Shown here: positions 1-64,000 of the stretch, piece after piece | Position numbering within the stretch: the first letter of the stretch is position 1 | Layout of the letters: each line of letters begins with the position of its first letter | Assembly (NCBI GenBank): GCA_963803275.1 | Contig: CAWDLS010000002.1 | Span: 99,905-163,904 of the forward strand | Length of the DNA: 64,000 nt | DNA from: an uncultured Gammaproteobacteria bacterium | Lineage (GTDB): Bacteria > Pseudomonadota > Gammaproteobacteria > UBA9214 | Direction of reading: 5' to 3' | Made by a program: the position numbers and the translations under genes | Notes under the pieces: generated by a model | What the model saw: the letters and a program-made list of their open reading frames with translations, nothing else | The model's database searches: none | What the model was told of the DNA's origin: nothing

Positions 1-207
1 CAGGGTTTCCTGCTCGTAGGACATGTAATCCTTGACGACCTCGACCAGGTTCGGAATCAGGTCATGACGGCGCTTGAGCTGAACATCGATCTGGCGCCAG
101 GCATTCTGCACCTGGTTCTTCAGGCCCACCATCCTGTTGTAAAGCAGGACACCCCAGAGCGGGATGGCGACGACAAGTGCAAGAATTACCCAGCCGATGT
201 TTCCCAT
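1..207 (-). CDS. LemA family protein (N-terminal 69 aa; remainder outside window)
   Basis: Minus-strand ORF from ATG at 207-205 preceded by GGAGA RBS; translation [56 protein letters not shown] matches the LemA N-terminal TM helix plus conserved [17 protein letters not shown] motif. Confidence 0.8.
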
Positions 208-335
208 GATGATCTCCTTAAGCAATCGTCAAGCGGAACGTGATGCGTGAAAACTGAAAACGTGAATGGTGGACAGGTAAATTGTATCCGGTTGGATCCA
301 GGCCGTCAGTCAACCTGTCCACATAGCTTCTCACT

Positions 336-1619
336 TCACGTTTCACGTGCCAGCGCACGATAGCCGATGTCGGTACGATAATAAACATCCGGCCAGTGTA
401 TCTGCCTGACACAGGCATAGGCCTGTCGCTGCGCCTCGGCGATGTCTGCACCCAGCGCACAGACGCACAGTACGCGCCCGCCGCTGGTCTTCACGACATC
501 GCCGTCCGCCACCGTTCCGGCATGAAATACCTTGCATGGCGTGTCGTCAGCCTGCGGCAAACCCTCAATGATATCGCCCCTGCGGTAGCTGTCCGGATAG
601 CCACCCGCGGCCATCACCACACCAAGCGCGGCACGTTCGTCCCACTCGGCCTCGACCGTGTCGAGCCGGCCTTCCAGCGCGGTGCGGCACAGTGCCACCA
701 GGTCCGAGCGCAGGCGGCACATGACGGGCTGGGTCTCGGGGTCACCGAAGCGCACGTTGAATTCCAGCACCTTCGGTACCCCGTCCGGGCCGATCATGAG
801 GCCGGCGTAAAGAAACCCGGTGAACGCGTTGCCTTCCGCCGCCATGCCGCGGATGGCCGGCAACATCACCTGCTGCATGATCCGATCGTGAAGCTCCGGT
901 GTCACGACCGGCGCCGGTGAACAGGCACCCATGCCGCCGGTATTGGGCCCGGTGTCACCGTCGCCACGTGCCTTGTGATCCTGCGAGGTGGCCAGCGGCA
1001 GGCAATGCTCACCATCCACCATGGCGATGAAACTCGCCTCCTCGCCCTGCAGGAACTCCTCGATGACGACGCGGTGACCGGCCTCGCCAAAGACGTTGCC
1101 GGAGAGCATGTCGCGCACGGCCGCTATGGCTTCCGCCTCGGTCTGTGCCAGTATCACGCCCTTGCCGGCGGCCAGACCGTCGGCCTTGACAACGATCGGA
1201 GTGCCCCGGGCACGCAGGTAGTCGCCGGCCGCGGCCGCCTCGGTGAAGGCGGCATACGCCGCCGTGGGTATGCCGTGGCGCCGGAGAAAATCCTTGGCGA
1301 AGGTCTTTGAACCTTCCAGCTGTGCGGCTGCCCGGGTCGGGCCAAAACACTTCAGGCCGACCGCCTGGAAGCGATCGACAACACCCGCAACCAGCGGCAC
1401 CTCGGGCCCGACGATGGTCAACCCGACGTCACGGGACTGAGCCAGCGCGATCAGTGCATCGATGTTCGTGACATCGACTGCAACATTTTCAACACCGGGT
1501 TCGAGCGCCGTCCCGGCATTGCCCGGGGCAACCAGCACGGTATCTGCGAGCGGTGACTGCGCGGCCTTCCACGCCAGCGCATGCTCGCGCCCGCCATTAC
1601 CGATGATCAGGATATTCAT
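336..1619 (-). CDS. purD: phosphoribosylamine--glycine ligase (GAR synthetase)
   Basis: 440-aa ORF; MNILIIGNGGREHALAWK N-terminus and ATP-grasp motifs typical of PurD; start taken at internal MNILIIG (ATG 1619). Confidence 0.9.
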   Translation of the reverse strand: MNILIIGNGGREHALAWKAAQSPLADTVLVAPGNAGTALEPGVENVAVDVTNIDALIALAQSRDVGLTIVGPEVPLVAGVVDRFQAVGLKCFGPTRAAAQLEGSKTFAKDFLRRHGIPTAAYAAFTEAAAAGDYLRARGTPIVVKADGLAAGKGVILAQTEAEAIAAVRDMLSGNVFGEAGHRVVIEEFLQGEEASFIAMVDGEHCLPLATSQDHKARGDGDTGPNTGGMGACSPAPVVTPELHDRIMQQVMLPAIRGMAAEGNAFTGFLYAGLMIGPDGVPKVLEFNVRFGDPETQPVMCRLRSDLVALCRTALEGRLDTVEAEWDERAALGVVMAAGGYPDSYRRGDIIEGLPQADDTPCKVFHAGTVADGDVVKTSGGRVLCVCALGADIAEAQRQAYACVRQIHWPDVYYRTDIGYRALARET

Positions 1620-1641
1620 GTTTATTGCCTTACCACGATTT

Positions 1642-1878
1642 ATGGCCACGGAATCCACGGAAGAACACGGAAAAATCCTGTATTAACAATTGCCACGGAA
1701 CCATACGGAAATACACGGAAGAAGAAATCTGTTATCGCATCGCGTAAAAAAATGCCTGAATACGTCTATCTGCAGGGGCATTTTACGCACCTGCAGGTTG
1801 ATTGAAGCCGCATTTGTCGGGTCATCTCCCGGGACAGGCAATAATTTTTCCGAGTTCTTCCGTGGATTCCGTGGCCAT
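1642..1878. mobile_element. MITE-like non-coding element bounded by perfect 25-bp terminal inverted repeats (ATGGCCACGGAATCCACGGAAGAAC)
   Basis: 1642-1666 is the exact reverse complement of 1854-1878; the 237-bp body has no ORF and carries an internal hairpin CTGCAGG-N13-CCTGCAG; sits between purH stop and purD start. Confidence 0.55.
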
Positions 1879-1894
1879 TATTTATATATCCGGT

Positions 1895-1917
1895 TTTTCG
1901 TGTAGTTCCGTGGCTAC
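1895..1917. repeat. solo degenerate TIR-like copy (TTTTTCGTGTAGTTCCGTGGCTAC)
   Basis: Same TTCCGTG...TTCCGTGGC unit as the TIRs of the neighbouring element. Confidence 0.35.
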
Positions 1918-1939
1918 TAGCTGTTCACGCCTCCCGCCA

Positions 1940-3502
1940 TCAGTGCCGGAAATGCCGCATGCCGGTGAACACCATCGCGATACCGTGCTCATCCGCGGCC
2001 GCGATCACCTCGTCATCACGCATCGAGCCGCCGGGTTGTATCACCGCCACGATACCCGCCTCCGCCGCCTGGTCGATTCCGTCGCGAAACGGGAAGAAGG
2101 CATCCGAGGCCATCACCGAACCCTGCACCTCGAGACCTTCGTCGGCCGCCTTGAGTGCGGCCACCCTGGCACTGTAGACGCGGCTCATCTGTCCGGCGCC
2201 GACCCCGATGGTCATGCCATCCCTGCAGTAGACGATGGCATTGGACTTGACGAACTTGCCGACGCGCCAGGCAAACAGCAGATCCTGCAGTTCATGCGCC
2301 GTCGGCGCACGCTGCGTGACAACCTTCAGGTCATCCGTACTGATCCGGCCCCGGTCGCGGTCCTGCACCAGCAGGCCGCCGTTGACACGCTTGAAGTCCA
2401 GCATGGGCACCGGCTCGTCCGTCCAGGCACCGCACTCCAGTACACGCACGTTCTTTTTTCCTGCCAGCACCGGCAGTGCGTCCGGGTCAACGACCGGTGC
2501 GATGATCACCTCGACAAACTGGCGCTCGATAATTGCGCGCGCGGTGGTTGTATCCAGCGGGCGGTTGAACGCAATGATGCCGCCGAACGCCGAGGTAGGA
2601 TCGGTCCGGAAGGCGCGATCATAGGCCTCGAGCGGATCGGACCCCAGGGCGACACCGCAGGGATTGGCATGCTTGACGATGACGCAGGCCGGCCCTTCGG
2701 TGAAGGACTTCACACATTCCAGCGCGGCATCGGTGTCCGCCATGTTATTGTAGGAAAGTTCCTTGCCCTGCAGCTGACGTGCCGTTGCGACCGAGGCCTC
2801 GCGCGGTGCCTGTTCGACATAGAAAGCGGCACGCTGGTGCGGATTCTCGCCGTAACGCATGGCCTGGGCCCGGCGGAACTGCAGGTTCAGGGTGTGCGGG
2901 AAATCGGCCCGCTCGCCGTCGGCATCGATCGCACCCAGGTAATTGGCGATGGCGCCATCGTAACGCGCCGTGTGCTCGAAGGCCTTTACGGCGAAGGTAT
3001 AACGCGTCGCCGGGGATACGGCATTACCGTTGGCGCGCAGCTCATCGAGCAGGAGCGGATAATCGGCACTGTCGACCACGACGGTGACCGCGGCATGGTT
3101 CTTGGCGGCAGCGCGCAACAGTGTCGGGCCGCCTATATCGATATTCTCGATCGCCGTCTGAAGGTCGCAGTCCGGACGCGCCACGGTCTGCTCGAACGGG
3201 TACAGATTCACCACCACCAGGTCGATGGGCACGATACCGTTGTCAGCCATGACCGCCTCGTCGGTGCCACGGCGCCCCAGAATACCGCCGTGGATCTTCG
3301 GATGCAGTGTCTTGACACGTCCGTCCATCATCTCCGGAAAACCGGTGAAGTCGGACACCTCGATGACGGGCACGCCCGCGCCGGTCAGCAGCCGCGCGGT
3401 TCCGCCGGTAGACAGTATCTCCACACCCAGTGCGTTCAGATCACGTGCAAGGTCGGCGATGCCGGTCTTGTCTGAAACACTGATAAGCGCACGCGCGATC
3501 AA
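1940..3502 (-). CDS. purH: bifunctional AICAR transformylase / IMP cyclohydrolase
   Basis: 520-aa ORF; MGS-like N-domain (SVSDKTGI...) and AICARFT domain; conserved position between fis and purD. Confidence 0.92.
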
Positions 3503-3507
3503 GGCGT

Positions 3508-3765
3508 TCAGTGTTCCATGTTATATTGCTTGAGCTTCTTGCGCAGCGTGCCGCGACTGATCCCGAGCATTTCCGCGGCCTGGCTCTGGTTGCCATCCAC
3601 ATAGTTCATGACGACATTGAGCAGAGCCGGTTCCACCTCGTTGAGCACCACGTGATACAGGTCATTTACCTTGTGACCGTGCAGGTCACCCAGGTACAGC
3701 TCGATGGCCGAGGTCACGCTGCGGCGAATCGGCTGCTTGCGGCGTTCGCGCCGGTGCTGCACATT
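3508..3765 (-). CDS. fis: DNA-binding protein Fis
   Basis: 86-aa product [12 protein letters not shown]...[28 protein letters not shown] with the Fis C-terminal HTH; start overlaps dusB stop. Confidence 0.9.
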
Positions 3766-4751
3766 CATGCCGCCAGCCCCTGCCGGTCCGCGCACCGGGC
3801 AAAAAAGTCTTGCACGCAACGCAATTGCGTCGCAGCGGTTTCCAGCCGGTTGACCTGCTCGCGGAAGGCATTGCCCGCGCGCTGTCCCTTGCTGTACCAG
3901 GCAATATGCTTGCGTGCCACGCGCACGCCGGTGTACTCGCCATAGAAGGCATACAGGTTCTCGAGATGCGCGGTGAGTAAACAGCAGACTTCCGCCGGCC
4001 CGGGTTCCGGCAGGTACCGGCCGGTGCGTATGAAATGGTCGATCTCGCGAAAGATCCACGGCCGCCCCTGCGCCGCACGTCCAATCATGACGGCGTCGGC
4101 TCCGGTGTAGTCCAGCACGGCGACGGCCTGCTCCGGCGTGGTGATATCGCCGTTGGCGATGACCGGTATGGTTACCGAGGCCTTGATTGCGCGAGTCGTG
4201 TCATGCTCGGCCGTGCCACGAAATCCGCAGGCACGGGTACGGCCATGCACCGCCAGCGCACGGATTCCGGCCTGTTCGGCGATACGCGCCACGTACAGGC
4301 CGTTCCTGTGCCCGGCATCCCAGCCGGTGCGTATCTTCAGCGTCACCGGCACGTTCACGGCACGCACCACGGCGTCCAGGATACGGCCAACCAGCGGCTC
4401 GTCCTGCAGCAGGGCCGAACCGGCCATGACATGACAGACCTTCTTTGCAGGACACCCCATATTGATATCGATGATCCGGGCACCGTGATCCACATTGAAG
4501 CGAGCCGCCTCCGCCATCATGCGCGGATCGGCGCCGGCAATCTGCACCGACACGGGTTCAGTTTCCCCGCAGTGATCGATGCGGCGCCGCGTCTTGACGC
4601 TGCCCCACAGCAGAGCGCTGGAGGACACCATTTCCGAAACGGCCAGACCGGCACCCTGCGCGCGGCACAGCTGCCGGAACGGCCTATCAGTGACACCGGC
4701 CATCGGGGCCAGCACAAGTTTGTTGGGTAATTTGAAAGAACCTGTATTCAC
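3765..4751 (-). CDS. dusB: tRNA-dihydrouridine synthase B
   Basis: LAPMAGVTDRPFRQLC...IDINMGCPAKKV...GRAAQGRPWIFREI closely matches E. coli DusB; no in-frame ATG, so start placed at GTG 4751 (uncertain). Confidence 0.85.
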   Translation of the reverse strand: MNTGSFKLPNKLVLAPMAGVTDRPFRQLCRAQGAGLAVSEMVSSSALLWGSVKTRRRIDHCGETEPVSVQIAGADPRMMAEAARFNVDHGARIIDINMGCPAKKVCHVMAGSALLQDEPLVGRILDAVVRAVNVPVTLKIRTGWDAGHRNGLYVARIAEQAGIRALAVHGRTRACGFRGTAEHDTTRAIKASVTIPVIANGDITTPEQAVAVLDYTGADAVMIGRAAQGRPWIFREIDHFIRTGRYLPEPGPAEVCCLLTAHLENLYAFYGEYTGVRVARKHIAWYSKGQRAGNAFREQVNRLETAATQLRCVQDFFARCADRQGLAA

Positions 4752-4866
4752 CGGTGATACGACGTTTGATATGTCTGTTCTAATCCCGGAATTAAGGACG
4801 GGAGATAATACCCGCTTGCGTGAAGATGTAAAAGCGTTATAAAAAAATGTTTGAAAAATGCAGGCT
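4752..4866 (-). promoter_or_regulatory. probable dusB-fis promoter / leader region
   Basis: 115-bp AT-rich spacer upstream of dusB, downstream of the preceding convergent-free gene; inferred from position only. Confidence 0.3.
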
Positions 4867-5652
4867 TCAGAGAAACCCGAACTGGAACGAGACCGCCTTG
4901 TCGCCCGGGTCCTGCACTTCCAGTACAACCTGCACCGGCGTGTGCGACGGTAAACCGGCAGTGTAGTCGAAGTGCGCGTCGAGGTATTCCGATGGCCTGA
5001 AACGCCGCATGGCGACGGGATTGCCGTTGATATCGATAAAACTCACCTCGAAAACAGGATAGGGCTGGGTAAAATCGGCACGGTTCTCGAATGATGCATT
5101 GATCAGCAAGGCGCCTTCAGCCACCGGATGCTGGCGCACGTCGCGCTCGATCATGGCCAGTTGCGACAGGTCGACACGCAGTGGCAAATCGCAGCGCAGC
5201 AGCGTGCAGAATTGCTCAAGCGCCGGGCGCCAGCCAGGGTCGGCGGCGAGTGTGCCGCGGTTGAAATAGGTCCATTGCATGCCCAGCAGCGACAACAGCA
5301 CGACGATTGCCGAGATACTGAAAAAATCCCTGCCCTGCAGGGACTGTTGCTCCCAGGCCGAACCCGTCAGCGTAGGCGGTACGGCGGTGGCAGACAGTGC
5401 CGGTTCCTCGTCGATAGCGGCGCTCTCCTCAACATCGACGCCCCCCATGCGGGCGGCCTGGCTGTGCATCGCAAGGCTGCCGGCCGCGTCCACCGCCTTG
5501 CGTACCGCGACAAGGTTCTCATAGAGGTAATCGACTGCGTTGTACAGCTGCCGGCATTCGCCGCAGCGCACCCTGCCCGCCGCCTTGCTCAGCTGCGTAG
5601 CCGACACCTGGAAAACCACCGAGCAATTCGGGCAGTAGGTATACATGGGCAA
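4867..5652 (-). CDS. MJ0042-type zinc-ribbon + DUF3426 domain protein
   Basis: N-terminus MPMYTYCPNCSVVFQV...RCGECRQLY (CPxC...CxxC zinc ribbon), central Ala/Ser-rich linker, TM segment and C-terminal DUF3426-like domain. Confidence 0.65.
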   Translation of the reverse strand: MPMYTYCPNCSVVFQVSATQLSKAAGRVRCGECRQLYNAVDYLYENLVAVRKAVDAAGSLAMHSQAARMGGVDVEESAAIDEEPALSATAVPPTLTGSAWEQQSLQGRDFFSISAIVVLLSLLGMQWTYFNRGTLAADPGWRPALEQFCTLLRCDLPLRVDLSQLAMIERDVRQHPVAEGALLINASFENRADFTQPYPVFEVSFIDINGNPVAMRRFRPSEYLDAHFDYTAGLPSHTPVQVVLEVQDPGDKAVSFQFGFL

Positions 5653-5758
5653 GAGTGTACCTCAATAAACGTCCAGGGTTGAATGAACCGCTGCACCATC
5701 TCGCCCGTGATTAACGGCCATGGAATACAGGAGCACACGGAATAATGATTGAATAGAA

Positions 5759-6012
5759 ATGGCCACGGACACACACGGAAGCACACAGAAAAACACGGAA
5801 AAATGTTTTCAGGCTGCCATTGCGGGCTGGACCGCAGGCATGGCCGCTACGGGGCCGTCGGCAACTACGCCTGCTGTGCCAGGGGATCCTGCCGTTGCTG
5901 ACCGGATAGCGGCGGATGAAACCGGCAGCATTCAGTCATTATTGACAGATCGCAATTATCAAGTCTTTCTCTCCGTGTCCTTCCGTGTGCTTCCGTGTCC
6001 TTCCGTGGCCAT
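5759..6012. mobile_element. second MITE-like copy with imperfect inverted ends built from ATGGCCACGGA / TTCCGTG units
   Basis: Left end ATGGCCACGGACACACACGGAAGCACAC... and right end ...TCCGTGTGCTTCCGTGTCCTTCCGTGGCCAT are imperfect reverse complements; no ORF; between Zn-ribbon gene start and prmA stop. Confidence 0.5.
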
Positions 6013-6027
6013 TTTTTGTTCAGTCAT

Positions 6028-6050
6028 TTTTCCGTGTTTTTCCGTGGCCG
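6028..6050. repeat. solo TIR-like copy (TTTCCGTGTTTTTCCGTGGCCG)
   Basis: Same repeat unit immediately distal to the 5759-6012 element. Confidence 0.35.
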
Positions 6051-6072
6051 TTATTCTTGATCACACCGTGAC

Positions 6073-6954
6073 TCACGCCGCACGCCGTGTGCCCGCCAGC
6101 AGCACCCACTCTCCACGCTGCTGCGGTGGCTCGAAATCGATCCATGCCGCATAGGACGACCTGACGGCGTCGGCCTGTTCGTCGAGGATACCGGTCAGCA
6201 GGAGGGTGCCGCCGGGCCGCAGGTAACCGGCCAGTTCCGTGGCCAGTTCCTGCAGCGGATTGGCCAGTATATTGGCAATCACCAGGTCTACCGCTGCCGG
6301 GTCGAGGTCCGCCGGCGCGCCGACCCGGAAATCCGAAGCGACTCGGTTGATGCGTGCATTCCCGCGGGTAGACTCGAGTGCCATGGGATCAATGTCCGTA
6401 GCATACACGCGCCCGGCACCGAGCTTGCTCGCGGCAATCGCCAGGATGCCCGAGCCGCAACCATAGTCGATCACCTGCCGTCCGGCCGGGGGGTGACGGT
6501 CCAGCCATTCGAGACACAGGGCCGTGGTGGCATGGGTGCCGGTCCCGAAGGCGAACCCCGGGTCGAGCGTCACCACGACGGCATCGGTGTCCGGGCAGGT
6601 TTCGCCGGATGGACACACCCACAGGCGCTTGCCAAAACGCAACGGCCGGAACGTCTCCCGCCAGGTGGAGGACCAGTCACGGTCTTCCAGCACGGAGACC
6701 GACAGGCCCGGCAAGGGACCAGCCAGCGCGCTGCGCAGCGCCTGTTCGACGGCCTGCGCATCCACCGCCGCGGAAAACAACGCCACGACACGCGGGTTAC
6801 GCCACAGCGGCCGGGCGCCGGGTACCGGCTCGATAAGCCGTTCCCCGGCCGCATCCTGCAGCGTCACGGACTGCGCCCCGGCTTCTTCCAGGGCCGCCGT
6901 CACCGCCTCGACCTGTTCACGCAGTACATCGATCGAGAATTGCAGCCAGCTCAT
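6073..6954 (-). CDS. prmA: ribosomal protein L11 methyltransferase
   Basis: MSWLQFSIDV... N-terminus and VIDYGCGSGILAIAA SAM-binding motif; start taken at internal M (6954). Confidence 0.88.
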   Translation of the reverse strand: MSWLQFSIDVLREQVEAVTAALEEAGAQSVTLQDAAGERLIEPVPGARPLWRNPRVVALFSAAVDAQAVEQALRSALAGPLPGLSVSVLEDRDWSSTWRETFRPLRFGKRLWVCPSGETCPDTDAVVVTLDPGFAFGTGTHATTALCLEWLDRHPPAGRQVIDYGCGSGILAIAASKLGAGRVYATDIDPMALESTRGNARINRVASDFRVGAPADLDPAAVDLVIANILANPLQELATELAGYLRPGGTLLLTGILDEQADAVRSSYAAWIDFEPPQQRGEWVLLAGTRRAA

Positions 6955-7002
6955 CGGCGGTCGACAGGCAGACAGCATGCACGGCACATCACCGGCCTGC
7001 GG

Positions 7003-7500
7003 CTACCGGTCATTTTCGACGGGAAAATCGGCGAATGTGTCCCTGACGCGGCGCGAACTGTACAGGTAGCCTGTGATGACAATCGCCAGGCCTGCCTGCA
7101 CCCATCCCAGCAAGTGGATTCGAGTCAGGCTACCGGTCAGCAGGGGTGCAAAGACGATGGGAACATTCAGTATCGCTGCCGCGGCCAGCAGGTTCGCCCC
7201 GTTTTTCCAGAGTCTTCTCACAAGTACGCCAGCCCCGGGTTTTCTCTTTGAGAGTCCGTATAAAAATATCAGAACAGGCACTGCCGCCAGCAGTGCAACC
7301 AGCAGGGATAAGTCGTCCGGATACAGCAAATACCGCAGATTCTCGACATCCTTCACACCCGGCGCAACGTGACTCAGCATACGCGTGACCAGCAGGATTA
7401 TGAACGGACGCAGCAGGTAGAGCATGACAAGCCACAGCTCGGCACTGGGCTTGAGGCAAAGGTATTTGTCATATTCAGTGAAATCGTAGAGTTTTGACAC
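7003..7500 (-). CDS. small inner-membrane protein (about 4 TM helices), hypothetical
   Basis: 165-aa ORF with hydrophobic segments LWLVMLYLLRPFIILLV / LLVALLAAVPVLIFLYGL / LLAAAAILNVPIVFAPLL; no catalytic motif seen. Confidence 0.5.
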   Translation of the reverse strand: MSKLYDFTEYDKYLCLKPSAELWLVMLYLLRPFIILLVTRMLSHVAPGVKDVENLRYLLYPDDLSLLVALLAAVPVLIFLYGLSKRKPGAGVLVRRLWKNGANLLAAAAILNVPIVFAPLLTGSLTRIHLLGWVQAGLAIVITGYLYSSRRVRDTFADFPVENDR

Positions 7501-7590
7501 GCTGCACCTCTCCGGCGTAATTCAGCGAATCCGGATCAGCCCATGAAGCAGAGACACGCGAACCGTCGTGAATCCCGACCAGGCCGCACT

Positions 7591-8931
7591 CTACAGCCCG
7601 AGTTTCTTTTCCAGGTAATGGATGTCCGTCCCGCCGGCCATGAACGCCGCGTCCGTGACGATATCACGCTGCAGCTGCACGTTCGACTTGATGCCCTCGA
7701 TGACGATCTCGTTCAGCGCGACCCGCATCCGCGCCAGCGCCGAGGCGCGCGTCTCGCCGTGCGCGATCAGTTTGCCGATCATGGAATCATAGTAGGGCGG
7801 TACCCGGTAACCGTTGTAGATATGGGTATCCATGCGGATACCCGGCCCGCCCGGCGCATGGTAGTTGCTGATGGTGCCCGGTGACGGCATGAAGCTTTGC
7901 GGATCCTCCGCGTTGATGCGGCATTCAATGGCGTGGCCGCGCATCGTGATGTCCTTTTGCCGGTAGGAGAGGCCGTTGCCCGCCGCGATATAGAGCTGTT
8001 CCTTGACGATATCGACCCCGGTCACCATTTCCGTGACCGGGTGTTCCACCTGCACGCGGGTGTTCATCTCGATGAAATAGAACTCGCCGTTCTCGTACAG
8101 GAATTCAAAGGTACCGGCGCCGCGGTACTTGAGCTTCCTGCAGGCATCCGCGCAGCGCTGACCCATTTCCCTGCGCTGCTTCTCCGTGATACCCGGCGCC
8201 GGGGCTTCCTCCACCACCTTCTGGTGCCGGCGCTGCATGGAACAGTCGCGCTCGCCGAGGTGAATGGCATCACCCGCACCGTCACCCAGCACCTGGAACT
8301 CGACATGGCGCGGTGTTTGCAGGAATTTCTCCATGTAGACGACGTCATTGCTGAATGCGTTCTTCGCCTCGGTGCGGGTCAGGGAGATCGCGCCCAGCAG
8401 TGCCGCCTCGGCGTGTACCACTCGCATACCGCGCCCGCCACCACCACCGGCGGCCTTGATGATGATCGGATAGCCAATCCCGCGTGCCATCTTCAGGTTG
8501 GCATCATCGTCGTCTCCCAGCGACCCGTCCGAGCCGGGGACACAGGGCACACCGGCCTCCTGCATGGCACGGATGGCGGCGACCTTGTCACCCATGATGC
8601 GGATCGTTTCAGGGCGTGGCCCGATGAAGATGAAACCGCTGCGCTCGACCTGCTCGGCGAAGTCGTCGTTTTCGGAAAGAAAGCCGTAGCCGGGATGGAT
8701 CGCACCGGCATCGGTCACCTCGGCGGCACTGATGATGGCCGGGATGTTCAGGTAACTGTCCGAGGACTGGGGCGGACCGATACAGACGCTTTCGTCCGCC
8801 AGCAGCACGTGCTTGAGGTCGCGGTCCGCGCTGGAATGTACGGCCACGGTGCTGATGCCCAGCTCGTGGCACGAACGCAGTATGCGCAGGGCAATCTCGC
8901 CCCGGTTGGCTATGACGACCTTCTTCAGCAT
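7591..8931 (-). CDS. accC: acetyl-CoA carboxylase biotin carboxylase subunit
   Basis: [19 protein letters not shown]... plus ATP-grasp motifs; ATG at 8931 shares a base with accB stop. Confidence 0.93.
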
Positions 8932-9383
8932 CAAGTGATCACAAACAGGGGTTGCCCGTATTCCACGGGCTGGCCGTTATCTACGAGTATTGCGGAGACC
9001 TTGCCGGCCGCATCGGCCTCGATCTGGTTGAGCATCTTCATGGCCTCGATGATACACAGGGTATCGCCCACACCGACTGTCTGGCCAAGGTCGACAAACG
9101 GCTTGGCGCCGGGAGATGGCGCCGCGTAGAACGTGCCGACCATCGGCGAGGTGACAGAGTGCCCGGCAGGCGCAGCGGGTTCTGCCGGCGCATCCTGTGC
9201 TGGTGCCGGTGCGGGCGCCGGTGCCGTCATCACGGCGTATGACGGATAGTACCCCGGCGGCGCCACGCCGGCCGTTCCGGGGCGACTGATGCGTACCGAC
9301 TCCTCGCCCTCGTGGATCTCGATCTCGGCGATATTCGACTCTTCCAGCAGCTCAATCAGTTTCTTGACCTTGCGAATGTCCAT
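8931..9383 (-). CDS. accB: acetyl-CoA carboxylase biotin carboxyl carrier protein
   Basis: [16 protein letters not shown]..., Pro/Ala linker, biotinylation motif [11 protein letters not shown]. Confidence 0.9.
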
Positions 9384-9516
9384 GTTAAAGCCCGAGTAGT
9401 TTCATATTGGGTGCGCTGTGCGCATATCGTACGGCGTTGAACGTTAAACCCTTCTCACTCCGGAAGCGGGGATTCAAAACATAATCAACGATCTTCGCTA
9501 TTGATATTGCCTGTTC

Positions 9517-9540
9517 TTGCGTGTGATTCGGTGGCCATTA
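9517..9540. repeat. degenerate solo copy of TTCCGTG...GGCCAT repeat (CTTGCGTGTGATTCGGTGGCCATT)
   Basis: Between aroQ stop and accB start; shares GTGTGATTC-GTGGCCATT with the TIR consensus. Confidence 0.3.
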
Positions 9541-9981
9541 TTTCTTTTCCAGATAGCGAACTGCCGCCTGCAAAGCCAGTTCATAGCCGATCGGACCCAG
9601 CCCCGAAATCACCCCGATCGCGATGTCCGAGAAGAACGACTGCTTCCTGAAGGCCTCGCGGGCATGGACATTGGAGAGGTGGACCTCGATAAAGGGGATA
9701 CCGACGGCTTGCAGGGCATCCCGCAAACCGATGCTGGTATGGGTCAGGGCGGCCGGGTTGATAATGATAAAATCAATACCTTGCGACGGCGCTTCCTGGA
9801 TCCTGCTGATCAGTTCGTGCTCGGCATTGCTCTGGAAACTGTTCAACGAGACACCGGCTTCATGTGCGTGGACCTGCAGGCCGGTAAGGATCTGATCCAG
9901 TGTTGTTGCGCCATAGTGCTCCGGCTCGCGCGTGCCCAGCAGGTTCAGGTTGGGGCCGTTGATTACGAGGATACCCGGCAT
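9538..9981 (-). CDS. aroQ: type II 3-dehydroquinate dehydratase
   Basis: [24 protein letters not shown]...[18 protein letters not shown] is the canonical type II DHQase sequence. Confidence 0.9.
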
Positions 9982-10201
9982 GATGGCGTTTCACGTGTTC
10001 CCTGGTGTTTTGTTGTTCTCAATAATTTTCAACATGTTATTAAATCCCGTGAGAACGGTGCAGATTTTAGCCAGATTGGGTAATTTTGTCCAGTTCGACG
10101 ATTTTCGGCCATAGAAACCGCATATTGCCGACAGTAACTGGATCGTTCATGTCAATCTGCCCACATCACCCGCGCAGGCCGGTGCGGGGGCAGCCTAACT
10201 A

Positions 10202-10234
10202 AAAAGCCCCGGCTGATACAGCCGGGGCTTTCTG
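10202..10234. terminator. rho-independent terminator (bidirectional), AAAAAGCCCCGGCTG-ATACA-GCCGGGGCTTTCT
   Basis: Perfect 10-bp GC-rich stem flanked by A-run and T-run, 50 bp downstream of the 10283-11215 gene. Confidence 0.6.
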
Positions 10235-10282
10235 GATCACCCCTGAGAGGCAAGTCGTAAACCGGTTAAACCAGTCCACACA

Positions 10283-11215
10283 TTAATTCATTTCCACCAC
10301 ATAGTTACCGGTCGAGGGGCCGGCTACTACTGCACCGTTAATATCATAGTGAGTGACTGACTGCACGGTCGGCGGGGCCGTAGGCATGGTGCCAGGCGGA
10401 TTCTGGGACAGCGCACGCGCCGGTAGCGGGACAATCTCGAAGCGTGGTTCGTAGTAGGCCAGCTGACCGGTCGGACTGACATAGCTGACAGTCAGGGTAT
10501 CACCCGAGACCTTTTGCATGACTATGCGCTGCGAGCCGGTGTAAGGACTGATATCTTCCGGCAATAACTGGAATGACGATGGTGGTGCACCGTCTATTGC
10601 GAACTGCAGTGTAATTTCTACCGCGCCGTACGTGGGCCAGCTCGCATTCGGATCCAGCACAGGGTGTACCGTCACATTGTGCGAGGCCTCGATGGTTCTG
10701 AGCAGCCCGTTCTGGGTGGCACCCAAACCAATGTTGTATTCCAGCGGGTGAGGCGAACCCGTACCCGACAGGATTTCCAGTGCAACAGGTACGTTGTTTA
10801 CCGAGTCAGCGATGGTCGGGTAGTCTGCAGTAGTCGTGAACTGCACATGGCCGGTCCCTAGCGGCAGGCCGGAGGTGGGCAAATCGATGACGATAAGACT
10901 GACCCAGGGTTGATGGCCTGAAGTTCTGGTAATCTGCCAGTAGGGGTTACCGGCATTGGCAACCGACGGCGAGGTCTGATCCGGGTACAACCTGAGGATG
11001 GACTTGATCGTTAAGGGCACAGATCCGCCGGAATTTGGATAATAAACCGCAGTGGTATTGGTCGTGGTCATCTTGTCCGGCGAACCCACGGCGAACGCGA
11101 CGGTATCTCCGTTCCGCGCCGCCGTTGGCAACGGATTGAGTGCTGCGCACCCGGTTAAAATGGCAATGGCTGCTGAACAAAAGAGGAGCGCCCTGGACAC
11201 CGTTGAAATCTTCAT
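10283..11215 (-). CDS. Thr/Ser/Pro-rich lipoprotein, hypothetical
   Basis: Signal peptide MKISTVSRALLFCSAAIAILTGC with lipobox LTGC; low-complexity T/S/P/G-rich mature protein. Confidence 0.6.
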   Translation of the reverse strand: MKISTVSRALLFCSAAIAILTGCAALNPLPTAARNGDTVAFAVGSPDKMTTTNTTAVYYPNSGGSVPLTIKSILRLYPDQTSPSVANAGNPYWQITRTSGHQPWVSLIVIDLPTSGLPLGTGHVQFTTTADYPTIADSVNNVPVALEILSGTGSPHPLEYNIGLGATQNGLLRTIEASHNVTVHPVLDPNASWPTYGAVEITLQFAIDGAPPSSFQLLPEDISPYTGSQRIVMQKVSGDTLTVSYVSPTGQLAYYEPRFEIVPLPARALSQNPPGTMPTAPPTVQSVTHYDINGAVVAGPSTGNYVVEMN

Positions 11216-11709
11216 CGTTATTCACCCGTACTCATGTTTTGTTATTGTTGACTCTCTCTCAACCGTGATTCAAATACTAGACCGTCTTTACCCATATGAC
11301 AATAATACCCGGACCCTGTGCAGCTGTAAGGCTGAGTTGATCCAGCGTCATCCCGCGTGACACTGTACCTTTGGGCAATAATTATTTTCCATAATTAACA
11401 GTTATTTGCAATATACGTTGGGAATTCACCGAATTCAATTGTATCAAGGTCTGAGATTGCTGATGGGTTTTGACGGTCGCGCGCAGGCAACTGAACCCAC
11501 CCCCCCTGATCACCGTGTCACCCGATGGACCCTTTGCGTCGCTTCCCGGCATGGCTTGCATGCATAAACACGCACGCCACGGGGAGCGCACACGTTATAT
11601 AATAGACGCACTATCCGGCTCGAGCACCGGCAAGACAGCCACCTGCCTGTGTGAGGCCGGGCACACTGAGACCCACCCGTGTTGAGCAGGACCGGCACTG
11701 CCGGGATCC

Positions 11710-13221
11710 GTGAAAATCCGCATGGCAAACGCACGCGAGCTGAAGACCAGGGGACAGACTGCCTTCCGGGAAGGACGCCTCCCGGAGGCGCTGGATCAGT
11801 ACCTGCAAGCAAGCCGGAAGGTATCGGATGATGCCGAGATCTGGCATATGCTGGCGGTACTGCATGGCATGTCGGGCAACAGCGATGAGGCGGAGCTCTG
11901 CTGCCGCAAGGTCATTGGCCTGCTACCGAACGCCCACGCCGCCTACAACAATCTCGGCACCCTCCTGAAGAACAAGGGTCGTTTCGACGAAGCCGCTGCC
12001 TGTTACCGCAAGGCGCTCGATCTCGCTCCCGACAATGCATCGGCAGCAAACAACCTGGCTACGCTGCTGCGCGAAGCCGGCGACAGAGACGGGGCGTTCA
12101 CTCATTATCAAAACGCGATTCGATTAAAACCCGATTACGCTGAGGCACACAGTAACCTCGGTGCACTGCTGCAGGACATTGGCCGGGTTACTGAAGCGTT
12201 GCAGTCGTACCAGACGGCGGTCCGGTTGCAGCCGTCGAACTTCATCTGGTTGTTCAATTTCGGGTGCGGACTGCGCGAGGCCGGCCGGATCGAGGAATCA
12301 GCACGGGTATTCCAGCGTGCCTTGCAGATCGACCCGCACAACGCACGAGCCTGGGATGGATTGTCTCACGCCCAACTCGAACTTCGTCAGTTCGAGGCGG
12401 CACGGGCAAGCGCGATGCGCGCGCTCGAGCTCGACCCAAACCTGGTCGATGCCTGTCTGCATGCCGGGGCGGCCATTCAGTCGTTGCAGCACACCGTGGA
12501 GGCCGCCGACCTGTACCGGCGCGCGCTCACGATCGACCCCGACAACGAAACGGCCCGCTATTTCCTCGCCAGCATGGGCGTGAACGAGGCCCCGGACAAA
12601 TCACCGGCAGACTATGTCACGAAGTTGTTCGATGGTTATGCCGAGACCTTCGACGACTCCCTGTTGAACAAGCTCGAGTACCGAACCCCGACCCTGCTTC
12701 ACCAGCTGGCCGGCAGACACATCGCCACGGACAAAGGCAAGGCCGATATCATCGACCTGGGTTGCGGTACGGGCTTGTGCGGGCCACTGTTTCGCCCCAT
12801 GGCCACCCGCCTGGTCGGCGTGGATCTGTCCTCGAAAATGGTCGCCAAGGCGCGTGAACGCCAGGTCTACGACGAGTTACTGGTCGATGACCTGATACCA
12901 CCGCTGCTCGGCAAACCGCAGGGTTTCGACCTTGTGCTCGCGGCCGATGTCTTCGTCTACATCGGCGACCTCGGGCCGGTGTTTGCCGCAGTCAGGACGG
13001 CCTTGCGGCCCGGGGGCCTGTTCATGTTTTCGACCGAAAAGGAAGAATCCGGGCAGGATTTCGTCCTGCGCAACTCCGGACGTTACGCCCATGGCACGGG
13101 CTATGTCACCGGTCTCGCGGCCGGGGCAGACCTCGAAGTCGTGAACGCCGATGACGTCATGTTGCGCAAGGAAGGTGGCCAGGATATCCAGGGTATTGTC
13201 TACGTTCTGAAGCGGTGCTGA
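11710..13221 (+). CDS. TPR-repeat protein fused to class I SAM-dependent methyltransferase
   Basis: N-terminal TPR repeats (AWHMLAVLHGMSGNSDEAE..., AYNNLGTLLKNKGRFDEA...) and C-terminal DLGCGTGLCG ... VGVDLS ... ADVFVY methyltransferase motifs; alternative ATG at 11722. Confidence 0.7.
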   Translation: MKIRMANARELKTRGQTAFREGRLPEALDQYLQASRKVSDDAEIWHMLAVLHGMSGNSDEAELCCRKVIGLLPNAHAAYNNLGTLLKNKGRFDEAAACYRKALDLAPDNASAANNLATLLREAGDRDGAFTHYQNAIRLKPDYAEAHSNLGALLQDIGRVTEALQSYQTAVRLQPSNFIWLFNFGCGLREAGRIEESARVFQRALQIDPHNARAWDGLSHAQLELRQFEAARASAMRALELDPNLVDACLHAGAAIQSLQHTVEAADLYRRALTIDPDNETARYFLASMGVNEAPDKSPADYVTKLFDGYAETFDDSLLNKLEYRTPTLLHQLAGRHIATDKGKADIIDLGCGTGLCGPLFRPMATRLVGVDLSSKMVAKARERQVYDELLVDDLIPPLLGKPQGFDLVLAADVFVYIGDLGPVFAAVRTALRPGGLFMFSTEKEESGQDFVLRNSGRYAHGTGYVTGLAAGADLEVVNADDVMLRKEGGQDIQGIVYVLKRC

Positions 13222-13226
13222 CGCAG

Positions 13227-13883
13227 TCAGGGTTCGATCCGGTCACCGGGTAGTCCATGCTGACGCAGGCCGGACATAAGCGCGACGTTAAATGCGATCG
13301 AGATACGTTGTTCACTGGACCTGTTCTCCTCAACGTGATGCTCCAGCCACGCCGGAAATAACAGCAGATTTCCTTCACGCGGAGGGATTTTCACCGTGAA
13401 TGAATTGACGAGATTGGGTTCCTGGAAGGGCAACAGCAGGTAGCGCATGGGTCGCCCGAAGTCTTCGAGTACGAAAACGCCGCTGTCATTGGGAATCCTT
13501 ACATAGTAACAGCCGCTCAGCACCAGGGGATTCGGCATCCCTGCCGGTGACTGATGGGAATGCACGGTATTCGAGTTGCCGAAAACGTTGACATTGGCCC
13601 ACATGGATGTCACTCGCAATCCGCTGGACGCCTGTCCAAATCCGTAGTCCTTGCCGATCTGGCCAAGCTTCCCGGTAATAAACCCGGCAAGCTGCCGGAA
13701 TTCCGCTTTCAAATGCAATTTACCGTGGCTCTGCCATCCACCGCGGTTGGAGTAGTGAACACCGGGGTCGCTTTTCATTTCAGCCATGACTGCAGCGACC
13801 AACTTTTCGTTGGTGGAAACATAATCCGGCATCTCGAAGGTCCAGAGCGGCGTGCCAAATAACACAGACATGTTGTCGGACAT
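13227..13883 (-). CDS. putative 2OG-Fe(II) oxygenase (TIGR02466-like family)
   Basis: MSVLFGTPLWTFEMPDYV...VHSHQSP...EHHVEENRS resembles the conserved 2OG-Fe(II) oxygenase-superfamily hypothetical family; start chosen downstream of the upstream gene's stop (M at 13883; 13871 also possible). Confidence 0.5.
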   Translation of the reverse strand: MSDNMSVLFGTPLWTFEMPDYVSTNEKLVAAVMAEMKSDPGVHYSNRGGWQSHGKLHLKAEFRQLAGFITGKLGQIGKDYGFGQASSGLRVTSMWANVNVFGNSNTVHSHQSPAGMPNPLVLSGCYYVRIPNDSGVFVLEDFGRPMRYLLLPFQEPNLVNSFTVKIPPREGNLLLFPAWLEHHVEENRSSEQRISIAFNVALMSGLRQHGLPGDRIEP

Positions 13884-13980
13884 GGAAAGACCCATTAATA
13901 AGACACGCTGCAGCGCCCTACCCTTACTTGACTCAGAGCGATTCCGGGAAGTCGCGCCTGAAAGAGCCAGGCGAGATGCC

Positions 13981-14763
13981 TCAGCCCAGTCTCTTGTGAC
14001 GGGAGACAGCCAGCAGACCGAGCAGGCCCGAGCCAAACAGCCAGGCCGCAGCAGGGACCGGAACAACAGAGTCGACATGGATGGAGGTGATATCGAAATC
14101 GAAATTGAAACCAGGAAACGGACCGTTGTCCATCGGGACACCCCCGACGCCGTCGTCGCCGGTGAGACAGCTCGCGGTCATGACGCAAACCGGATCGTTA
14201 TGGTAGTTGGTGTCCAATGTCGTGGTGGCTATCGGGGCGGTGCCGATCGGATACTTACCATTGATCATGCCATTACTGGCCGGGGTCGCACCCACGCCGG
14301 AGATGGTGGTGCTGGCGGCAAACGGGCCAGCACCGAAGAAGCCGGCGGCGTCAAGGACGATACCCGTGTTGATATTGTTGTTGCCATTCCAGTCCCACAG
14401 CATCTTGCCCATGACCAGCGTACCGGCACCGCCGGCACCGTCACCAACGGCCAGTATCGAAAAGTCGTGTACACCCAGGGGACCACTGGTTTCGAAATCG
14501 AAGGGATTCATAACCACGCTGCCAGCGCCTGTGCCCGTATCGTACGTGAAGGTACCGGATATCTGGGTACGCAGACCATAACCCCAGGTCGGATCCCCGT
14601 AGTAAGGATAGCTGACGTTATCCAACGGCGTGCCCGAGGCGTTTAGCCAAGTGAACAGGCCGGTCCAGGATGCGTTGATTATGGCGGCGTCGGCCGTGGC
14701 AGCGGTACCTATGCCCAACGAGATGCTCAGCGCCGCAGCGATAGCGGTTTTATTATTCTTCAT
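13981..14763 (-). CDS. PEP-CTERM sorting-domain surface protein (paralog A)
   Basis: Signal peptide MKNNKTAIAAALSISLGIGTAATADA; Gly/Thr/Asn-rich body; C-terminal VPVPAAAWLFGSGLLGLLAVSRHKRLG = PEP-CTERM motif (VPxP + TM helix + basic tail); GGAGGA RBS before ATG 14763. Confidence 0.75.
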   Translation of the reverse strand: MKNNKTAIAAALSISLGIGTAATADAAIINASWTGLFTWLNASGTPLDNVSYPYYGDPTWGYGLRTQISGTFTYDTGTGAGSVVMNPFDFETSGPLGVHDFSILAVGDGAGGAGTLVMGKMLWDWNGNNNINTGIVLDAAGFFGAGPFAASTTISGVGATPASNGMINGKYPIGTAPIATTTLDTNYHNDPVCVMTASCLTGDDGVGGVPMDNGPFPGFNFDFDITSIHVDSVVPVPAAAWLFGSGLLGLLAVSRHKRLG

Positions 14764-14958
14764 GTCCGCTCCTCCCCTGGTATTTATGTGGATTCTCCTT
14801 GCGGTGAATATTTGCCTGTCTGATAAACGACTCTTTTCAGCAGGCCTTGGTAAGCAAGCGTAGTGTGAAAACTGGTAGCTGGCAACCGCACCGGGAGGTG
14901 AAGCGGCGCGGAGCCAGCCTGCCCGACAGGGCAACTCTCCGGTTTCCAGGCCGGCCGT

Positions 14959-16566
14959 CTATCCCGTATACCCGAACTGTTTGATGAAAGGCGCCAGAAT
15001 TGTCTCGATCGAGGCGATCTGGCTGGCATAGTGCTGCCAGCGCCCCCTGGCCCGCGAGTACAGGGGTAATGCGACGTCGATAAAACTCGGTGTGCGTACC
15101 ACACTGGCCCCAGCCTCCATATGGTACGCACGGATATCCGGTGTCCATTCAACGCCGGTAAACTCCAGGATGCGTTTCGACGTGCAGTCGAAGTCATCGA
15201 TAAGATCTTCGTAGCGATATTCAAGAAAGCGCAAGCCACCGAATACCGATTTATAGTGATTCCACAGCCCCATGGTAGCGGAATAGAAACGCGCCGTGTC
15301 CTCGAGGTCCAGAAAGTGAACCATTGCCGAATTAAGCCTGAACGACTGCATAAAGCAGGAGAGACAGACATCGCGTGGATCGCGCAGGGCGACCAGGAAG
15401 CGCGCGGCTGGAAAAAGCCGGTGTATGAATCCGGCCTCGATTATGTTCAGTGGAAGTTTATCGACATAAATCATTCCAGCATTGCTGCCACCCGTGACAC
15501 GGTGCAGTTCGCTGAGATAACGATCCCGGAGACCGGCCAGTTCAGGGTCGGACAATCTGGCAAGCATGGCCGGGTAATTTTCGGAAGCGAGCGTGACATT
15601 CTTCAGTTGCGAGATGAGGTTTGTGACCAGTGGTTCTTCCTGCGTAGTGACGATGTTTGAACGGGTTCTTAGTATCTGTTCAACCAGGGTCGTGCCGGAA
15701 CGTGGAAAACCGACGAAAAATACCAGTCGATCCCCGTCATCATCCACGGCTGGATCCGGTTCCGGTCCTGATAACAGGCTACGGAAACCCTCAATCCGCT
15801 TCAGATAAAACGCCTTCCCGTAAGGCGCATTCCGGGTGACGCTCTGCCAGATCGCATTAGCGCGCCGGAAGGCGTCGAACGCATCATCGTACTCGCCGGA
15901 ACGATCGAGCGCATGACCCAGCTCGCCGAGCAGGCCGGCAACATCGATGGTATTCTCGTGCGCGGCGATGGCCTGTCGCAACCGGGAGATGGATTCTCGC
16001 TCGTTACCGGATTGGCGATCCAGCCGCGCCAGCACGAGGTGGGCGGCCGGGTTGTACTGCTCCAGTCGCAAGGCTTTGGTTGCAGCATGACGGGCATCAT
16101 TATTCCTGCGCAGCATTTCCAGCGTTAATGCCATGTTGCCATAGACATTCGCGTCCGCCTGTCCATGGTCATCCAGCCATTGATAGATCTCCAGCGACTG
16201 CTCGTATTTGCCCCGGTTTGCGTAAAGGTTACCCAGGGTTATGCGGGCCTCGCCTGTGTCAGGCCGGCAGTCGCAATCGGCCGCTGCCGCCAGATACCGT
16301 TCCGCCTGTTCAAGATCCCCGGCGACCAGATACACCTGGCCCAGCGACAACAGCGCCTGATAGGATTTTTGTCGTTGGAGCGACGCGTTCAGGCTGGCCT
16401 GCGCCTCGGGAATCTGACCCTTCCTGGCACAGACCAGCCCATCCAGCAGCCATAGTTGTGGATCATCCGGATTGATGCGGAGCAGTTTCTGTGTGATCCG
16501 CCGTGATTCATCCAGCAGACCTTGCCGGAACAGGCGGCAGGCGTGCTGTTTGGTTTCTTCAGACAC
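14959..16566 (-). CDS. TPR-repeat + sulfotransferase-domain protein
   Basis: TPR repeats N-terminal; C-terminal FFVGFPRSGTTLVEQIL (5'-PSB-like loop) and LRDPRDVCLS (3'-PB-like); start placed at GTG 16566 coupled to upstream stop (GTGTCTGA); ATG 16602 possible. Confidence 0.7.
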   Translation of the reverse strand: MSEETKQHACRLFRQGLLDESRRITQKLLRINPDDPQLWLLDGLVCARKGQIPEAQASLNASLQRQKSYQALLSLGQVYLVAGDLEQAERYLAAAADCDCRPDTGEARITLGNLYANRGKYEQSLEIYQWLDDHGQADANVYGNMALTLEMLRRNNDARHAATKALRLEQYNPAAHLVLARLDRQSGNERESISRLRQAIAAHENTIDVAGLLGELGHALDRSGEYDDAFDAFRRANAIWQSVTRNAPYGKAFYLKRIEGFRSLLSGPEPDPAVDDDGDRLVFFVGFPRSGTTLVEQILRTRSNIVTTQEEPLVTNLISQLKNVTLASENYPAMLARLSDPELAGLRDRYLSELHRVTGGSNAGMIYVDKLPLNIIEAGFIHRLFPAARFLVALRDPRDVCLSCFMQSFRLNSAMVHFLDLEDTARFYSATMGLWNHYKSVFGGLRFLEYRYEDLIDDFDCTSKRILEFTGVEWTPDIRAYHMEAGASVVRTPSFIDVALPLYSRARGRWQHYASQIASIETILAPFIKQFGYTG

Positions 16567-19026
16567 CGAGCGCTTCCAGCAGGGGCCCAAGATGCTCTTC
16601 ATAGCGTCGCCAGCGCTCCACCGAGCTGGTATAGATCGGCTTCCGGACCTGGTCGTAGCTCGGCGTCTTCACGGTGCGCTTGAGTTGGTGATAATTCAGG
16701 CAGCGTTCGTCCCACTCCAGGCCGACGAATTCCAGATCCTGCGGCTCATGTCCTCCTGACTGGCGACCACCTCTTCGTATTGTACGTCCAGGATCGGTAT
16801 TGCCAGCGTTTGCTTCCAGTAGTCCATCAACTGCTCGTACCGGCGGTAGTACAGGCCCAGTGATTCAAGGTCACTGGCATAGGTGTGAAAGGAATTGAAA
16901 TGCTTGAAGTAGATCGACAGGCAGGTATCGACAGGGTTGCGTCGGCAATGCAGTACCCGGGCACCGGGAAACAGCAGATCGATCAGGCCCAGTGCCTCGA
17001 AATTGTGTGGCATCTTGTCGACGATTCTTCTGGCTTCGGGCGCGTAACCCTGGAGGTGATCGAGATAATCGCCTGCTATCCGGTCGAGCGTCTCGGTAGT
17101 GGCATCACCCATGCAGGCAGGATAGGGCCACTTGCTGTTCAGGCGGTTTTGCAGCGTACCCGACAAGTGATACATGTCTTCGAGTTCGCCTGCACCGTGC
17201 ACGTCGGGATGGCTGGCAAGAATCTGCTCGATCAAAGTGGTACCTGAACGCGGCATGCCGACAATGAACACGGGTAATTCGGAGCGATTTGATGCTCTTG
17301 GTCGAGACGCCTGCCTGTCGCGGCTATAAACGCCCCGCAGTGACAAGAACTGATGTTCGGTCTGGCTGACTTTGTAGCCCGGGTGGTCCTCGGTATTCGC
17401 GGCGTGATAATGCTCGAAGGCCTTGTCGTGTTCACCAACGTCGTCGTACAGGTCGCCCATGACAAAATTGCGCTGGATGCGTGCCCATTTCTCCAAACCC
17501 TGCGGGTCAAGCTTCTCTAGCAACCCGAGCGCCTGCTCACGCTGGTCGAGATGTCGCGCCATCACACCGAACGCCAGTGCGACCAGGATATTGACCTTGT
17601 GATCCGACTGCAAGGGCAGCAGAATCGCCTCCGCTTCCTGGAACCGGCCAAGCCGCTCCAGTACCATCACCTGTCCCGCTGAGGCCTCGACATAGTACGG
17701 CTGCAGTGTAACCGCTTCGCCAAAGCGCTCGAAGGCCTGCTCGAACTTGCCCTGTTGCTGCAGGCAGGTTCCGTAATGGTAATGGGCTTCGGCCAAGTCG
17801 GGTTTCAGATCGATGGCACGCCGGTAGGCTGCATCAGCTTCTGGAAAATTCTCGCGGAATCGCTCGACACACAGCAGTGCATTGCCCAGGTTGTTCCAGG
17901 CAGCCGCGTACCCGGGATCATGTCGGGTGGCAGAGCGGAACGTCGTGATGGCCTCGTCAAACCGGCCTTGCGTCATGAGTGCGGTTCCAAGGTTGTTCTC
18001 GAATTCGGCGCAGCCCGGAAGAGTCACCAGCGCAGCCCGGAATCGCTGTTCCGCCTGTACGGGATCGCCATCCTGCTGCGATAGCAGTCCAAGGTTGTTA
18101 TCCGCCAGTGCACAACGCGGATCCAGTTCGATTGCGCGTTCGAATGCGGATTTCGCGCCCGACTTGTCGCCCAGGGCAAGCCGTGCACCGGCCAGCGTAT
18201 TGTATGCATCGGCGTAGTCGCCGCGAATCTCCAGGGCCTGCTCGATCCATTCGAGCGCCTCCTGCGGGCGACCGGCCTCGATCAGCGTCAGTCCAAGAAG
18301 GTTGCTGGCCTCTGGCCGGTCGGGATGTTTCTCGATAGCAGAGCGATAGGTCGCGATCGCTGCATCGAACTCATGCCGCCGGCGCTGGAGATTACCGATC
18401 TCGATCCATGCATCGGTATTGTCCGGATCAAGTTGCACGATGCTTCGAAAACAATCGATAGCAGCCTTGTAGTCGCCCCTCCGCTCCAGTGCCAGCCCCC
18501 TGTTCAGCAGCGGACCGGGTGCTGTGCGATCAAGTTTTATGGCCTTGTCGAACTGCTTCAGAGCTGCATCGACCTCACCGCTGTCCAGCAGCACCAGTCC
18601 GAGATTGTTGATGGTGGTGGCCTGCCGGGGATCAAGGCGTACCGCCTCGCGCGCGTACCGGACCGCATCGGTCAGGCGGCCGAGTTGCCGAAGCACGATG
18701 GTGAGATTGACATAGGGCGATACGTAGGCAGGATTCAACCGGATGGCGCGTGCGTAAGCATCGGCCGCATCCTCCCATGAACGCAGGCTCTGCAACGCGA
18801 CGCCGAGGTTGTACCAGGCGCCGATATGGCCAGGCGCGAGTTCCACCGCCTTGCGACAACAGGCCACAACCTCGTCGAGTGCACCGAGCTGGGCCTGGAC
18901 GCTGGCGCACAGGAACCAGGCCTCGGCCTGGTCAGGCTGTTCCCGGCAATACTGTTCGCACAATGGCAGCGCTTCCCTGGTTCGTCCGGACTGGACCAGC
19001 GCCACGATTTTACGGGCGTTCACCAT
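16559..19026 (-). CDS. long TPR-repeat + sulfotransferase-domain protein (single-base frameshift near 16734 in the given sequence)
   Basis: About 15 TPR repeats then FIVGMPRSGTTLIEQILASHP; track ORF ends ...RRIWNSSAWSGTNAA at 16696, but the -1 frame continues RILEFVGLEWDERCLNYH...TPSYDQVRKPIYTSSVERWRRYEEHLG, matching paralog C-termini, to a TGA at 16559-16561. Confidence 0.65.
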
Positions 19027-19028
19027 CG

Positions 19029-20450
19029 CTATATTCCCGGGTCCTTCACCAGGACATAGACCTGCCCGGCGATGCTGTCACCATATTCCTCCCTCAGAAC
19101 GATGTCCTGTACCGCAAGCACACGAAGGTCCGATGCCAGGGCCAGCGTGGTGATATAGCCCGGGCTTTGTGCATAGCGACCGGACGGGCACAGGGTATAG
19201 GGCCGGTCATCGTTCGCTCTTTCTGTTGAAAAGCACAGCAGCCCGTGATCGCGCAGTGCGCGGGCACAGGCCGGAAATATCGCCGTCAGGTTGCCGAGAT
19301 AGACGAACACGTCGCCAGCGAGGATCAGGTCATACGCAGTGTCCTGACCGGCAAGAAAGGACGCAATATCATTCTGCGCCAGATGGTCATAGATACCCAG
19401 CGCCCTGGCCTTGTCCAGCATTCGTTCCGAAAGATCAACCCCGGTAATCGAGTTCGCGATATCGGTGAAGTTCTGCGCGCACAGACCGGTGCCGCAGCCC
19501 AGGTCCAGAATATCGAGCGAGGGCGGGTTTTTGCCCAGCGCACTGTGTACCAACCGGTTCATCACCACCGGCGCCGAATACCCAAGCGCACCAACCAGGT
19601 GCTCGTCGAAATTATCCGCATAGCCGTCGAACAGCTCCTGGACGTAGCTGACCGGCGACCGGGGCGGCGCCTCGCGCACGCCGATTACTGACAGAAAATA
19701 GGCAGCATTGGCATGTTTTGGGTCAATCGAGAGGATGTGACGGAAACACTGCTCCGCCTCCGCGATCGCATTGCGCTTGTGCAGGAGAAAGCCAAGGTAA
19801 TAGAGCGCGCTGATGTGCCCGGGCGCACCCGCGAGCGCTTGTTTCAGGCAGGCCTCCGCTTCGGCCGGGCGGTTGTCGAACAATCGCGACATGCCCAGGT
19901 TGGCAAGCGCATCGGGATAATCCGGACGCAGGCGCACGGCCTTCTCGAAACACTCCGTGGCTTCCGCAACCTGGCCCATCTGCCGCAGGGCCGTACCCAG
20001 GTTGTTGAGCGCCTCCGGGTGTTCAGGCGCTATAGCCAGCGCAGTGCGCAGCACGCCCTCGGCTGCGGCAAAGTTTCCAGCGTCGATCAGTGCGCAACCC
20101 AGGTTCACCTCAGCGCCGGTGTAGCCTGGCCTGAGCCGGAGCGCCTCGCGAAACTGGACCTCCGCCTCCGCACGCTTGCCGAGCGTCCGCAACACGCAGC
20201 CAAGATTATTGCGCAGCGTGGCATCGACCGGGCGCAACGCGACCGCACGCTCCAGCGCCGACTCCGCCGCAGGATGGTCTCCGGTCATGCCGCAGACTAT
20301 ACCGAGCAGCCCGGCCACCTCGGCATCGCCGCACTCGCCGACCATTTCGAGAACCCGGCGCGCTTCCGCGAGACGATGCGTCTGAATGAGTTGCTGTGCT
20401 CGCTGCTTCGCGATTGTCCTGGTATCGGAAGTGTCCACTGCCTGAAACAT
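19029..20450 (-). CDS. TPR-repeat + class I SAM-dependent methyltransferase (paralog of 11710-13221)
   Basis: TPR N-domain; C-terminal ILDLGCGTGLCAQNF...ITGVDLS...AGDVFVYLG; start taken at MFQAVDTSD (ATG 20450) since the upstream part of the track ORF lacks homology. Confidence 0.7.
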   Translation of the reverse strand: MFQAVDTSDTRTIAKQRAQQLIQTHRLAEARRVLEMVGECGDAEVAGLLGIVCGMTGDHPAAESALERAVALRPVDATLRNNLGCVLRTLGKRAEAEVQFREALRLRPGYTGAEVNLGCALIDAGNFAAAEGVLRTALAIAPEHPEALNNLGTALRQMGQVAEATECFEKAVRLRPDYPDALANLGMSRLFDNRPAEAEACLKQALAGAPGHISALYYLGFLLHKRNAIAEAEQCFRHILSIDPKHANAAYFLSVIGVREAPPRSPVSYVQELFDGYADNFDEHLVGALGYSAPVVMNRLVHSALGKNPPSLDILDLGCGTGLCAQNFTDIANSITGVDLSERMLDKARALGIYDHLAQNDIASFLAGQDTAYDLILAGDVFVYLGNLTAIFPACARALRDHGLLCFSTERANDDRPYTLCPSGRYAQSPGYITTLALASDLRVLAVQDIVLREEYGDSIAGQVYVLVKDPGI

Positions 20451-20470
20451 CTCGTTGTTGTATGGTTGAT

Positions 20471-21268
20471 TCAGAGAGTATAACGGAACAACGACTGCAG
20501 TTCTGGCGGCAGCGCCATCAGCGCCTCGGGGCTGATGATCAGCGGCTTCTGGTGATAAAAGTTGGTTGAATCGCGCCACCACGGGCGGCAATAAATGAGA
20601 TAGAGAATCGGGCGTATGGCCCGGGTGTAGTTCGCGGTTCCGCCGTGCAGCAGACGTGCGTCGAAGAGATAGCACCCGCCAGGTTCCGGGAGAATGGAGA
20701 CCGAATCCATCAGATCAGGTTGTGTGTTTTTCCAGTCGATCGTACGGCGGTGGGTTCCCGGCCAGAACCGGGTCACACCGGTCATGGCGTCGAGCGGGAC
20801 TAGCGGTATGGCCAGCGTGATCGCGTACGGCGGCAGCGACTGCGACAAGCACTCGTCTTCGTCGAAGAGGAACGGAAAGTCGACGTGTACGTGCTGATCA
20901 GCGGAATCTGGCCGTGACGTGACCGCGACATAGGCGTCGAGAATGCAGTTGCCGCCCAGCAGACGCCACAACACGGGCATCACCGCGGCGGGGGCAAACA
21001 GGGCCGGGTTACTGAAGGGCGGTTTGACTTCGATCGCAATCATGGTGCGCTTGTCGCCCACTTCCCTGCTTGCATCTATCGTGTTGCCATACTCCTGTCT
21101 GTAGGCGCAGTTCACCTCATCAAGATAGTCTGGTGAGAATACATTATTGATAATCACCGCGCCGTGGGTCAGGAACGATTCACTGCAGGCATCGACGACG
21201 GCAGCAGACTCATCACCGCAATCCGGGGCGTGGAAAGTCATGGTTTGCATCAAGGTCTCAGTCGTCAT
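20471..21268 (-). CDS. phytanoyl-CoA dioxygenase (PhyH)-like 2OG oxygenase
   Basis: MTTETLMQTMTFHAP...QHVHVDFPF...HGG; HxD...H arrangement; start ambiguous (21268, 21249 or 21241); the first 85 codons of the track ORF overlap the upstream TPR gene and are probably not translated. Confidence 0.5.
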   Translation of the reverse strand: MTTETLMQTMTFHAPDCGDESAAVVDACSESFLTHGAVIINNVFSPDYLDEVNCAYRQEYGNTIDASREVGDKRTMIAIEVKPPFSNPALFAPAAVMPVLWRLLGGNCILDAYVAVTSRPDSADQHVHVDFPFLFDEDECLSQSLPPYAITLAIPLVPLDAMTGVTRFWPGTHRRTIDWKNTQPDLMDSVSILPEPGGCYLFDARLLHGGTANYTRAIRPILYLIYCRPWWRDSTNFYHQKPLIISPEALMALPPELQSLFRYTL

Positions 21269-21884
21269 TGGTGCGTCGCTGTGCCAGCTCGATCTGTTTG
21301 AGTACCTGCTGTGCCTGTTCATTGCCTGGCTCCAGCTGGAGCGCTCTCGATACGGCGTCCCGCGCCTCCGCAAGCTTGCACCTGGCCAACTGTATCTGGG
21401 CCAGCAAGGTGTGCGCCGAGACCATTTCCGGCGCCCGTTCGATGGCGGCGAAAACGCAGTGCAGCGCATCGTCCAGTCGGGACCTGGACGCATACAGGTT
21501 GCCGAGAAAAAGGTGCACCACTGCATCGCCGGGATTCAGGGCAACGAGTCTTCTCGCCTGTTCGATGGCGGCATCCAGATCCTTTTTCAGGACGTAGACG
21601 TTGGCCAGATGGGAGATGATCTCGATACTGCCCGGGCTGATGTCAGCGGCCCGCAACAGACATCGCAGTGCATGGTCTAATTTGCCGGCGCGTACGTATC
21701 CGATCCCCAACTGGTGCCACGCCATTGAATTCACGGGATCTTCGTCGCACACAATATGCAGCAATGACAGGGACGCTGCCAGCTGGCCGGTATCGCGCAA
21801 CGAGACGGCCTTTGCGACCGCGGTGGTTTCGGTGTAGTGTGCAATGGTCATGGAGGGAGGTTCGGTTCGATAGATTGTCAGCAA
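21258..21884 (-). CDS. stand-alone TPR-repeat protein
   Basis: 208-aa ORF with 4-5 TPR repeats (AWHQLGIGYVRAGKLDHA..., VHLFLGNLYASRSRLDDA...); no enzymatic domain; alternative start 21851. Confidence 0.55.
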   Translation of the reverse strand: MLTIYRTEPPSMTIAHYTETTAVAKAVSLRDTGQLAASLSLLHIVCDEDPVNSMAWHQLGIGYVRAGKLDHALRCLLRAADISPGSIEIISHLANVYVLKKDLDAAIEQARRLVALNPGDAVVHLFLGNLYASRSRLDDALHCVFAAIERAPEMVSAHTLLAQIQLARCKLAEARDAVSRALQLEPGNEQAQQVLKQIELAQRRTNDD

Positions 21885-22481
21885 AAATTACAACTAGACG
21901 CCGTTCGTACGGCTGGCATTCACACAACTTGTTGACTTTACAGGAATTATATTGTATTCCCCGGTTGTTGTTATACAGCGTGGTCTACCGTTTTTAATGA
22001 TACGAACCAGCGTTATAGCTCACCCCGTCGCTCAATGATCACGCACTGGATGATGCCAGCTTAGCTACTCTGTATCAGAGAGACTTGTCAGATTGACTGT
22101 ATCAACTCAGAAGCTGTTTTGGAACCATCGAGCGGTTATCGCGGCGACAAGGGAACCAGCCTCGCACCGTCAAGTGTCCGTGTCCTGATGGAGGACTTGG
22201 CCATCACTGCGGTGTCACGGCCCGACCGTCTCCGGGTTCCCGACAACGGCCGGGACTGCACCTGCACCGTCAACCCGAACAATCCGCCTGTCTGGCTCGC
22301 CAGGGACGAACGCTTCAGGATCATGCTCAAGCAGATTTGCATGGCGGATGCACCTGGGATCACTTCCACCCGTTTACGAACTCAATGGTGCCGTCGTAAT
22401 CAGGTCCGGCGCAGATCAATCCACGGTCGTAGCAGAAAATAACCGTTAGACACTAATGCAGCGTCAGCGTGGGATGCAGAC

Positions 22482-23165
22482 ATGTTGAACAAAAATATTG
22501 ACCTGGCGGCCTGCCAGAAAACGTTCCGGGAAACGGGGTTTGTCCGAATCGAGAATGTCCTCGAACCTGCCTACGCCGATAACATAGAAGCCGCCCTGAA
22601 GACCGGCATCAGCTGGGACCTTTGTTACCTGAACGAATCGGGCCCGGTTTCGATACCGCAGGCAGAATACCGGGCCTACACACTGGCACAGTCGGCCGAG
22701 CTAAACAGCGCAATTCTGAAGCAGGCGCAGAACGGGTTCGCGTATTTTTACTATCGTTCGGACCTGGTCCGAAGCAAGCACGAGGTACTCAGTACCTTTT
22801 ACCGCGAGCTGTCCGCTGATCATTGCCTCGGAGTATTCCGGCAGATCACCGGCGAAACGGGGATCAGGGCCGTCAATGGACAGGTTGCCTGTTTTACACC
22901 GGCCTGTTTTCTGAAGCGGCACCAGGACACGACCGACAAGGAAAAGCGGTTCGCCGCCTATGTATTCAACTTTACCCGCGGGTGGGACCCGGACTGGGGC
23001 GGGCATCTGCACGTTCTCGACAAGGAACTCAGGAACGTCAATGTCTTCGAGCCGAGTTTCAATACCTTAGTCATCTTCAAGGTGCCCAGGATTCACTTCG
23101 TGTCCCAGGTCAGCAACTATGCACGTGGAGCTCGCTTTACAGCGACAGGTTGGCTGCTGGGCTGA
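22482..23165 (+). CDS. 2OG-Fe(II) oxygenase family protein (paralog A)
   Basis: HxD (FLKRHQDTTD) ... GWDPDWGGHLH ... second His; 227 aa; paralogous to 24247-24945. Confidence 0.55.
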   Translation: MLNKNIDLAACQKTFRETGFVRIENVLEPAYADNIEAALKTGISWDLCYLNESGPVSIPQAEYRAYTLAQSAELNSAILKQAQNGFAYFYYRSDLVRSKHEVLSTFYRELSADHCLGVFRQITGETGIRAVNGQVACFTPACFLKRHQDTTDKEKRFAAYVFNFTRGWDPDWGGHLHVLDKELRNVNVFEPSFNTLVIFKVPRIHFVSQVSNYARGARFTATGWLLG

Positions 23166-23167
23166 TA

Positions 23168-24246
23168 TCAGCCACGGTCGGACATGCCAGTCTCACCATC
23201 AAACCGCACCGGTGCATCCCATCCCTCGAAGCTTTCCATCCAGTCCAGACCAACCTGAATCTCAGCCTCGTGGTGCTCTGACAGGACCAGCATTTCATAC
23301 TGCCGCTCGGCCGATGAATAGCTCCTGGTCGTGTCCTTGGAGTGTTTCTGCCAGAGGCCGGAATCGATGACTGCATCGATGTCCGCCTCATTCAGGCCAA
23401 GAGCCAGAACCCGGTTGCTGTCCAGCAGGACGCGGCGGGTATCGGATAGCAGTTGCGCCGAGCTATGCACATGCATTGATCTGATCGCTCCCTCAGTACC
23501 TTCCTGTAGCTATGGATCTGTGTCATCCATACCTAAGCCGCCGACTCGGCATCGGGCAAGCCGGATACATCCACCGCATGGAGTACCGAATGTGTGTCCA
23601 CCGCGTTCTCCCGTCGCGAACGTCCGAGGAAGTTTTTTAGAAACTGCCGTCGTCCTGCGGTTTTCAGGTTGGATGCAATAAACTCCCTGGCCTGCGAATA
23701 AAGCAGAATGGCCCTGCTGTCTTCATGCAATGCGAGAATGTCGGTGATTATATTGTTGCATGAATCAGTGGGTTTGATGACGGTGGTTTCTGCTCCGCTC
23801 CACGCCTTGGATAACATCGACAGGGAAAAGCGTAACAGTTCCGGCCATCGACCGGTCACAAATTGCGGGTACTCCGCGGATCTTCGCCTGGCGACGGCAG
23901 GCTGATGCAAGTGAACCGGTTCGCGATAGACCATCGTACGGCCGGCGATATCGAAGGCCCGGCTCAGCAGCGTTGAGCAGCAATATGCCGTATGAAAGAT
24001 CAGCCGGCCTGGAGGCAGACTCGATGAAAGGTCGATGGCCATGGCCTGGTCGATGGCTAACCCGTACTGATTGAGGGTCGGGCTGACAAGCCGGTCATCG
24101 AGAAAACTGCTTTCCCGAAATGATTCCCGCGTCATTTCCCGGAAGATGGCAATCCTGGAGTGAAAGTCGTACTTGTGGAAGTACAAATCGGGATTTCTGA
24201 TACGCGCGATCAGGTTCTGCATATGAGCGACTACGTCTTTGCACAC
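23168..24246 (-). pseudogene. uncharacterized-family protein (paralog of 25126-26181) interrupted between about 23476 and 23535
   Basis: ORF 23533-24246 (..IFHTAYCCSTLLSRAFDIAG..IKPTDSCNNI..) aligns with the N-terminal 230 aa of the 351-aa paralog, and ORF 23168-23476 (..DAVIDSGLWQKHSKDT..) aligns with its C-terminus (..DAQLGQVLSGPVFQQHSKSG..); one gene split by frameshift/stop, possibly a sequencing indel. Confidence 0.5.
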
Positions 24247-24945
24247 TTATACCGTCAGCCACCCGGTAATGCTGTACCGCGGCCGTGGTGCGAACGGCAT
24301 CACGTAGGATACGAGATGACGCACCGGCACGGCAAAGATCAGCAGTGAGTTGTAGAGCGGTACGTAGGTATCCGTTACGCTGCCGTCGCGTTCCAGAAAA
24401 TGCGTCAATCCTCCCCAGTCGGGGTGCCAGCCCTTGCTGAGGTTGAACACGAAGGCCGCCCGCCGCTCTGCCTTCTGTGTATCATCGTGCATCATCAGGA
24501 AATCGCCGCCCGAATAGCGCGCCGCCAGAATCTCGATACTGCATACCTCGGGCATGCCTGTTACCGAACGTGCAAAGTCGAAAAACCGGTCCGATTTGAG
24601 GAAATCCCTGAATGTGTTGACGTAGGCATCCACGCGGCACAGTTCCTTGTTCCGGTCGGAAACCGAGTAATGGCCGTAGCAGAACTGGAATCCGAGTGAA
24701 CCGAGCGCGGTGATCTTTTTCTGGATTGTCTCCCACTGGGCATTGGTCATATTGGCCCGTTGCTCCCGGGAAAACACGCAGGCAGAGCCTTTTTCCATAT
24801 ACGCCATCTGCCACGGGATATCCAGATCAAGCGACCGGAGGACGTTTTCAGCGACCTCTTCGTTCAGTGCATTCCTGATCAGGATGCGGTTCTTGCGCAC
24901 GAATTCCGTGTGCAACTGATCCGGGTCCAACTGGCTGTTCAACAT
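24247..24945 (-). CDS. 2OG-Fe(II) oxygenase family protein (paralog B)
   Basis: LMMHDDTQ (HxD) ... GWHPDWGGLTHF; 232 aa; about 35-40% identical by eye to 22482-23165. Confidence 0.55.
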   Translation of the reverse strand: MLNSQLDPDQLHTEFVRKNRILIRNALNEEVAENVLRSLDLDIPWQMAYMEKGSACVFSREQRANMTNAQWETIQKKITALGSLGFQFCYGHYSVSDRNKELCRVDAYVNTFRDFLKSDRFFDFARSVTGMPEVCSIEILAARYSGGDFLMMHDDTQKAERRAAFVFNLSKGWHPDWGGLTHFLERDGSVTDTYVPLYNSLLIFAVPVRHLVSYVMPFAPRPRYSITGWLTV

Positions 24946-25125
24946 ACTGGTTCACCCTGGCATGGCGGTTATTCCGCAAATGGTAGCGCACGCTGGCCGA
25001 ATTTACGGACAAAGGCACGACACTGGAATTATAATGAATTTCACGGCCCGCTGCCCGGGTGAGTGTCGGCACATCAAACCATCACCACATTGTGAGAGGC
25101 ACGGCAAAGGGAAAACGAGAAACGC

Positions 25126-26181
25126 ATGATGTCGCTACCGCAACTGCTTGCCACCCCGGAGTGGTTCCCGGATGCCATCTACGCTGACCGTGGATTGCTC
25201 GATTGCTACCGTGTCAACAGGCACCTGTTGTCCGACAGCCCTTTCCTGGATCAGCGTATGACGACCCGATCCGCGGGCAAGGTGCAGGCAGCCTTTTCCT
25301 ACGACGACCTGGCGAAACTGGCGGATGGCGTACGAACAGACCGCATCGGCTTTGTATTCCATACCTCGTTCTGTCGCTCGACCCTGATGGCGCAGGCATT
25401 GCACATCGACGGGTTCAGTTTTTCGCTGAAGGAACCCTCATTCCTGCTTTCCCTTGCCGAATCGATTCGTTACACGCAGGCCTTGCGCGAACCGGACAGG
25501 GTTCGCGTGGCACTTTCGGCCATGCTAAGGCTCGCAACCGGCCTGGTGGAACCAGACGAGAAGACGATCATCAAACCGACCAACTTCGCAAACAACCTTC
25601 TGCCCTATGTCGCGGAGACCGGTGCAAAGATACTGCTGATGTATTCCGGGCTACGCAGCTACCTGATATCGATTCTGAAGTACGGCGAACGGGGGCGCGC
25701 GTTTGCGCGGCAACTCTACACACGGCTGATGGCAGATTGTACAGAGCTCGGGAACATGGAACCCAGGCAGGCGCTGTTACAGACGGATCTCCAGATCGCG
25801 GCGCTGGTCTGGCAGCAGCAGACGGACCTGTTTAAAAAGGTCATCGGCAACGCATTGCATGGTCAGATACGTACCCTCGACAGCGACGTATTTGGCGCCC
25901 ACCCGGGTGCGGTACTTGCCGAGTTGTTCAGGTTCTTCGACATACCGGTCTCGGACGCACAGCTCGGGCAAGTCCTGTCGGGCCCGGTATTTCAGCAGCA
26001 TTCCAAGAGCGGAAAACCGGTTGATGAGCAGGCGATCCTGCGTCAGACCCGGGAGATCGCGGAGCAATACCACGAGGAACTCGAGACCACCATGCGATGG
26101 GCACAGTCCACCACTTTCAGCAGTCAATTCACGGTACCATTGCCGAATAACCTGACCGTACCAGGTGCCGCTGGAATGTAA
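25126..26181 (+). CDS. uncharacterized-family protein (partner of the oxygenases; weak resemblance to a sulfotransferase PAPS loop)
   Basis: 351 aa; FVFHTSFCRSTLMAQAL and IIKPTNFANNLLPYV segments shared with 23168-24246; no confident domain call. Confidence 0.5.
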   Translation: MMSLPQLLATPEWFPDAIYADRGLLDCYRVNRHLLSDSPFLDQRMTTRSAGKVQAAFSYDDLAKLADGVRTDRIGFVFHTSFCRSTLMAQALHIDGFSFSLKEPSFLLSLAESIRYTQALREPDRVRVALSAMLRLATGLVEPDEKTIIKPTNFANNLLPYVAETGAKILLMYSGLRSYLISILKYGERGRAFARQLYTRLMADCTELGNMEPRQALLQTDLQIAALVWQQQTDLFKKVIGNALHGQIRTLDSDVFGAHPGAVLAELFRFFDIPVSDAQLGQVLSGPVFQQHSKSGKPVDEQAILRQTREIAEQYHEELETTMRWAQSTTFSSQFTVPLPNNLTVPGAAGM

Positions 26182-26186
26182 TTCGC

Positions 26187-27689
26187 GTGGCGGGACCGGA
26201 CGAAATCGACTGCACCGAACCGGACGCCAGGCTCCGCGCCCGATCACTGCTTGCCGCAGGCAACGCCGAGGCCGCCTATGAGCTGCTCCGGACGGCGTGC
26301 CGGTCATATAACTGCGATGCCGAAACCTGGTTTCTGTTCGCGGGTGTGAGCGCGGAGCTCAATCGGTTCGATGAAGTTGTCGAGGGCTGCCGGCGCACCG
26401 TGGAGCTGGAGCCGCACCATGCGCGGGCCTGGTACAATCTCGGGCTGGCCTGTTTCCACCTTGGCCGGCTGAAGGATGCCGTATTCGCCTACCAGTCGGC
26501 GCTCGCCATCGAACCGGACTCACCAGCCATTCTCGGCAACCTCGGCGCGACCTGGCTGGAATCGGGTGATCCGGTACGTGCCCTCGAATGCTGCGCCAGG
26601 GCGGTGGAACTCGATCCGCGATCGGTGACAGCCTTCAATTCCCTGGGCATTGCCTACCGTGAACTGGGCCGCTACGATGATGCCCTGGACGCATTCGAAC
26701 GGGGTGCGCGGGTCGACCCGGAAAACACGGATGTACACTGGAACCGCGCGCTGGCACTGCTCAAGATCGGGGATTTCCAACGGGGCTGGGACGAGTTCGA
26801 ATGGCGCTGGCGTTATGAGAAGGCGATGCTGCGGACAACGCCGTATCCTGCATGGAGGCGCAAGCGGCCGGTTAATCCACTGCTTGTTTACATGGAGCAG
26901 GGCATCGGCGACCAGATCATGTTCGCCTCCTGCCTGCCGAGTCTGCTGGCCACGGGCAGTCGCGTGATCGTCGAGTGTGAGCCAAGACTGGTGCCGTTGT
27001 TCGAGCGTTCCTTTCCCGGTGCCCGGTTTCATGGCGGTTCCTGGGATGAGCGGCGCGCAGAGTGCCAGATACCGATCCAGTGCCAGATTCCGATGGGCAG
27101 TCTGCCACGGCTGTTCCGGCGCGACCGGGGGGCGTTCCCCGCGCACGCGGGCTATCTTTCGGCAGATGAGAGGCTGATCTCGCACTGGCGTGCCACGCTT
27201 GCCGCCCTGGGTGACGGCCTGAGGGTCGGGATTTCCTGGCGTGGCGGCAAGGACGAGCGCACCCGGGCCAGGCGGACGATTCCGCTGCCCGCCTGGCGTG
27301 AGGTGGCCAGCATCGGCAACGTGGTGTTCATCGACATTCAGTATGGCGACCGGCGCGAGGAGATCCAGGCGGCGCACAGGGCCGGCATGGATCTCCACTC
27401 GATCGCCGGTGTGGATGCCATGACCGACCTCGATACATTCGCCGCCCTGCTCAAGGCACTCGACCTCGTGGTGACCGTGGACAACAGCACCCTGCACCTG
27501 GCAGGCGCGCTCGGTGTCGAGACCTGGGGTCTGCTGCCGTATGATTCGGACTGGCGTTGGGAGACGGGCAAGAACCGTACGCTCTGGTATCCGGGTGTAC
27601 GGTTATTTCACCAGACAGGTCGCGGAGACTGGACGGATGTGATCGGGTCCCTCAGCGCCGAACTTGCCGTCAGGGCGGCGGAACTTTGA
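26187..27689 (+). CDS. TPR-repeat + glycosyltransferase family 9 (heptosyltransferase-fold) protein
   Basis: N-terminal TPRs then LLVYMEQGIGDQIMFASCLPSL ... ISWRGG ... VVTVDNSTLHLAGALGVETWGLLP typical of GT9 enzymes; GTG start. Confidence 0.6.
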   Translation: MAGPDEIDCTEPDARLRARSLLAAGNAEAAYELLRTACRSYNCDAETWFLFAGVSAELNRFDEVVEGCRRTVELEPHHARAWYNLGLACFHLGRLKDAVFAYQSALAIEPDSPAILGNLGATWLESGDPVRALECCARAVELDPRSVTAFNSLGIAYRELGRYDDALDAFERGARVDPENTDVHWNRALALLKIGDFQRGWDEFEWRWRYEKAMLRTTPYPAWRRKRPVNPLLVYMEQGIGDQIMFASCLPSLLATGSRVIVECEPRLVPLFERSFPGARFHGGSWDERRAECQIPIQCQIPMGSLPRLFRRDRGAFPAHAGYLSADERLISHWRATLAALGDGLRVGISWRGGKDERTRARRTIPLPAWREVASIGNVVFIDIQYGDRREEIQAAHRAGMDLHSIAGVDAMTDLDTFAALLKALDLVVTVDNSTLHLAGALGVETWGLLPYDSDWRWETGKNRTLWYPGVRLFHQTGRGDWTDVIGSLSAELAVRAAEL

Positions 27690-27705
27690 GGCTGACAACC
27701 AGGAC

Positions 27706-28530
27706 ATGACCTGCTTCTTCATTGGCGGAGCCCCCCGCTCCGGCGGCACCCTGCTCACGAGTATCCTCTGCTCCGACCGCACGACCAACCCGATGTTGCG
27801 TGAGGCACATTACCTGCGCGAGATGGTGCAGGCTTACCGGCAAGGCAAGCAGTTCTTCAATACCCTGGAGGGGGGCCACTTCTTCAGCGACTCCGAAGAC
27901 CTGCGACAGTTCTCCGCGACCTGGGTCCAGGCCTTCCTCGATAAACTCGGCGCCCGGTACGCATCCGCCTCCCATCTGGTGCTGAAGAGCTTTCTGATGA
28001 GCGTGATGTTTCCCGCCGTGTTCGAACTGCTGCCGGAGGCCAGGTTTCTGATCTCGGTGCGGGACCCGCGTGACATCGCCTGTTCGCAGATCGACGTCGG
28101 AGAACGGCAACGCCGGCAGGGGCTGAACGTCCGTTTCCCGCGCGATGTCACCCGGCTGTCGCGCGAGAACCGCCACTACTATCTGCCGTCCATGACCTTC
28201 CGTCACCCCGGTTTCCAGAGTCAGGTGCTGTTCGTGCGCTACGAGGATCTGGTTCAGCAGCCAGACACCGAGGTAGGACGGATCCGGGCATTTACCGGTC
28301 TGGCGCTGGAAGAATACAATCCGGACGGGTCCTGGTCCGGCGGCGGGCGCGATTTCAACGGTGACCGCGAATCCGGCGACCCTTACATCAACGACCTCTT
28401 TGGCAAGGGTGTCACATCCAGGCGTGTGGGCCGCTACCGGGAAATGCTTACGCCCGGAGAGATCCAGGCGGTCGAGACAGAGTGTGCGCCATTGTTTGCT
28501 ACATTTGGGTATGAGCCAGGTCCTGAATGA
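27706..28530 (+). CDS. sulfotransferase-domain protein (no TPR)
   Basis: MTCFFIGGAPRSGGTLLTSIL (PAPS 5'-phosphate loop) and ISVRDPRDIACS (3'-phosphate motif). Confidence 0.6.
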   Translation: MTCFFIGGAPRSGGTLLTSILCSDRTTNPMLREAHYLREMVQAYRQGKQFFNTLEGGHFFSDSEDLRQFSATWVQAFLDKLGARYASASHLVLKSFLMSVMFPAVFELLPEARFLISVRDPRDIACSQIDVGERQRRQGLNVRFPRDVTRLSRENRHYYLPSMTFRHPGFQSQVLFVRYEDLVQQPDTEVGRIRAFTGLALEEYNPDGSWSGGGRDFNGDRESGDPYINDLFGKGVTSRRVGRYREMLTPGEIQAVETECAPLFATFGYEPGPE

Positions 28531-28878
28531 CAGGGTAGTCTGATACAGCGATGCAGATCGCATTCTCCAGTATCTGCGGTGCGTGCATCGGATTCAGGGT
28601 GAAGCCCGCTTAACAGTTTATCTACGCAATCTGTTGCACGCCCGAATGTTTCAGTACATACAAGGTTTACGTAACGAGAGCATTTTCCGCCGGGATGTAC
28701 ACCATGCAATTCCAACGGGAAGACTGTTTTCGATTGGAGTCCGGCCGTATGTCGGATTCTTCAGGTTTTCCTCATCTTTCTTTAGATATAGGATATCGAG
28801 CATGCAGGCCGTTGGAAGGTTACCGGCAAACGGGTAACAAAGCTGTATCACCAATAGTTCGAGAAGGGATTGAGCACC

Positions 28879-29931
28879 ATGCTGTCATCTTGGTCCATTG
28901 ACGAAATGTTTGCGGAATTCCGTGCGCTCGGTGGCACGGCCGACAATGTAGAGCAGCGAGAAGGCCCCTTTGGTTCGGGTCTGTTTCCGGTCGACCCGGC
29001 GCAGCCAGTCGCTGTCCACATACCTGCTGCCATGCTTGTCCCCAGCCGGCATGTGATTCAGGAAGGAATAGACCTGGTCGTGTCACCGGCATCTCACCTC
29101 GATCCACAGGTGAAGGATTTCTTCACCCGCTACCAGCGTGCGTTTTCCTGGGGGGGCGAGGCGCGCACGAGTATTGAGACTTTTCACGGGCAGTTTGCCG
29201 AACTGCCTGACGATATTGTGCGAGCGCTCGCGAAGATCGGCATCGAGATCAATCAACCGCTCAGCAAGGAATGGTTACCCTTTGAGCTATTCAAGATGAG
29301 CAGAACCTTTACATATCACGATGAGCCGGTTTTCATGCCTGTTATCGATCTGATCAATCATGGACGCGATGCACAGGGCTTCGATACCAGGGATGGAATC
29401 CGTGTTGCGGGTTCATTCCCGGGCGAGGTCCTCGTTCACTATGGACCTGCAGACAGCATTGGCCGCTTCTTCAGCCAACAGTTCGTCAGCGACGAATTGT
29501 CGGCGTTCTCTCTGACAATCACGATTCCCGTCGCAGCCGGCGGGAAAACCCTTTACGTTGGTCGCCGGATCTTTGAGAAGCAGACGGCGAGCGCCATGCC
29601 GCTGCTTCCGGTAGTTCGGGAGGACGGTGACCGCGTCACGCTCTCTCACCTGATGCTGGGGAACGAACGTATGCCGCGCCTTCCAAGGACCCTTTTCCGG
29701 CAGGTTCTGCCATCCCTTGCGACTGAACAGGCCGACGAGCTGTTCCAGAGAATCGTAAACACCAATATACTGTTGCTCATCGGCCTGCTTGATGCGCTTG
29801 ACGCACGCGAAGACGAGATAGCGCGACAACTCCGGAGGGTAGCCCGGCTCCAGCTCAAGGATATAGCCCAGTCTTATGGGGCACTGGACTCAGACGCAAT
29901 CATTATGAAACGCAAGGTTATTCAGCAATAG
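28879..29931 (+). CDS. hypothetical protein with SET-domain-like motifs (possible protein-lysine methyltransferase)
   Basis: ATG 28879 preceded by GAGAAGGGA RBS; VIDLINHGRDAQGFD and GEVLVHYGP resemble the SET NH-x-C/PN and GEEL-x-x-YG motifs; low confidence. Confidence 0.4.
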   Translation: MLSSWSIDEMFAEFRALGGTADNVEQREGPFGSGLFPVDPAQPVAVHIPAAMLVPSRHVIQEGIDLVVSPASHLDPQVKDFFTRYQRAFSWGGEARTSIETFHGQFAELPDDIVRALAKIGIEINQPLSKEWLPFELFKMSRTFTYHDEPVFMPVIDLINHGRDAQGFDTRDGIRVAGSFPGEVLVHYGPADSIGRFFSQQFVSDELSAFSLTITIPVAAGGKTLYVGRRIFEKQTASAMPLLPVVREDGDRVTLSHLMLGNERMPRLPRTLFRQVLPSLATEQADELFQRIVNTNILLLIGLLDALDAREDEIARQLRRVARLQLKDIAQSYGALDSDAIIMKRKVIQQ

Positions 29932-29954
29932 GCCATCTGTTCACGAGACAACCC

Positions 29955-30857
29955 ATGCCGAACAGCCACTATCAATCTGCCGTATCACCTGATTACTGGA
30001 AAAATCTGAGCCCGGATCTGCATATTACCGACTTTCCGTTCAAGGACTTTCCACATTTCCCGATTCCGGATTCTCAAATCCTGCAGAGCTTCCAGAACCT
30101 GAAACAGGAGGGGTATTTTCAAACCCCGCCTGTCATCCCTAAGGCTATGACGGCACGCCTTGCCGCGACGGTTCACAACATCGTATCGGCCGGTTTCCCT
30201 GCCGTGTTCGCATTTGTATATGACGAATACTGGGGTATTGTCAGAGGAATAGAGCAAATCTTCAAACCTGCGCTCGGTGAAAACTATTTGTTGAGTCCGG
30301 GTGACATGTGGATTTGGCATGTAGACGAGCACGGCCGAAGCTCGGGCTGGGGCCCGCACAGAGACTTGCTGGATACAACCAGCCTTCGAACCGACGGGAG
30401 CCCACGAATTCTCACGGTTTGGGTTCCGCTCACTGATGCAACTCCTCTCAACGGATGCATCTATCTGGTACCGACTCATCGGGACCCGGATTACCCCGAC
30501 AAACTGAATGAGCGATCCGTAGCCTTGGATACGTTGCAGAGCATCCGCGCCCTGCCCGCGGCTTCAGGCAGCCTGCTCGGCTGGAGTCCGGTTATCCTGC
30601 ACTGGGGTGGCCGTCACAGTGGCCACAGCGAAGGAGCAAGAATCAGCGTCGCCTTTTATCTCAATGATGGCGCTCCTGATCTCGACGGCGGGATTTCGGC
30701 CAGAGAAAGTACATTTGTGCCTTTCTGGTACAGGCTTGGTGCAATAGGTGCGATGTTATCGCTGTTCGATGGCAGCCCGCTTGCCAGTGATTTGCGTTTC
30801 CCGACCGCACTTAAGTCTGTATTGCAACCCTATCTTGACCGGGTAAGACGCAGTTGA
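29955..30857 (+). CDS. PhyH-like 2OG-Fe(II) oxygenase
   Basis: WIWHVDEHG ... GPHRD ... HWGGRHSGH; HxD/E...H facial triad arrangement. Confidence 0.5.
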   Translation: MPNSHYQSAVSPDYWKNLSPDLHITDFPFKDFPHFPIPDSQILQSFQNLKQEGYFQTPPVIPKAMTARLAATVHNIVSAGFPAVFAFVYDEYWGIVRGIEQIFKPALGENYLLSPGDMWIWHVDEHGRSSGWGPHRDLLDTTSLRTDGSPRILTVWVPLTDATPLNGCIYLVPTHRDPDYPDKLNERSVALDTLQSIRALPAASGSLLGWSPVILHWGGRHSGHSEGARISVAFYLNDGAPDLDGGISARESTFVPFWYRLGAIGAMLSLFDGSPLASDLRFPTALKSVLQPYLDRVRRS

Positions 30858-30943
30858 CAGCGGATTCGAGCCTGTCAATGAGCCACTGCGCCGCTGTCCT
30901 CGTGAAGGTGTTCCACGCCTGCCATTTCTGCAGCACAACATAG

Positions 30944-32506
30944 TCACACCGTTTGATCGACAAGGTCCGCAAGCGCTCCCAGATGACGCTGGTAATTCCG
31001 CCATCGGCCCACCGATTTATCGTGGACTGGACGGCGCACATCATCATAGCTAGGCGTGCTCACGACCCGCACATTTTCGTGAAAGTGCAGGCACTGTTCG
31101 TTCCATGCGAGACCGCAGAACTCAACCAGCTTGCGGGCGCCGTGCTCGATTTCGCCAACCAGATCCTCGTAACGCACCTCGTACAGGGGTACACGGATGA
31201 TGGTTTTCCAATGCGCCATCAGCGCCTGGTACTGGCGGTAGTAGTCAGCCAGGGCATCCGTGTCATTTGTATAGGGATGATTCGCCGTCATCTGCTGGAA
31301 CCAGATCGAGAGGCAGGTGTCACGCGGGTCGCGTACACAGTGAACGACCCGGCAACCCGGAAACAGCAGATCGATATATCCCAGCGCCAGGAAGTTGTGT
31401 GGCATTTTGTCGATGATCCGCATCGCAGCGGGCGCGAGCCGCGAAACCGTGTCGATGTAGCCCTGCGAAGCAAGGTCGAGAGCAGACACAGTTAGCCGCC
31501 CGAGACCCTCCGGCGTGGACACAGGACCTCCCAAAGCATGCACGATCCGGGCGATATCGTTCCGCTCTCCAGCACCGTACACGTCCGGGTGACTGGCCAG
31601 TATCTGTTCAACCAGGGTCGTACCCGAACGCGGCATGCCGACGACGAAAACTGGGAGCACGGTTTTGATGCTACTGCGGGAAAGTTGCGGATGACGTGCG
31701 GATGAAAAGGCCGCGGTAATGCCGTAAAAGGTATTCCGGGTCTGCTCCGGATCGTAGTGATAATTCAGCAACCCGTTACCTGCCCTGTAATGTTCAAAGG
31801 CCCGGTCATAATCGCACAGGTTGTCATAGAGCTTGCCGAGCGCGAAGTGGATATCGCTTCGAAGCGATTCTGCCATCGGGGTGGCAACGAGTTCTTCGAG
31901 TAGCGTGGCCGCCGCGGATTCATCTCCGGTGTGCTTCGCCAGCACTGCATTGGCAAGCGCGACTACCGGAGCGACGGGCCGCTTGGCAAGCGGTCTTTCC
32001 AAAATGTCCATGGCCTGCCGATGGTCGCCTTCGTACTCGTAACTGAGCGCCAGCATGGCGCAGGCGTCCGGGTGTTCCGGCTGCCGCGACAGGATGACGC
32101 GTAACTGGGTACGCGCCTCCAGGTATCGCCCGGCCGCACTCAACAGACGGCCAAGGCAGACGCGGGCTGGAGTTCGTTCCGGGTCAAGCGCAACGGCTTC
32201 ACGGTACACCGTTTCGGCACTTCCGGACTGTGATAGCGATTCGAAACGATGTCCGGCTTGAATCAGTGCGTGGTAGAGGTGTCCGGCGACAGTCGGGTTG
32301 TTGGGCACGAGTGCGCGCGCCTTGCGCAGTGGCTCCACGGACATGATCGGCCGCCCGAGCGCGAGCAGGGCGGACCCGAGCAGTAACCAGCAGTGCGGAT
32401 TACCGGGATCCTCGACAGTCTGATGCTCAGCGGCACGCCAGGCCTCTTCGTTGCGACATGCTCGCAACAGATCCTGTATCCGCTCTAATGGGTCTGCCAC
32501 TATCAT
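30944..32506 (-). CDS. TPR-repeat + sulfotransferase-domain protein
   Basis: FVVGMPRSGTTLVEQILASHPDVYGAGE ... VHCVRDPRDTCLS; ATG 32506 overlaps upstream TGA (TGATG junction). Confidence 0.7.
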   Translation of the reverse strand: MIVADPLERIQDLLRACRNEEAWRAAEHQTVEDPGNPHCWLLLGSALLALGRPIMSVEPLRKARALVPNNPTVAGHLYHALIQAGHRFESLSQSGSAETVYREAVALDPERTPARVCLGRLLSAAGRYLEARTQLRVILSRQPEHPDACAMLALSYEYEGDHRQAMDILERPLAKRPVAPVVALANAVLAKHTGDESAAATLLEELVATPMAESLRSDIHFALGKLYDNLCDYDRAFEHYRAGNGLLNYHYDPEQTRNTFYGITAAFSSARHPQLSRSSIKTVLPVFVVGMPRSGTTLVEQILASHPDVYGAGERNDIARIVHALGGPVSTPEGLGRLTVSALDLASQGYIDTVSRLAPAAMRIIDKMPHNFLALGYIDLLFPGCRVVHCVRDPRDTCLSIWFQQMTANHPYTNDTDALADYYRQYQALMAHWKTIIRVPLYEVRYEDLVGEIEHGARKLVEFCGLAWNEQCLHFHENVRVVSTPSYDDVRRPVHDKSVGRWRNYQRHLGALADLVDQTV

Positions 32507-34680
32507 CAACCCGGGTTCTTGCACCACAGCCGCCATGCCTGACGATAGCGGCTTTCAAGGCGCATGCAAAACCCCTCCCCATCCATGAGCGGCGACGTTC
32601 GCATGCGATTGCGTAATGACTCGTGCAATGTCGCGAGGAGCGAACCGTCGTTCGCAAGGTCAATCGCGCCAGCCTCGTATTCGCCGAGGCTGGCTGCTGC
32701 AAACTCCGACAGTCCAACCTGGTGTAACAGACTCAGCCCGACCCGGCCGGCATGGGCCGGGCCAGCAAGCGTCATGACAGGCACACCCATCCAGAGCGCT
32801 TCGCAGGTCGTGGTGGTGCCATTGTATGGAAACGTGTCGAGTGCGATGTCCATGCGCTGATAACAGGCAAGATGCTCTGCGGTGGACGCGATGTACGGAA
32901 GCAGCACGAGACGGGTAGCCTCTACCCCATGGTCGCCGAATCGTACGGCTATCCGCTCACGCACCCTGACATCGGCAAGCGCCGCTCCCTTGAGGAGCAG
33001 GCGGCTACCGGGTACCGATCGCAGGATCGTGGACCAGCTAGTGACGACCGAATCGTTCACCTTGGCAAGATTATTGAGCGAACCGAAGGTCACGAAGCCA
33101 TTGTGTAAGTGGGGTGGTGGACCGCAATCCGGTGTTTTCGTAGGTGGCGAATAACAAAGGAATCCGTCGGGAATTCGCAGCAGTGTTTCGGTCGCGCGGT
33201 CATCCGCTTCAACGGCAGGATCGGCCCATTCGTCAGTCAGGCGATAGTCCATGGCCGGGAGCCCAGTTGTATCCGGGTAACCGAGCCAGCTCATCTGCAC
33301 GGGGGCGGGGCGGTACATGAATGCACCCAGACGATTGCCACTGGTGTGCCCGGAAAGATCCACCAGTATATCAATCCCGTCCGCAGCGATTAGTGTGGAG
33401 AGATCGCGATCGCTCAATGTAAAAACATCACGCCAGAGGTCCGCCGCTTCGCGCAGCGTGCTGGTCGTGGCATCGTGTCGTTCGGGTCTAAGATTTGAGT
33501 AGCAGTAGACAAGGTGATGCGCCTGATCACGGTGGGTGAGCACCGGTTCGATGAAATGCGCGACGGAATGCAGCCTGAAGTCGCATGATACGTAGCCTAT
33601 TCGCAACACACGTTCCGGGTCGGGCTCATTCGCGTGCCGTATCCTTTCGTCCGGCACGGTGCCATAACTCTCACCCCAGACTCGATGCGCATCGTAGAGT
33701 TCCTGTGGTGAAATCTTGTCGGAGTAATGCAGGTCCATTAGCAGGTGTTGCTGCATTTCCGTGTTTGTGGGGTCGAGTTCGACTGCTCTCCGGTCGTGCT
33801 GCAACATCGCTCCGATCCGGCCTTCGTCAAGGAAGAGACCGGACAGGCTGGCATGCGCGCGTGCATTGCGTTCATCCGCATCGAGAAGCAACTGAAGATC
33901 GCTGGCCGCATCGGTCAGTCGACCCGTGTGGCGGAGTATCATCGCGCGTCCGAAACGCGCCTCGACATGACCGGGGTCAGCGGCAAGACATGCCTCGAAG
34001 CCGCGCAGTGCCTCTTCATGACGGCCCAGCTCGGACAAGATGAACCCCAGTTGATAGCGGAGATCTGCCTGCGAGGGCAGCTGCGCGAGGCCCTGTTCAG
34101 TAACCGCCAATCCCTGGGTGAGTTCATCCCGGTCGATCAGCGACCTGGACCAATCCAGATAAGTACCGGCCATCTTCGGGTGAGCGGCAACCAGTTGTCG
34201 GTAGCAGGACTCCGCCGCGCCATATTGTCCCAGCCGTTGGTATGCCGACGCGATGTTATTGATGGCCTGGAGCTGGCTCGGGGCGATAGCGAGAGTCTCC
34301 TGGTAGAGGCTTATCGCCAGCTCGGGTCTGCCTTGTTGAAGAACACTGTCGGCCAGGGCGGTAATGATCTCTGCATTGCCGGGCTGGAGTGACCTTGCGC
34401 GGCGCAGGATTTCTTCGGCCTCGGCTGCCCGTTCCTGACGCAGCAGCGCAATACCGAGATTGTAAAGAATTACATATTGATCAGGCGCGAGTGTCAGTGC
34501 TTTGCGACAGCATTTCTCGGCCTCGCCAAAAGCGCCGAGTGCACCATGGACGGCGCCAACCAGGAACCAGAGCTCGGGATCCCCGGGAATTTTATTACAT
34601 AACGCAGAACCCAGCGCAAGCGCCTCGGAAAATCGGCCCAGGCGGCACAACTCCCTAAGTTCGGTCTTCCTATCCGGCAT
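32506..34680 (-). CDS. TPR-repeat + GT41 (O-GlcNAc-transferase-like) glycosyltransferase
   Basis: About 10 TPRs followed by RIGYVSCDFRLHSVAHFIEPVL ... VDLSGHTSGNRLGAFMYRPAPVQMSWLGYPDTTG ... FGSLNNLAKV ... LLLKG, the signature of bacterial OGT/SPINDLY-type GT41 enzymes. Confidence 0.7.
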   Translation of the reverse strand: MPDRKTELRELCRLGRFSEALALGSALCNKIPGDPELWFLVGAVHGALGAFGEAEKCCRKALTLAPDQYVILYNLGIALLRQERAAEAEEILRRARSLQPGNAEIITALADSVLQQGRPELAISLYQETLAIAPSQLQAINNIASAYQRLGQYGAAESCYRQLVAAHPKMAGTYLDWSRSLIDRDELTQGLAVTEQGLAQLPSQADLRYQLGFILSELGRHEEALRGFEACLAADPGHVEARFGRAMILRHTGRLTDAASDLQLLLDADERNARAHASLSGLFLDEGRIGAMLQHDRRAVELDPTNTEMQQHLLMDLHYSDKISPQELYDAHRVWGESYGTVPDERIRHANEPDPERVLRIGYVSCDFRLHSVAHFIEPVLTHRDQAHHLVYCYSNLRPERHDATTSTLREAADLWRDVFTLSDRDLSTLIAADGIDILVDLSGHTSGNRLGAFMYRPAPVQMSWLGYPDTTGLPAMDYRLTDEWADPAVEADDRATETLLRIPDGFLCYSPPTKTPDCGPPPHLHNGFVTFGSLNNLAKVNDSVVTSWSTILRSVPGSRLLLKGAALADVRVRERIAVRFGDHGVEATRLVLLPYIASTAEHLACYQRMDIALDTFPYNGTTTTCEALWMGVPVMTLAGPAHAGRVGLSLLHQVGLSEFAAASLGEYEAGAIDLANDGSLLATLHESLRNRMRTSPLMDGEGFCMRLESRYRQAWRLWCKNPG

Positions 34681-35416
34681 AACCGTGCCGGGCCAACCAG
34701 TTACTGGTCAGTGCCGCAAGCCGTGCCTGCTCGACGGGCTTGAGTAGCGTCCGCCACTCACCGCCCACGCTATCGCTCACATGTCCGCCCTGAAATCCGG
34801 TAACTTCGTCGTAATGGCGGACGCTGCCATCGGCGTTGCGCTGCACGGGACCCGGTATTCGCCCCCCGCCGTCCGATTCAGTGTCGCCGAGTTCCGCAAC
34901 ATAGCTGCGCACCTTCTCCCGCGCATATTCGCTTGCTATCAGCGCAACCTGTTCGGGCGACACTGGAAGATCGATGAAAGACGCGATGCGTGTGATCGTT
35001 TCCACCGGCCGCTGCATGATGTTTTCGTATCGCACGTCGAGCATATCGAACGGGGACTCGACGAGATAGTAATCCACGAGCGCCAGGGACTCGCTGAAAC
35101 CTTCAATCGCTGCTTCGAAATTGCAGCGGGTGAAGCGCATGTATGAGAGCAGCGCATCACGCGCATCGCGCAAGTTGCACAGTATCTTGAGGCCGGGAAG
35201 TGTACCTTCGTAGCGGGCATGCACCTTGATACAAATTAGGTCGGTCGAGGCCACTCCATGGCGGATGGCGAGCCGGAACGACGGAATCGGGTCTGGAGGA
35301 ATATGCACAGGCCAAGGTGTATGGCCCGACAGGCGGATCAACCGGCGCGCAACGTTGTAGGTCCACATGGAGCCCGTGCGTGGCATGCCTGCGACGATCA
35401 CGATGGGTTTAATCAT
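34670..35416 (-). CDS. sulfotransferase-domain protein (no TPR)
   Basis: MIKPIVIVAGMPRTGSMWTYNV ... CNLRDARDALLS; start ATG 35416 lies 8 nt after upstream stop. Confidence 0.6.
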   Translation of the reverse strand: MIKPIVIVAGMPRTGSMWTYNVARRLIRLSGHTPWPVHIPPDPIPSFRLAIRHGVASTDLICIKVHARYEGTLPGLKILCNLRDARDALLSYMRFTRCNFEAAIEGFSESLALVDYYLVESPFDMLDVRYENIMQRPVETITRIASFIDLPVSPEQVALIASEYAREKVRSYVAELGDTESDGGGRIPGPVQRNADGSVRHYDEVTGFQGGHVSDSVGGEWRTLLKPVEQARLAALTSNWLARHGYAG

Positions 35417-35423
35417 ATCAGGA

Positions 35424-37523
35424 TCAACCGGATTCTGTCGGGACAGGTGTGATCGCCAGGGCATCGAACAACGGCTGCAGATATTTCTCGTAATTTCTCC
35501 ACCGCTGCACAGAGTGCCTGTAGATCGGCTGGCGGACCTGGGCGTAGCTCGCCGTCTTAGCTTTCCGGCCGGACTCGTAAAAACGCAGACAGCGCTCGTC
35601 CCAGGGCAGGCTGCAGTGCTCGAGCAGCGCGCGGCTGCCCGCCTCGGGATCGTCGACCAGGGACTCGTACCGTGTCTCGAACATCGGCACCCCCAGCGTA
35701 TCGCGAAAATGGGTCATCATCCTCTGGTACTGGCGATAATGCTGGCCCAGGTGTGTCAGATCATAGGCATAGTTGTGATAGCTCGCGAAGTCCTGGAAAT
35801 AGCAGGACAGGCAGACATCGGCGGGGTCACGCAGGCAGTGGATAATGGGCGCATCCGGGAACAGGCGATGTAGCAAGCCGAGAAACTGGAAGTTGTGTGG
35901 CATCTTGTCGGTCACGAAGCGGGCACCCGGGGCCAGAGTGCGCAACTCATCAAGGTAGGCCCTGGCCATGTCCTCGCAGTCGGCCTGCGTCAGATGAGGC
36001 AGGTAATCCGGATAGCCGAGGGTGCATCCGGCACAGGCGCGTGCTGTGCCGGCGATACGCGCGATGAAGGGCAATTCGTCACCCGCATGGACCTCGGGGT
36101 GACTGGCCAGGATCTGCTCGACCAGCGTGGTACCCGAGCGCGGCATACCAACGATGAAGATCGGCGTCACATCTGAGGCGGGTACAGCGGACGGCAGACG
36201 GGCGAAGACCTCCGGCGACAGCACCGCGATCAGCTTGTCGACATGGCGTTCATCGTCCGCCGCGTTGTACCGGTAGCGCTTCAGCCGGTTACCCGCCTCG
36301 AAATGCCGGAAGGCCTCATCGTAGCGCTGCTGCCGGTCGTAGAGTTCGCCGACCCGGAAGTGCAGGTGGCACATTACAATTTCGTTGGACATACCGGACC
36401 GAAGACGGAACTCGATTCGCTCGATCGCCTTCTCGCACTCACCGAAATGGCGGCTCAGCCGCGCATAGGTATCGAGTGCACGCAGCCCGGCCGCGCCGGA
36501 TTCGATTACCGGTTCGAGCAGCACGTGCGCAGCCTCGAAGTCACCCAGCTTTTCCAGTATGCCCGCCCGCGCGCCCACGAGATCCAGGCCATGGTCGCCG
36601 GGCAGTACCTGCTGGTAGGCCTCAAGTGCTCCCTGTAGCAATCCAGAGCGTTCGAGGGCAAGCGCTTTGTTGTACTGTGCCTCGGGATATCCCGGATCTA
36701 GGTCAAGGCTGTCACAGAAACATTTCAGGGCCTCGTGGGTATTACCGAGATCGAGCTGTGTGAGGCCAAGATCCATCAAGGGCCCCAGCTCTCCAGGCGC
36801 CGCCTCTACGGCCTGCGCATAGGTCTGCGCCGCGGCGGCAAGCTGGCCGTATTCGTGGTAGATGGCGCCGATGTTGCGCAGCGCCTCAAGATCATTGGGG
36901 ACGCGTTGCAGCACCTGCAACCAGACCGCGAGCGCCTGCTCGTCCTGATCGCTCGCGTGCAGGGCAGTCGCAAGACCGGCGAGATAGCGCGGCTCGCCGG
37001 GCGTCATTTGGCTCGCGTGTCCATAATGACGCGCGGCCTCGGGCCAGCGGCCCAGCGCATGAAAGGCCGCGGCAAGGTTGTAGTGGACAGCGGGATCATC
37101 CGGGTTCAGCGCAACGGCCTGCTCGTAGCAGGCAATGGCCTCCCCGTGCCGATACAGCGCCGAAAGCGCCGCACCCAAGTTGCTCAGGTCTCTGGCCTCC
37201 CCCCCCGACAGGGACACGGCCTTGCGAAAACTCGTCTCGGCCTCCGCAGCGCGGCCAAGTTGCAACTGGAAATGCCCCAGGTTGCGGTAACCGGCAACGA
37301 CCGAAGGGGCCAGCATCGTCGTCTGCCGGGCGCAGCGTGCGGCGTTTTCCGGATCGTCCAGCGTTCCGTATACCACACCGAGCATGTGCCACATGTGAGG
37401 ATCGCGCGGACACTGCCGGCACAGCTGCTCATAATGCTCCACGGCCTCACTCAGTCGACCCTGCTGAAAATGTTCACGGGCATGACATTCGAGTTCGGCG
37501 ATCTGTGACGAGGACAATTCCAT
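35424..37523 (-). CDS. TPR-repeat + sulfotransferase-domain protein
   Basis: 699 aa; about 12 TPRs then IFIVGMPRSGTTLVEQILASHPEVHAGDE ... IHCLRDPADVCLS. Confidence 0.7.
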   Translation of the reverse strand: MELSSSQIAELECHAREHFQQGRLSEAVEHYEQLCRQCPRDPHMWHMLGVVYGTLDDPENAARCARQTTMLAPSVVAGYRNLGHFQLQLGRAAEAETSFRKAVSLSGGEARDLSNLGAALSALYRHGEAIACYEQAVALNPDDPAVHYNLAAAFHALGRWPEAARHYGHASQMTPGEPRYLAGLATALHASDQDEQALAVWLQVLQRVPNDLEALRNIGAIYHEYGQLAAAAQTYAQAVEAAPGELGPLMDLGLTQLDLGNTHEALKCFCDSLDLDPGYPEAQYNKALALERSGLLQGALEAYQQVLPGDHGLDLVGARAGILEKLGDFEAAHVLLEPVIESGAAGLRALDTYARLSRHFGECEKAIERIEFRLRSGMSNEIVMCHLHFRVGELYDRQQRYDEAFRHFEAGNRLKRYRYNAADDERHVDKLIAVLSPEVFARLPSAVPASDVTPIFIVGMPRSGTTLVEQILASHPEVHAGDELPFIARIAGTARACAGCTLGYPDYLPHLTQADCEDMARAYLDELRTLAPGARFVTDKMPHNFQFLGLLHRLFPDAPIIHCLRDPADVCLSCYFQDFASYHNYAYDLTHLGQHYRQYQRMMTHFRDTLGVPMFETRYESLVDDPEAGSRALLEHCSLPWDERCLRFYESGRKAKTASYAQVRQPIYRHSVQRWRNYEKYLQPLFDALAITPVPTESG

Positions 37524-37656
37524 CGTGAAATACGACTCTAGGTCCGGTTTATTGGGGTTTCGAATTCCAAGAACCTGTATCGGTGGCTGCGGGACGAGTT
37601 GTGCCCTGGTTTGCGATTGACGGGTTATAGGCTAACTCCCTTAGCCTGAAAAAAGA

Positions 37657-37681
37657 AAGGGGCGCCGCAGCGCCCCTTTCC
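37657..37681 (-). terminator. rho-independent terminator for the PEP-CTERM gene (GAAAGGGGCGCTGCGGCGCCCCTTTC + T-run on minus strand)
   Basis: Perfect 10-bp GC stem with 4-nt loop, followed on the minus strand by TTTTTT (37650-37656). Confidence 0.6.
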
Positions 37682-37737
37682 CTGTTTGCCTCAGAGCGAT
37701 TACAGGGGAATCGCCTGAAAGAGCCTGGTGAAATGCC

Positions 37738-38523
37738 TCAGCTCATTTTCTTGCGACGGGCAACACCCACCAGACCGAGCAGGCCGGAGCCGAACAGCCA
37801 GACTGCGGCCGGGATCGGGACAGCAGGTGCGGTTACGTTTGTGACATGGATGGAGGTAATGTCGAAATTGGCACTGAAGCCCGGGAATGGACCGTTGTCC
37901 ATCGGATCACCACCAATACCATCGTCACCGATGATGAAAGCGCCACCGTTATGGAAATCAGTGTCAAACGATGTCGTAGCCATCGGGGCTGGACCGATCG
38001 GGAACTTGCCCTTGTTGATGCCATTACTGGCCGGGGTCGCACCCACACCGGAAATGGTGTCGCTGGTACTGACCGCACCAGCACCGAAGAAACCGGCGGC
38101 GTCGAGAATGATACCCACGTTAATGTTGGTGCTCGTGGCCCAGTCGAACAGCATCTTGCCTGCCACCAGCGTGCCGCTACCACCCATCCCGTCGCCGATA
38201 GCCTGCATCACAATGTCGTGGGCGCTCGCCTTACCCTTGTTGAAGAACTCAAACGGGTTCACGACTGCGGAACCAGCACCCGTGCTGGTATTGAAGCTGA
38301 AGGTACCGCTGATCTGAGTGCGCAGACCGTAACCCCAGGTGGCATCGCCATAGTACGGATAGCTGGTGTTCTGCAGTTGAACACCGGCCGGATCCAGAAT
38401 GGTGAACAGGCCGGACCAGGACGCATCAATGACTGCTGCACTGGCGCTGGTCGGCATTGTAGCCACACTGATCCCCAGAGAAACGGCAACAGCAGATGCT
38501 AGAGCAGTTTTCTTCAAGTTCAT
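37738..38523 (-). CDS. PEP-CTERM sorting-domain surface protein (paralog B)
   Basis: Signal peptide MNLKKTALASAVAVSLGISVATMPTSASA; body about 60% identical to 13981-14763; C-terminal VPIPAAVWLFGSGLLGLVGVARRKKMS; GGAG RBS 7 nt before ATG 38523. Confidence 0.75.
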   Translation of the reverse strand: MNLKKTALASAVAVSLGISVATMPTSASAAVIDASWSGLFTILDPAGVQLQNTSYPYYGDATWGYGLRTQISGTFSFNTSTGAGSAVVNPFEFFNKGKASAHDIVMQAIGDGMGGSGTLVAGKMLFDWATSTNINVGIILDAAGFFGAGAVSTSDTISGVGATPASNGINKGKFPIGPAPMATTSFDTDFHNGGAFIIGDDGIGGDPMDNGPFPGFSANFDITSIHVTNVTAPAVPIPAAVWLFGSGLLGLVGVARRKKMS

Positions 38524-38670
38524 GATTGACTCCAAATAATTTGTTAAATATCGATATTAACATTCAATTTTATTGTTAACCGTTAGTTGTTGTCAGTACC
38601 TAAATAGCTCCGCGAGCACTGACAGTGAACCGAACCGGCATGACAATAGCTGCACAGGCACCATTATTGT

Positions 38671-38686
38671 TGCAACTAGCGGGCCA
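38671..38686 (-). promoter_or_regulatory. candidate sigma-54 (-24/-12) promoter TGGCCC-GCTAG-TTGCA upstream of PEP-CTERM paralog B
   Basis: Minus-strand reading of 38686-38671 gives TGGCCCGCTAGTTGCA: GG and GC at the canonical 12-nt offset with a TTGCA -12 box; about 150 bp upstream of the start codon in a 716-bp AT-rich intergenic region. Confidence 0.35.
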
Positions 38687-39251
38687 AATTTTATTATTTA
38701 AGGAATAACAGTGTTATAAATATTCGCCCGTTCATAACACTATGGCTGTTGCGCCGGATATGTAAGAATTCCCAACAGGATTATAACCATTCAGGCGCCG
38801 GTGATACCGCACGGAGATGATGTTATAAAATATCTAAAGATACAAGAGTTGCACTGAAACACAGAACAGATAAGGAGGTCCCTGGACATTTGTAAATAAT
38901 CACGACAGAATTCTCTTGCCCATCCGATGTAGCCGCAGTGCCAAGCGTCAACTGGTCAAGCACAACTGGAAAACCCGCACGTCGAAACTATGCCACATCG
39001 CTACGGATCCACAATAATATCGTGCGATACCGAAAGCTGATCAGCTTGACAAATAATCCGCCTACCAACAATCATGTGGCCGCGAAAGCTGACCGGATAG
39101 ATTTCTGCCCCTTCAAGGCATGTATTGCTTATTAATAATACAATCTGAACCGTACTCGGCGCCAGTCGTCGCGACCCGAACACCAGGATAAACGGAGGCG
39201 TTACAATAAACAACTCAAAATCCCACATTAGGGACTTCCGGAGGAGACCAA

Positions 39252-40631
39252 ATGAAGCGGCTATTCAAGCATCTGCGTAGTTTATGTGTTATCTCACTGC
39301 TTATTACACCCTTTAGCGCCTACGCGACCAACGGATACTTCCTGATCGGTTATGGCGCCAAGTCCCGGGGTATGGGTGGTGTGGGCGTAGCCTATGCACA
39401 GGATGCCCTGGCCGCGGCATTCAATCCCGCCGGCATGACGGATGCCGGTGTGAGCACCATGCGCATCGACTTCGGTATGGAGCTGTTCAACCCGCCGCGC
39501 TCGGTTATCCACAGCAGCGACACGCTCGGCTCACCGGTGTCCATAACCGACGAAAAAAGCGGCAGCAACGAGTTCCTGATACCCAGCTTCGGCGCCATCT
39601 ACAAGTTCAATCGCAAGATTTACATGGGCATGGCGGTCATCGGCAACGGGGCCAACACCCGCTATCACCAGGCCGTACCCGGTATACCCACCTGCGTCAA
39701 CGGCGACACATCCGGGGGCACCGGCAGTTACTTCTTCAACTTCAACTGTAATGCCGACAGCACCACGGTCGGCGTACAGCTCCTGCAGGCGCAGATGCTG
39801 CCAAGCATCGCCTACCAGGTGAGCAGGACCCAGTCCCTGGGCGCCTCGCTGGCCATCGGCATCCAGCAATTCCGTGCCTATGGCCTCGGTGCCTTTGAGG
39901 ATCTGGGATTCGCTGGTGCCGGTGCTACCGGCACCAGCGGTAACGGCAATGACTACTCGTATGGCCTCGGCGTACGCGTGGGTTGGCTGGGCAAGTTCCT
40001 GGACAAGAAGCTGACCCTCGGCGTCAACTATGCCTCGCGTGTCTTCATGACCCGCTTTGAGAAATATGACCAGCTGTTCGCCGAGCACGGTGACTTCGAT
40101 ATCCCCGAAAACTATTCCGTCGGACTGGCCTACAAGCTGACGCCCAAGCTGACGGTTGCCGCGGATATCATGCAGATCAATTACAGCAACGTCGCCTCGG
40201 TCGGCAACCCGGGACCGGTTGACCCTGTCGACCTCAATCCGCTCTGCCCGGGCGTCGACCCGGCGATTTGCCAGCTGGGCGGCGATCTCGGCATGGGCTT
40301 TGGCTGGACCGACTCAACGGCCTACAAGATCGGACTGAATTATGATTACAGCAAGCAGTGGAGTTTCCGCGCAGGCTACAACCACGGTGATACCACCATC
40401 AAGAAGGACCAGGTCCTGTTCAACATGCTGGCGCCGGCCACGGTGGAGGATCACGTCACGCTGGGCGCTTCTTACCGGCCGAGCAAGAATGTGGAGTGGT
40501 CTGCCAACATCATGCACGCCTTCGAAAATACCATCAGCGGCCCGACGGCCTTTGGCAACCTGCCCGGCGACGATGCATCCATCACGATGGAAATCAACAC
40601 GGTCGGCATCAGCTTTGCCTACAATTTATAA
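39252..40631 (+). CDS. FadL/OmpP1/TodX-family outer-membrane transport protein
   Basis: Signal peptide + NGYFLIGYGAKSRGMGGVGVAYAQDALAAAFNPAGM N-terminal hatch motif and beta-barrel alternation through the rest, ending ...ISFAYNL. Confidence 0.8.
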   Translation: MKRLFKHLRSLCVISLLITPFSAYATNGYFLIGYGAKSRGMGGVGVAYAQDALAAAFNPAGMTDAGVSTMRIDFGMELFNPPRSVIHSSDTLGSPVSITDEKSGSNEFLIPSFGAIYKFNRKIYMGMAVIGNGANTRYHQAVPGIPTCVNGDTSGGTGSYFFNFNCNADSTTVGVQLLQAQMLPSIAYQVSRTQSLGASLAIGIQQFRAYGLGAFEDLGFAGAGATGTSGNGNDYSYGLGVRVGWLGKFLDKKLTLGVNYASRVFMTRFEKYDQLFAEHGDFDIPENYSVGLAYKLTPKLTVAADIMQINYSNVASVGNPGPVDPVDLNPLCPGVDPAICQLGGDLGMGFGWTDSTAYKIGLNYDYSKQWSFRAGYNHGDTTIKKDQVLFNMLAPATVEDHVTLGASYRPSKNVEWSANIMHAFENTISGPTAFGNLPGDDASITMEINTVGISFAYNL

Positions 40632-40734
40632 CCACAAGGAGATGGGCCGGTTAATGATTTTTTGTCTGCATATCTAAATTCTTGAGGGAAAGGGCATGTC
40701 ACATTTAACAATAAATCTGACTCGCACGATCAAA

Positions 40735-41316
40735 ATGACGGCTATGGCCAGCGCCATGGCCATAGCCTTGGGCGGCAGCAGCCTGCTGTGCACAAGCACA
40801 CCGGCAGCGGACCTGATTTTCAGCTTTACCGGCAGCACCAGTGGCGGTCTGTTTACCATGCTGGATCCGGCGGGGTGCCGCTGGGCAACACCAGCTACCC
40901 GTACTACGGCGATCGACCTAGGGCTACGGCTGGCGTACCCAGCTTACCGGCACCATCACCATCGACCCGGCAACCAAAAGCGGCTCGATAGCGATCGCCC
41001 CATTCGAGTTCTCAATGGCGGTCCAGCGGTTGCGCATGATATCACGTTAACCGATGCCAGCAGCGATCCGCTCGACACCGGCGGAGCTACCATGTTGTTG
41101 GGCAATATGAGATTCGACTGGAGTGGCAGCAACGACATCCCGGTGACGCTGGTCTGGGACGCCACCTGGCCTGATGACCGCTATAAATAGCGGCCTGGCG
41201 GTCAGTGACGTAGTTTCGCGGTGGCGCAGCATGTGCCACCTGCGCGACCCCGGCATCAAACGGGATCACCAAGGGCAAGTTGCCGATAGGTCCGGTCCCG
41301 ATGGCCACCACTTCTT
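40735..41316 (+). pseudogene. N-terminal domain of a PEP-CTERM-family surface-protein gene, disrupted by at least 4 frameshifts and one stop
   Basis: Frame 1 gives signal peptide MTAMASAMAIALGGSSLLCTSTPAADLIFSFTGSTSGGLFTMLDPAG; frame 3 GVPLGNTSYPYYGD; another frame GYGWRTQLTGTITIDPATKSGSIAIAPFEF; frame 1 GGPAVAHDITLTDASSDPLDTGGATMLLGNMRFDWSGSNDIPVTLVWDA; then ITKGKLPIGPVPMATTSFDT. All are collinear with paralogs A/B. Confidence 0.45.
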
Positions 41317-43362
41317 TTGATACCTCTGACACTGGCGCACCGAATTATACGGCCACATTACCACTGGTTAACGATACGGCTTGCAATTGGCGGCTCGCCC
41401 ATGCAGGCCGGTCCGTTTCCCGGTTTTAATGCCAATTTCGATTTCTCATCGCTGACCCTCATCAGCGATGGCAGTGGCCCGACCTTTACACAGCCGGCGG
41501 ACGTCAACTTCACCGCGCCGGAACAGGCAACACCCGCGGCCATCAGCGTCGGTCTCGGTACGGTCACCGACGAGGCGCCGCCCGGCACCACGGTCGAATA
41601 CAGTATCGACGGCAAGGCGATCAACGACCCGACCAAGACCTGGATTGCCGACAACAACGGCAGCAACACCATCTCGGTCAACGCCACCCAGACCGTGACG
41701 ACCCTGGCGGTCGACTGGCGTGCAACCGATACCCTGAGCGGCCAGTCGTTTCAGACCCAGAACGTGACGGTCACCATCACGGATACCACGGCACCCAGCA
41801 TCACCGGCACGCCGGCAGACGTGAGCACCAGCGTCACCAGCACGGCAGACAGTGTCTGCTTCGGCGCACTGACCGCCACGGATGCCGTTGACCCGACACC
41901 GGCCATCCAATGGTCCCATGACGGGTTCACCTTCAACACGGCGAATCCGACAGACAACTGCTCGACCGGTTTCGGCCCCAATGCCAACACGGTAACCTGG
42001 CGGGTGACGGACGACACGGGCAACACTGCGACCTACCTGCAGACCGTTACGCTGAACCTGCCAGCCGGCATTACCGGCAAGGCCTGCACCGTTGATCTCG
42101 CCACAGCCGGTGCGCGCCTGCTGGAAGGCGACTTCACCATGCGCACGTCATCCGGTTCCATTACCGGGAACATCGACCACGGAGTCACCGGTAATATCGA
42201 CACAACCGTGTTCTGTACCGACCCGGACATCGTGAACTGCAACCCGACCCCGCCCGCGGTCACACTGATCTCAGGACAGCCCTTCTTCGGATTCGACTGG
42301 TCGGCCGCGCCAGTGCGACTGTTCGATCAGGGTACCTGGACATTCGAGACCTGTCCGTTCCCGCGGGTGGCGGTCAATGCCGGAACACCAAGCGCTGACT
42401 GGATATCGGATCCGGCCAATGGAGGCGATGGCTCGACCAAGTGCGGAAGCCAGTTCGCGCCCAACCCGATTACCATGACCGTCGGGGCGGGTCAGCTGGG
42501 CGCACACATGCTGTTTAACTGGGCGAGCAACGTTGCCATCGACGTGGTCGTGGTATGGGATGTGGGCTGCAACAAGTTCGAACTCACCTCCACCGACCCC
42601 GACGGCGACGGCATCCTGTCCACCCCGATGGTCGATGGACCCTTCAAGGGTTTCAATGCCGCGTTTGACGTCAAGACCCAGCCCGGCGAACCACCGATCG
42701 CGGATGGCGGCTACACGGTTACCGTCGCGACAGCCCAGAACCCGGTAGCCGGCGAATCACCGCTCCCGCTGACGACACAGGCATTGCCGGCCTTCACGGC
42801 AGACTCGGCTGCGGTACGATCCTGCGTAGGCGGCTGCTACAAATTCACCACCACGGATCTGCTCGACGGCAATGACGTCGCTGGCGCCTACAAATACGCC
42901 CAGGTCACACTGCCGCTGAGCGAGGTCACCCCGTTCTGGTCGCTGTACCGCAAGTACGACGAGGCCACCATGACCTGGGGGCCGTTTACGATCAACAACC
43001 GCAACAATGTCCTGACCGCGCCGCTGGATCAGGGCACCGGCGAGTGTCCGGAACCGGGCAACGGCACCTATGACCGCCCCTCCTCCGGTGCGCTGACGGA
43101 CAAGCTGCGAGAAAACGATCTGTGTGTCCAGCTCACGATCGAGGACAACGGTCCGAACGACGCCAATCCGGCGGCGGGCACGGTGGATGATCCGGGCGGG
43201 GTGGCTGAAGTCCCGGCTGGCGTGCTGCCGAAGCCGGAAAGTAGCGGCGGCTGTACCGTTGCCGGCTCGACAGTCGATCCTGCAAAGGGCGGGGCGTGGT
43301 GGCTGGTGGCCGGCTTCCTGACCTGGATGGGCTGGAAACGCCGTAACCGTCACTCACTCTAG
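41317..43362 (+). CDS. large Thr/Asp/Gly-rich surface protein, C-terminal 681 aa of the PEP-CTERM-family gene, with divergent C-terminal sorting tail
   Basis: Begins in-frame with MQAGPFPGFNANFDFSSLTLI (homologous to MDNGPFPGFNFDFDITSIHV of paralogs); repeated TxTD/PTP-rich modules; second MVDGPFKGFNAAFDV motif; ends ...PKPESSGGCTVAGSTVDPAKGGAWWLVAGFLTWMGWKRRNRHSL (Gly-rich + TM + basic, not a canonical VPEP). Confidence 0.5.
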   Translation: MIPLTLAHRIIRPHYHWLTIRLAIGGSPMQAGPFPGFNANFDFSSLTLISDGSGPTFTQPADVNFTAPEQATPAAISVGLGTVTDEAPPGTTVEYSIDGKAINDPTKTWIADNNGSNTISVNATQTVTTLAVDWRATDTLSGQSFQTQNVTVTITDTTAPSITGTPADVSTSVTSTADSVCFGALTATDAVDPTPAIQWSHDGFTFNTANPTDNCSTGFGPNANTVTWRVTDDTGNTATYLQTVTLNLPAGITGKACTVDLATAGARLLEGDFTMRTSSGSITGNIDHGVTGNIDTTVFCTDPDIVNCNPTPPAVTLISGQPFFGFDWSAAPVRLFDQGTWTFETCPFPRVAVNAGTPSADWISDPANGGDGSTKCGSQFAPNPITMTVGAGQLGAHMLFNWASNVAIDVVVVWDVGCNKFELTSTDPDGDGILSTPMVDGPFKGFNAAFDVKTQPGEPPIADGGYTVTVATAQNPVAGESPLPLTTQALPAFTADSAAVRSCVGGCYKFTTTDLLDGNDVAGAYKYAQVTLPLSEVTPFWSLYRKYDEATMTWGPFTINNRNNVLTAPLDQGTGECPEPGNGTYDRPSSGALTDKLRENDLCVQLTIEDNGPNDANPAAGTVDDPGGVAEVPAGVLPKPESSGGCTVAGSTVDPAKGGAWWLVAGFLTWMGWKRRNRHSL

Positions 43363-43381
43363 CACTCGATTGCATGTGCAG

Positions 43382-43416
43382 CGGCGCAGTCAGGAATGAC
43401 TGCGCCGTTTTATTTT
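43382..43416 (+). terminator. rho-independent terminator (CGGCGCAGTCA-GGAA-TGACTGCGCCG + TTTTATTTT)
   Basis: 11-bp perfect stem, 4-nt loop and U-tract 20 bp after the 41317-43362 stop. Confidence 0.65.
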
Positions 43417-43533
43417 GCATGGCGCACGATGCACAGGCATGATATTGACCCACAGCCCGCTATCTGTTCAAATCAGCAAATTATTTACAATTCAGAATCT
43501 TGGTTTAATCACCATCCTAGGATAAGGCAATCC

Positions 43534-44109
43534 ATGACACGATCCCGTTTTGCATTGTTGTTGATGATACTTTTATGCTGCCAGCCTGCCCGGTACGCCA
43601 GTGCTGGCCAGGGCGATGCCGGTGGAAACTATTATCATGTTCAACCCGGAGACGTCCTGGATATCTCTGTCTGGAAGGAGGAAGACCTGGTACGGCAGGT
43701 CCTGGTTCGACCGGATGGAGGAATATCATTCCCGCTGGCCGGAGACCTCCAGGCTGCCGGCAAATCCATAGCTGAAATCCAGTCGCTGATCGCCGATCGA
43801 CTTGAAAAATATATTCCTGAACCACTCGTCACAGCGGCTGTCCTGAAACTGGACGGAAACAAGATCTATATCATCGGCAAGGTAAACAGACCAGGCGAAT
43901 ATGTTGCGAACCGGTATCTCGATGTCATACAGGCGCTCAGCATCGCCGGCGGCATGACACCGTATGCAGCAGATAACAAGATCTTGATTCTGCGCCGCAC
44001 CGACGGCAAGCTGAAGTCAATTCCTTTCAGGTACAGCGATATCGAGAAAGGTGAAAACCTGCAACAGAATATCATTCTGCAAAGCGGGGATGTGGTACTG
44101 GTTCCGTAA
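43534..44109 (+). CDS. polysaccharide export protein (Wza/GumB/EpsE-like, Poly_export + SLBB)
   Basis: ATG 43534 with AAGG RBS; lipoprotein-like signal MTRSRFALLLMILLCC; YHVQPGDVLDISVW...PDGGISFPLAGDLQAAGKSIAEIQ is the Poly_export motif. Confidence 0.8.
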   Translation: MTRSRFALLLMILLCCQPARYASAGQGDAGGNYYHVQPGDVLDISVWKEEDLVRQVLVRPDGGISFPLAGDLQAAGKSIAEIQSLIADRLEKYIPEPLVTAAVLKLDGNKIYIIGKVNRPGEYVANRYLDVIQALSIAGGMTPYAADNKILILRRTDGKLKSIPFRYSDIEKGENLQQNIILQSGDVVLVP

Positions 44110-44333
44110 CGTGACAGGTGCGCAGTGAATCAGGTGATTCTGCTGGCCGCGGGGACAGGCGGAAACAAGCGGCAAGATAACTGCCATTCGCGATGAGGCC
44201 GGCACTGCCGTCCTCCTTCGATGGAAACGTAACTGTCGGGGTATTACCAATGGTCTGCTGCAGCCCCCTGCACGTTGCCTGCAACACACCGGCTTGAACG
44301 CGAACAGATGAATTCCAGAGGGATCACCGCCTG

Positions 44334-45611
44334 ATGCGCCTGTCGAAGAATCTGCACATGGCGCTTGTCGTGGTACTGGCCATACCCGTGACGGCCAGGG
44401 CAGCGGAGTGGTCGGCCGAACCGAAGATTTCCCTGAAAACGGGTTACAACGACAATATCCGGTTGACATCAGCCGCTCACGATTCAGTCTGGGAGTCAGC
44501 GCTGTCGCCGTCCGTGAAGTTGGCTGTTGCCACAGAAACCCGGGGGCTGTCCGGCGATGCAGGGTTTGCCATTCGCCGTTTTGCCGGCGGTAGCGGGCGG
44601 GAGAGCAGCGACATACTCGATCGGGAAGATTATTACCTGAATACCGATGCCTTTCTCAAAAACCTGCGGGGCAGCTTCAAGGCCAATCTCGATTACAAAC
44701 GCGACAGCACGCTGGATTCCGAACTGGACCAGACAGGTAACGTCATTGAAGACCGTGCCACACGCGAACAACTGTCACTGGGACCGTCGTGGTCAAGAAT
44801 CATCACTGAACTCACCCGCCTGGAACTGACCTACCAGTACAGGAATGTTCAATACATCAACGACCCGGGTATCCCTGATCTGGTGGGCTATGAATACCAT
44901 GTTGGTTCGGCCTCGCTGGTCCACAATCTGACCCCGCGCCTCCAGTACACGCTTGCGGCTGGCTACAACAGCTATCAGCCGGATACCAACTTTAAATCCG
45001 ACACCTTGACGCTGCAGGCCGGCCTGTCGAGTAATTTCACCGAAACGCTGCTGGCCTCCTTCCTGGTCGGTGAGCGTCAAACCACCTCCGACACATTCAT
45101 CGGTACCGGGGTTTGTATCGGCGCCAATCCCGGTGCCACCTTCCCGTCCTGTACGGGGGGTATCGCCATCCCGACCGGCTCGGCAAATGCAACGATTGAA
45201 ACCACCTCCGCGGTATTCAGCGCCAGCCTCGCCAAGACGCTGGAGACCGGCTCGCTCAGTGCCGGCCTGTCACGTTCATCCTCACCAAGTGCCAACGGCG
45301 AACTGCTGGATGCCACCCGCCTGATCCTCACCGGTGATTACAGATTGTCTGAAACACTGCGCTCATCCCTGAAAATTGAATACACCGAGAACGAGACCAT
45401 CGTCAGCCGGGTCGGCTTTACGCCCAATCAGGCAAAAAAGACCTTCTTTCGGGTCACGCCCAGGGCGGCATGGCGCTGGAGTCGCGAATGGGAACTGGCG
45501 GGCGAGTATCAGTATGCAAGTTATGAGGACGTCAATGCCAACAAGGCCACCCGCAATGCGGTCTATGTAAGCCTGGCCTACCGCCCCACCAGGATGGCCA
45601 TTTCCAGGTGA
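44334..45611 (+). CDS. outer-membrane beta-barrel protein of PEP-CTERM/EPS loci (hypothetical)
   Basis: Signal peptide MRLSKNLHMALVVVLAIPVTARA; alternating amphipathic beta-strands; C-terminal ...VYVSLAYRP; position between exporter and chain-length genes. Confidence 0.6.
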   Translation: MRLSKNLHMALVVVLAIPVTARAAEWSAEPKISLKTGYNDNIRLTSAAHDSVWESALSPSVKLAVATETRGLSGDAGFAIRRFAGGSGRESSDILDREDYYLNTDAFLKNLRGSFKANLDYKRDSTLDSELDQTGNVIEDRATREQLSLGPSWSRIITELTRLELTYQYRNVQYINDPGIPDLVGYEYHVGSASLVHNLTPRLQYTLAAGYNSYQPDTNFKSDTLTLQAGLSSNFTETLLASFLVGERQTTSDTFIGTGVCIGANPGATFPSCTGGIAIPTGSANATIETTSAVFSASLAKTLETGSLSAGLSRSSSPSANGELLDATRLILTGDYRLSETLRSSLKIEYTENETIVSRVGFTPNQAKKTFFRVTPRAAWRWSREWELAGEYQYASYEDVNANKATRNAVYVSLAYRPTRMAISR

Positions 45612-46007
45612 TCGTGCGCAGGCCTGTACCGGCTAGCCGGGCGATCATTCAGCCCGGCAGCTGACAGAATTTGCGGGCACTCAATAGAATAATGAATATA
45701 ATCAATATATTGTGAGTGCCTTGCTTCCCTGGAGCGTTGCATCTTATGTGTATACTCCGTCACGGGCTGGATCACACACCGTATTTGTAGCGCTCGGTGC
45801 ACTGGTCGCAGACATTCTGTTTTCTTTAGAATGGATTGTGACGTGCACGCCCGGGAGGCATGTCGGGAGACACCGTAGCCAGCACTCACCACCGTCTGCC
45901 GGAGCACCCCGTACTGAATCTGATACGGATCTAATACCTAGATACAATTCTCCAGGTGGGCTTCATGATATATTTTAACGTGGTACGGGTCCCGACGGGG
46001 ATCCAGG

Positions 46008-47768
46008 ATGGAACAGGACATGACTGAACTCGCACTGGAACAAACCCTGGATTTTGGTGATTACCTGGCCGCCTTCTGGCGCCGGCGCCGCATGATTTTC
46101 CTGGTAGCCGGCATAGTCTTACTGCTGGGGGTGATCACAGCGGTTGTCTGGCCATCAACCTACCAGGCCTCATCCACCATTCTGATCGAGGAGCAGGAAA
46201 TCCCCTCCGATCTGATCCAGTCGACGGTAACCAGCTATGCATCCCAGCGCATCCAGGTCATCAGCCAGCGGGTCATGTCGCGCACCAACCTGCTTAAGGT
46301 TATCGAAAAATACAACCTCTATGAGCGGGAGCGCCGGCTCAACACCATCGAGGAAGTCCTTAGCGACATGCGTGATGACATCAGCATCGACATGATCAAC
46401 GCGGATGTCATGGACCCGCGGACCGGACGTCCGACTGCGGCCACTATCGCCTTCAAACTGGGGTTTGCAAGCGATGATCCGCAGCAGGCCCTCAAGGTTG
46501 CCAACGAACTGACCACGCTCTACCTGGACGAGAACCTGAAATCGCGTAACGAGAAGGCCGCAGAAACCTATGACTTCCTGACTGTCGAATCGAGCCGGCT
46601 GAGCGAAGAAATAAGCCGCCTTGAAAAATCGCTGGCCGAATTCAAGGAAAGGAACATCACCACCCTGCCGGAGCTGCGCGATCTCAATACCCAGATCCTG
46701 GAACGCACGGAACGGGAGTTAACCGACCTGGATACCCAGATCCGCGGACTGGAGGAAAGAAAGGTCTATCTGGGCGGTCAACTGGCCGTACTGGATCCCT
46801 ATGGCAGCCACGATACGCTAAGTCCTTCAGCACGACTGGAAGCACTGCGCACACAATATATCAGCCTGGCCAGCCGGTATTCGCCGGATCACCCGGACAT
46901 CATCCGGACGAAAAACGAGATCAAGGCACTCGAACTGGAAACCGGGCAGACCGCATCGTCCGGTGACCTGCAGGCACAATTGCGAACCCTGCGCGATGAA
47001 TTGACGAAAGCTAAACAGACCTACACGGCCGAGCACCCGGATGTAAAAAACCTGACGCGGCAAATCGCCACCCTGGAGCAGGAACTCAAGCAGGTCTCCT
47101 CCTCGCCGGCTGCAAATCTGCCACCACCCAAGGCGGACAATCCGGCTTACGTCACTCTGAGTACACAACTCGAGGCGGCGAATAGCGAAATCCGGTCGTT
47201 GCGTGTCAAGCGTGGCCAGCTGGTGGCCAAGGTGGCGGAGTACGAGAAGAGGCTGGAACAGACGCCAAAATCCGAGCAGGAATACCGGGGCATTGCCCGC
47301 GACCTGGATAACTCGACCAAGCGTTACCAGGAAATCAAGGCCAAGCAGATGACCGCGGAGGTGGCCCAGCAAATGGAGAAGGAACGCAAGGGCGAGAAAT
47401 TCACCCTAATCGACCCGGCCATCCTCCCGGAAGAACCCATCAGTCCGAACCGGGGTGCCATCATCTTCCTTAGCCTGGTACTGGCCCTGGGTACTGGGCT
47501 GGGCTCTGCGGCAGTCCGCGAGAGCCTGGATAACGCCGTGCGCGGCGTTAAGGGTCTGACCACGGTACTGCAAATCGCCCCGCTGGCGGTCATCCCGTAC
47601 CTGAAGAATGAGGCGGAAAGCAGTTCGCACAAACGGCGGCGCTGGTATCTGCTCATGGCGGCGGTGGCAGGCATCGCCATCGTGTTGCTGGTGGTGCAGT
47701 ACAACACCCCGCTCGACGTCCTGTGGTTCAAGGGCATGCGCAAGGTCGATACACTGATCGGTGAATGA
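46008..47768 (+). CDS. polysaccharide chain-length determinant protein (Wzz/GumC-like, PEP-CTERM-locus subfamily)
   Basis: N-terminal TM (IFLVAGIVLLLGVITAVVW), long coiled-coil periplasmic region, second TM near C-terminus (AIIFLSLVLALGTGLG); no kinase domain. Confidence 0.8.
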   Translation: MEQDMTELALEQTLDFGDYLAAFWRRRRMIFLVAGIVLLLGVITAVVWPSTYQASSTILIEEQEIPSDLIQSTVTSYASQRIQVISQRVMSRTNLLKVIEKYNLYERERRLNTIEEVLSDMRDDISIDMINADVMDPRTGRPTAATIAFKLGFASDDPQQALKVANELTTLYLDENLKSRNEKAAETYDFLTVESSRLSEEISRLEKSLAEFKERNITTLPELRDLNTQILERTERELTDLDTQIRGLEERKVYLGGQLAVLDPYGSHDTLSPSARLEALRTQYISLASRYSPDHPDIIRTKNEIKALELETGQTASSGDLQAQLRTLRDELTKAKQTYTAEHPDVKNLTRQIATLEQELKQVSSSPAANLPPPKADNPAYVTLSTQLEAANSEIRSLRVKRGQLVAKVAEYEKRLEQTPKSEQEYRGIARDLDNSTKRYQEIKAKQMTAEVAQQMEKERKGEKFTLIDPAILPEEPISPNRGAIIFLSLVLALGTGLGSAAVRESLDNAVRGVKGLTTVLQIAPLAVIPYLKNEAESSSHKRRRWYLLMAAVAGIAIVLLVVQYNTPLDVLWFKGMRKVDTLIGE

Positions 47769-48067
47769 TTGACTGAACGCTCACGCACCCATACAGTCTA
47801 TTGGACAGCAGGATGACTGCACGTTTACAGGGATGTGAAAGACTGTGTACACAATCCCGGCCGCAATGGCAGGCTGCATGTGGGGCATATATCCCATATT
47901 TTATGAAAGGTATTAAGCGCCGCGTTACACAATGACCGCTGCACTGATCGACCCGCCGGTTGCCGACGGGCTGTACCAAAGGACAGTTCCCAAGACCCTG
48001 CCTGCTGACTTATAAAGGCTTTATTATAGGCTTTATACGTTAACCGGGCATACTGGAAGATTTCAGA

Positions 48068-48865
48068 ATGGAACGCATCAAACAGGCACTGGAAAAGGCC
48101 CGTCAGGAACGCCAGATCAGGCAGGGCGACGCCATCATACTGTCAACCCCGCGGACACAAGGCATCGGGGCGGGACAGGATCAGGGTGTCACCGTTCCCG
48201 TCAGTCTGGATGAAGCCGTGTTGCGCGGCAAGCGGGTGATCGCCGCCATGCCGCCCGGGCCATACACCGAGGCCTTCAACCTGCTGCGTACCCGCATCCT
48301 GCAGACATTCAAGGAACACAAGTGGAACACCCTGGCGGTGACCAGTCCGGGTCCCAGCGCCGGCAAGACGCTGACAGCGATCAACCTGGCGATCAGTATC
48401 GCACGCGAAGTCGACTATACCGTGTTGCTGGTCGATGCCAACCTGCAACAGCCGGACGTGCTGGCGCACTTCGGTTTGCCGCGGCGCAGGGGGCTGAGTG
48501 ACTACCTGACCGAGGATGCACCCATCGAGGATTTGCTGTTCAAGCCCGGCATCGTCGATCGCCTCATGGTACTTCCCGGCGGGCAACCGCTGGCCAATTC
48601 CTCCGAAATGCTCAGTTCCCCGAAAATGGGCCGACTGGTAGAGGAAATGAAGTCACGCTACCACAGCCGCATTATCATCTTCGACCTGCCGCCGGTGCTG
48701 ACGTCATCGGACACGCTGGCATTCGCGCCCCACGTCGATGCCGCGCTGCTGGTCGTGGAGGAAGGCGCGACCCAGAAAGACGAACTGAAACAGGCCGTCG
48801 CCCTGCTGAGTGTCACCAATATCGTCGGCACTGTCCTCAACAAGGCGGAAGTGAAGAGCACCTGA
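48068..48865 (+). CDS. tyrosine-autokinase-like P-loop ATPase (EpsG/Wzc C-terminal-domain-like)
   Basis: VTSPGPSAGKTLTAINLAISIA (Walker A), VLLVDANLQQP, IIIFDLPPV (Walker B) - MinD/ParA fold typical of BY-kinases. Confidence 0.78.
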   Translation: MERIKQALEKARQERQIRQGDAIILSTPRTQGIGAGQDQGVTVPVSLDEAVLRGKRVIAAMPPGPYTEAFNLLRTRILQTFKEHKWNTLAVTSPGPSAGKTLTAINLAISIAREVDYTVLLVDANLQQPDVLAHFGLPRRRGLSDYLTEDAPIEDLLFKPGIVDRLMVLPGGQPLANSSEMLSSPKMGRLVEEMKSRYHSRIIIFDLPPVLTSSDTLAFAPHVDAALLVVEEGATQKDELKQAVALLSVTNIVGTVLNKAEVKST

Positions 48866-48878
48866 CGCTGCCAGCACG

Positions 48879-50360
48879 ATGTACAAAACCTTCTACAAGC
48901 TGAAAGAGAAGCCGTTCACCCTGCTGCCGGACCCGGGCTTTCTGTACCTGAGCGACCAACACCGCATGGGCCTGACGCTGCTGGAGTACGGCCTGATGAA
49001 CCAGGCGGGCTTCATCGTCATCAGCGGTGAGATCGGCGCGGGCAAGACCACCCTGATCCGCCACCTGCTGAACAACATGGGCCAGGAATACACCATCGGC
49101 CTGATCACGAACACCCACCGTTCATTCGGCGAGTTGCTGCAATGGATCCTGCTGGCCTTCAATCTCGGCCACAAGGACATGAGCAAGGTCGAGATGCACC
49201 AGCGTCTGGTGGATTTCATCATCGACGAGTATGCGCAGAACCGGCGCACCGTGCTGATCGTCGACGAGGCGCAGAACATGGATGCGGAAACGCTCGAAGA
49301 ACTGCGCATGCTCTCCAACATCAATGCGGACAAGGACCTGACGCTCCAGGTGGTGCTGTCCGGGCAGCGCGAGCTGCGCGAGACCCTGCGCCGTCCCGAC
49401 CTGGTCCAGTTTGCGCAGCGCATCTCCGTGGACTACCACCTGGAAGCCCTGTCGGAACGCGAGACGGCCGGTTATATCAGGCACCGCATGCAGGTCGCAG
49501 GTGGTGACCCGGACACCTTCAGCCCGCGGGCCTGTGCGGCCATTCATCGTTACAGCAACGGCGTGCCACGACTGATCAACCTGCTGTGTGATACCGCGCT
49601 GGTGTATGGCTATGCCGATCAGAAACGTCGCATCGACGCCATACTGGTCACCGACGTCGCGCGGGAAAAGCAGCGGGGCGGCATATTCCCGGTCTATGCC
49701 CCGGCAGAGGCCAGCGCGGATGAACTTGCCGATGTGCAGGAAACCGCGGCAGCGCAGCAGACCGAACCGGCCGGAGTACAGCGACAGGCGGCAGAACCGG
49801 TACCGGCCGGGCACGGTCACGGCGCAGAACCCGTGCGGCAGCGGGCTGCGCCGGTACCGCAGACAGCCGCCGCGAACCGCCGGCCCGCCGACCGCCCGGA
49901 ACAACACCCGCACCAGGGGCGGCCGGAAACCAGCGTGGCCCCGACGCGGCAGGCGCACGTGGACGAGGCTGCCGCGGAGCGGTGGCAGCAGGCGCCGGCT
50001 AAAAAAAAAATCCGGCTCGCGCTGTGCGCAAGGGGAAAATCACGACACTACTTGTCAGCGCTGTTAGAAGAATGTGGTTTTGAGATTACTGACGCCTTCT
50101 CTCCCGATGCCGATGCACCGGTAAACCTGAACCCGCGACTGGTTGACGTCCTGTTGATCGATGAAGTGAAAGACAGGCACGATTTTTCACCGGCGCTGGC
50201 CGCCGTCCTGAGCGCCTGGCGCGGACCGGTACTGTACAACGACGCGATCGGCACACGGACCAGCCAGCTGCGCGGCAAGGCAGAGTTCAGCCAGGCGCTG
50301 GCACGGCGCATCCATGCGCTCGCCGGCCGGCGTGGTCCCGACACCGCGGTAAACCAGTAA
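48879..50360 (+). CDS. XrtA/PEP-CTERM-system-associated AAA ATPase (ExeA-like) with Pro/Ala/Gln-rich linker and C-terminal receiver-like extension
   Basis: ISGEIGAGKTTLIRHLL Walker A, LIVDEAQNM Walker B; residues about 290-370 low complexity; last 110 aa KIRLALCARGKSRHYLSALLEECGFEI...VDVLLIDE resembles a CheY-like receiver lacking the acidic pair; contains an A10 run at 50004-50013. Confidence 0.72.
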   Translation: MYKTFYKLKEKPFTLLPDPGFLYLSDQHRMGLTLLEYGLMNQAGFIVISGEIGAGKTTLIRHLLNNMGQEYTIGLITNTHRSFGELLQWILLAFNLGHKDMSKVEMHQRLVDFIIDEYAQNRRTVLIVDEAQNMDAETLEELRMLSNINADKDLTLQVVLSGQRELRETLRRPDLVQFAQRISVDYHLEALSERETAGYIRHRMQVAGGDPDTFSPRACAAIHRYSNGVPRLINLLCDTALVYGYADQKRRIDAILVTDVAREKQRGGIFPVYAPAEASADELADVQETAAAQQTEPAGVQRQAAEPVPAGHGHGAEPVRQRAAPVPQTAAANRRPADRPEQHPHQGRPETSVAPTRQAHVDEAAAERWQQAPAKKKIRLALCARGKSRHYLSALLEECGFEITDAFSPDADAPVNLNPRLVDVLLIDEVKDRHDFSPALAAVLSAWRGPVLYNDAIGTRTSQLRGKAEFSQALARRIHALAGRRGPDTAVNQ

Positions 50361-50373
50361 CGCGGCACCGGGC

Positions 50374-51357
50374 ATGGGCAAACCCGTCATTCTCGTCGTC
50401 GGCGGTGCCGGTTACATCGGCTCGCACATGGTGCTTGACCTGCTGCGCGCCGATTATCCCGTGGTCACGCTCGACAACCTGTCCAGGGGGCACCGTGAAC
50501 TGGTACCCGGTGGCGAATTCGTCAAGGGCGACCTCGGCAATCCGGCGGACCTGCGGGAACTCTTCGCGCGCTACCCGGTAAGGGCGGTGATGCACTTTGC
50601 GGCCCATTCGCAGGTCGGGGAGTCGGTCGAACGACCGCTCATGTATTACCGCAATAACGTGGCCAATACCATCGGCCTGCTGGAGGCCATGCTGGAGGCC
50701 GGTGTCAGGCATTTCATCTTCTCCTCGACGGCGGCCGTGTACGGTGAACCCGAACGGGTTCCGATCACCGAGGATCATCCCCGCAACCCGACCAACCCGT
50801 ACGGCGCCACCAAGCTGGCGATTGAACGCTTGCTGGCGGATCTGGGTCCGGCCAGCGACCTCACCTGGAGCGTGTTGCGCTACTTCAACGCGGCCGGGGC
50901 CGATGCCGCGGGCAGCCTGGGTGAACGCCATGAGCCGGAAACACACCTGATCCCGCTGGTCCTGCAGGTCGCCACCGGCCAGCGCGCCGGCATCCGCATC
51001 TTCGGCGATGACTACCCCACGCCTGATGGCACCTGCCTGCGCGACTATGTCCATGTGTCGGACCTGACCCGCGCCCACCTGCTGGCGCTCGAGAAGCTGC
51101 TTAACGGCGGCGGTAACTCGACCTACAACCTGGGCAACAGCACCGGTTACTCGGTCAGGCAGGTCATCGAGGCCGCGCGCCGCATCACCGGGCATCCTGT
51201 CCCGGCCGAAATCGCCCCACGTCGTGCCGGCGACCCGGCCGTGCTGATTGCCGACTCCGGCCGTATCCGCGCACAACTGGGCTGGCAACCGGCCTACGAA
51301 GATATCGACGCCATCATTCACACGGCCTGGGCATGGCACCAGCATGAGGCCGTCTGA
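50374..51357 (+). CDS. galE: UDP-glucose 4-epimerase
   Basis: VVGGAGYIGSH Rossmann motif, YxxxK and overall GalE collinearity (…LRYFNAAGAD…). Confidence 0.88.
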   Translation: MGKPVILVVGGAGYIGSHMVLDLLRADYPVVTLDNLSRGHRELVPGGEFVKGDLGNPADLRELFARYPVRAVMHFAAHSQVGESVERPLMYYRNNVANTIGLLEAMLEAGVRHFIFSSTAAVYGEPERVPITEDHPRNPTNPYGATKLAIERLLADLGPASDLTWSVLRYFNAAGADAAGSLGERHEPETHLIPLVLQVATGQRAGIRIFGDDYPTPDGTCLRDYVHVSDLTRAHLLALEKLLNGGGNSTYNLGNSTGYSVRQVIEAARRITGHPVPAEIAPRRAGDPAVLIADSGRIRAQLGWQPAYEDIDAIIHTAWAWHQHEAV

Positions 51358-51360
51358 CAC

Positions 51361-51762
51361 GTGCCGGCACACCCGCTGCGCTGGTTGTTTATGGTGCTGA
51401 CCCTTGGCTGGGCCGGCCTGATCTACTATCTTTCCGACCAGCCGCGACTTAGCATAATCTCGCTGTTCCCGCAGCAGGACAAGGTGCTGCACCTGATCGC
51501 CTACAGTGTGCTGGGATTTCTTGCCATGGGTTCCTGCAAGGCAAACGGCTGCAGGCACCAGGCCTTTCACTACTGGCTGGTGGTCACGCTGGTCGGGGTG
51601 TACGGCGTTCTGGATGAAGTCCACCAGTATTTCGTACCCGGGCGCCAGTCGGATGTTCTCGATGTACTGGCGGATGCCAGCGGCGGCCTGCTGGGTGCAG
51701 GGCTGATGTTGCTGCTGTTGCGCCGATACCTGCGTCCGGCCACACCGGATGTACAGCCATAA
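51361..51762 (+). CDS. VanZ-family membrane protein
   Basis: 133 aa, 4 TM helices, GTG start 3 nt after galE stop; VanZ-like proteins commonly close EPS loci. Confidence 0.55.
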   Translation: MPAHPLRWLFMVLTLGWAGLIYYLSDQPRLSIISLFPQQDKVLHLIAYSVLGFLAMGSCKANGCRHQAFHYWLVVTLVGVYGVLDEVHQYFVPGRQSDVLDVLADASGGLLGAGLMLLLLRRYLRPATPDVQP

Positions 51763-51866
51763 GGTGCATTCCGCAGGAGCGGATCGCGTCCGCGACCTTT
51801 ATTCCACCTGTCTGTGATGTTCCGCGTTGTACCGTGGGAGTTTTCCAGCGCTCAGGCAACGCCGGC

Positions 51867-52592
<726 letters not shown>

Positions 52593-52975
52593 CTCCAGTA
52601 TCCTGTCACCGGCACGTCGCGCCAGTGCAGTGACCGGCTCCAGCAGGCGGCCGATATCCGTGATTCAGAGCATCGTTAGTCACTTTTTTATCCCTAGTAT
52701 CGAAAATTGGAAAATACGTCGTTGCCTGTCATCCGCGGGTGCAGATACCGGTCGCAGCGGCAGCAGGCCACGAAAACATGGCAGACAAGTATACCCTGTC
52801 CGCGCCTTCCGCGCGCCTGCCCCGCCGGCGGATGCAGGGAACTTCACGCGCCGGGAATTGCGCGCCTGACGCAGCCAGAAAGGCCCCGTATTCGATGCCG
52901 TAGCAGGCGGCAGCAACACCCGGTCGCGTCGATCTGGTACCATTGAACGCAGTACTTGCTCCGGCACCCGTATCC

Positions 52976-53650
52976 ATGATCCCCTGGCAGGATATCGACA
53001 GCGTATTTCTCGACATGGACGGGACACTGCTGGATCTGCACTTCGACAATCATTTCTGGCGTGAACACGTCCCGCTGCGGTATGCCGAGCAACACCGGCT
53101 CGCCCTCGATGCGGCAAAATCCGATCTGGTCCCGCGTTTCAGGCTCAAGGAGGGCACGCTGGACTGGTACTGCGTGGAATACTGGAGCCGCGAGCTCGGG
53201 CTGGACATCGTCGCACTCAAGCGCGAGATCCGTCACCTCATCGCGGTGCATGAACATGTTCCCGAGTTCCTGCGGCGCGTCCGCACATCCGGCAGGCGTG
53301 TCGTCATGCTGACCAATGCCCACGCCAGGACCCTGGCACTGAAAATGGAAGTGACCGGCCTGGCCGGCGCATTCGATGCGTCGGTGTGCTCGCACGAGCT
53401 CGGCTACCCCAAGGAAGATCTGCGGTTCTGGTCCCGGCTGGAACGCCGGGAACACTTTGCCAGGGAGTCCGTGCTGTTCATCGATGACAGCCTGTCCGTG
53501 CTGCGCACAGCACGCGCGTACGGTATCGGCCACCTGCTGGCGATCAGCCGGCCCGACAGCCGTTCACCGGCGCGCGCCATCGACGAATTCATGGCCATCG
53601 AGGGATTTGACGAAATCATGCCGACGGAGAAGACGAGACGTGAAAAATGA
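52976..53650 (+). CDS. HAD-IA family hydrolase (YrfG-like nucleotidase)
   Basis: FLDMDGTLLD (motif I DxDGT), later HAD motifs; start taken at internal M (52976); track ORF begins 52943. Confidence 0.55.
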   Translation: MIPWQDIDSVFLDMDGTLLDLHFDNHFWREHVPLRYAEQHRLALDAAKSDLVPRFRLKEGTLDWYCVEYWSRELGLDIVALKREIRHLIAVHEHVPEFLRRVRTSGRRVVMLTNAHARTLALKMEVTGLAGAFDASVCSHELGYPKEDLRFWSRLERREHFARESVLFIDDSLSVLRTARAYGIGHLLAISRPDSRSPARAIDEFMAIEGFDEIMPTEKTRREK

Positions 53651-53656
53651 ATTTTC

Positions 53657-53838
53657 TCCCTCCCCTGCAGGGAGCAGGATGCATTGTTTTGTTTCCGTGT
53701 AATTCCGTGTGCTCCCGTGGCCATCATCCTGCACGCAGAATAGCGCCGGAAAAGATATGTCTCTCTCTCCCTACGGAGTAGGAATGCATTGATTTTTTCC
53801 GTGTTATTCCGTGTGTTTCCGTGTGCTTCCGTGGCCAT
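53657..53838. repeat. two tandem direct copies of the TTCCGTG...CCGTGGCCAT unit, each preceded by a short palindrome
   Basis: Copy 1 about 53661-53724 (CCCTGCAGGG palindrome, GTTTCCGTGTAATTCCGTGTGCTCCCGTGGCCAT); copy 2 about 53766-53838 (…TTTTCCGTGTTATTCCGTGTGTTTCCGTGTGCTTCCGTGGCCAT); TTCCGTG units recur at 10-11 bp spacing; convergent intergenic region. Confidence 0.45.
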
Positions 53839-53864
53839 TAATTATTTACCCCACCACTCACGCC

Positions 53865-54302
53865 TCATGCCTGCGCCAGCTGCCGGTCGCGGCCTTCCGC
53901 ATACCTTTGCCAGGTCTTGAAGCGCCGCCTGACGTACCTCAGCAGGGCGGAATAATCCTCGAAAAACAGCTCGAAGCTGTTCTCCGCCGGCTCGTCGAAC
54001 TCGCAGTAGTCGTTGGTGTATTCGCGACAGATCAGCGGCCGGTCGTCGTAGATACCGCAGCGCCCGTCCTTCTGCAGGTGGGTACAGGTGTTGTTGATCA
54101 GCAGGTACCAGCCGTCTTCATCCTTGTAGGCCTGGATATCCCTGTGTGACAGCTGCCAGAGCAGGTGATCGAAATCATGCATGGAGCGCGGCGTCGCCAG
54201 TTGCTCCGTGATGTAGGTACAACACTTTGAATTGGTACAGAAACCGCACTTGTTTGCTGCCGAGATCTTCACGCCAAGCGGGATATTCTTCACTGTTTTC
54301 AT
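53865..54302 (-). CDS. YkgJ/UPF0153-family Cys-cluster (zinc/iron-chelating) protein
   Basis: CGFCTNSKCCTYI ... CTHLQKDGRCGIY ... CREY Cys pattern of PF03692. Confidence 0.6.
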   Translation of the reverse strand: MKTVKNIPLGVKISAANKCGFCTNSKCCTYITEQLATPRSMHDFDHLLWQLSHRDIQAYKDEDGWYLLINNTCTHLQKDGRCGIYDDRPLICREYTNDYCEFDEPAENSFELFFEDYSALLRYVRRRFKTWQRYAEGRDRQLAQA

Positions 54303-54443
54303 AGGTCACAGGTATCCGGAGTTGGAATTACGGCAGGAGCGGACCGCGACCGAATCAGCCACCGCTATGCGCACGTAGCCGCGCCCTGATCCGTCTGCCT
54401 GCCATCGCAGTGACACGATGTACCACGGAAGCGCAAGCAATGT

Positions 54444-55958
54444 CTATTGCGCGGCAAATTCAAAGCGGTCGAATACCGGGCTGTCGAATACACGGCGTCC
54501 CGCGCGCACGCTGATCTCGCGGCCACTGACATCGATACGCATGTTGCGGCCAAAATCGTACAGGCCCTTCGCCGCGATCAGCGTGGCGTTGACACGCTCC
54601 TCCTCGATAGCGGGCAGGAACAGCGCAGGTGTTGCTCCGGTATCGGGCTGGTCCGGTAGCAAGCAGGAGACTGCACCGACCGCACTGACCAGCAGCTGTA
54701 CACCGGTCTCCATACCACCCTGCGGGTGCACACGTATCGACCGTATGATGGCCAGGCGCAGCACTTGTTGGCCGCCCTGGGACTCCAGCACGCCGAGCAG
54801 GTCGCCGACGCGTACATCACCGGTACCGTCCTCTTCCCAGGACAGCTTCATGCCGTTCGTACTGCTGTCCAGTATGCGGCATTGTACGGGTTCGGGCCGT
54901 GCCGGGGCGGCCTTTCCGGCTGCGCGCGACAGGTAACCATGAATCTGCTCGAGGCCGTTCAGCAGGCTGATATAACGGCCGTCGCCGTGGCGCAGCTCGC
55001 GTCGGCGATCGGCAGAAAGGTCTTCCGGCAGCAGCCGGCGCAGGACCATGGCCTCGGGGCTCTGCATGCGCACGCCGGACGGCGTTCTGGCCAGCTGTTC
55101 GCGTATCGCCTGCAGGGCAGGGTTCGCATCGAGCAGGTAGGCCTCCTGCCGGCTGACCGGGGAATCGAGCCGGGTACAGGGAATCGGCAGGGCGTCCGTG
55201 CGCAGGTCAACCAGGAACAGGCCTTCGCCCTGCCCCTCCCAGCTGTTGCCGGGCACGATCCGGCACTTGTCGGCATGCCGCAACAATACATCGAACAGCA
55301 GACCTGCCTCGCCTTCCACCAGTCGTGCCGGATCAGTCAATGACAACAGCATGCAGGCGTGATAGTAAGCCCCGGTCATCACGGTACCGTTGCCGGTTGC
55401 GTCCGTCCGGACAGCAACCCCCAGCAGTCCGAAATGACGCGCCAGGCGATAAAGCTGGTGCGACTCGGCAATCAGCAACGGCTGCGCCTCACGGTAATAC
55501 CGGTAGCCGTCCAGCAGGACGTAGGTCAGCTGTTCCAGTGCGCGGTTCAGGGCAGGACCCAGCAGCGGGTGCGGCTTGCCCTTGCCGCGGCCGGTATGGA
55601 GTCCTGCAACGACCAGCTTGTATCCGCTCGCCAGGCTCAGCAGCAGGCGGCCAATGCCTGCGATGGCTTCCGTACGGCGGACCCTGGTGAGTGAGAGCTG
55701 TCCCAGTTGCAGGGGGTCGACAGTATGGAACAGGGGCAGCACCGACGTCCGGTAGCACTCGAGCAACTCGAAGCGTGGCCCGGCATCGAGTTTCTGCTCG
55801 TTCAGCCCGTCCAGCCCAATGCGCACCAGGCGCAGTGTCTCGACCACGTCCATGAGCGGCAGGTCATTCAGCCACTCATTCAGGCGTGCTACGTCGAGCT
55901 GCACGGTTGGATCCGTGTGGTTGTGCTGTACCGGGAGGGAAAGGTTCAGAGGTTCCAT
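54444..55958 (-). CDS. hypothetical protein with C-terminal PilZ (c-di-GMP-binding) domain
   Basis: RRELRHGDGR (RxxxR) followed by LDSSTNGMKL (DxSxxG), the PilZ signature, in the last 130 aa; 19 bp downstream of gspN on the same strand. Confidence 0.55.
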   Translation of the reverse strand: MEPLNLSLPVQHNHTDPTVQLDVARLNEWLNDLPLMDVVETLRLVRIGLDGLNEQKLDAGPRFELLECYRTSVLPLFHTVDPLQLGQLSLTRVRRTEAIAGIGRLLLSLASGYKLVVAGLHTGRGKGKPHPLLGPALNRALEQLTYVLLDGYRYYREAQPLLIAESHQLYRLARHFGLLGVAVRTDATGNGTVMTGAYYHACMLLSLTDPARLVEGEAGLLFDVLLRHADKCRIVPGNSWEGQGEGLFLVDLRTDALPIPCTRLDSPVSRQEAYLLDANPALQAIREQLARTPSGVRMQSPEAMVLRRLLPEDLSADRRRELRHGDGRYISLLNGLEQIHGYLSRAAGKAAPARPEPVQCRILDSSTNGMKLSWEEDGTGDVRVGDLLGVLESQGGQQVLRLAIIRSIRVHPQGGMETGVQLLVSAVGAVSCLLPDQPDTGATPALFLPAIEEERVNATLIAAKGLYDFGRNMRIDVSGREISVRAGRRVFDSPVFDRFEFAAQ

Positions 55959-55980
55959 CACGTGACTGTTGGCGATGACG

Positions 55981-56728
55981 TTACAGCCTGCCTGTTTCCT
56001 GTATCAGGTAGCCACCATCCGGCTGGGGCTGTGCGACCGCCTCCAGCAGGCTGCGCGTATCGGCATCGACATCCGCGCCGGGTGAAAGCGATACCCTGAC
56101 CGTATAGCGGCCATCCGGTCCCAGTGTGATATCACCGGACGCGCCCAGAGTACCGCCGCGGATAATACGTGCGACCATGTCATTGCCGACGCTTTCCAGC
56201 GCACACTGGATGTCACCCAGTGACAGCTGCAGGGGAGAACGTATCTCCGCGGCCTGCCAGTCCAGCAGGCCGGCGATGTCCTGCGGCAGGTTGCCGCGCC
56301 AGGCAAACGTGTCCAGTTGCAACGTCAGGCGGCCGCTGCTGCTCAACGCGACCGGCGAGAACCCGTTCAGCAGCAGGTCCGGTTGCAGCTGTATGTCGAT
56401 GTCGTGACCGACGACAGCCCCGCGCAACGTGATGCCGACACTGGCATGGCCATGCCGATCGGTGTTCTGCAGATCGAGGCGGTACTCGAGCCGGCCGTGC
56501 AGCAGTCCCGACGGGCTGAGTCGCCAGTTTACCGGGCCCAGTTCACTGGCCTTGAAGCGCAGGCTTCCCGCGTGTCCGGAAAATACCGTACCCGTCACGG
56601 CCATCAGCGACAGCCCGGGGACCTGACGTTCGATCGCGCCGGTCAGGCGCCCGGCCGGAAATGTCGCCAGCAGGATCGGTATATAGACGGCGACACCGAT
56701 GGCAATGTAACGCCAGGCATTGTTCACA
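55981..56728 (-). CDS. gspN: type II secretion system protein N
   Basis: GTG start in GTGA overlap with gspM stop; N-terminal TM (YIAIGVAVYIPILLATF); GspN-like periplasmic domain; last gene of gsp cluster. Confidence 0.7.
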
Positions 56729-57218
56729 ACTCGGGCGCCTGCAGGGTCAGTCGGGCATTCACCCGGCCGGCCGCGTCGGCTACGCGCTCCAGGCTGACCG
56801 TGTCGGCGCTGACGCCATACCTTTCGGCCAGACTGCCCAGCCAAAGGACCAGTTGATCGAACGCCGCGCCTTCCAGCCATACCTTCACGCTGTTGCCGCC
56901 TTCCGGCTCGACCCGCTTCAGCGCTGCGGCCAGCCCGCCCGCACGGGCGGTACTGTCAGCCAGCGACAACAGGGACTGTCCGCCCAGGCCCTTTGCCGTG
57001 CCGGAGCCGCTGCCCTTGAGCCGTGCCAGCACTGCTGCGCTTTCCTGCATCCAGATGGCGGTATCGCGCTGCCCGGCGACACTGTCCTGCAGCGCAAGGT
57101 AGCCGCTGCGCAGCGGTGACCAGATCAGCGCATAAACGAGCAGCAATGCGACGACCGCCGCAGCGGTCATGACCATCAAGCGCTCGCGCGGGGCCAGGCC
57201 CTCCAGCCAGGCCTTCAT
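56724..57218 (-). CDS. gspM: type II secretion system protein M
   Basis: 164 aa, single N-terminal TM, GspM-like; overlaps gspL stop. Confidence 0.75.
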   Translation of the reverse strand: MKAWLEGLAPRERLMVMTAAAVVALLLVYALIWSPLRSGYLALQDSVAGQRDTAIWMQESAAVLARLKGSGSGTAKGLGGQSLLSLADSTARAGGLAAALKRVEPEGGNSVKVWLEGAAFDQLVLWLGSLAERYGVSADTVSLERVADAAGRVNARLTLQAPEL

Positions 57219-58426
57219 GTTCCGACCCCCTGGATACGCAGGTGGCTCTGCACGCGCTGGTCTGTATCGGTGGTGGCCGACTGTATTTCAACCCCCAGAC
57301 CCCCGCTGGCGGTAAGCGCCTGCTTGAGCTGGTCGAGCGACTGCAGGTTCGGAATCTTCAGGTCAAGGTCAAGCCGGCCGGTGCGAAAACTGATGCCACC
57401 CAGCTCGACACCATCGACATCCTTCAGGACCGAACCGGTCCTGGCCAGCAGGGACAGAAAGTCTCCGCCGCTGGCATTGCCACGCTGCAGGCGGTCGAGC
57501 TGTTGCTGCATCTGCAGCCGCGGGTTGACCACCCGCTTGGTACCGGGCATGGCGGCACGGAAGATTTGCTCGATCCGGGCCTGTAACTGCTCACTTTCGC
57601 GGCTGAGCCGGTAGTAATCGACACCCGTCGCGACCAGACTGACCAGGATACCGACCAGCAACAGGGCCGCGGTGGCGCGCCACGGTTTCCACACGCGTGC
57701 CCAGTCGCCCGACCGGCTGTAAGGGCCCTGCAGCAGGTTGATCGACTTGCTGTCCAGTCCCTGCGCGAAGATGACCAGAGGATCATCGCTGTAGTAGTCC
57801 TCGATGACCTCACCCGGGTAGGTATCGATAACCGGTGGCTGGATGTCGGGACGCACCATCAGGCGTACCGGCGCCGCAGGCTGGTCATGCTGCATGGACA
57901 GCATCACGTCGAGGTTATCACTGTCGACGGCATAGCCGCTCGAGCGTCCGTTCCTGACCAGCACGACGTCATCGATAACCAGCGCGCTGATTTCATTCTC
58001 GATCAGCGGGACCGCCAGCACCTCGGGGATTACCTGCTGGATATCCAGCCCGGCAGGATCGAGCGCGGCGACCAGCCTGTCCATGTAATTCCGGTTGATT
58101 ACAGCCACCGCCCAGTCACCGTCCGCATTGGCCTCGCCCAGCGCGAAGTGCGACAGCTCGACCTCGTCGGATAGCTGTTCTTCCAGTGCGAAGGGGACGG
58201 CACGCAACAGCTTTTGCCGGTTGCGTCCGGGTATGCGCACGCTGGTCAGCAGGCAGTGGGTACCGCCCACCAGCACGACCACGCGCAGGCCATCCGCCTC
58301 GCGTGCGGCATCGGCAATCGAGCCGGCGTATATGCCGCTCGCCGGTGTGCCATCGGCATCCAGTCGCAACCAGCGCCAGTTGTCGCCGGCGATGGAATCC
58401 GCTCTCAGCAGCAGTGTGTCACGCAT
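57215..58426 (-). CDS. gspL: type II secretion system protein L
   Basis: 403 aa; cytoplasmic actin-like domain, central TM (AALLLVGILVSLVATGV), periplasmic domain. Confidence 0.8.
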   Translation of the reverse strand: MRDTLLLRADSIAGDNWRWLRLDADGTPASGIYAGSIADAAREADGLRVVVLVGGTHCLLTSVRIPGRNRQKLLRAVPFALEEQLSDEVELSHFALGEANADGDWAVAVINRNYMDRLVAALDPAGLDIQQVIPEVLAVPLIENEISALVIDDVVLVRNGRSSGYAVDSDNLDVMLSMQHDQPAAPVRLMVRPDIQPPVIDTYPGEVIEDYYSDDPLVIFAQGLDSKSINLLQGPYSRSGDWARVWKPWRATAALLLVGILVSLVATGVDYYRLSRESEQLQARIEQIFRAAMPGTKRVVNPRLQMQQQLDRLQRGNASGGDFLSLLARTGSVLKDVDGVELGGISFRTGRLDLDLKIPNLQSLDQLKQALTASGGLGVEIQSATTDTDQRVQSHLRIQGVGT

Positions 58427-58507
58427 TCACGGTCCCTTCGTCTGTCGTGGCAGTATCCTAGCAGAAAAGTGCGAAAAAATGCGGAATAACATTGCAAAAA
58501 CATTGTG

Positions 58508-59470
58508 TTAACCGGCCGGTTCGACAAACCCCGTAACCCGGGTGCGGGAGATGACCCGCAGGTCCCGGTCGTCGCGTTCCATCAGGCTCTCCAGTTGCGC
58601 ATTGCCGATCCCCACGCTGACGTCCGTCTCCACGAGGAACCAGTGACTGGTGACGTCCACGTCCTGGGTTATCGCGAGGCCGGCCAGGGCATTATGGGAC
58701 AGGAAACTCTGCTTGTCCTCGAACGGTTTTTGTTCGCGATCGGTCAGTAACATCTCCACACCCTGCGCGGTCATGTTTTCGTGCAAGGCCAGCAATACCT
58801 CGGCCGTCGCCGTATTTACATTAATGGGTGTGGAATCGGGCAACGCCGTGACATGCGGCGTCAGCGCCTTCACGACGTCGGCAGTAAAACCATGCACAAG
58901 CCGCAGTTCGCTGATCGAGACCAGCCGGCGGTTCGCGGCGCGATAGGGCGGATCCTCCAGCAGGTAGGTGTCGTCCTCGGCACCCCCCGGAAACGTGGCG
59001 TTGATATCGGCATCAATCCAGTCCAGCAGGCTGGCAGCCAGCTCGGGATCCAGCTGCAGCACACTCAGCAGGCGCTTGAAGTACTCGATACTGTTACTGT
59101 CCGGATTGCCACTCGCGTCGACCAGGTCATTTACGTTAAACCGGCCCTGCAGGTCGATAACGTGGCCGCTGACGAAACCGCCTTCGACGGGAATCGGCGG
59201 CAACGCGGTGGCCCAGTCCTCGTTCAGCGCATCGAACCGGCTGTTTTTCAAATCGCGGCGCAGGATGACCTGCGCCCAGCTCTCCGCCGCGAGTGCATAG
59301 GCGTAGGCCTGCTCACCGTGTATCAGGTTGCCGGTGCGGCGTACGTCCACGTGCAGGCGCGTTGCCATCGCCACCGCGGCCACCGTCGCCAGTGATACCA
59401 CCAGCAGCGCGGTGACCAGCGCTATGCCCTGCTGGCGTATGGTTCCCGCAAGGTGGCCGGCGTGCATCAT
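58508..59470 (-). CDS. gspK: type II secretion system minor pseudopilin K
   Basis: N-terminal TM GIALVTALLVVSLATVAAVAMA; GspK-like domain. Confidence 0.8.
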   Translation of the reverse strand: MMHAGHLAGTIRQQGIALVTALLVVSLATVAAVAMATRLHVDVRRTGNLIHGEQAYAYALAAESWAQVILRRDLKNSRFDALNEDWATALPPIPVEGGFVSGHVIDLQGRFNVNDLVDASGNPDSNSIEYFKRLLSVLQLDPELAASLLDWIDADINATFPGGAEDDTYLLEDPPYRAANRRLVSISELRLVHGFTADVVKALTPHVTALPDSTPINVNTATAEVLLALHENMTAQGVEMLLTDREQKPFEDKQSFLSHNALAGLAITQDVDVTSHWFLVETDVSVGIGNAQLESLMERDDRDLRVISRTRVTGFVEPAG

Positions 59471-60096
59471 TCAGGCAACCTGAACAACCAGACCAGCTTT
59501 CCATACTGCTTGTGCTGAAGGGTAATCTCTATCGCCCTCGGCAGGACCGCCGCCGTGGCACCGGGCAGTGCCGTGGCAAGCGTGTCGTTGGTGGTACCGG
59601 TCCAGCTGGTTTTCCAGTCAGTGTTTTCAAGATAACGGACCTCCATCTGCGTGAAATCATCCGAGAGTGTCTGCCTGACCGGCAGGCTGTCCTGGGCGCG
59701 GTCCAGCACCGACCAGGTGTAGCGTACCAGTTGATCGTCCTCGTAGGCATAGGACACGCGTTGCAGTGTGCTGCGTGCATGACCCAGCGGGTTGCGCCAG
59801 CCGCCGCGGGTAAGTTGCAATATTTCGGCACCTGCCACCGGCGGCAGTTCCGCGCCATACTCGTCACGTACTGAACGAGGAACCACCTGTTCGATATCAC
59901 GCTGCATGATCAGATAGATTTTCTGCAGCCGGCCCAGCCGGTCCGCCTCCAGCTCGGTCATGGCGCGCTGTTCCAGTACACTGTGCAGGCCACCGTAGGA
60001 CATCATGGCGAGCAGACCGAAGATAGCCAGCGCCACCAGCAATTCCAGCAGGGTGAAACCGTCCGCTGTACGAGTCTGGCCCCGTAACGCCATCAA
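59467..60096 (-). CDS. gspJ: type II secretion system minor pseudopilin J
   Basis: Prepilin leader ...DGFTLLELLVALAIFGLLA. Confidence 0.8.
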   Translation of the reverse strand: MMALRGQTRTADGFTLLELLVALAIFGLLAMMSYGGLHSVLEQRAMTELEADRLGRLQKIYLIMQRDIEQVVPRSVRDEYGAELPPVAGAEILQLTRGGWRNPLGHARSTLQRVSYAYEDDQLVRYTWSVLDRAQDSLPVRQTLSDDFTQMEVRYLENTDWKTSWTGTTNDTLATALPGATAAVLPRAIEITLQHKQYGKLVWLFRLPE

Positions 60097-60470
60097 TTCG
60101 GCTGCCTCAGAAATCCGCTCAGCGTGGTGAAGGGCTCCGTGTCATCGGTATCCGCCGGCATCACCTCCACATCCAGCCGGCGCAGTTCCGCTTCTTCCGT
60201 CTGCGAGGTGCGTGCCAGCCAGCGCCACTCCCGGTTGCCCATCTCCCGGGTGCCCTTCTGCTCCCCGACGGACGGCCACTCCTTTCTCAACTGGAATTCC
60301 GCCAGCACATCGCGAGCCACCCAGGTCGCCATGGTGCGATCACGCAAGTGCGCCTGGATGACCGTATAGTCACTGGCGGCCTTGATCACCGCCCCCATCG
60401 CCAGCGCCAGCACCGCCAGCGCAATGAGGATTTCGATCAGTGTGAAGCCGCGGCTGCCGTTTGACTTCAC
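60093..60470 (-). CDS. gspI: type II secretion system minor pseudopilin I
   Basis: MKSNGSRGFTLIEILIALAVLAL prepilin motif. Confidence 0.8.
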   Translation of the reverse strand: MKSNGSRGFTLIEILIALAVLALAMGAVIKAASDYTVIQAHLRDRTMATWVARDVLAEFQLRKEWPSVGEQKGTREMGNREWRWLARTSQTEEAELRRLDVEVMPADTDDTEPFTTLSGFLRQPN

Positions 60471-60991
60471 GGCGGTCCCTCGCGGGCCCCGTTCATCTCG
60501 CCCATGAGCGATGCCGTCAGCCGGTAGCGATAGTCACTCTGGTGTGAATTGAAGGTGACCGCAAACGGCGTCATTTCCCCGCTCGACAGGATCAGCACCT
60601 GCGGCGGCGGTTCACCCTCCTGATCCGCGGCTTGCGGGTCCTGGGGCTGTTCGCCCTCGATCTCGAGCTGCATGCGGATGTCAGCAGGCAGGGTATAGGC
60701 CTTCAGCAGGCTGTCATCCGGCTGTTTCCAGCCATCCAGAGCCAGTACCAGAAACTCGTAGCCGTCATCGGCAAAGCGCACCCCGAGTTCCTCGCCCCGG
60801 ACGATGGCCTCGTCATTCGCCAGCGCCAGCAGGGTCTCCAGTCGGTGCGCTTCCTGCTCCATCATTTTCGCCACATCGTCGCCTCCCATGGACAACATGG
60901 CGAAACTGAAGATGATACCGATCAGGACCATCACCACCATCATTTCCAGCAGGGTGAAACCGGCTGACCGTGTGGCGGTCGCAGCAGACAT
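60467..60991 (-). CDS. gspH: type II secretion system minor pseudopilin H
   Basis: ...SAGFTLLEMMVVMVLIGII prepilin motif. Confidence 0.8.
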   Translation of the reverse strand: MSAATATRSAGFTLLEMMVVMVLIGIIFSFAMLSMGGDDVAKMMEQEAHRLETLLALANDEAIVRGEELGVRFADDGYEFLVLALDGWKQPDDSLLKAYTLPADIRMQLEIEGEQPQDPQAADQEGEPPPQVLILSSGEMTPFAVTFNSHQSDYRYRLTASLMGEMNGAREGPP

Positions 60992-60997
60992 CAGCGC

Positions 60998-61420
60998 TTA
61001 TTGCAGTGTCCAGTTGCCAATGTCGTCATCGCTTTGCTGTTGATCGGGACCGAGCGAGAAAATATCGATCGCACCGTGTTCACCCGGACTCAGGTACAGA
61101 TAGGGCTGCTTCCAGGGATCCATCGGCAGTCGGTCCAGGTAGCCCCCCTCCTTCCAGTTCGCCGGCTCCGGCGCGGTGGGCTTTTCAACCAGCGACTCCA
61201 GCCCCTGGTCGGTCGTCGGATAGACATAGTTGTCGAGCTTGTAGAGATTGAGCGCGGCCTCCAGCGAACGGATATCCTGACGCGCCTTGACGAGGCGCGC
61301 CTGCTCCGGACGATCCATGACCTTCGGCACCAGGATGGCCGCGAGGATGCCGAGTATCACGACGACCACCATGACCTCGATCAGGGTGAAACCGGATTGC
61401 CTGGAGCTTGTATGCTTCAT
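60998..61420 (-). CDS. gspG: type II secretion system major pseudopilin G
   Basis: MKHTSSRQSGFTLIEVMVVVVILGILAAILVPKVM...; highly conserved GspG. Confidence 0.9.
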   Translation of the reverse strand: MKHTSSRQSGFTLIEVMVVVVILGILAAILVPKVMDRPEQARLVKARQDIRSLEAALNLYKLDNYVYPTTDQGLESLVEKPTAPEPANWKEGGYLDRLPMDPWKQPYLYLSPGEHGAIDIFSLGPDQQQSDDDIGNWTLQ

Positions 61421-61649
61421 GAGTAAGACCTTGATTGTTCAGTAGCGGGAAGCCTGGCATACAGCCAGGGACATGCCGGCTATTCTAGTTTGTTTGACTG
61501 CAGGGAAACAGATACCCGGCCTGCGCGACAGTTGCATGATATTGCGCGGATTTCGCCGGGAACAGCGACTTGCTCACACTGCGGCACGGGGCCTGCAGGG
61601 CAGCCTGCATGGCGGCAACGGGCCTCGTGGCACCACCGCAGCAGCCGGG

Positions 61650-62153
61650 CTAGTTCATGGCCAGCAGGTTGCGAACCTTCAGGGCATAGAGGTGCCGCTC
61701 CGCGTCGACCAGATGCTGACCCCAGTGCATGCGGTAACTGGACTGCCATGCCTGGGCTGCGCGCTGCGGCCATACTTCATCCAGCAAATCAAGTCCGTAG
61801 CGCAGATCGAAGTAGATGTCCGTGAGGTCGTCGGCGAGACTGCCGGACATGTGCAATTCCTCGGGTACCGAGTCGAACTCCAGCCAGTAGCTGTCACGAT
61901 CGCCGAGCACCTTGCGCAGGTGGCTGTAAAGCTCGAAACGCGCATCGAGGTCGGTTTCGTACTGCGGCAGCTCCCCGGTATCGAAGGCATTCAATGCGGT
62001 GACGGCCGCGTGCAGACGCGGCATCAGTCGAAACAGCAGTTCCAGCCAGTCGCCGGGCCGGACCGTCGCATTGTCGATCAGACGACAGTAGTCGCCCGCC
62101 ACATCCACCATTTCCGTCAGTGATTCCGAGAAGCCGACCATGTCTGTTTGCAT
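61650..62153 (-). CDS. hypothetical protein
   Basis: 167-aa acidic ORF with good codon usage; no recognisable motif. Confidence 0.45.
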   Translation of the reverse strand: MQTDMVGFSESLTEMVDVAGDYCRLIDNATVRPGDWLELLFRLMPRLHAAVTALNAFDTGELPQYETDLDARFELYSHLRKVLGDRDSYWLEFDSVPEELHMSGSLADDLTDIYFDLRYGLDLLDEVWPQRAAQAWQSSYRMHWGQHLVDAERHLYALKVRNLLAMN

Positions 62154-62272
62154 AGAGTGTCAGTAAATATCAATCATTATCAGAGGCCTGAACCATATGT
62201 ACGACAACGCCTCAGCCGGGGTAACTCTATTGTAGTAAAAATCCTCCCGCCTGCACGGGCCGCCCGGCAGCC

Positions 62273-62446
62273 CTAGACGGTTATCATTTCGAATTCGTCC
62301 CGGGTTGCGCCGCACTCCGGACAGACCCAGCTGGCGGGAATGTCATCCCAGCGCGTTCCCGGCGGGAAGCCCTCCTCCGGCAGACCGTCGGCCTCGCTAT
62401 ACACGAAACCGCATACGACACACATGTATTCCCTGTAAGCACTCAT
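62273..62446 (-). CDS. rubredoxin (57 aa; absent from the ORF track because <60 aa)
   Basis: Reverse-strand translation MSAYREYMCVVCGFVYSEADGLPEEGFPPGTRWDDIPASWVCPECGATRDEFEMITV has both CxxCG / CPxCG iron-binding knuckles. Confidence 0.75.
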   Translation of the reverse strand: MSAYREYMCVVCGFVYSEADGLPEEGFPPGTRWDDIPASWVCPECGATRDEFEMITV

Positions 62447-62741
62447 CAGTCGTCACCCGTTCAGCATAACTGGGGGTATTTTACGGGTATGTCACACTGC
62501 TGTCCCATAATCTCCCTCCCTCCGGGACGCCGACAGGGAGAAGGGACAAAGTGAATATACCGCTGTGGCTGATTTCCATGTCCAGTCTCTGGCAACAGTA
62601 CCCAACGATATATTGCTTCAGGGGCTTGCCACCGTTTCAGTGAATGTATATGGGACAGCAGTGGGTCTGTCACGCCGAGTGAAGAAGATTCACCCATAAC
62701 GGCAGCTCCCCTTGTCGCGCACATCCGTTATCATCAGCATC

Positions 62742-63531
62742 ATGCACAAGATTCCCGTGGTAATGACATTTGCCGGCCATGATCCCGGAGGCGGAGCCGG
62801 CCTGCAGGCCGACATCGAATCCCTGTTCAGCCAGGGCTGCCGTGCCACCCCAGTCGTCACCGCGCTGACCATTCAGGATACTCAGGATGTCATGGTAGTT
62901 TCAGGCTATGGACCCTGGCCATGTCGTCAGCCAGGCACGCGCAATTCTCGAGGATATGCCGATTGATGCCTTCAAGATCGGCATGCTGGGCAGCTTGGAA
63001 ATCGCGATCGCCATCTACAGCATACTGGCGGATTACCCCGACATACCCCTCGTGCTGGACCCGGTTCTGGCTTCGGGCAACGGCACACCGCTGGGCGAGG
63101 ACGGCCTGACGGATGCCATCAGGCGGCTGTTGCTCCCACTCACCACGGTACTGACCCCCAACAGCCGCGAGGCGCGCATCCTGGCGCCGGAGGCGGACAC
63201 GCTGGATGCCTGCGCCTTCGCCTTGCTCGACCAGGGTACCGAATATGTCCTGCTTACCGGCAGCCACGAACACACGCCTCACGTCATCAACCGCCTGTAC
63301 CAGGGCCACCAGCGTCTGGAGACATTCACCTGGGAACGTCTGCCGCATAGCTATCATGGCTCCGGTTGCACGCTGGCCGCCTGTATTGCCGGACTGCTGG
63401 CGCACGGCCTGGATGTTTTCCAGGCCTGTCACGAGGGTCAGCACTTCACCTGGCAGACGTTGCGGAACGGTTACCGGCCGGGCATGGGTCAACATCTGCC
63501 GAACCGGATGTACTGGACGCAACAGGACTGA
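62742..63531 (+). pseudogene. thiD: hydroxymethylpyrimidine/phosphomethylpyrimidine kinase, frameshifted near 62895-62905
   Basis: Frame 3 MHKIPVVMTFAGHDPGGGAGLQADIESLF...TIQDTQDVMVVSG then frame 1 DPGHVVSQARAILEDMPIDAFKIGMLGS...GSGCTLAACIA; together a complete ThiD; single-base indel, possibly sequencing error. Confidence 0.7.
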
Positions 63532-64000
63532 TGGCCCGCGCCGAGCTTGCCGACGGCCTGTATGCAATAACGGACCACCGGAGGAAACACCCGAAAAGCT
63601 CGTCCGGCGTGTCGAACAGGCCATTCTCGGCGGCGCCGCCTTATCCAGTACCGTGAAAAGCCGTCCGACCAAACCGGACGCCGCGCGCGGGCGGCGGCCC
63701 TGCTGGCCCTGTGTCGCGTACGCGTTGCGCTGATCATCAACGATGACATCGAACTGGCCGCGGAGAGCGGCGCGCCGGTGTGCATCTCGGACAGGCGATG
63801 CCGCGATTCCACCGCCCGCAGACGACTTGGCACCCGCGCGATAATCGGCGCATCCTGTTACAACCGGCTGGATCGTGCCCGGGCGGCGTGCCGAGGACGC
63901 TAACTATGTGGCGTTCGGCCGTTTTTTCCCCTCATGCAGCAAGCCGGAGGCGGTCGCCGCTGCCCGCGAATTGCTGCCCCGGGCCCGCAGGGAGATCCGG
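63531..64000 (+). pseudogene. thiE: thiamine-phosphate synthase, 5' part; at least 3 frameshifts in the given sequence; runs off window
   Basis: ATG overlaps thiD stop (TGATG); GLYAITD / PEKLVRRVEQAILGGAAL / (L)IQYREK ... ALIINDDIELAAESGA ... IIGASCYNRLDRARAA / NYVAFGRFFPS are spread over three frames; shifts at about 63580, 63640 and 63885 coincide with short homopolymers. Confidence 0.6.

Follow-up and report, generated by a model that had tools for sequence, protein, structure and literature searches.

A multi-copy family of intergenic CACGGAA-box palindromes with an apparently old resident copy between purH and purD in an uncultured gammaproteobacterium

The purH-purD spacer of an uncultured gammaproteobacterium contains a 237-bp element bounded by a perfect 25-bp inverted repeat, and the question that this locus raises is whether such perfection marks a miniature transposon that has just jumped or a repeat of a different, longer-lived kind. 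A sequence-only reading of the window (the whole stretch of DNA analysed here, 64 kb in length) had assigned the element to a MITE-like mobile family and had taken the perfect repeat as a sign of very recent mobilisation by a transposase encoded elsewhere. On the analysis presented here, the feature resembles bacterial REP/REPIN repeats more than a newly mobilised miniature transposon. Specifically, we regard it as somewhat probable that it is a resident copy of a multi-copy, non-autonomous family of intergenic palindromes, REPIN/BIME-like with 'foldback' arms, together with a putative trans-acting enzyme that would recognise arrays of short boxes.

The inverted repeat itself is exactly as had been described: positions 1642-1666 (ATGGCCACGGAATCCACGGAAGAAC) are the reverse complement of 1854-1878 without a single mismatch (25/25), and dinucleotide-preserving shuffles of the window yielded no match to the 25-nt repeat even when 3 mismatches were allowed. 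The complementarity reaches further than the perfect part, to 35 nt at 97% (34/35), between the segments that we denote arms A and A' (Table 1). The body was likewise correctly described as ORF-less with a hairpin of its own: there is no credible ORF inside the 237-bp element, and those that overlap it are an over-extended purD start and a purH antisense ORF. The hairpin (stem at 1765-1801) is a decayed copy of a classical GTAG-type REP, GTAGGGTGCGTTTTACGCACC, with the minus strand reading GGTGCGTAAAATGCCCC at 1775-1791; in one relative, L121, the corresponding hairpin GGTGCGTAAACGCACC is intact. Apart from L121, the 1724-1843 interior was not found elsewhere among the at least 118 loci listed from the family scan described below. 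Arm B, a member of repeat families D1 and D9, also has an orthologous arm in L121.

Table 1. Arms and interiors in the four arm-bearing gaps of the window (bit scores from the nhmmer arm profile)
Feature	Gap	Position	Strand	Score	Description
Arm A	purH/purD	1642-1676	+	46.9 bits	ATGGCC cap and three CACGGAA boxes; partner of 1844-1878; 22 nt upstream of the start codon of purD (minus strand)
Solo arm B	purH/purD	1689-1723	+	25.9 bits	ATTGCC cap, three boxes; inside the A/A' pair
Interior of the 237-bp element	purH/purD	1724-1843			Unique sequence with a decayed GTAG-type REP hairpin
Arm A'	purH/purD	1844-1878	-	35.9 bits	Partner of arm A
Decayed solo arm B'	purH/purD	1894-1917	-	9.5 bits (E 0.07)	Adjoins the purH stop codon
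Weak outer arm	prmA/DUF3426	5712-5746	+	8.7 bits	ACGGCC cap; pairs with 6025-6051
Inner arm, second copy	prmA/DUF3426	5759-5805	+		Four boxes; partner of 5966-6012
Interior, second copy	prmA/DUF3426	5806-5965			GC-rich
Inner arm, second copy	prmA/DUF3426	5966-6012	-		Four boxes; partner of 5759-5805
Outer arm	prmA/DUF3426	6025-6051	-		Two boxes, GGCCGT cap; partner of 5712-5746
Decayed solo arm	aroQ/accB	9506-9540	-	15.0 bits	Cap TAATGGCC (minus strand) overlaps the aroQ stop codon; upstream of accB
Same-orientation arm 1	HAD hydrolase/CxxCxxCC-domain gene	53689-53724	-	31.4 bits	Three boxes
Same-orientation arm 2	HAD hydrolase/CxxCxxCC-domain gene	53792-53838	-	35.5 bits	Four boxes

A profile of the arms built from other genomes and run with nhmmer detected no more than 11 arms in the entire 64 kb, and each of these lies between genes, in one of four intergenic gaps. 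The intergenic placement reported in the sequence-only reading is thus confirmed, and every further copy in its list proved real; the list was incomplete, lacking the arm at 1689-1723 and the weak one at 5712-5746. Its gene names are backed by Pfam hits to window ORFs, including aroQ (DHquinase_II), and to the corresponding region of L119, a sister assembly. The prmA/DUF3426 site is a doublet within a doublet: the two outer arms have an unusual ACGGCC cap in common and pair as the outer stem of the predicted RNA fold, which gives one long nested stem for the site. The two same-orientation arms, located between the HAD hydrolase gene and the convergent CxxCxxCC-domain gene, are part of a local tandem duplication of ~105 nt that also copied a small hairpin and the motif CAATGCATTCC. 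This hairpin and motif module upstream of the arms was considered as a feature of the family and rejected, being found only at the 53.7-kb site as a product of the local duplication.

Each arm consists of an ATGGCC cap, which holds the 6-bp palindrome TGGCCA, followed usually by three CACGGAA boxes (182 of 273 arms; range 2 to 5) that recur with a period of 9 or 10 bp, slightly shorter than the 10-11 bp originally estimated. The boxes are near-invariant, in contrast to the intervening spacers of 2-4 nt, which are poor in information, with the reservation that box conservation is inflated by the selection of arms on ACGGAA with at most 1 mismatch. A small-ORF reading of the arm (ATG GCC ACG GAA...) is ruled out by the 9-10 nt period, which does not keep the frame. 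A scan of species-representative genomes with the pattern TCCGTG-N2-4-TTCCGTGGCCAT matched at least 118 loci. Nearly all of the loci listed come from uncultured Gammaproteobacteria of the Thiohalobacter, Thioalkalivibrio, Ectothiorhodospiraceae and Thiohalomonadaceae kind, with many copies per genome; the density among the matches listed amounts to 289 arms in 885 kb of related loci. Real copies among these matches are also present in a Gemmatimonadales MAG (six loci, on contigs of 0.45-2.2 Mb) and in Phycisphaera, Polyangia, Ottowia and Lysobacteraceae assemblies; a few matches in other taxa were dismissed as chance hits within genes. Copies were never located inside genes, and the 46 gaps that contain them are co-directional in 30 cases, convergent in 12 and divergent in 4. 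Just outside at least 26 of 271 arms, there are heptad arrays, (GTGAGNN)n, always in the same orientation. A literature search with the arm and REP sequences returned chance primer matches only, and this family of non-coding intergenic inverted-repeat elements apparently has not been described so far.

The unit that persists is the convergent doublet. Among neighbouring, profile-defined arm pairs at most 500 nt apart in the loci listed, 102 of 146 are convergent, 44 are tandem and none is divergent. The commonest form in these loci is a plain palindrome of 76-87 bp with a loop of ~20 nt; end-to-end lengths, which span 54-503 bp, peak at 76-77 and 84-87 bp, with a tail to ~500 bp. Profile scores are higher for arms with a partner than for solo arms (medians of 30.4 and 18.6 bits, respectively; Mann-Whitney p = 0.003, with only arms outside the search pattern and ascertainment counted), and solo arms are decayed leftovers. 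Furthermore, the two arms of one element are matched to each other: the variable spacers agree in 38 of 70 and 19 of 56 cases, against 18.4 and 4.7 under random re-pairing, a control that mixes genomes and hence overstates the significance. Such agreement extends to pairs longer than 135 bp, so that the 237-bp and 254-bp elements of the window are truly matched pairs and illustrate that other, foreign DNA can occupy the loop. Arm-to-arm identity averages 85% over 76 elements, and perfect 32-nt arms occur in only 2 of the 76 pairs.

The history of the purH-purD copy can be followed by comparing this spacer across 80 metagenomic relatives, a comparison in which both presence and absence of arms were seen. 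Relatives with PurD identity of at most 71% have spacers of 15-190 bp (two of ~360 bp) without arms. Among the closer relatives, the spacer is filled in L121 (451 bp), L127 (= L012; 513 bp) and L042 (325 bp), holds a decayed simple palindrome in L131 (133 bp) and a remnant in L130 and L132 (52 bp), and lacks arms in L122 (254 bp) and in L128 and L129 (79 bp). The decisive case is L121 (PurD 85% identical), which has the same composite as the window, with an alignment that spans the entire spacer: the matched arms A and A' are 94% and 89% identical, respectively, and the interior is 71% identical, with the flanking purD and purH DNA at 77% and 88%. The shared composite argues that the window element is old and that its perfect repeat is a retained consensus rather than the trace of a recent jump. 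Beyond L121, arm orthology was judged by eye from short flank similarities: arm B', the purH-proximal arm, has orthologues with a similar outer flank (GTGAGACGTGA...) in L121, L127 and L131, so far as arm and flank look common to the window, L127 and L131. Taken at the level of sequence comparison, these data show that the purH-purD copy descends from an ancestor that the window's lineage has in common with one other lineage or more, with the arms kept near consensus, and that it is old, not recently inserted. The very recent mobilisation proposed in the sequence-only reading is not supported; the perfection of an inverted repeat is no indication that an element has moved recently. Even the perfection is not fixed in the population, given that base 1666, the 25th of the repeat, is T in L119, which comes from the same population, versus C in the window. 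This is one aspect of a comparison that revealed five SNPs over 7.5 kb, two of them within the 237-bp element, one of these in a box, which argues against very strong constraint on the arms and implies that the constraint is not absolute.

Gain does occur in the window's own lineage: the prmA-DUF3426 spacer is 423 bp long in the window versus 71-103 bp, without arms, in L127, L128 and L131, and is filled only in this lineage. In L121, extra arms of a different spacer subtype are located 4 nt from an existing arm, and in L006, four arms occupy the place of a 136-bp spacer in the window. With orthologous spacers filled in some relatives and empty in others, the elements are gained and lost. Because the relatives differ, the purH-purD feature is not simply a conserved regulatory structure, which would appear as the same sequence in all of them. 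The available orthologous flanks are only 70-88% identical, and exact boundaries were not obtained by empty-site reconstruction.

The insertion footprint bears on the classical MITE explanation, under which the element would have arisen from an IS by deletion and would owe a recent move to a DDE transposase whose gene lies elsewhere in the genome. Around 76 elements, no target-site duplication was detected at any boundary offset: exact flanking repeats of 2-8 bp occur at the level expected by chance for offsets from -4 to +1, and the sole excess is due to the self-complementary AT and GGCC of the cap, such that a 2-bp palindromic AT duplication could stay hidden. Genuine MITEs with duplications of ~10 bp or of TA are easily recognised in the same genomes, so a duplication around the arms would have been seen. 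The elements have AT...AT rather than TG...CA ends. Neither an IS with ATGGCCACGGAA... ends nor a matching transposase was found in the at least 118 loci listed, the tested window ORFs, plasmids, phages or viral contigs. Within the loci listed, the DNA between the four arm pairs that lie 2-5 kb apart holds housekeeping genes and no autonomous element; the genes tightly flanked by arms code for proteins such as inositol monophosphatase, NrdR, hemerythrin and an ABC permease, with no Y1 transposase among them; and the families found repeatedly among proteins encoded near arms (histidine kinases, ABC ATPases, sigma-54 activators etc.) are large paralogous ones that include no transposases. Ten window ORFs, eight of them picked for low GC3, contain no transposase domains; the low-GC3 ones either encode TPR glycosyl- and sulfotransferases or lack a Pfam hit. 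A BLAST search of plasmids and phages with the consensus palindrome and an exact-pattern scan of viral contigs produced no match.

Several features do accord with a classical MITE, namely, the perfect 25-bp terminal inverted repeat, the multi-copy, non-coding character of the family, the coexistence of filled and empty orthologous spacers, the matched arms of individual elements, the presence of near-identical arms in several phyla, which suggests a transferable enzyme, and the common interior of the Gemmatimonadales copies, which resembles that of amplified MITEs. The ends of Mu, Tn7 and IS21 contain several phased sub-terminal transposase-binding sites, to which the box arrays could be likened. 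Against these stand, in addition to the missing duplications and TG...CA ends and to the failure to find a parent IS in the collections covered, the age of the purH-purD copy, which is older than the L121 split and has an interior down to 71% identity. We therefore consider a classical MITE quite unlikely. What stands of the MITE-like assignment is a family of non-coding, multi-copy, intergenic inverted repeats with matched partner arms that are gained and lost; the classical transposon part of it is not supported.

True MITEs enter the picture in a different capacity. Other genomes contain genuine MITEs built around the CACGGAA palindrome, with terminal inverted repeats and target-site duplications of their own. 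Carriers of one type have outer inverted repeats GAATGGCRCTTACTTAAG and duplications of ~10 bp; those of the other, TA-flanked GTGCTTTTTCAA type have outer repeats GTGCTTTTTCAATCTGATAATGACGGAT flanked by cTA...TAg. The classical REP GTAGGGTGCGTTTTACGCACC, which is abundant in related genomes, often as inverted doublets, and constitutes a family separate from the arms, is frequently located just inside arms or within doublets. In the MITE with GAATGGCRCTTACTTAAG ends, the same slot, after an identical left end, alternatively holds GTAG-REP doublets, so that the palindrome acts like a REPIN in being an insert that can be swapped for another. Intergenic palindromes can thus travel as cores of unrelated MITEs, and one could propose that this is the only way in which they spread, the window copies having lost the outer ends. 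Composites with outer inverted repeats and target duplications are indeed frequent in related genomes, and a single genome can contain several near-identical ones. Nevertheless, this explanation appears very unlikely: neither outer repeat has left a trace in the window with 3-4 mismatches allowed, the flanks of most simple palindromes are unrelated, the inner arms would need to survive longer than the ends responsible for their movement, copies of one and the same outer MITE can hold unrelated REP doublets or no palindrome at all, which makes the core interchangeable, and the Gemmatimonadales copies have no outer repeat.

A further alternative is that the feature is no longer mobile and acts in cis for the host, either as an array of phased CACGGAA boxes that bind a chromosomal protein or as a hairpin that signals processing or stability of the mRNA. 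For both large window spacers, the predicted fold of the transcribed strand is much better than those of shuffled sequences (z = -6.7 and -8.9), and such strong predicted stems are compatible with this possibility, as are the conserved boxes with free spacers, the box period of 9-10 bp that places the boxes roughly on one face of the helix, the under-representation of divergent, promoter-side gaps (4/46), and the retention of the arms at 89-94% identity while the interior of the orthologous copy drops to 71%. A precedent is provided by Correia elements, for which IHF binding and RNase III cleavage have been described (PMC2649163). The details fit less well. Mismatches between arms include 153 transversions and 156 transitions, and wobble-compatible ones are not biased to the transcribed strand (29 versus 36), which gives no positive sign of selection for RNA pairing. 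These figures come from an arm-by-arm comparison, used because RNAalifold on 24 simple palindromes was led into a shifted register by the repeated boxes. An Rfam scan of the whole window gave no match at the gathering threshold, and no promoter-like or clear terminator-like site was recognised. Resemblances to a sigma-54 promoter, a PurR box and a DnaA box (consensus sequences from general knowledge) were rejected on spacing and sequence, and an intrinsic terminator on the grounds of one weak match within an arm and no general T-tract after the stem. A conserved cis-regulatory element specific to purHD was likewise rejected, with the purH-purD spacers of L122, L128, L129 and the relatives at PurD identity of 71% or less lacking arms, and with copies adjoining many unrelated genes (pur, acc, prmA, HAD hydrolase and others). 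The genes next to the copies being unrelated to each other, the same sites being armless in close relatives (L122, L128 and L129 for purH-purD; L127, L128 and L131 for prmA), and SNPs accumulating in the element within the population, we deem a purely host-serving array unlikely.

The favoured interpretation, a REPIN/BIME-like palindrome with box-array arms, is grounded in the comparison with REPINs. REPINs were defined by the over-representation of inverted doublets, by the better conservation of doublets and by singlets that are remnants (PMC3116915). The likeness of the CACGGAA family to REPINs or REP-BIMEs with their RAYT transposases (Bertels & Rainey 2011, PMC3116915) extends to short, extragenic units present in many copies per genome, an inverted-doublet unit that is able to form a long hairpin and is over-represented and better conserved than singlets, higher-order clusters, the lack of target duplication, long vertical persistence at orthologous sites and the use of the slot of a GTAG-type REP doublet in a carrier MITE. 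The differences are in the arm, which is a direct array of usually three boxes with a TGGCCA-containing cap instead of a GTAG-headed imperfect mini-palindrome and which by itself can form no more than a 6-bp hairpin with G-T wobble, in the lack of a RAYT or any other enzyme gene next to arms in the loci listed, and in the presence of near-identical arms across several phyla, in contrast to the mostly vertical inheritance described for REPIN-RAYT systems. Because the arms are not short GTAG-headed hairpins, the RAYT recognition model is not directly transferable.

Compared to known bacterial MITEs, such as the Correia elements (CREE) of Neisseria, ERIC, Nezha and Chunjie (PMC10969869, PMC2229807, PMC2649163), the family is similar in its terminal inverted repeats of 25-35 bp, sizes of 76-500 bp, non-coding character and intergenic location, as well as, by analogy, in co-transcription with neighbours and long stems that are possible RNase III substrates. 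It differs from them in having no target-site duplication, in contrast to Correia elements, which duplicate TA, no parent IS that could be found, no interior conserved between the gammaproteobacterial copies, and arms built of 2 to 5 tandem sub-repeats.

This last property is reminiscent of foldback transposons (Drosophila FB) and of the ends of Mu, Tn7 and IS21. There, too, the inverted ends consist of short sub-repeats in tandem, the middle segment varies and each end has several recognition sites. Foldback-type elements and multi-site ends make target duplications, have known transposases and contain sub-repeats of ~19-31 bp. The CACGGAA sub-repeats are shorter, no duplication was detected around the elements that they bound, and no such enzyme has been linked to them.

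The mechanism that we envisage starts with the boxes, one per helical turn, each of which would be recognised by a sequence-specific protein; conserved boxes, varying spacers and mirror-image sets fit protein recognition better than pairing alone. The most likely candidate for this protein would be a putative trans-acting transposase or recombinase that possibly acts on folded single-stranded DNA and would insert the palindrome without target-site duplication, preferentially in or beside existing palindromes, similar to what has been proposed for REPINs and single-stranded-DNA transposases. Given their location within or at the ends of transcription units, the copies are probably co-transcribed; by analogy, the transcripts would fold into stems of 25-70 bp that are candidate processing or stability elements. 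Such effects on operon transcripts would be a likely by-product, by analogy with Correia elements (PMC2649163).

A broader interpretation, which we offer tentatively and consider possible although doubtful, is that the CACGGAA-box palindromes represent a distinct class of long-lived intragenomic replicators that parallels REPINs and is recognised through phased arrays of 7-bp boxes rather than GTAG hairpins. Their mobilisation, without duplication, would be the work of a putative enzyme, or of a DNA-binding protein that has been domesticated, which would itself have moved between phyla (Gammaproteobacteria, Betaproteobacteria, Gemmatimonadota, Planctomycetota and Myxococcota), and genuine MITEs would repeatedly pick up these palindromes or REPINs as interchangeable cores. 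If so, the family would add a second architecture to the few bacterial repeats with long vertical persistence, for which REPINs are the known case, and would offer a way to ask what makes persistent repeats tolerated or useful. At a practical level, the arm profile explains many oversized intergenic spacers in conserved operons of uncultured Gammaproteobacteria. One locus among the matches listed comes from a cultured carrier, Thiohalobacter thiocyanaticus Hrh1, through which the system may be open to experiment.

Among the loci of other genomes that match the arm pattern, two types of carrier elements are found. The first, carrier MITE 1, is a true MITE family: its outer inverted repeats read GAATGGCRCTTACTTAAG(TCCAAAT), and its copies are surrounded by target duplications of approximately 9-11 bp. 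Its ends may resemble those of the IS231/IS4 type. The core of this element varies and can be a CACGGAA palindrome, a doublet of the GTAG-type REP, or neither. Carrier MITE 2 (~210 bp, ends GTGCTTTTTCAATCTGATAATGACGGAT) is bracketed by cTA...TAg, with an IS630-like TA target, and its left arm directly precedes the CACGGAA palindrome. This arm contains a GATAATGA/TCATTATC motif reminiscent of a Fur box.

The classical REP of the related genomes, GTAGGGTGCGTTTTACGCACC, consists of a GTAG head and a hairpin, and frequently occurs as inverted doublets. Its heads are abundant (189 in 885 kb of loci from these genomes) and enriched at 20-60 nt inside the arms; the sole copy in the window, at 1775-1791, is decayed. 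Tandem heptad arrays of 2-15 units directly abut the outer side of the arms. The unit differs between genomes (GTGAGAC, GTGAGGA, GTGAGAA or GTGAAAC), and the arrays flanking a doublet left and right show mirror symmetry. Weak remnants of such an array are detectable at 53849-53869 of the window.

Carrier MITEs, REPs and heptad arrays at loci of other genomes
Feature	Locus	Positions
Carrier MITE 1	L059	693-844
Carrier MITE 1	L067	1888-2046
Carrier MITE 1	L018	1480-1620
Carrier MITE 1	L054	4824-4965
Carrier MITE 1	L014 (two copies)	
Carrier MITE 1	L021	3515-3701; 5883-6070
Carrier MITE 1	L074	5891-6055
Carrier MITE 2	L061	4722-4912; 7500-7690
Carrier MITE 2	L082	1645-1830
Carrier MITE 2	L021	4207-4397
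Carrier MITE 2	L083, L063, L110	
REP	L006	4530-4580
REP	L037	2895-2915
REP	L058	45-65; 200-260
Heptad array	L042	2030-2110
Heptad array	L037	2870-3270
Heptad array	L033	950-975; 1110-1150
Heptad array	L004	3925-3975
Heptad array	L047, L053	

A crude gene-calling procedure based on GC3 leaves three unusually long gaps (0.7-1.0 kb) between its ORFs in the window, at 13222-13980, 29932-30943 and 38536-39251; none of the three contains CACGGAA arms. In a Vicinamibacterales chromosome (OZ252293.1; L114:1880-1960), five ACGGAA units with an 11-bp period (ACGGAAtggcc / gtacc / tgatc...) lack the ATGGCC-capped palindrome layout; this run may be either unrelated to the CACGGAA family or its distant cousin.

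Both same-orientation arms at window 53657-53838 are part of a tandem duplication of ~105 nt whose units have diverged. Each unit includes a small hairpin with GGA in the loop (CCTGC-AGGGA-GCAGG and CCTAC-GGA-GTAGG, respectively; the stem changes are compensatory), followed by ATGCATTG.

The second assembly of the window's own population (ENA contig L119) differs from window 1-7523 at just 5 positions and then diverges heavily across accC-accB (7590-9800), and accC is in two pieces in L119; the divergence and the split gene suggest a recombined segment or a between-strain assembly chimera.

Follow-up and report, generated by a model that had tools for sequence, protein, structure and literature searches.

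A conserved gene module suggests a candidate system for tailoring exosortase-tagged surface proteins in uncultured Gammaproteobacteria

What do the tailoring enzymes that crowd around two genes for exosortase-tagged surface proteins in an uncultured gammaproteobacterium act on? We analyzed a 64,000-nucleotide stretch of its DNA (the window), in which a Pfam search of the open reading frames placed an enzyme island at 11.7–38.5 kb, with about eighteen enzymes of cytoplasmic, protein-modifying types representing at least five chemistries. Most of them are bracketed by two cargo genes, paralog 1 (13981–14763, minus strand) and paralog 2 (37738–38523, minus strand). An earlier note on this DNA had read the island as candidate machinery acting on PEP-CTERM proteins or on the associated exopolysaccharide (EPS). 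Comparison with related loci showed the region to be one instance of a conserved module, consisting of a cargo family, a FadL/PorV-like outer-membrane protein and tailoring enzymes.

The cargo proteins form an uncharacterised 8-stranded beta-barrel family. Paralog 1 combines a signal peptide, the 'YPYYGD' barrel domain and the tail VPVPAAAWLFGSGLLGLLAVSRHKR (family HMM E = 4e-96); paralog 2 heads the minus-strand row on the right, and both share a signal peptide and a C-terminal VP[VI]PAAxWLFGSGLLGL..R[RH]K tail. The two had been described as an approximately 60%-identical PEP-CTERM pair; the identity holds (59%), but the tail is the VPxPA variant and reaches only 13.6 against the Pfam PEP-CTERM cut-off of 20.7. 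Paralog 2 passes the NCBIfam VPLPA-CTERM model TIGR03370 (31.9 vs cut-off 25.35), and paralog 1 is sub-threshold (19.8 bits). As the note had said, Gly, Thr, Ser and Asn abound in the mature parts; Asp is frequent too, and Lys/Arg residues are very few. In locus L174, whose cargo is divergent, another sequence takes the place of the conserved YPYYGD motif, although a TPR-sulfotransferase is present there; this leaves no basis for naming a particular sulfation site. A third, previously unlisted copy of the cargo domain makes up the N-terminal ~260 aa of a large surface protein (40696–43362, plus strand; family HMM E = 8e-72), which is 888 aa long in a sister assembly. Its reading frame is intact in L001:5163-7829 and broken in the window, where clustered indels relative to the sister assembly at 38–43 kb frameshift it. 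Counterparts of 630–1160 aa were found in every related locus.

Upstream of paralog 2 (38671–38906, minus strand) we located an enhancer-like box, GTCGTGATTATTTACAA (38906–38890), a degenerate second copy of it (38776–38761) and a sigma-54 -24/-12 site, TGGCCCGCTAGTTGCA (38686–38671). Proteobacterial PEP-CTERM genes carry a motif 1 ending in TTTACA and a sigma-54 motif 2 (Haft et al. 2006, PMC1569441), and the predicted sites here, in a likewise long upstream region, are laid out as in this published PrsR-box plus sigma-54 regulon. In L083, L087, L088, L090 and L004, the lead cargo gene is preceded by this architecture as well. The locus further shares with the XrtA-EpsH exosortase system and its PrsK/PrsR/PrsT proteins the tripartite C-terminal tail with a signal peptide, and adjoining XrtA-type EPS export genes (PMC1569441); it differs in its VPLPA-type tail, and no exosortase, PrsK or PrsR gene was found in the 64-kb window. 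Neither sulfotransferases nor enzymes dedicated to modifying cargo are reported in that study, whose one remark in this direction is that covalent modification may be guided by TPR proteins.

Among the island enzymes, Pfam recovered all four TPR-sulfotransferase fusions and both free sulfotransferases named in the earlier note. The fusions, each with a Sulfotransfer_3 domain (PF13469) and all on the minus strand, are TPR-ST_a (14959–16602; 108 bits), TPR-ST_b (16696–19026; 142 bits), TPR-ST_c (30944–32536; 148 bits) and TPR-ST_d (35424–37523; 158 bits), the last being the first enzyme gene downstream of paralog 2. The PRSGTT loop and the conserved Glu are intact in all four; TPR-ST_b measures 776 aa in the window against 822 aa in the sister assembly L091, and the alignment shows that the window ORF lacks the C-terminal part. 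The stand-alone enzymes are ST_e (27664–28530, plus strand; PF13469, 81 bits) and ST_f (34670–35464, minus strand; Sulfotransfer_1, 44 bits). Among solved structures, TPR-ST_d comes closest to the tyrosylprotein sulfotransferases TPST1/2 (E = 1e-13), with the GMPRSGTTL motif and the GxE glutamate aligned; a heparan sulfotransferase scores E = 0.8. The PAPS-binding half also fits the NCBIfam model of the carbohydrate sulfotransferase NoeE nearly as well (E = 3e-11), so the TPST similarity does not fix the acceptor. As for PAPS-cycle genes, cysQ is present in the window, and a PAPS synthase gene in locus L175.

Two glycosyltransferases accompany them. A TPR-GT41 fusion (32506–34680, minus strand; PF13844, 183 bits) confirmed the earlier assignment, and its catalytic half is closest to Arabidopsis SPINDLY (372 bits), followed by bacterial and human OGT (~150 bits). 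The proposed TPR-GT9 enzyme (26187–27689, plus strand) was matched by Pfam, but weakly and partially (Glyco_transf_9, 25.2 bits vs cut-off 22); this GT-B-like protein has no informative solved relative. Both TPR-fused class I SAM methyltransferases also appeared in Pfam: TPR-MT_a (11710–13221, plus strand; TPR families and Methyltransf_11/12/25), with generic small SAM methyltransferases as its closest solved structures, and TPR-MT_b (19029–20675, minus strand; TPRs and Methyltransf_11/25/23), the former falling just before position 13227, where the island had been said to begin.

The SET-like protein of the earlier note (28870–29931, plus strand) yielded a confident AlphaFold model (AF2 pLDDT 91.6), and this matched only SET-domain protein methyltransferases: the top 29 Foldseek PDB matches were all LSMT, SETD3 or pTAC14 SET proteins (best E = 8.6e-6, probability 1.0). 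N160-H161 and Y188 are invariant across its family, and the conserved Asn-His and Tyr positions are a further likeness to LSMT/SETD3. It differs from these enzymes in having no Pfam or NCBIfam match at the sequence level and in facing a Lys-poor cargo, and the TM-score is only ~0.4 because the domain arrangement differs.

We counted five 2-oxoglutarate (2OG)/PhyH oxygenases rather than the suggested "about six". An Oxy_5 enzyme of 222 aa (13227–13895, minus strand; start taken from the L091 gene call) matches PF13759 at 68 bits and TIGR02466 at 93 bits (cut-off 62.5). The PhyH-type oxygenase at 20471–21526 (minus strand; 43 bits) has the H-x-D...H triad and is overlapped by a TPR reading frame (21258–21884; TPR_2, 71 bits); in L091 the counterparts are called as genes of 197 and 259 aa, 8 nt apart, and the pair at 20471–21884 is either two adjacent genes or one fusion split by a frameshift. 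Two Oxy_3/4 enzymes are 31% identical: prolyl-hydroxylase-like copy a (22482–23165, plus strand; PF13661 63 bits, PF13640 59 bits; H147-x-D149...H205) and copy b (24247–24945, minus strand; Pfam match including an Ofd1-like region; H153-x-D155...H210), whose closest solved relatives are the ribosomal-protein prolyl hydroxylase OGFOD1 (E = 8e-11) and then the bacterial prolyl hydroxylase 4iw3 (1.6e-3). A second PhyH-type copy (29955–30857, plus strand; 36.5 bits) weakly matches PHYHD1. The H-x-D...H motif is intact in four of the five.

Three further proteins belong to no recognized family. A 237-aa protein (23533–24246, minus strand), with no Pfam or NCBIfam match and relatives in L003, L087 and L088, is a paralog (28% identity over 179 aa, E = 2e-14) of a 351-aa protein (25126–26181, plus strand) that is co-conserved with the module; relatives of the latter lie beside Oxy_3/4 genes in L087 (64% identical) and L088 (55%), and its profile comparison with the sulfotransferase domain was negative. 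A predicted 310-aa lipoprotein (10283–11215, minus strand), with a lipobox-like ...LTGC N-terminus, a strongly hydrophobic core and no Pfam or NCBIfam match, is a possible peripheral member: tblastn found relatives in L012, L027, L094, L100 and L176, some beside ST/GT41 genes.

Tight or overlapping stop/start junctions occur as the note had described, including a TGATG overlap, and paralog 2 leads a same-strand row of TPR-ST, ST, TPR-GT41 and TPR-ST genes joined in this way. Signal peptides were absent from all island enzymes in an N-terminal hydrophobic-signal check, which found such signals only on the cargo, the outer-membrane protein and one lipoprotein. Sugar-nucleotide, flippase and polymerase genes were likewise not detected in the island, in agreement with the note; galE lies outside (50374–51357).

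To the right, the 888-aa protein adjoins an outer-membrane protein of the FadL/Toluene_X family (39252–40631, plus strand; PF03349, 70 bits) with a sub-threshold match to the NCBIfam PorV/PorQ family (E = 1.4e-10), and a FadL-like protein stands beside the cargo in L003, L004, L083, L087–L090, L175 and L176. Next come XrtA-type EPS export genes (43396–50360, all on the plus strand): Poly_export (43396–44109), an outer-membrane protein (44334–45611), a chain-length determinant (46008–47768), a tyrosine autokinase (48068–48865) and an ATPase (48879–50360). Among NCBIfam models, TIGR03007 exceeds its cut-off (290.8 vs 278.85), whereas TIGR03027, TIGR03016, TIGR03018 and TIGR03015 are best matches below theirs. 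The module adjoins such genes in five of ten family-anchored loci with gene calls (L083, L087, L089, L175 and the window's own contig), so a shared EPS function is possible; in L085 and L088 it has none within 10 kb.

The search of other genomes that the note had proposed gave a clearly positive answer. Ten independent cargo-anchored loci (40–82% identity; L003, L004, L083, L085, L087–L090, L175, L176) were compared with control loci carrying the same C-terminal tail on other cargo. Sulfotransferase genes, one to five and usually directly adjacent, lie within 10 kb in 9/10 cargo-anchored loci, the tenth having a TPR-GT41 and a methyltransferase gene, but in only 6/78 controls (Fisher p = 8e-8, a value that overstates independence, since the loci were picked from long contigs and are related by phylogeny). 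The enzyme–cargo pairing is not due to chance. The link is to one cargo family and does not extend to exosortase substrates in general: around the genes of dozens of other proteins bearing the same C-terminal tail, enzymes of this kind are missing. A second small cargo family is probably linked as well: this unrelated tail-bearing family is flanked by ST/GT41 genes in L027, L049, L095 and L098. Anchoring on the SET-fold protein (60% identity) led to L174, with two cargo paralogs, two TPR-GT41 genes and one TPR-ST gene. The co-occurrence spans several orders of Gammaproteobacteria, in uncultured, mostly sulfur- or methane-cycling hosts, with enzyme content differing from locus to locus and gene orders rearranged. 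Anchoring on the ST domain (44–54% identity) instead gave 80 metagenome loci, many on short contigs, only 2–3 of which contain the cargo family (L097, L104, weakly L117); the clade of these sulfotransferases extends far beyond the cargo-linked system.

From gene content, homology, co-conservation with the cargo family, intact catalytic motifs, the enzymes' lack of signal peptides, gene order, promoter sites and nearby PAPS-cycle genes, we consider it somewhat probable (roughly 55%) that the enzymes modify members of this family while these are still cytoplasmic, ahead of Sec export and processing by an exosortase. Of the two targets named in the earlier note, the protein branch is favored over EPS by the nearest relatives TPST, SPINDLY/OGT, OGFOD1/PPHD and LSMT/SETD3, all of which act on proteins; the target narrows, however, from all exosortase substrates to one family and probably a second small one. 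A PrsR-type enhancer-binding protein with sigma-54 would switch on the lead cargo gene, for which the sites are present and conserved. The TPR domains could then capture newly made, unfolded cargo in the cytoplasm, and fused or neighboring catalytic domains may use cytoplasmic cofactors to decorate either the polypeptide or glycans attached to it: PAPS for sulfate, a nucleotide sugar for O-linked sugar, 2-oxoglutarate with Fe(II) for hydroxyl groups and SAM for methyl groups. By analogy, modified cargo would pass through Sec, lose its tail to an exosortase and come to lie in or on the EPS matrix, possibly aided by the FadL/PorV-like protein. The proposed SET enzyme fits poorly with a mature cargo so poor in Lys/Arg.

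The enzymes might instead sulfate and methylate the exopolysaccharide of the neighboring XrtA-type system and glycosylate it with side chains, the cargo proteins being no more than co-regulated matrix components. The export genes directly right of the module and beside those of L083, L087, L089 and L175 point this way, as do the nearby PAPS-cycle genes, the NoeE match and the GT9-like domain, whose family is best known for LPS heptosyltransferases. We regard this as unlikely, given an island that lacks initiating or polymerizing GT2/GT4 enzymes as well as flippase, polymerase and sugar-nucleotide genes, modules that stand apart from EPS genes (L085, L088), and an association that follows the cargo family rather than the sorting tail or EPS genes; to our knowledge, moreover, characterised GT41, SET and OGFOD1-like enzymes have protein substrates only. 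Other proteins could also be the targets, whether cytoplasmic ones, the enzymes themselves or just the 888-aa or FadL-like protein, with adjacency reflecting a single biofilm regulon. OGT/SPY-type enzymes are typically multi-substrate, homologues of TPR-ST, TPR-GT41 and the SET-fold protein are widespread without the cargo family, and a set of five oxygenases plus eight transferases looks large when there are only three substrates. Against this, which we judge improbable, enzyme and cargo genes stay immediately adjacent across rearranged gene orders, the ST/GT41-flanked second family indicates cargo-specific pairing, and the 888-aa protein, having a cargo domain, belongs within the main hypothesis of cargo modification.

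A very improbable reading gives the arrangement no functional meaning, with genes hitch-hiking in a variable genomic island or some enzymes decaying as paralogs. Strain-level variation and frameshifts are indeed concentrated at 38–43 kb, several gene models differ between assemblies, and enzyme content varies among loci; however, co-occurrence persists over 40–82% protein identity and several orders, catalytic motifs are intact, no mobile-element genes or tRNAs were found, and the GC content of the island is close to that of the flanks.

Cargo modification would have precedents for its parts. TPST1/2 and RaxST carry out PAPS-dependent luminal or cytoplasmic sulfation of a secreted polypeptide (protein tyrosine sulfation), and RaxST of Xanthomonas is encoded beside its substrate RaxX. 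The island enzymes share their Sulfotransfer_3 fold, PRSGTT 5'-PSB loop and catalytic Glu; they differ in the long TPR arrays fused to four of six copies, in their combination with glycosyltransferase, methyltransferase and oxygenase genes, and in a putative substrate that is a folded beta-barrel of ~200 aa, not a short peptide. SPINDLY/OGT likewise join N-terminal TPRs to a GT41 domain, but modify many nucleocytoplasmic proteins, whereas the island GT41 sits in an operon-like row behind a secreted-protein gene. HMW1C (GT41) and the GT9-like autotransporter heptosyltransferases TibC/Aah glycosylate an adhesin in the cytoplasm before Sec export and are encoded beside it; the window GT41 is only remotely like HMW1C/NGT (22–26 bits), and each of those systems relies on a single enzyme with a single chemistry. 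PorV of the T9SS is a FadL-family cargo shuttle, and the barrel at 39252–40631, of the FadL/TodX type, also adjoins proteins with C-terminal sorting signals. All PorV models score far below their cut-offs for it and no T9SS is present; by analogy, it possibly handles the cargo. Taken together, the cluster suggests a new system that would sulfate, glycosylate, hydroxylate and methylate biofilm surface proteins.

ORF listing with GC3 screening, followed by Pfam scans, recovered the enzyme inventory of the earlier note almost item by item. The island encodes four TPR-Sulfotransfer_3 fusions (14959-16602, 16696-19026, 30944-32536 and 35424-37523, all −), two stand-alone sulfotransferases (27664-28530, +; 34670-35464, −), two TPR proteins with a class I methyltransferase domain (11710-13221, +; 19029-20675, −), a TPR-GT41 protein (32506-34680, −), a TPR protein with a weak GT9-like domain (26187-27689, +), five 2OG oxygenases (13227-13895, 20471-21526, 22482-23165, 24247-24945 and 29955-30857), and three genes with no Pfam family match (23533-24246, 25126-26181 and 28870-29931). 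The two flanking proteins, hereafter the cargo (paralog 1, 13981-14763; paralog 2, 37738-38523; both −), are 59% identical, in line with the 60% first estimated, and the overlapping junctions reported earlier are present as well: genes are densely packed, several overlap or abut, and one pair shares a TGATG overlap. We found no convincing intrinsic terminators between cargo and enzyme genes, the GC content of the island is similar to that of its flanks, and Rfam and tRNA searches returned zero tRNA genes and zero Rfam elements in the window. At 20471-21884 (−), a PhyH ORF and a TPR ORF overlap by approximately 270 nt in different frames; they are separate genes 8 nt apart in a sister ENA metagenome assembly of this region, and the pair may represent a TPR-PhyH fusion split by an indel.

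The left flank carries housekeeping genes (purD, purH, dusB, prmA, accC, accB, aroQ). To the right lie a FadL/Toluene_X-family outer-membrane protein (39252-40631, +), a large ORF (40696-43362, +), and an XrtA-type EPS export set (Poly_export, an outer-membrane protein, a chain-length determinant, a tyrosine autokinase and an ATPase), followed by galE and vanZ. The chain-length determinant scored above the TIGR03007 cut-off (290.8 vs 278.85); TIGR03027, TIGR03018, TIGR03015 and TIGR03016 were the best matches of the other export genes, all below their cut-offs. No exosortase (EpsH/Xrt) gene was found among the ORFs scanned within the 64-kb window. Farther right, beyond the EPS genes, are cysQ (PAP phosphatase; 51867-52592, −), 13 kb from the island, and a type II secretion operon (57215-61420, −; gspL, gspK, gspJ, gspH and neighbours). 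A bifunctional ATP-sulfurylase/APS-kinase gene closes one related locus (L175, 20485 to end); this gene and the window's cysQ would both fit a high PAPS turnover, though both may also be housekeeping genes.

Both cargo paralogs begin with a Sec signal peptide, a hydrophobic N-terminus closing in an AxA-like site, and end in VPVPAAAWLFGSGLLGLLAVSRHKRLG and VPIPAAVWLFGSGLLGLVGVARRKKMS, respectively, a tripartite signal of short Pro-containing motif, hydrophobic helix and C-terminal basic cluster. The tail, VP[VI]PAAxWLFGSGLLGL...R[RH]K in the two paralogs, is invariant over 68 homologues; with TIGR03370 (NCBIfam VPLPA-CTERM), paralog 2 scored above the cut-off of 25.35 (31.9) and paralog 1 below it (19.8), and the score with Pfam PF07589 (PEP-CTERM) was sub-threshold (13.6 vs 20.7). 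The mature proteins, predicted to be eight-stranded beta-barrels, are rich in Gly, Thr, Ser and Asn, as the earlier reading had stated, and are acidic, with Lys and Arg very scarce. The family has no Pfam domain, comprises at least 2428 homologues at 90% clustering (150 clusters at 50% clustering, E ≤ 1e-30), and contains conserved segments including QNTSYPYYGDATWGYG and the strongly conserved NTSYPYYGDPTWGYGLRT. The conserved NTSYPYYGDPTWGYG motif was considered as a specific site of tyrosine sulfation; this idea was dropped because the motif is replaced in L174, a related locus, although a TPR-sulfotransferase gene adjoins.

A core-domain profile revealed a third copy of the cargo domain in the N-terminal 260 aa of an 888-aa protein (40696-43362), an arrangement common to every related locus. 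Its C-terminus carries a different, Cys-containing signal, ...SSGGCTVAGSTVDPAKGGAWWLVAGFLTWMGWKRRNR, possibly a Cys-type sorting signal not described before; it matched zero NCBIfam sorting-domain models. The same [ST]GGC, W-rich helix and basic tail end the large protein in four related loci (L003, L083, L087, L089), and another tail type is present in three more (L004, L088, L090). The FadL-like protein shows weak PorV/PorQ-family similarity, and almost every related locus has it beside the cargo genes; by analogy with PorV of the T9SS, it could provide the outer-membrane step for the cargo.

Comparison of the window with the sister contig (L001, L091) showed 99.94% identity over 3981-24762, and 49 gap openings within 27738-48524, clustered at 38-43 kb. 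Mismatches and gaps at 38000-43400 affect the promoter region of the cargo as well as the genes for the FadL-like and the large protein, with 99.9% identity elsewhere, and the large ORF is frameshifted in the window and intact in L001 (5163-7829, −). Either this stretch is hypervariable between strains or its consensus mixes several strains, and the sequence accuracy of the window at 38-43 kb is uncertain.

We then investigated whether enzymes and cargo are paired in other genomes, detecting genes by tblastn (E ≤ 1e-5) with domains taken from the window as queries. Ten cargo-anchored loci with 40-82% cargo identity were obtained from independent metagenomes or MAGs (L003 Thiogranum, L004 Thiotrichaceae, L090 Methylococcales, L083, L085, L087, L088, L089, L175 and L176). 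One to five sulfotransferase genes lie within 10 kb of the cargo in nine of the ten, usually directly adjacent; their other genes, in combinations that differ from locus to locus, are TPR-methyltransferases, PhyH and Oxy_3/4 oxygenases, relatives of the 25126-26181 protein, the large family protein and the FadL-like gene. The tenth holds a TPR-GT41 and a methyltransferase. A genome-contig search with the full-length cargo alignment was dominated by tail-only matches, its full-length relatives being L003 and L004 only, and the other 78 loci, with the same tail on a different protein body, served as controls. A sulfotransferase was present in 6/78 controls compared with 9/10 cargo loci (Fisher p = 8e-8, an optimistic value because the loci are related by phylogeny and were picked on long contigs). 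Control loci were shorter (median 13 kb vs 21 kb); of the 32 controls that measured 15 kb or more, only two contained a sulfotransferase. Clustering of all tail-bearing ORFs revealed enzyme enrichment only in the cargo family and a second small family, with essentially zero enrichment in some dozen other tail families. The co-occurrence of such enzymes with PEP-CTERM genes proposed earlier holds for the cargo family and probably for the second one, and is essentially absent from the other tail families.

The second family (approximately 240-290 aa; L027, a Sulfuricaulis MAG, L049, L095 and L098) is unrelated to the cargo family in its body and has the same tail, VPVPAAVWLFGSGL. Its members carry a GSYYGxD...NGDG motif, are repeated in tandem, with as many as five or six copies in a row, and adjoin TPR-sulfotransferase and GT41 genes; the aromatic residue of their aromatic-Gly-Asp motifs varies among Y, F and W.

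Anchoring on the enzymes provided the reciprocal view. A 60% homologue of the 28870-29931 protein (L174) has as neighbours a pair of divergent cargo paralogs, one TPR-sulfotransferase gene and two TPR-GT41 genes, and a 34% homologue (L173) has an unrelated context. With the sulfotransferase domain as anchor, 80 metagenome loci (44-54% identity) contained cargo only in L097, L104 and, weakly, L117; a tail-bearing protein was present in five of the 80, four of these among the twelve closest matches. The sulfotransferase clade is therefore much wider than the cargo system, and is not dedicated to the cargo family. The island's closest relative, with 82% cargo identity, has part of the enzyme set replaced: at 16249-17933 of L083/L084 it encodes a Sulfotransfer_4 protein and a radical-SAM/SPASM enzyme instead. 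The enzyme complement is therefore modular between strains.

Homology searches were informative for several of these enzymes. Five of the six sulfotransferase genes matched PF13469 at 81-158 bits; the sixth (34670-35464) scored only 31.9, its best match being Sulfotransfer_1 at 44 bits. The solved structures nearest to the sulfotransferase domain of 35424-37523 are TPST1/2 (E = 1e-13, vs E = 0.8 for a heparan sulfotransferase), and its GMPRSGTTL and G-D-E motifs align with GMPRSGTTL and G-E-E of TPST. The PRSGTT (PAPS 5'-PSB) loop and catalytic Glu are kept in all four TPR fusions, and not clearly in the two free sulfotransferases. Since the NCBIfam model of NoeE, a carbohydrate sulfotransferase, also matches the PAPS-binding half (E = 3e-11), the acceptor, protein or carbohydrate, is not settled. 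The TPR-GT41 protein has an N-terminal TPR array and matched PF13844 at 183.5 bits (cut-off 25); over its whole catalytic half, Arabidopsis SPINDLY scored 372 bits, compared with approximately 150 for OGTs and 22-26 for HMW1C/NGT. The GT9-like domain matched Glyco_transf_9 at 25.2 bits (cut-off 22) over model positions 149-208 of 247 only and had zero solved relatives; searches of solved structures gave no substrate information for this, the methyltransferase or the PhyH domains.

The H-x-D...H iron triad is kept in four of the five 2OG oxygenases. The Oxy_3/4 enzymes scored 54-68 bits (cut-off 27), with triads H147/D149/H205 and H153/D155/H210, and the solved structures nearest to 24247-24945 are OGFOD1 and a bacterial prolyl hydroxylase. 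For 28870-29931, SET sequence profiles gave zero Pfam or NCBIfam matches even at E ≤ 10 and there were zero PDB sequence matches; the predicted structure (pLDDT 91.6), searched with Foldseek, gave LSMT, SETD3 or pTAC14 for all of the top 29 matches (E down to 8.6e-6, probability 1.0). The fold search alone thus upheld the earlier SET-like call, these being SET-domain protein methyltransferases, and N160, H161 and Y188, invariant over 38 homologues, are probably equivalent to catalytic SET residues. The paralogous proteins 23533-24246 (−) and 25126-26181 (+) were considered as divergent sulfotransferases from an 'HTxFCRSTL' motif, and this was rejected at an hhalign probability of 0.5%; they share conserved FxFHTxFCxSTL, EP and IKPT motifs, have relatives in L087, L088 and L003, and within the module are conserved together with the Oxy_3/4 oxygenases.

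Upstream of paralog 2, a sigma-54 -24/-12 site (38686-38671) is preceded by the box GTCGTGATTATTTACAA (38906-38890) and a degenerate second copy (38776-38761). A GTCG-N8-TTTACA(A/G) box and -24/-12 site also precede the lead cargo gene in five related loci (L083, L087, L088, L090, L004), and no such architecture was found upstream of paralog 1. Haft et al. (PMC1569441) describe for proteobacterial PEP-CTERM genes a 17-nt motif 1 ending in TTTACA, sometimes repeated, followed by a sigma-54 motif 2; at the level of this description, paralog 2 has the same architecture. A sigma-54-dependent response regulator gene lies nearby in L176.

The best-supported reading, to which we assign a probability of roughly 0.55, is that the island enzymes act on cargo-family precursors in the cytoplasm. 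N-terminal hydrophobic signals were found on the cargo, the FadL-like protein and one lipoprotein, and on none of the island enzymes; PAPS, SAM, 2-oxoglutarate and nucleotide sugars are cytoplasmic cofactors. The TPR arrays would serve as substrate-binding modules for the precursors, and modification would precede Sec export and exosortase processing; each chemical step, the acceptor residues, the part played by the FadL/PorV-like protein and the exosortase involvement are what we infer, whereas gene content, homology, co-conservation, promoter architecture and predicted topology come directly from the analysis. The main rival, that these enzymes tailor EPS, fits the adjacency to EPS export genes, yet it accommodates poorly both the GT41, SET and OGFOD1-like families and the module copies without nearby EPS genes (L085, L088), and we consider it unlikely. 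Action on the cargo precursors could extend to a cytoplasmic 'finishing line' for one exosortase cargo class, in which TPR-tethered TPST-, SPINDLY-, SET- and prolyl-hydroxylase-like enzymes would add sulfate, sugar, hydroxyl and methyl groups to the small beta-barrel protein, so that it is exported as a matrix glycoprotein; we propose this fuller scheme tentatively, and doubt that every part of it is correct.

Full-text literature searches returned no paper joining PEP-CTERM/exosortase cargo with sulfotransferases or tyrosine sulfation, in agreement with the earlier impression that no such combined system has been described. In the 2006 description of the system (PMC1569441), the only remark of this kind is that TPR proteins may guide covalent modification. 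Substrate-adjacent clusters modifying secreted bacterial proteins are already known; what is unusual here is the number and mix of chemistries and the exosortase link. HMW1C-HMW1, the TibC/Aah heptosyltransferases and RaxST-RaxX are cases of secreted proteins modified in the cytoplasm by enzymes encoded beside them, and may by analogy provide a precedent for the island.

To our knowledge, the function and modification of exosortase cargo have been an open question since 2006, and we know of essentially one case of bacterial protein sulfation, RaxST. The TPST-, SPINDLY-, SET- and prolyl-hydroxylase-like enzymes beside one defined cargo family offer concrete candidate enzyme-substrate pairs, and the module comes with a defined regulatory setting, PrsR with sigma-54, and with an outer-membrane protein as candidate partner. 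Confirmation would establish the heavily modified matrix glycoproteins of sulfur- and methane-cycling Gammaproteobacteria as a new bacterial class. TPR-fused sulfotransferases and GT41 enzymes, which form very large families still uncharacterised, would also gain functions. The complete finishing scheme, if true, would give bacteria a counterpart to sulfated proteoglycans or to the hydroxyproline-rich and sulfated peptides of plants. Going beyond RaxST, it would also be the first protein-sulfation system to be widespread in bacteria, and signals of sulfated glycoconjugates that have been reported in environmental biofilms might stem from it.

Follow-up and report, generated by a model that had tools for sequence, protein, structure and literature searches.

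Four long genes in a 64,000-nucleotide stretch of DNA from an uncultured gammaproteobacterium (the window) encode sulfotransferases fused to tetratricopeptide repeats (TPR), and they lie in an island flanked by genes of PEP-CTERM-type proteins and abutting EPS export genes. This raises the question of what these enzymes, here named ST1 to ST4, sulfate: the neighboring secreted proteins, the polysaccharide or something unrelated to both. We analyzed their architecture, catalytic residues, closest known relatives and genomic neighborhood. All features are listed in Table 1.

Table 1. Features of the island and its surroundings, by position in the window
Feature	Position	Strand	Description
TPR + SAM methyltransferase (second)	11710..13221	+	Left edge of island
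2OG-FeII_Oxy_5 oxygenase	13227..13883	-	
PEP-A	13981..14763	-	Secreted, Gly/Thr/Asn/Asp-rich, PEP-CTERM-type tail; candidate acceptor
ST1	14959..16602	-	TPR (~7 repeats), then Sulfotransfer_3; most divergent paralog
ST2	16559..19026	-	TPR (~14 repeats), then Sulfotransfer_3
TPR + class I SAM methyltransferase	19029..20450	-	
PhyH-family 2OG oxygenase	20471..21250	-	
2OG-FeII_Oxy_3/4 oxygenase	22482..23165	+	Prolyl-hydroxylase-type
unkA	23168..24246	-	unkB paralog, split by frame change at ~23462
2OG-FeII_Oxy_3/4 oxygenase	24247..24945	-	Also matches Ofd1_CTDD
unkB	25126..26181	+	Cryptic sulfotransferase-fold protein, 351 aa
TPR + GT9-like domain	26187..27689	+	Heptosyltransferase-like
Free sulfotransferase	27706..28530	+	274 aa; Sulfotransfer_3 81.1 bits; without TPR
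PhyH-family 2OG oxygenase	29955..30857	+	
ST3	30944..32506	-	TPR (5-7 repeats), then Sulfotransfer_3; 520 aa (P0001)
TPR + GT41	32506..34680	-	OGT/SPY-type glycosyltransferase; between ST3 and short sulfotransferase
Free sulfotransferase	34670..35416	-	248 aa; Sulfotransfer_1-like; Sulfotransfer_3 31.9 bits; without TPR
ST4	35424..37523	-	TPR (~11 repeats), then Sulfotransfer_3; 699 aa
PEP-B	37738..38523	-	PEP-A paralog (64% identity); candidate acceptor
Toluene_X/FadL-like outer-membrane protein	39252..40631	+	Conserved neighbor of TPR-sulfotransferase arrays
Large secreted protein	40696..43362	+	N-terminal domain paralogous to PEP-A/B; C-terminal anchor with Cys; frameshifted in window, intact (888 aa) in sister assembly
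XrtA/PEP-CTERM-type EPS export/regulation genes	43534..50360	+	Export protein, outer-membrane protein, chain-length determinant, tyrosine autokinase, ATPase
CysQ	51867..52592	-	3'(2'),5'-bisphosphate nucleotidase

Gene content of the island

The four long genes are located where an earlier reading of the sequence alone had placed them, all on the minus strand. Each product matches the Pfam family Sulfotransfer_3 (PF13469; E 1.5e-30 to 6.8e-46, 107.6-157.7 bits with a cut-off of 27), preceded by many TPR families, and thus belongs to the database type 'TPR repeat-containing sulfotransferase family protein', with both parts in one chain. The catalytic part spans 238-257 aa, in agreement with the predicted length of about 250 aa. 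The number of repeats is lower than the 8-15 proposed: an HMM built for this analysis counts ~7, 14, 5 and 11 in ST1, ST2, ST3 and ST4, respectively, and the AlphaFold model of ST3 (pLDDT 92.1) has 15 helices, or ~7 pairs, so that the range is ~5-14. ST1 starts either at ATG 16602 (547 aa, as called in a sister assembly) or at GTG 16566.

As assembled, ST2 is an open reading frame at 16696-19026 that ends in a stop at 16696; its last ~55 aa, including the TPSY...RWRRY motif, sit in another frame, because one base is missing at ~16735. The sister assembly (99.88% nucleotide identity, one gap over 20.7 kb) carries an intact ST2 of 822 aa, identical to the repaired translation of the window gene. 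Therefore, the long gene proposed at 16559-19026 exists as such in the sister assembly, but it is not one reading frame in the window.

The partners of ST1-4 in the island are two TPR-methyltransferases, a TPR-GT41 and a TPR-GT9-like protein, five 2OG oxygenases of the prolyl-hydroxylase/Ofd1 and PhyH types, two free sulfotransferases and two cryptic proteins with a sulfotransferase fold. The two free enzymes had been correctly read as sulfotransferases without TPRs. The first (27706..28530) is TPST-like along its full length (E 2e-5) and has Tyr at the position of TPST2 Glu99, while the second shows only weak similarity, to the Teg12/Teg14/CurM sulfotransferases, and has His at this position. 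The earlier inventory of four long and two free genes missed the cryptic pair with a sulfotransferase fold, unkB and the split unkA. UnkB has no Pfam match, and an invariant FHTxFCCSTL motif takes the place of its P-loop; unkA is split identically in the sister assembly, and its ortholog in a related locus (L001) is intact (357 aa).

Catalytic domains and their closest known relatives

The PAPS motifs quoted in the sequence-only reading were recovered. The 5'-phosphosulfate loop is GMPRSGTTL.EQILASHP in ST2-4 and a variant, GFPRSGTTLVEQILRTRS, in ST1, the form common to all four being G(M/F)PRSGTTL; the 3'-phosphate motif R(D/N)P.D.CLS is present in ST1-4. The C-terminal motif TPSY..VR.P....SV.RWR.Y is found in ST2-4 and in a looser form in ST1, and to call the C-termini near-identical is an overstatement, as ST2-4 are 47-51% identical to one another in the catalytic domain and ST1 is ~32% identical to them.

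In an alignment of 33 homologs, the R, S, G and T of the loop and the catalytic Arg, Glu and Lys are invariant. The equivalents of TPST2 Arg78, Glu99, Lys158 and Ser285 (the role of the last reportedly comes from the TPST2 structure paper) align in all of ST1-4, as do the Arg and Ser of the 3'-phosphate site. In ST2 the Ser285 equivalent lies beyond the frameshift in the window and was found in the sister assembly. The catalytic role of Arg78, Glu99 and Lys158 in TPST2 has been confirmed (PMC10951654). Judging from this alignment, ST1-4 look like catalytically competent PAPS-type sulfotransferases; a loss of catalytic residues, raised earlier as a possible objection, is not seen, the Arg/Glu/Lys/Ser set being kept in all four.

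The best PDB matches of the catalytic domain are animal TPST1 and TPST2 (3AP1, 5WRI; tick TPST 8W5Z), with E ~2e-15 over the whole domain, followed by other sulfotransferase families at E ~2e-3. The ST3 model, too, is structurally most similar to TPSTs, which account for all sulfotransferases among its top 50 Foldseek matches (TM 0.56-0.67, target-normalised). By sequence and predicted fold, the catalytic domains are thus closest to tyrosylprotein sulfotransferases, with which they have in common the G.PRSGTTL loop, the 3'-phosphate motif and the four catalytic positions. However, identity to TPST is only 23-26%, and ST1-4 carry a TPR array instead of a membrane anchor and are predicted to be cytoplasmic rather than lumenal. 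No signal peptide or transmembrane segment was found in any island enzyme, whereas PEP-A, PEP-B and the outer-membrane proteins have them; the hydrophobic N-terminal segment of the TPST type II topology is absent (maximal 19-residue Kyte-Doolittle score of 1.2-1.6). The residues that bind the acidic peptide in TPST2 are not conserved in the island enzymes, as inspection of the alignment showed, and tyrosine is regarded here as a candidate acceptor.

A bacterial precedent, likened here by description, is the tyrosine sulfotransferase RaxST of Xanthomonas oryzae with its secreted peptide target RaxX: it is a cytoplasmic, PAPS-dependent, TPST-like enzyme of a Gram-negative bacterium that modifies a precursor prior to export. 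Unlike ST1-4, RaxST has no TPR domain, and its gene shares an operon with that of a peptidase-containing ABC exporter. The listed ORFs of the window include no PCAT exporter gene.

ST1-4 have the layout of O-GlcNAc transferase (OGT) and SPINDLY (SPY), with a TPR superhelix at the N-terminus and a group transferase at the C-terminus; in the Foldseek search, the TPR half modeled for ST3 resembles their TPR domains, and a TPR-GT41 gene is located inside the island. The transferases themselves differ, being a P-loop sulfotransferase in ST1-4 and a GT-B glycosyltransferase in OGT/SPINDLY. By analogy with the latter, the TPR groove of the ST enzymes may feed the active site. Around the P-loop there is also weak similarity to the NCBIfam model of the rhizobial Nod-factor sulfotransferase NoeE (NF052394), with scores of 20-42.5 bits that are far below the cut-off of 500; therefore, the array proteins are not NoeE members.

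Paralog age, family breadth and genomic neighborhood

The TPR parts of ST1-4 share 23-36% identity over partial stretches only. ST2, ST3 and ST4 have collinear orthologs in relatives (62-76% identity), and those of ST4 in two of these loci (65% in L001, 73% in L003) directly adjoin the PEP-B ortholog. The paralogs are thus old, which does not agree with the local, recent amplification suggested by the term 'expansion' used previously. ST2 is of a 'generic' type that best matches homologs of distant genomes. In comparison with distant homologs, the TPR halves (26-33% identity) diverge far more rapidly than the catalytic ones (51-62%), which fits the earlier proposal that acceptor specificity may be set by the TPR domain. 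The best match is identical for the two halves, which gives no indication of domain shuffling.

The fusion itself is not special, being an ordinary architecture in an enzyme family that is already very common. The catalytic domain matches 11,003 representative clusters (50% identity) at E<=1e-30, of which the best 150 all have a long N-terminal extension, often together with 2-6 sulfotransferase domains. The same Pfam content is seen in more than 7,400 full-length homologs; one of these is called 'TPR repeat-containing sulfotransferase family protein' in UniRef, and the name 'tetratricopeptide repeat-containing sulfotransferase' is already used by the sources. The genomic context of the array is less ordinary than its architecture.

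The island is flanked by the Gly/Ser/Thr/Asn-rich VPLPA/PEP-CTERM paralogs PEP-A and PEP-B, which have a signal peptide and a PEP-CTERM-type sorting signal. PEP-B scores 31.9 bits with the VPLPA-CTERM model TIGR03370 (cut-off 25.35); PEP-A has the same tail and scores 19.8 bits, below the cut-off. In the nearby EPS genes, the chain-length determinant is of the XrtA type (290.8 bits on TIGR03007, cut-off 278.85), and the export protein, tyrosine autokinase and ATPase have XrtA-associated models as their best matches, below the cut-offs. PAP, which PAPS-dependent sulfotransferases release as a by-product, is removed by CysQ. Inspection of the ORF lists for the window revealed no exosortase-like multi-pass membrane protein, and the exosortase (XrtA/EpsH) gene may be located outside the 64 kb.

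The island recurs in nine genomic loci, which belong to related sulfur-oxidiser-type Gammaproteobacteria and are not independent. In seven of them (L001, L003, L008 and L010-L013) the TPR-sulfotransferase genes directly adjoin a VPLPA/PEP-CTERM gene, the Toluene_X outer-membrane protein and the large anchored paralog; L009 shares this layout but has only the large anchored paralog. EPS export genes (Poly_export, Wzz/chain-length determinant, tyrosine kinase) abut the island in the window, L001, L003 and L008-L010, and none was found within 10 kb in L011 and L012. The syntenic locus L001 lacks the segments 26187-30857 and 32506-35464, which shows that the island content is fluid. Given that the same TPR-enzyme arrays adjoin PEP-CTERM genes in eight other genomic loci, the earlier view that sulfation would be unusual for the PEP-CTERM pathway is doubtful.

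Among 34 metagenome loci of at least 10 kb each, PEP-CTERM/PEP-family genes are present in 5 of the 8 loci with two or more TPR-sulfotransferases and in none of the 26 single-copy loci (Fisher p ~2e-4). The latter 26 have no island partner at all, and no recurring neighbor family of lone TPR-sulfotransferases was found across this sample. Most genes of the wider family occur singly and without a PEP-CTERM neighbor; hence, the family in general is not linked to exosortase substrates. Genes of the PEP-A/B family are also found in loci without any sulfotransferase nearby (L004-L007).

Candidate acceptors

The function that we tentatively favor, giving it slightly less than an even chance, is cytoplasmic PAPS-dependent sulfation of secreted matrix-protein precursors by ST1-4. 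As their neighbors are protein-modifying enzymes and genes of cell-surface proteins adjoin them, ST1-4 would probably decorate these proteins. In the proposed TPST-like mechanism, the GxPRSGTTL loop would supply the Arg, Glu would serve as the general base, Lys and Ser would stabilize the transition state, and RDPxDxxxS would form the 3'-phosphate site. The N-terminal TPR superhelix would most probably recruit and present the acceptor, as the TPR domains of OGT/SPINDLY do. The most likely substrates are hydroxyls on VPLPA/PEP-CTERM matrix-protein precursors, whose sulfation would precede Sec export and processing by the exosortase; the target may be Tyr, Ser/Thr, a residue hydroxylated by an oxygenase or a sugar added by the glycosyltransferases of the island, and each paralog may have a different site or client. 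The data fit Tyr, other hydroxyl groups and sugars as candidate acceptors equally well. Points that speak against this function are the poor conservation of the TPST2 residues for acidic peptides, the many lone family members without PEP-CTERM genes nearby, the PEP-A/B relatives in loci without sulfotransferases and the relatedness of the nine loci compared.

A similar logic has been predicted for operons of oxygenases, sulfotransferases and methyltransferases, in which secreted Gly-rich proteins encoded alongside would be hydroxylated first and sulfated afterwards (Iyer, Abhiman, de Souza and Aravind 2010, PMC2938197). The likeness concerns the enzyme mix (PhyH and other 2OG oxygenases, methyltransferases, sulfotransferases) and the accompanying genes of secreted Gly-rich proteins. 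The candidate substrates there are collagen-like and phage tail-collar proteins rather than PEP-CTERM proteins, and neither a sulfotransferase-TPR fusion nor a link to an exosortase locus is described in that work. For PEP-CTERM systems, TPR proteins have been suggested to guide covalent protein modification (Haft 2006, PMC1569441).

It is possible, if unlikely, that the array instead sulfates the EPS of the adjoining XrtA/PEP-CTERM system or its lipid-linked repeat unit, with paralogs adding sulfate at different sugar positions and TPRs docking on the membrane assembly machinery rather than on a protein substrate. The abutting EPS export genes and the nearby galE and cysQ would fit this, and a sulfated EPS made with cluster-encoded sulfotransferases is established in Synechocystis PCC 6803, where the sulfotransferase genes of the synechan (xss) cluster adjoin polysaccharide export genes, as in the window (PMC8205485); that system differs in its polysaccharide acceptor and type of export system, and TPRs are not mentioned there. 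Sulfated glycoconjugates are also common in sludge EPS, while reference sulfotransferases are rare in the dominant genomes (PMC10483923). However, the catalytic domain is nearer to protein-tyrosine sulfotransferases than to any PDB carbohydrate sulfotransferase by ~12 orders of magnitude in E-value, and the top 50 Foldseek matches contain no carbohydrate sulfotransferase. Furthermore, the island lacks a repeat-unit glycosyltransferase, Wzx, Wzy or priming transferase, and PEP-CTERM genes are kept in the two loci where EPS export genes are not found nearby. The sequence-only reading had weighed a polymer equally with a protein; the TPST-like domain, the putative TPR adaptors, GT41 and the protein-type, prolyl-hydroxylase-like oxygenases point more to a protein.

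We consider it rather improbable that ST1-4 act on cytoplasmic targets (for example other proteins, a lipid or a small metabolite) that have nothing to do with the adjoining secreted proteins, and that common descent or joint transfer of a 'TPR-enzyme' island, instead of a common substrate, accounts for their clustering. The very large and widespread family, its many lone metagenomic members and the fluid content of the island speak for such targets, but multi-copy arrays are enriched beside PEP-CTERM genes, and the array keeps its place beside the PEP-B-type gene, the Toluene_X protein and the large paralog in the nine genomic loci. Finally, the broken ST2 and unkA and the missing Glu base of the two short sulfotransferases could suggest decaying or non-catalytic copies (pseudogenes or scaffolds) rather than four working enzymes, which is very unlikely given the intact ST2 of the sister assembly, the catalytic positions kept in ST1-4 and the level of identity among orthologs.

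Sulfotransferase genes of the island

Genes lacking export signals are densely packed at 11.7-38.5 kb, and the block is bordered by two secreted paralogues, PEP-A and PEP-B. Within this island, four genes, here termed ST1-ST4, encode TPR repeats followed by a sulfotransferase domain. The coordinates, domain layout and motifs described for them in the sequence-only reading are real, as judged by Pfam, a TPR profile and the AlphaFold model of ST3 (pLDDT 92.1, pTM 0.86). The profile, built from these proteins, detects ~7, 14, 5 and 11 repeats in ST1, ST2, ST3 and ST4, respectively, and 15 helices precede the catalytic domain in the ST3 model. The catalytic parts (238-257 aa) are 47-51% identical within ST2-ST4 and ~32% identical between ST1 and the others, and the TPR parts share 23-36% identity over partial stretches. 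The C-termini are thus conserved as motifs but, with catalytic domains only 47-51% identical among ST2-ST4, are not near-identical as first proposed.

Features of the island and its flank
Feature	Coordinates	Strand	Remarks
TPR-methyltransferase	11710-13221
PEP-A	13981-14763		secreted, VPLPA/PEP-CTERM tail
ST1	14959-16602	-	TPR + Sulfotransfer_3, Pfam E 1.5e-30
ST2	16559-19026	-	TPR + Sulfotransfer_3, Pfam E 5.7e-41
TPR-methyltransferase	19029-20450
unkA	23168-24246	-	split paralogue of unkB; no Pfam hit
unkB	25126-26181	+	no Pfam hit
TPR-GT9-like	26187-27689
TPR-less sulfotransferase	27706-28530	+	TPST-like, E 2e-5; Tyr at Glu99 position
Conserved 350-aa protein	28870-29931	+
ST3	30944-32506	-	TPR + Sulfotransfer_3, Pfam E 6.5e-43
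TPR-GT41	32506-34680
TPR-less sulfotransferase	34670-35416	-	Sulfotransfer_1-like, distinct type; His at Glu99 position
ST4	35424-37523	-	TPR + Sulfotransfer_3, Pfam E 6.8e-46
PEP-B	37738-38523		secreted, VPLPA/PEP-CTERM tail
Toluene_X/FadL-like protein	39252-40631	+	outer membrane
Large paralogue	40696-43362	+	secreted; N-terminal domain is a third PEP-A/PEP-B paralogue
CysQ, 3'(2'),5'-bisphosphate nucleotidase	51867-52592	-	above NCBIfam cut-off; just past EPS genes, 14 kb away

Six sulfotransferase genes had been counted in the locus; judged by predicted structure, there are eight with a sulfotransferase fold, as unkA and unkB also belong here. The AlphaFold model of unkB has a pLDDT of 93.7, and its top 50 PDB matches are all sulfotransferases. 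Alignment of the unkB family with the ST catalytic domains by hhalign gave a probability of only 10.6%, and the fold was seen only after structure prediction. This is a rare family of 64 homologues, a few of which carry precomputed Sulfotransfer Pfam hits. It has an invariant FHTxFCCSTL motif instead of the P-loop, and LKEP and KPTN motifs where the Glu and Lys residues would sit.

ST2, previously taken for a single ORF, is interrupted in the window assembly by a missing base at ~16735 (ATC-TGG in place of the expected ATC-CTG-GAA-TTC), so that the ~55 C-terminal residues, and the TPSY...RWRRY motif with them, fall in another frame. A near-identical sister assembly of the region (ENA ERZ25039539, contig_43334; 99.88% identity and one gap in 20.7 kb) encodes an ST2 of 822 aa that is identical to the repaired window translation; therefore, the frameshift stems either from the assembly or from a very recent lesion at strain level. 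Programmed frameshifting was ruled out by the intact frame of this otherwise identical protein. Single-base frame breaks hit several island genes (16735; 23462; 40729-41447), and housekeeping genes look intact. The large paralogue gene has at least three frame breaks in the window and is intact (888 aa) in the sister assembly; unkA has one, at 23462, and is split in both assemblies. The two assemblies differ by one gap in 20.7 kb at 14.2-34.9 kb and by 49 gaps, at 99.07% identity, at 25.4-47.5 kb, which suggests that the stretch around the paralogous N-terminal domains is poorly assembled or hypervariable.

Catalytic domain and family history

Among PDB sequences, the ST3 catalytic domain comes closest to human TPST1 and TPST2 and to tick TPST, with alignments over the whole domain at E ~2e-15; the next-best sulfotransferase families reach only E ~2e-3. 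In a Foldseek search of PDB with the ST3 model, all sulfotransferases in the top 50 matches are TPSTs, and the TPR half of the model is matched by the TPR domains of SPINDLY and OGT. By alignment, ST1-ST4 retain the 5'-phosphosulfate loop with the equivalent of TPST2 Arg78 and the 3'-phosphate motif; the equivalents of Glu99 and Lys158 lie in AGE/QEE/GDE and DKMP/DKLP, and that of Ser285, also part of the TPST2 catalytic set, lies inside TPSY/TASY/TPSF. The Arg, Glu and Lys positions are invariant in all 33 diverse homologues compared and correspond to Arg293, Glu314 and Lys367 of ST3; a study of tick TPST confirms Arg78, Glu99 and Lys158 as catalytic in TPST2, where their alanine mutants lose activity (PMC10951654). 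The sequence-only reading had allowed for inactive proteins with lost catalytic residues. The alignment shows a TPST-like active site intact in all four, and decay or non-catalytic roles are unlikely.

The expansion is not a recent local event, since L001, the syntenic locus of the related MAG GCA_041395565.1, contains orthologues of ST4, ST3 and ST2 in collinear order (65%, 62.5% and 69% identity). Recent tandem duplication was ruled out by this comparison and by the paralogue identities. Comparison of catalytic and TPR domains, proposed earlier as a check for domain shuffling, gave no sign of it: both halves of the L001 orthologues choose the same window paralogue (catalytic and TPR identity 76% and 51% for ST3, 76% and 59% for ST4). 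For every TPR-sulfotransferase of more distant genomes, ST2 is the nearest paralogue in each half, and ST1 stands apart (31-36%). The TPR half of distant homologues is 26-33% identical vs 51-62% for the catalytic half; this faster divergence fits a role of the TPR domain in setting specificity, and is equally expected of degenerate repeats.

The fusion itself is very common: of 8,000 scored candidates, more than 7,400 proved to be full-length homologues, some of them named 'tetratricopeptide repeat-containing sulfotransferase'. The ST genes belong to a known, database-named family with a putative function, in which such an expansion is ordinary. With the catalytic domain alone as query, 31,737 cluster representatives (50% identity) pass E<=1e-3, and 11,003 reach E<=1e-30. 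Each of the top 150 is extended by a long N-terminal part, and two to six sulfotransferase domains per chain are frequent among them. With more than 11,000 clusters at the stricter threshold, TPST-like domains on TPR arrays rank among the larger of the uncharacterised enzyme families. Some homologues (P0122-P0160) are very large, up to 2,819 aa; their two to six sulfotransferase domains, presumably with TPR arrays in between, give them the look of tandem arrays fused into one polypeptide.

Conservation of the genomic neighbourhood

Besides the genes listed in the table, the island contains one TPR-only protein and five 2OG-Fe(II) oxygenases of the PhyH, prolyl-hydroxylase/Ofd1-like and 2OG-FeII_Oxy_5 types. 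No signal peptide or membrane segment was found in its TPR enzymes, TPR-only protein or oxygenases. PEP-A and PEP-B are 64% identical (Gly 16%, Ser+Thr 18%, Asn+Asp 14%). Beyond PEP-B lie the Toluene_X/FadL-like gene, the large paralogue, XrtA-type EPS export genes, and then galE and cysQ. The otherwise syntenic L001 lacks the segments 26187-30857 and 32506-35464, and with them the TPR-GT9-like gene, both short sulfotransferases, the 350-aa protein, a PhyH gene and TPR-GT41; therefore, the island gains and loses modules.

We compared eight further genomic loci, including L001, the Ectothiorhodospiraceae MAG locus L003, Sulfurifustis variabilis (L008), three other NCBI MAGs and one ENA contig; of the relatives that have names, the nearest are MAGs of uncultured Ectothiorhodospiraceae and Chromatiaceae. 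All eight possess TPR-sulfotransferases, often in two to four copies and in most cases accompanied by TPR-GT41 and/or TPR-methyltransferase genes, and all have a Toluene_X outer-membrane gene and the large anchored paralogue or a Cys-anchored protein nearby. With the window included, the Toluene_X/FadL-like gene lies no more than 10 kb from the TPR-sulfotransferases in nine of nine loci. Small VPLPA/PEP-CTERM protein genes are present in all further loci except L009. In two of the eight, EPS export genes are missing from the surrounding 10 kb; hence the constant partner is the PEP-CTERM-type proteins and not the export machinery. The island context therefore recurs within a clade.

A broader and less biased metagenome sample comprised 80 TPR-sulfotransferase loci, 34 of them at least 10 kb long. 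PEP-CTERM genes occur in five of the eight long loci with two or more TPR-sulfotransferases and in none of the 26 with a single copy (Fisher p ~2e-4), and neighbour clustering over the 80 loci revealed no recurring neighbour of lone copies. Therefore, the association joins arrays to PEP-CTERM proteins, not the TPR-sulfotransferase family overall. A genome-wide scan for the PEP-A/PEP-B family by exact peptide patterns found five loci in two MAGs, of which only the L003 copy, in an EPS locus, adjoins a sulfotransferase. Our literature search on TPR, sulfotransferase and PEP-CTERM/exosortase found no paper on the architecture or the association, and no description of the TPST-like nature, the array/VPLPA-PEP-CTERM pairing or the cryptic sulfotransferase-fold family; these last three are worth carrying forward.

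Candidate acceptors of the sulfotransferase array

The reading we tentatively favor, at somewhat less than an even chance, is that ST1-ST4 sulfate precursors of the neighbouring secreted proteins in the cytoplasm before Sec export. It is based on the cytoplasmic nature of the proteins, the intact TPST-like active site joined to a TPR superhelix, the conservation of the island, in which modifying enzymes of protein type lie alongside, and the presence of candidate clients. The enzymes would use PAPS, and the TPR domain would recruit the acceptor in the manner of OGT/SPY; the acceptors would be precursors of the adjoining secreted proteins, modified ahead of Sec export. The nearby CysQ would clear PAP, an inhibitor and by-product of PAPS-dependent sulfotransferases, and cysQ is a common housekeeping gene; genes for APS kinase or PAPS synthase were not seen within the window. 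Cytoplasmic modification of exported proteins has precedents in HMW1C, a GT41 enzyme, and in the GT9-like autotransporter heptosyltransferases, and both families are also present in the island. RaxST likewise sulfates RaxX ahead of export; to our knowledge, bacterial protein sulfation is almost without examples, RaxST/RaxX being the sole studied case.

For operons with PhyH/beta-hydroxylase oxygenases, methyltransferases and sulfotransferases, the co-encoded secreted Gly-rich proteins were predicted to be hydroxylated and then sulfated (Iyer et al. 2010, PMC2938197). The island fits this prediction, to which the TPR fusions and the exosortase link are additions. Haft pointed to TPR proteins as possible guides of covalent modification in PEP-CTERM systems, and to the heavily glycosylated look of PEP-CTERM proteins (PMC1569441; bioRxiv 10.1101/2023.06.07.544157). 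A wider and more doubtful proposal is that the island is a cytoplasmic factory devoted to maturing exosortase-sorted matrix proteins, in which TPR-adaptor enzymes would hydroxylate, sulfate (the TPST-like domains carrying out true tyrosine O-sulfation as well), methylate and glycosylate VPLPA/PEP-CTERM precursors before export. If so, it would be a bacterial counterpart to the maturation of animal extracellular-matrix proteins, and the TPR-sulfotransferase family would be the missing source of sulfated anionic glycoconjugates in environmental flocs and granules. [quoted passage not shown] The locus is a compact system with four enzymes, likely helpers and two candidate clients together, which makes the acceptor of the family directly testable.

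Sulfation of EPS or its repeat unit by the array is a less likely alternative: export genes are adjacent and the known sulfotransferases are recognised not to account for the EPS sulfation that has been measured (PMC10483923), but the catalytic domain is TPST-like, the island has no repeat-unit synthesis genes, and some array loci lack export genes. Were EPS the acceptor, the locus would supply candidate enzymes for sulfated EPS beyond cyanobacteria. A cytoplasmic role unrelated to the neighbouring secreted proteins, to which the many lone family members point, is less likely again.

Mature residues ~20-45 of PEP-A and PEP-B contain NTSYPYYGD(P/A)TWGYG(L/V)RTQI, invariant in paralogues and orthologues and not kept in the more distant Sulfurifustis homologue. 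With its N-x-S sequon and a cluster of Tyr adjoining Asp, this segment could be a modification site. A second invariant segment reads GPFPGF.ANFD. A VPVPAAVWLFGSGLLGLVGVARRRK-type tail is common to PEP-CTERM proteins adjoining TPR-sulfotransferase arrays (PEP-A and PEP-B; loci L008, L011-L013, L017, L025 and L034), and in about two thirds of them a (G/A/S)PFxGxNAxFD motif lies 20-25 residues upstream.

Neither Pfam nor the PDB sequences gave a match to the conserved 350-aa protein, even when thresholds were permissive, and its tentative assignment by eye as a SET-domain methyltransferase was dropped. The Toluene_X/FadL-like protein has weak, below cut-off similarity to PorV/PorQ, a family of type IX secretion cargo shuttles. 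The large paralogue contains the (G/A/S)PFxGxNAxFD motif twice and ends in a Cys-containing anchor, GGC...WW..G..W..RR, where PEP-CTERM would be expected. Its orthologue is followed by a gene for an Rce1-like/CPBP protease in L008 and L009; this arrangement recalls the Cys-containing CTERM sorting signals assigned to CPBP proteases (Haft, bioRxiv 2023).
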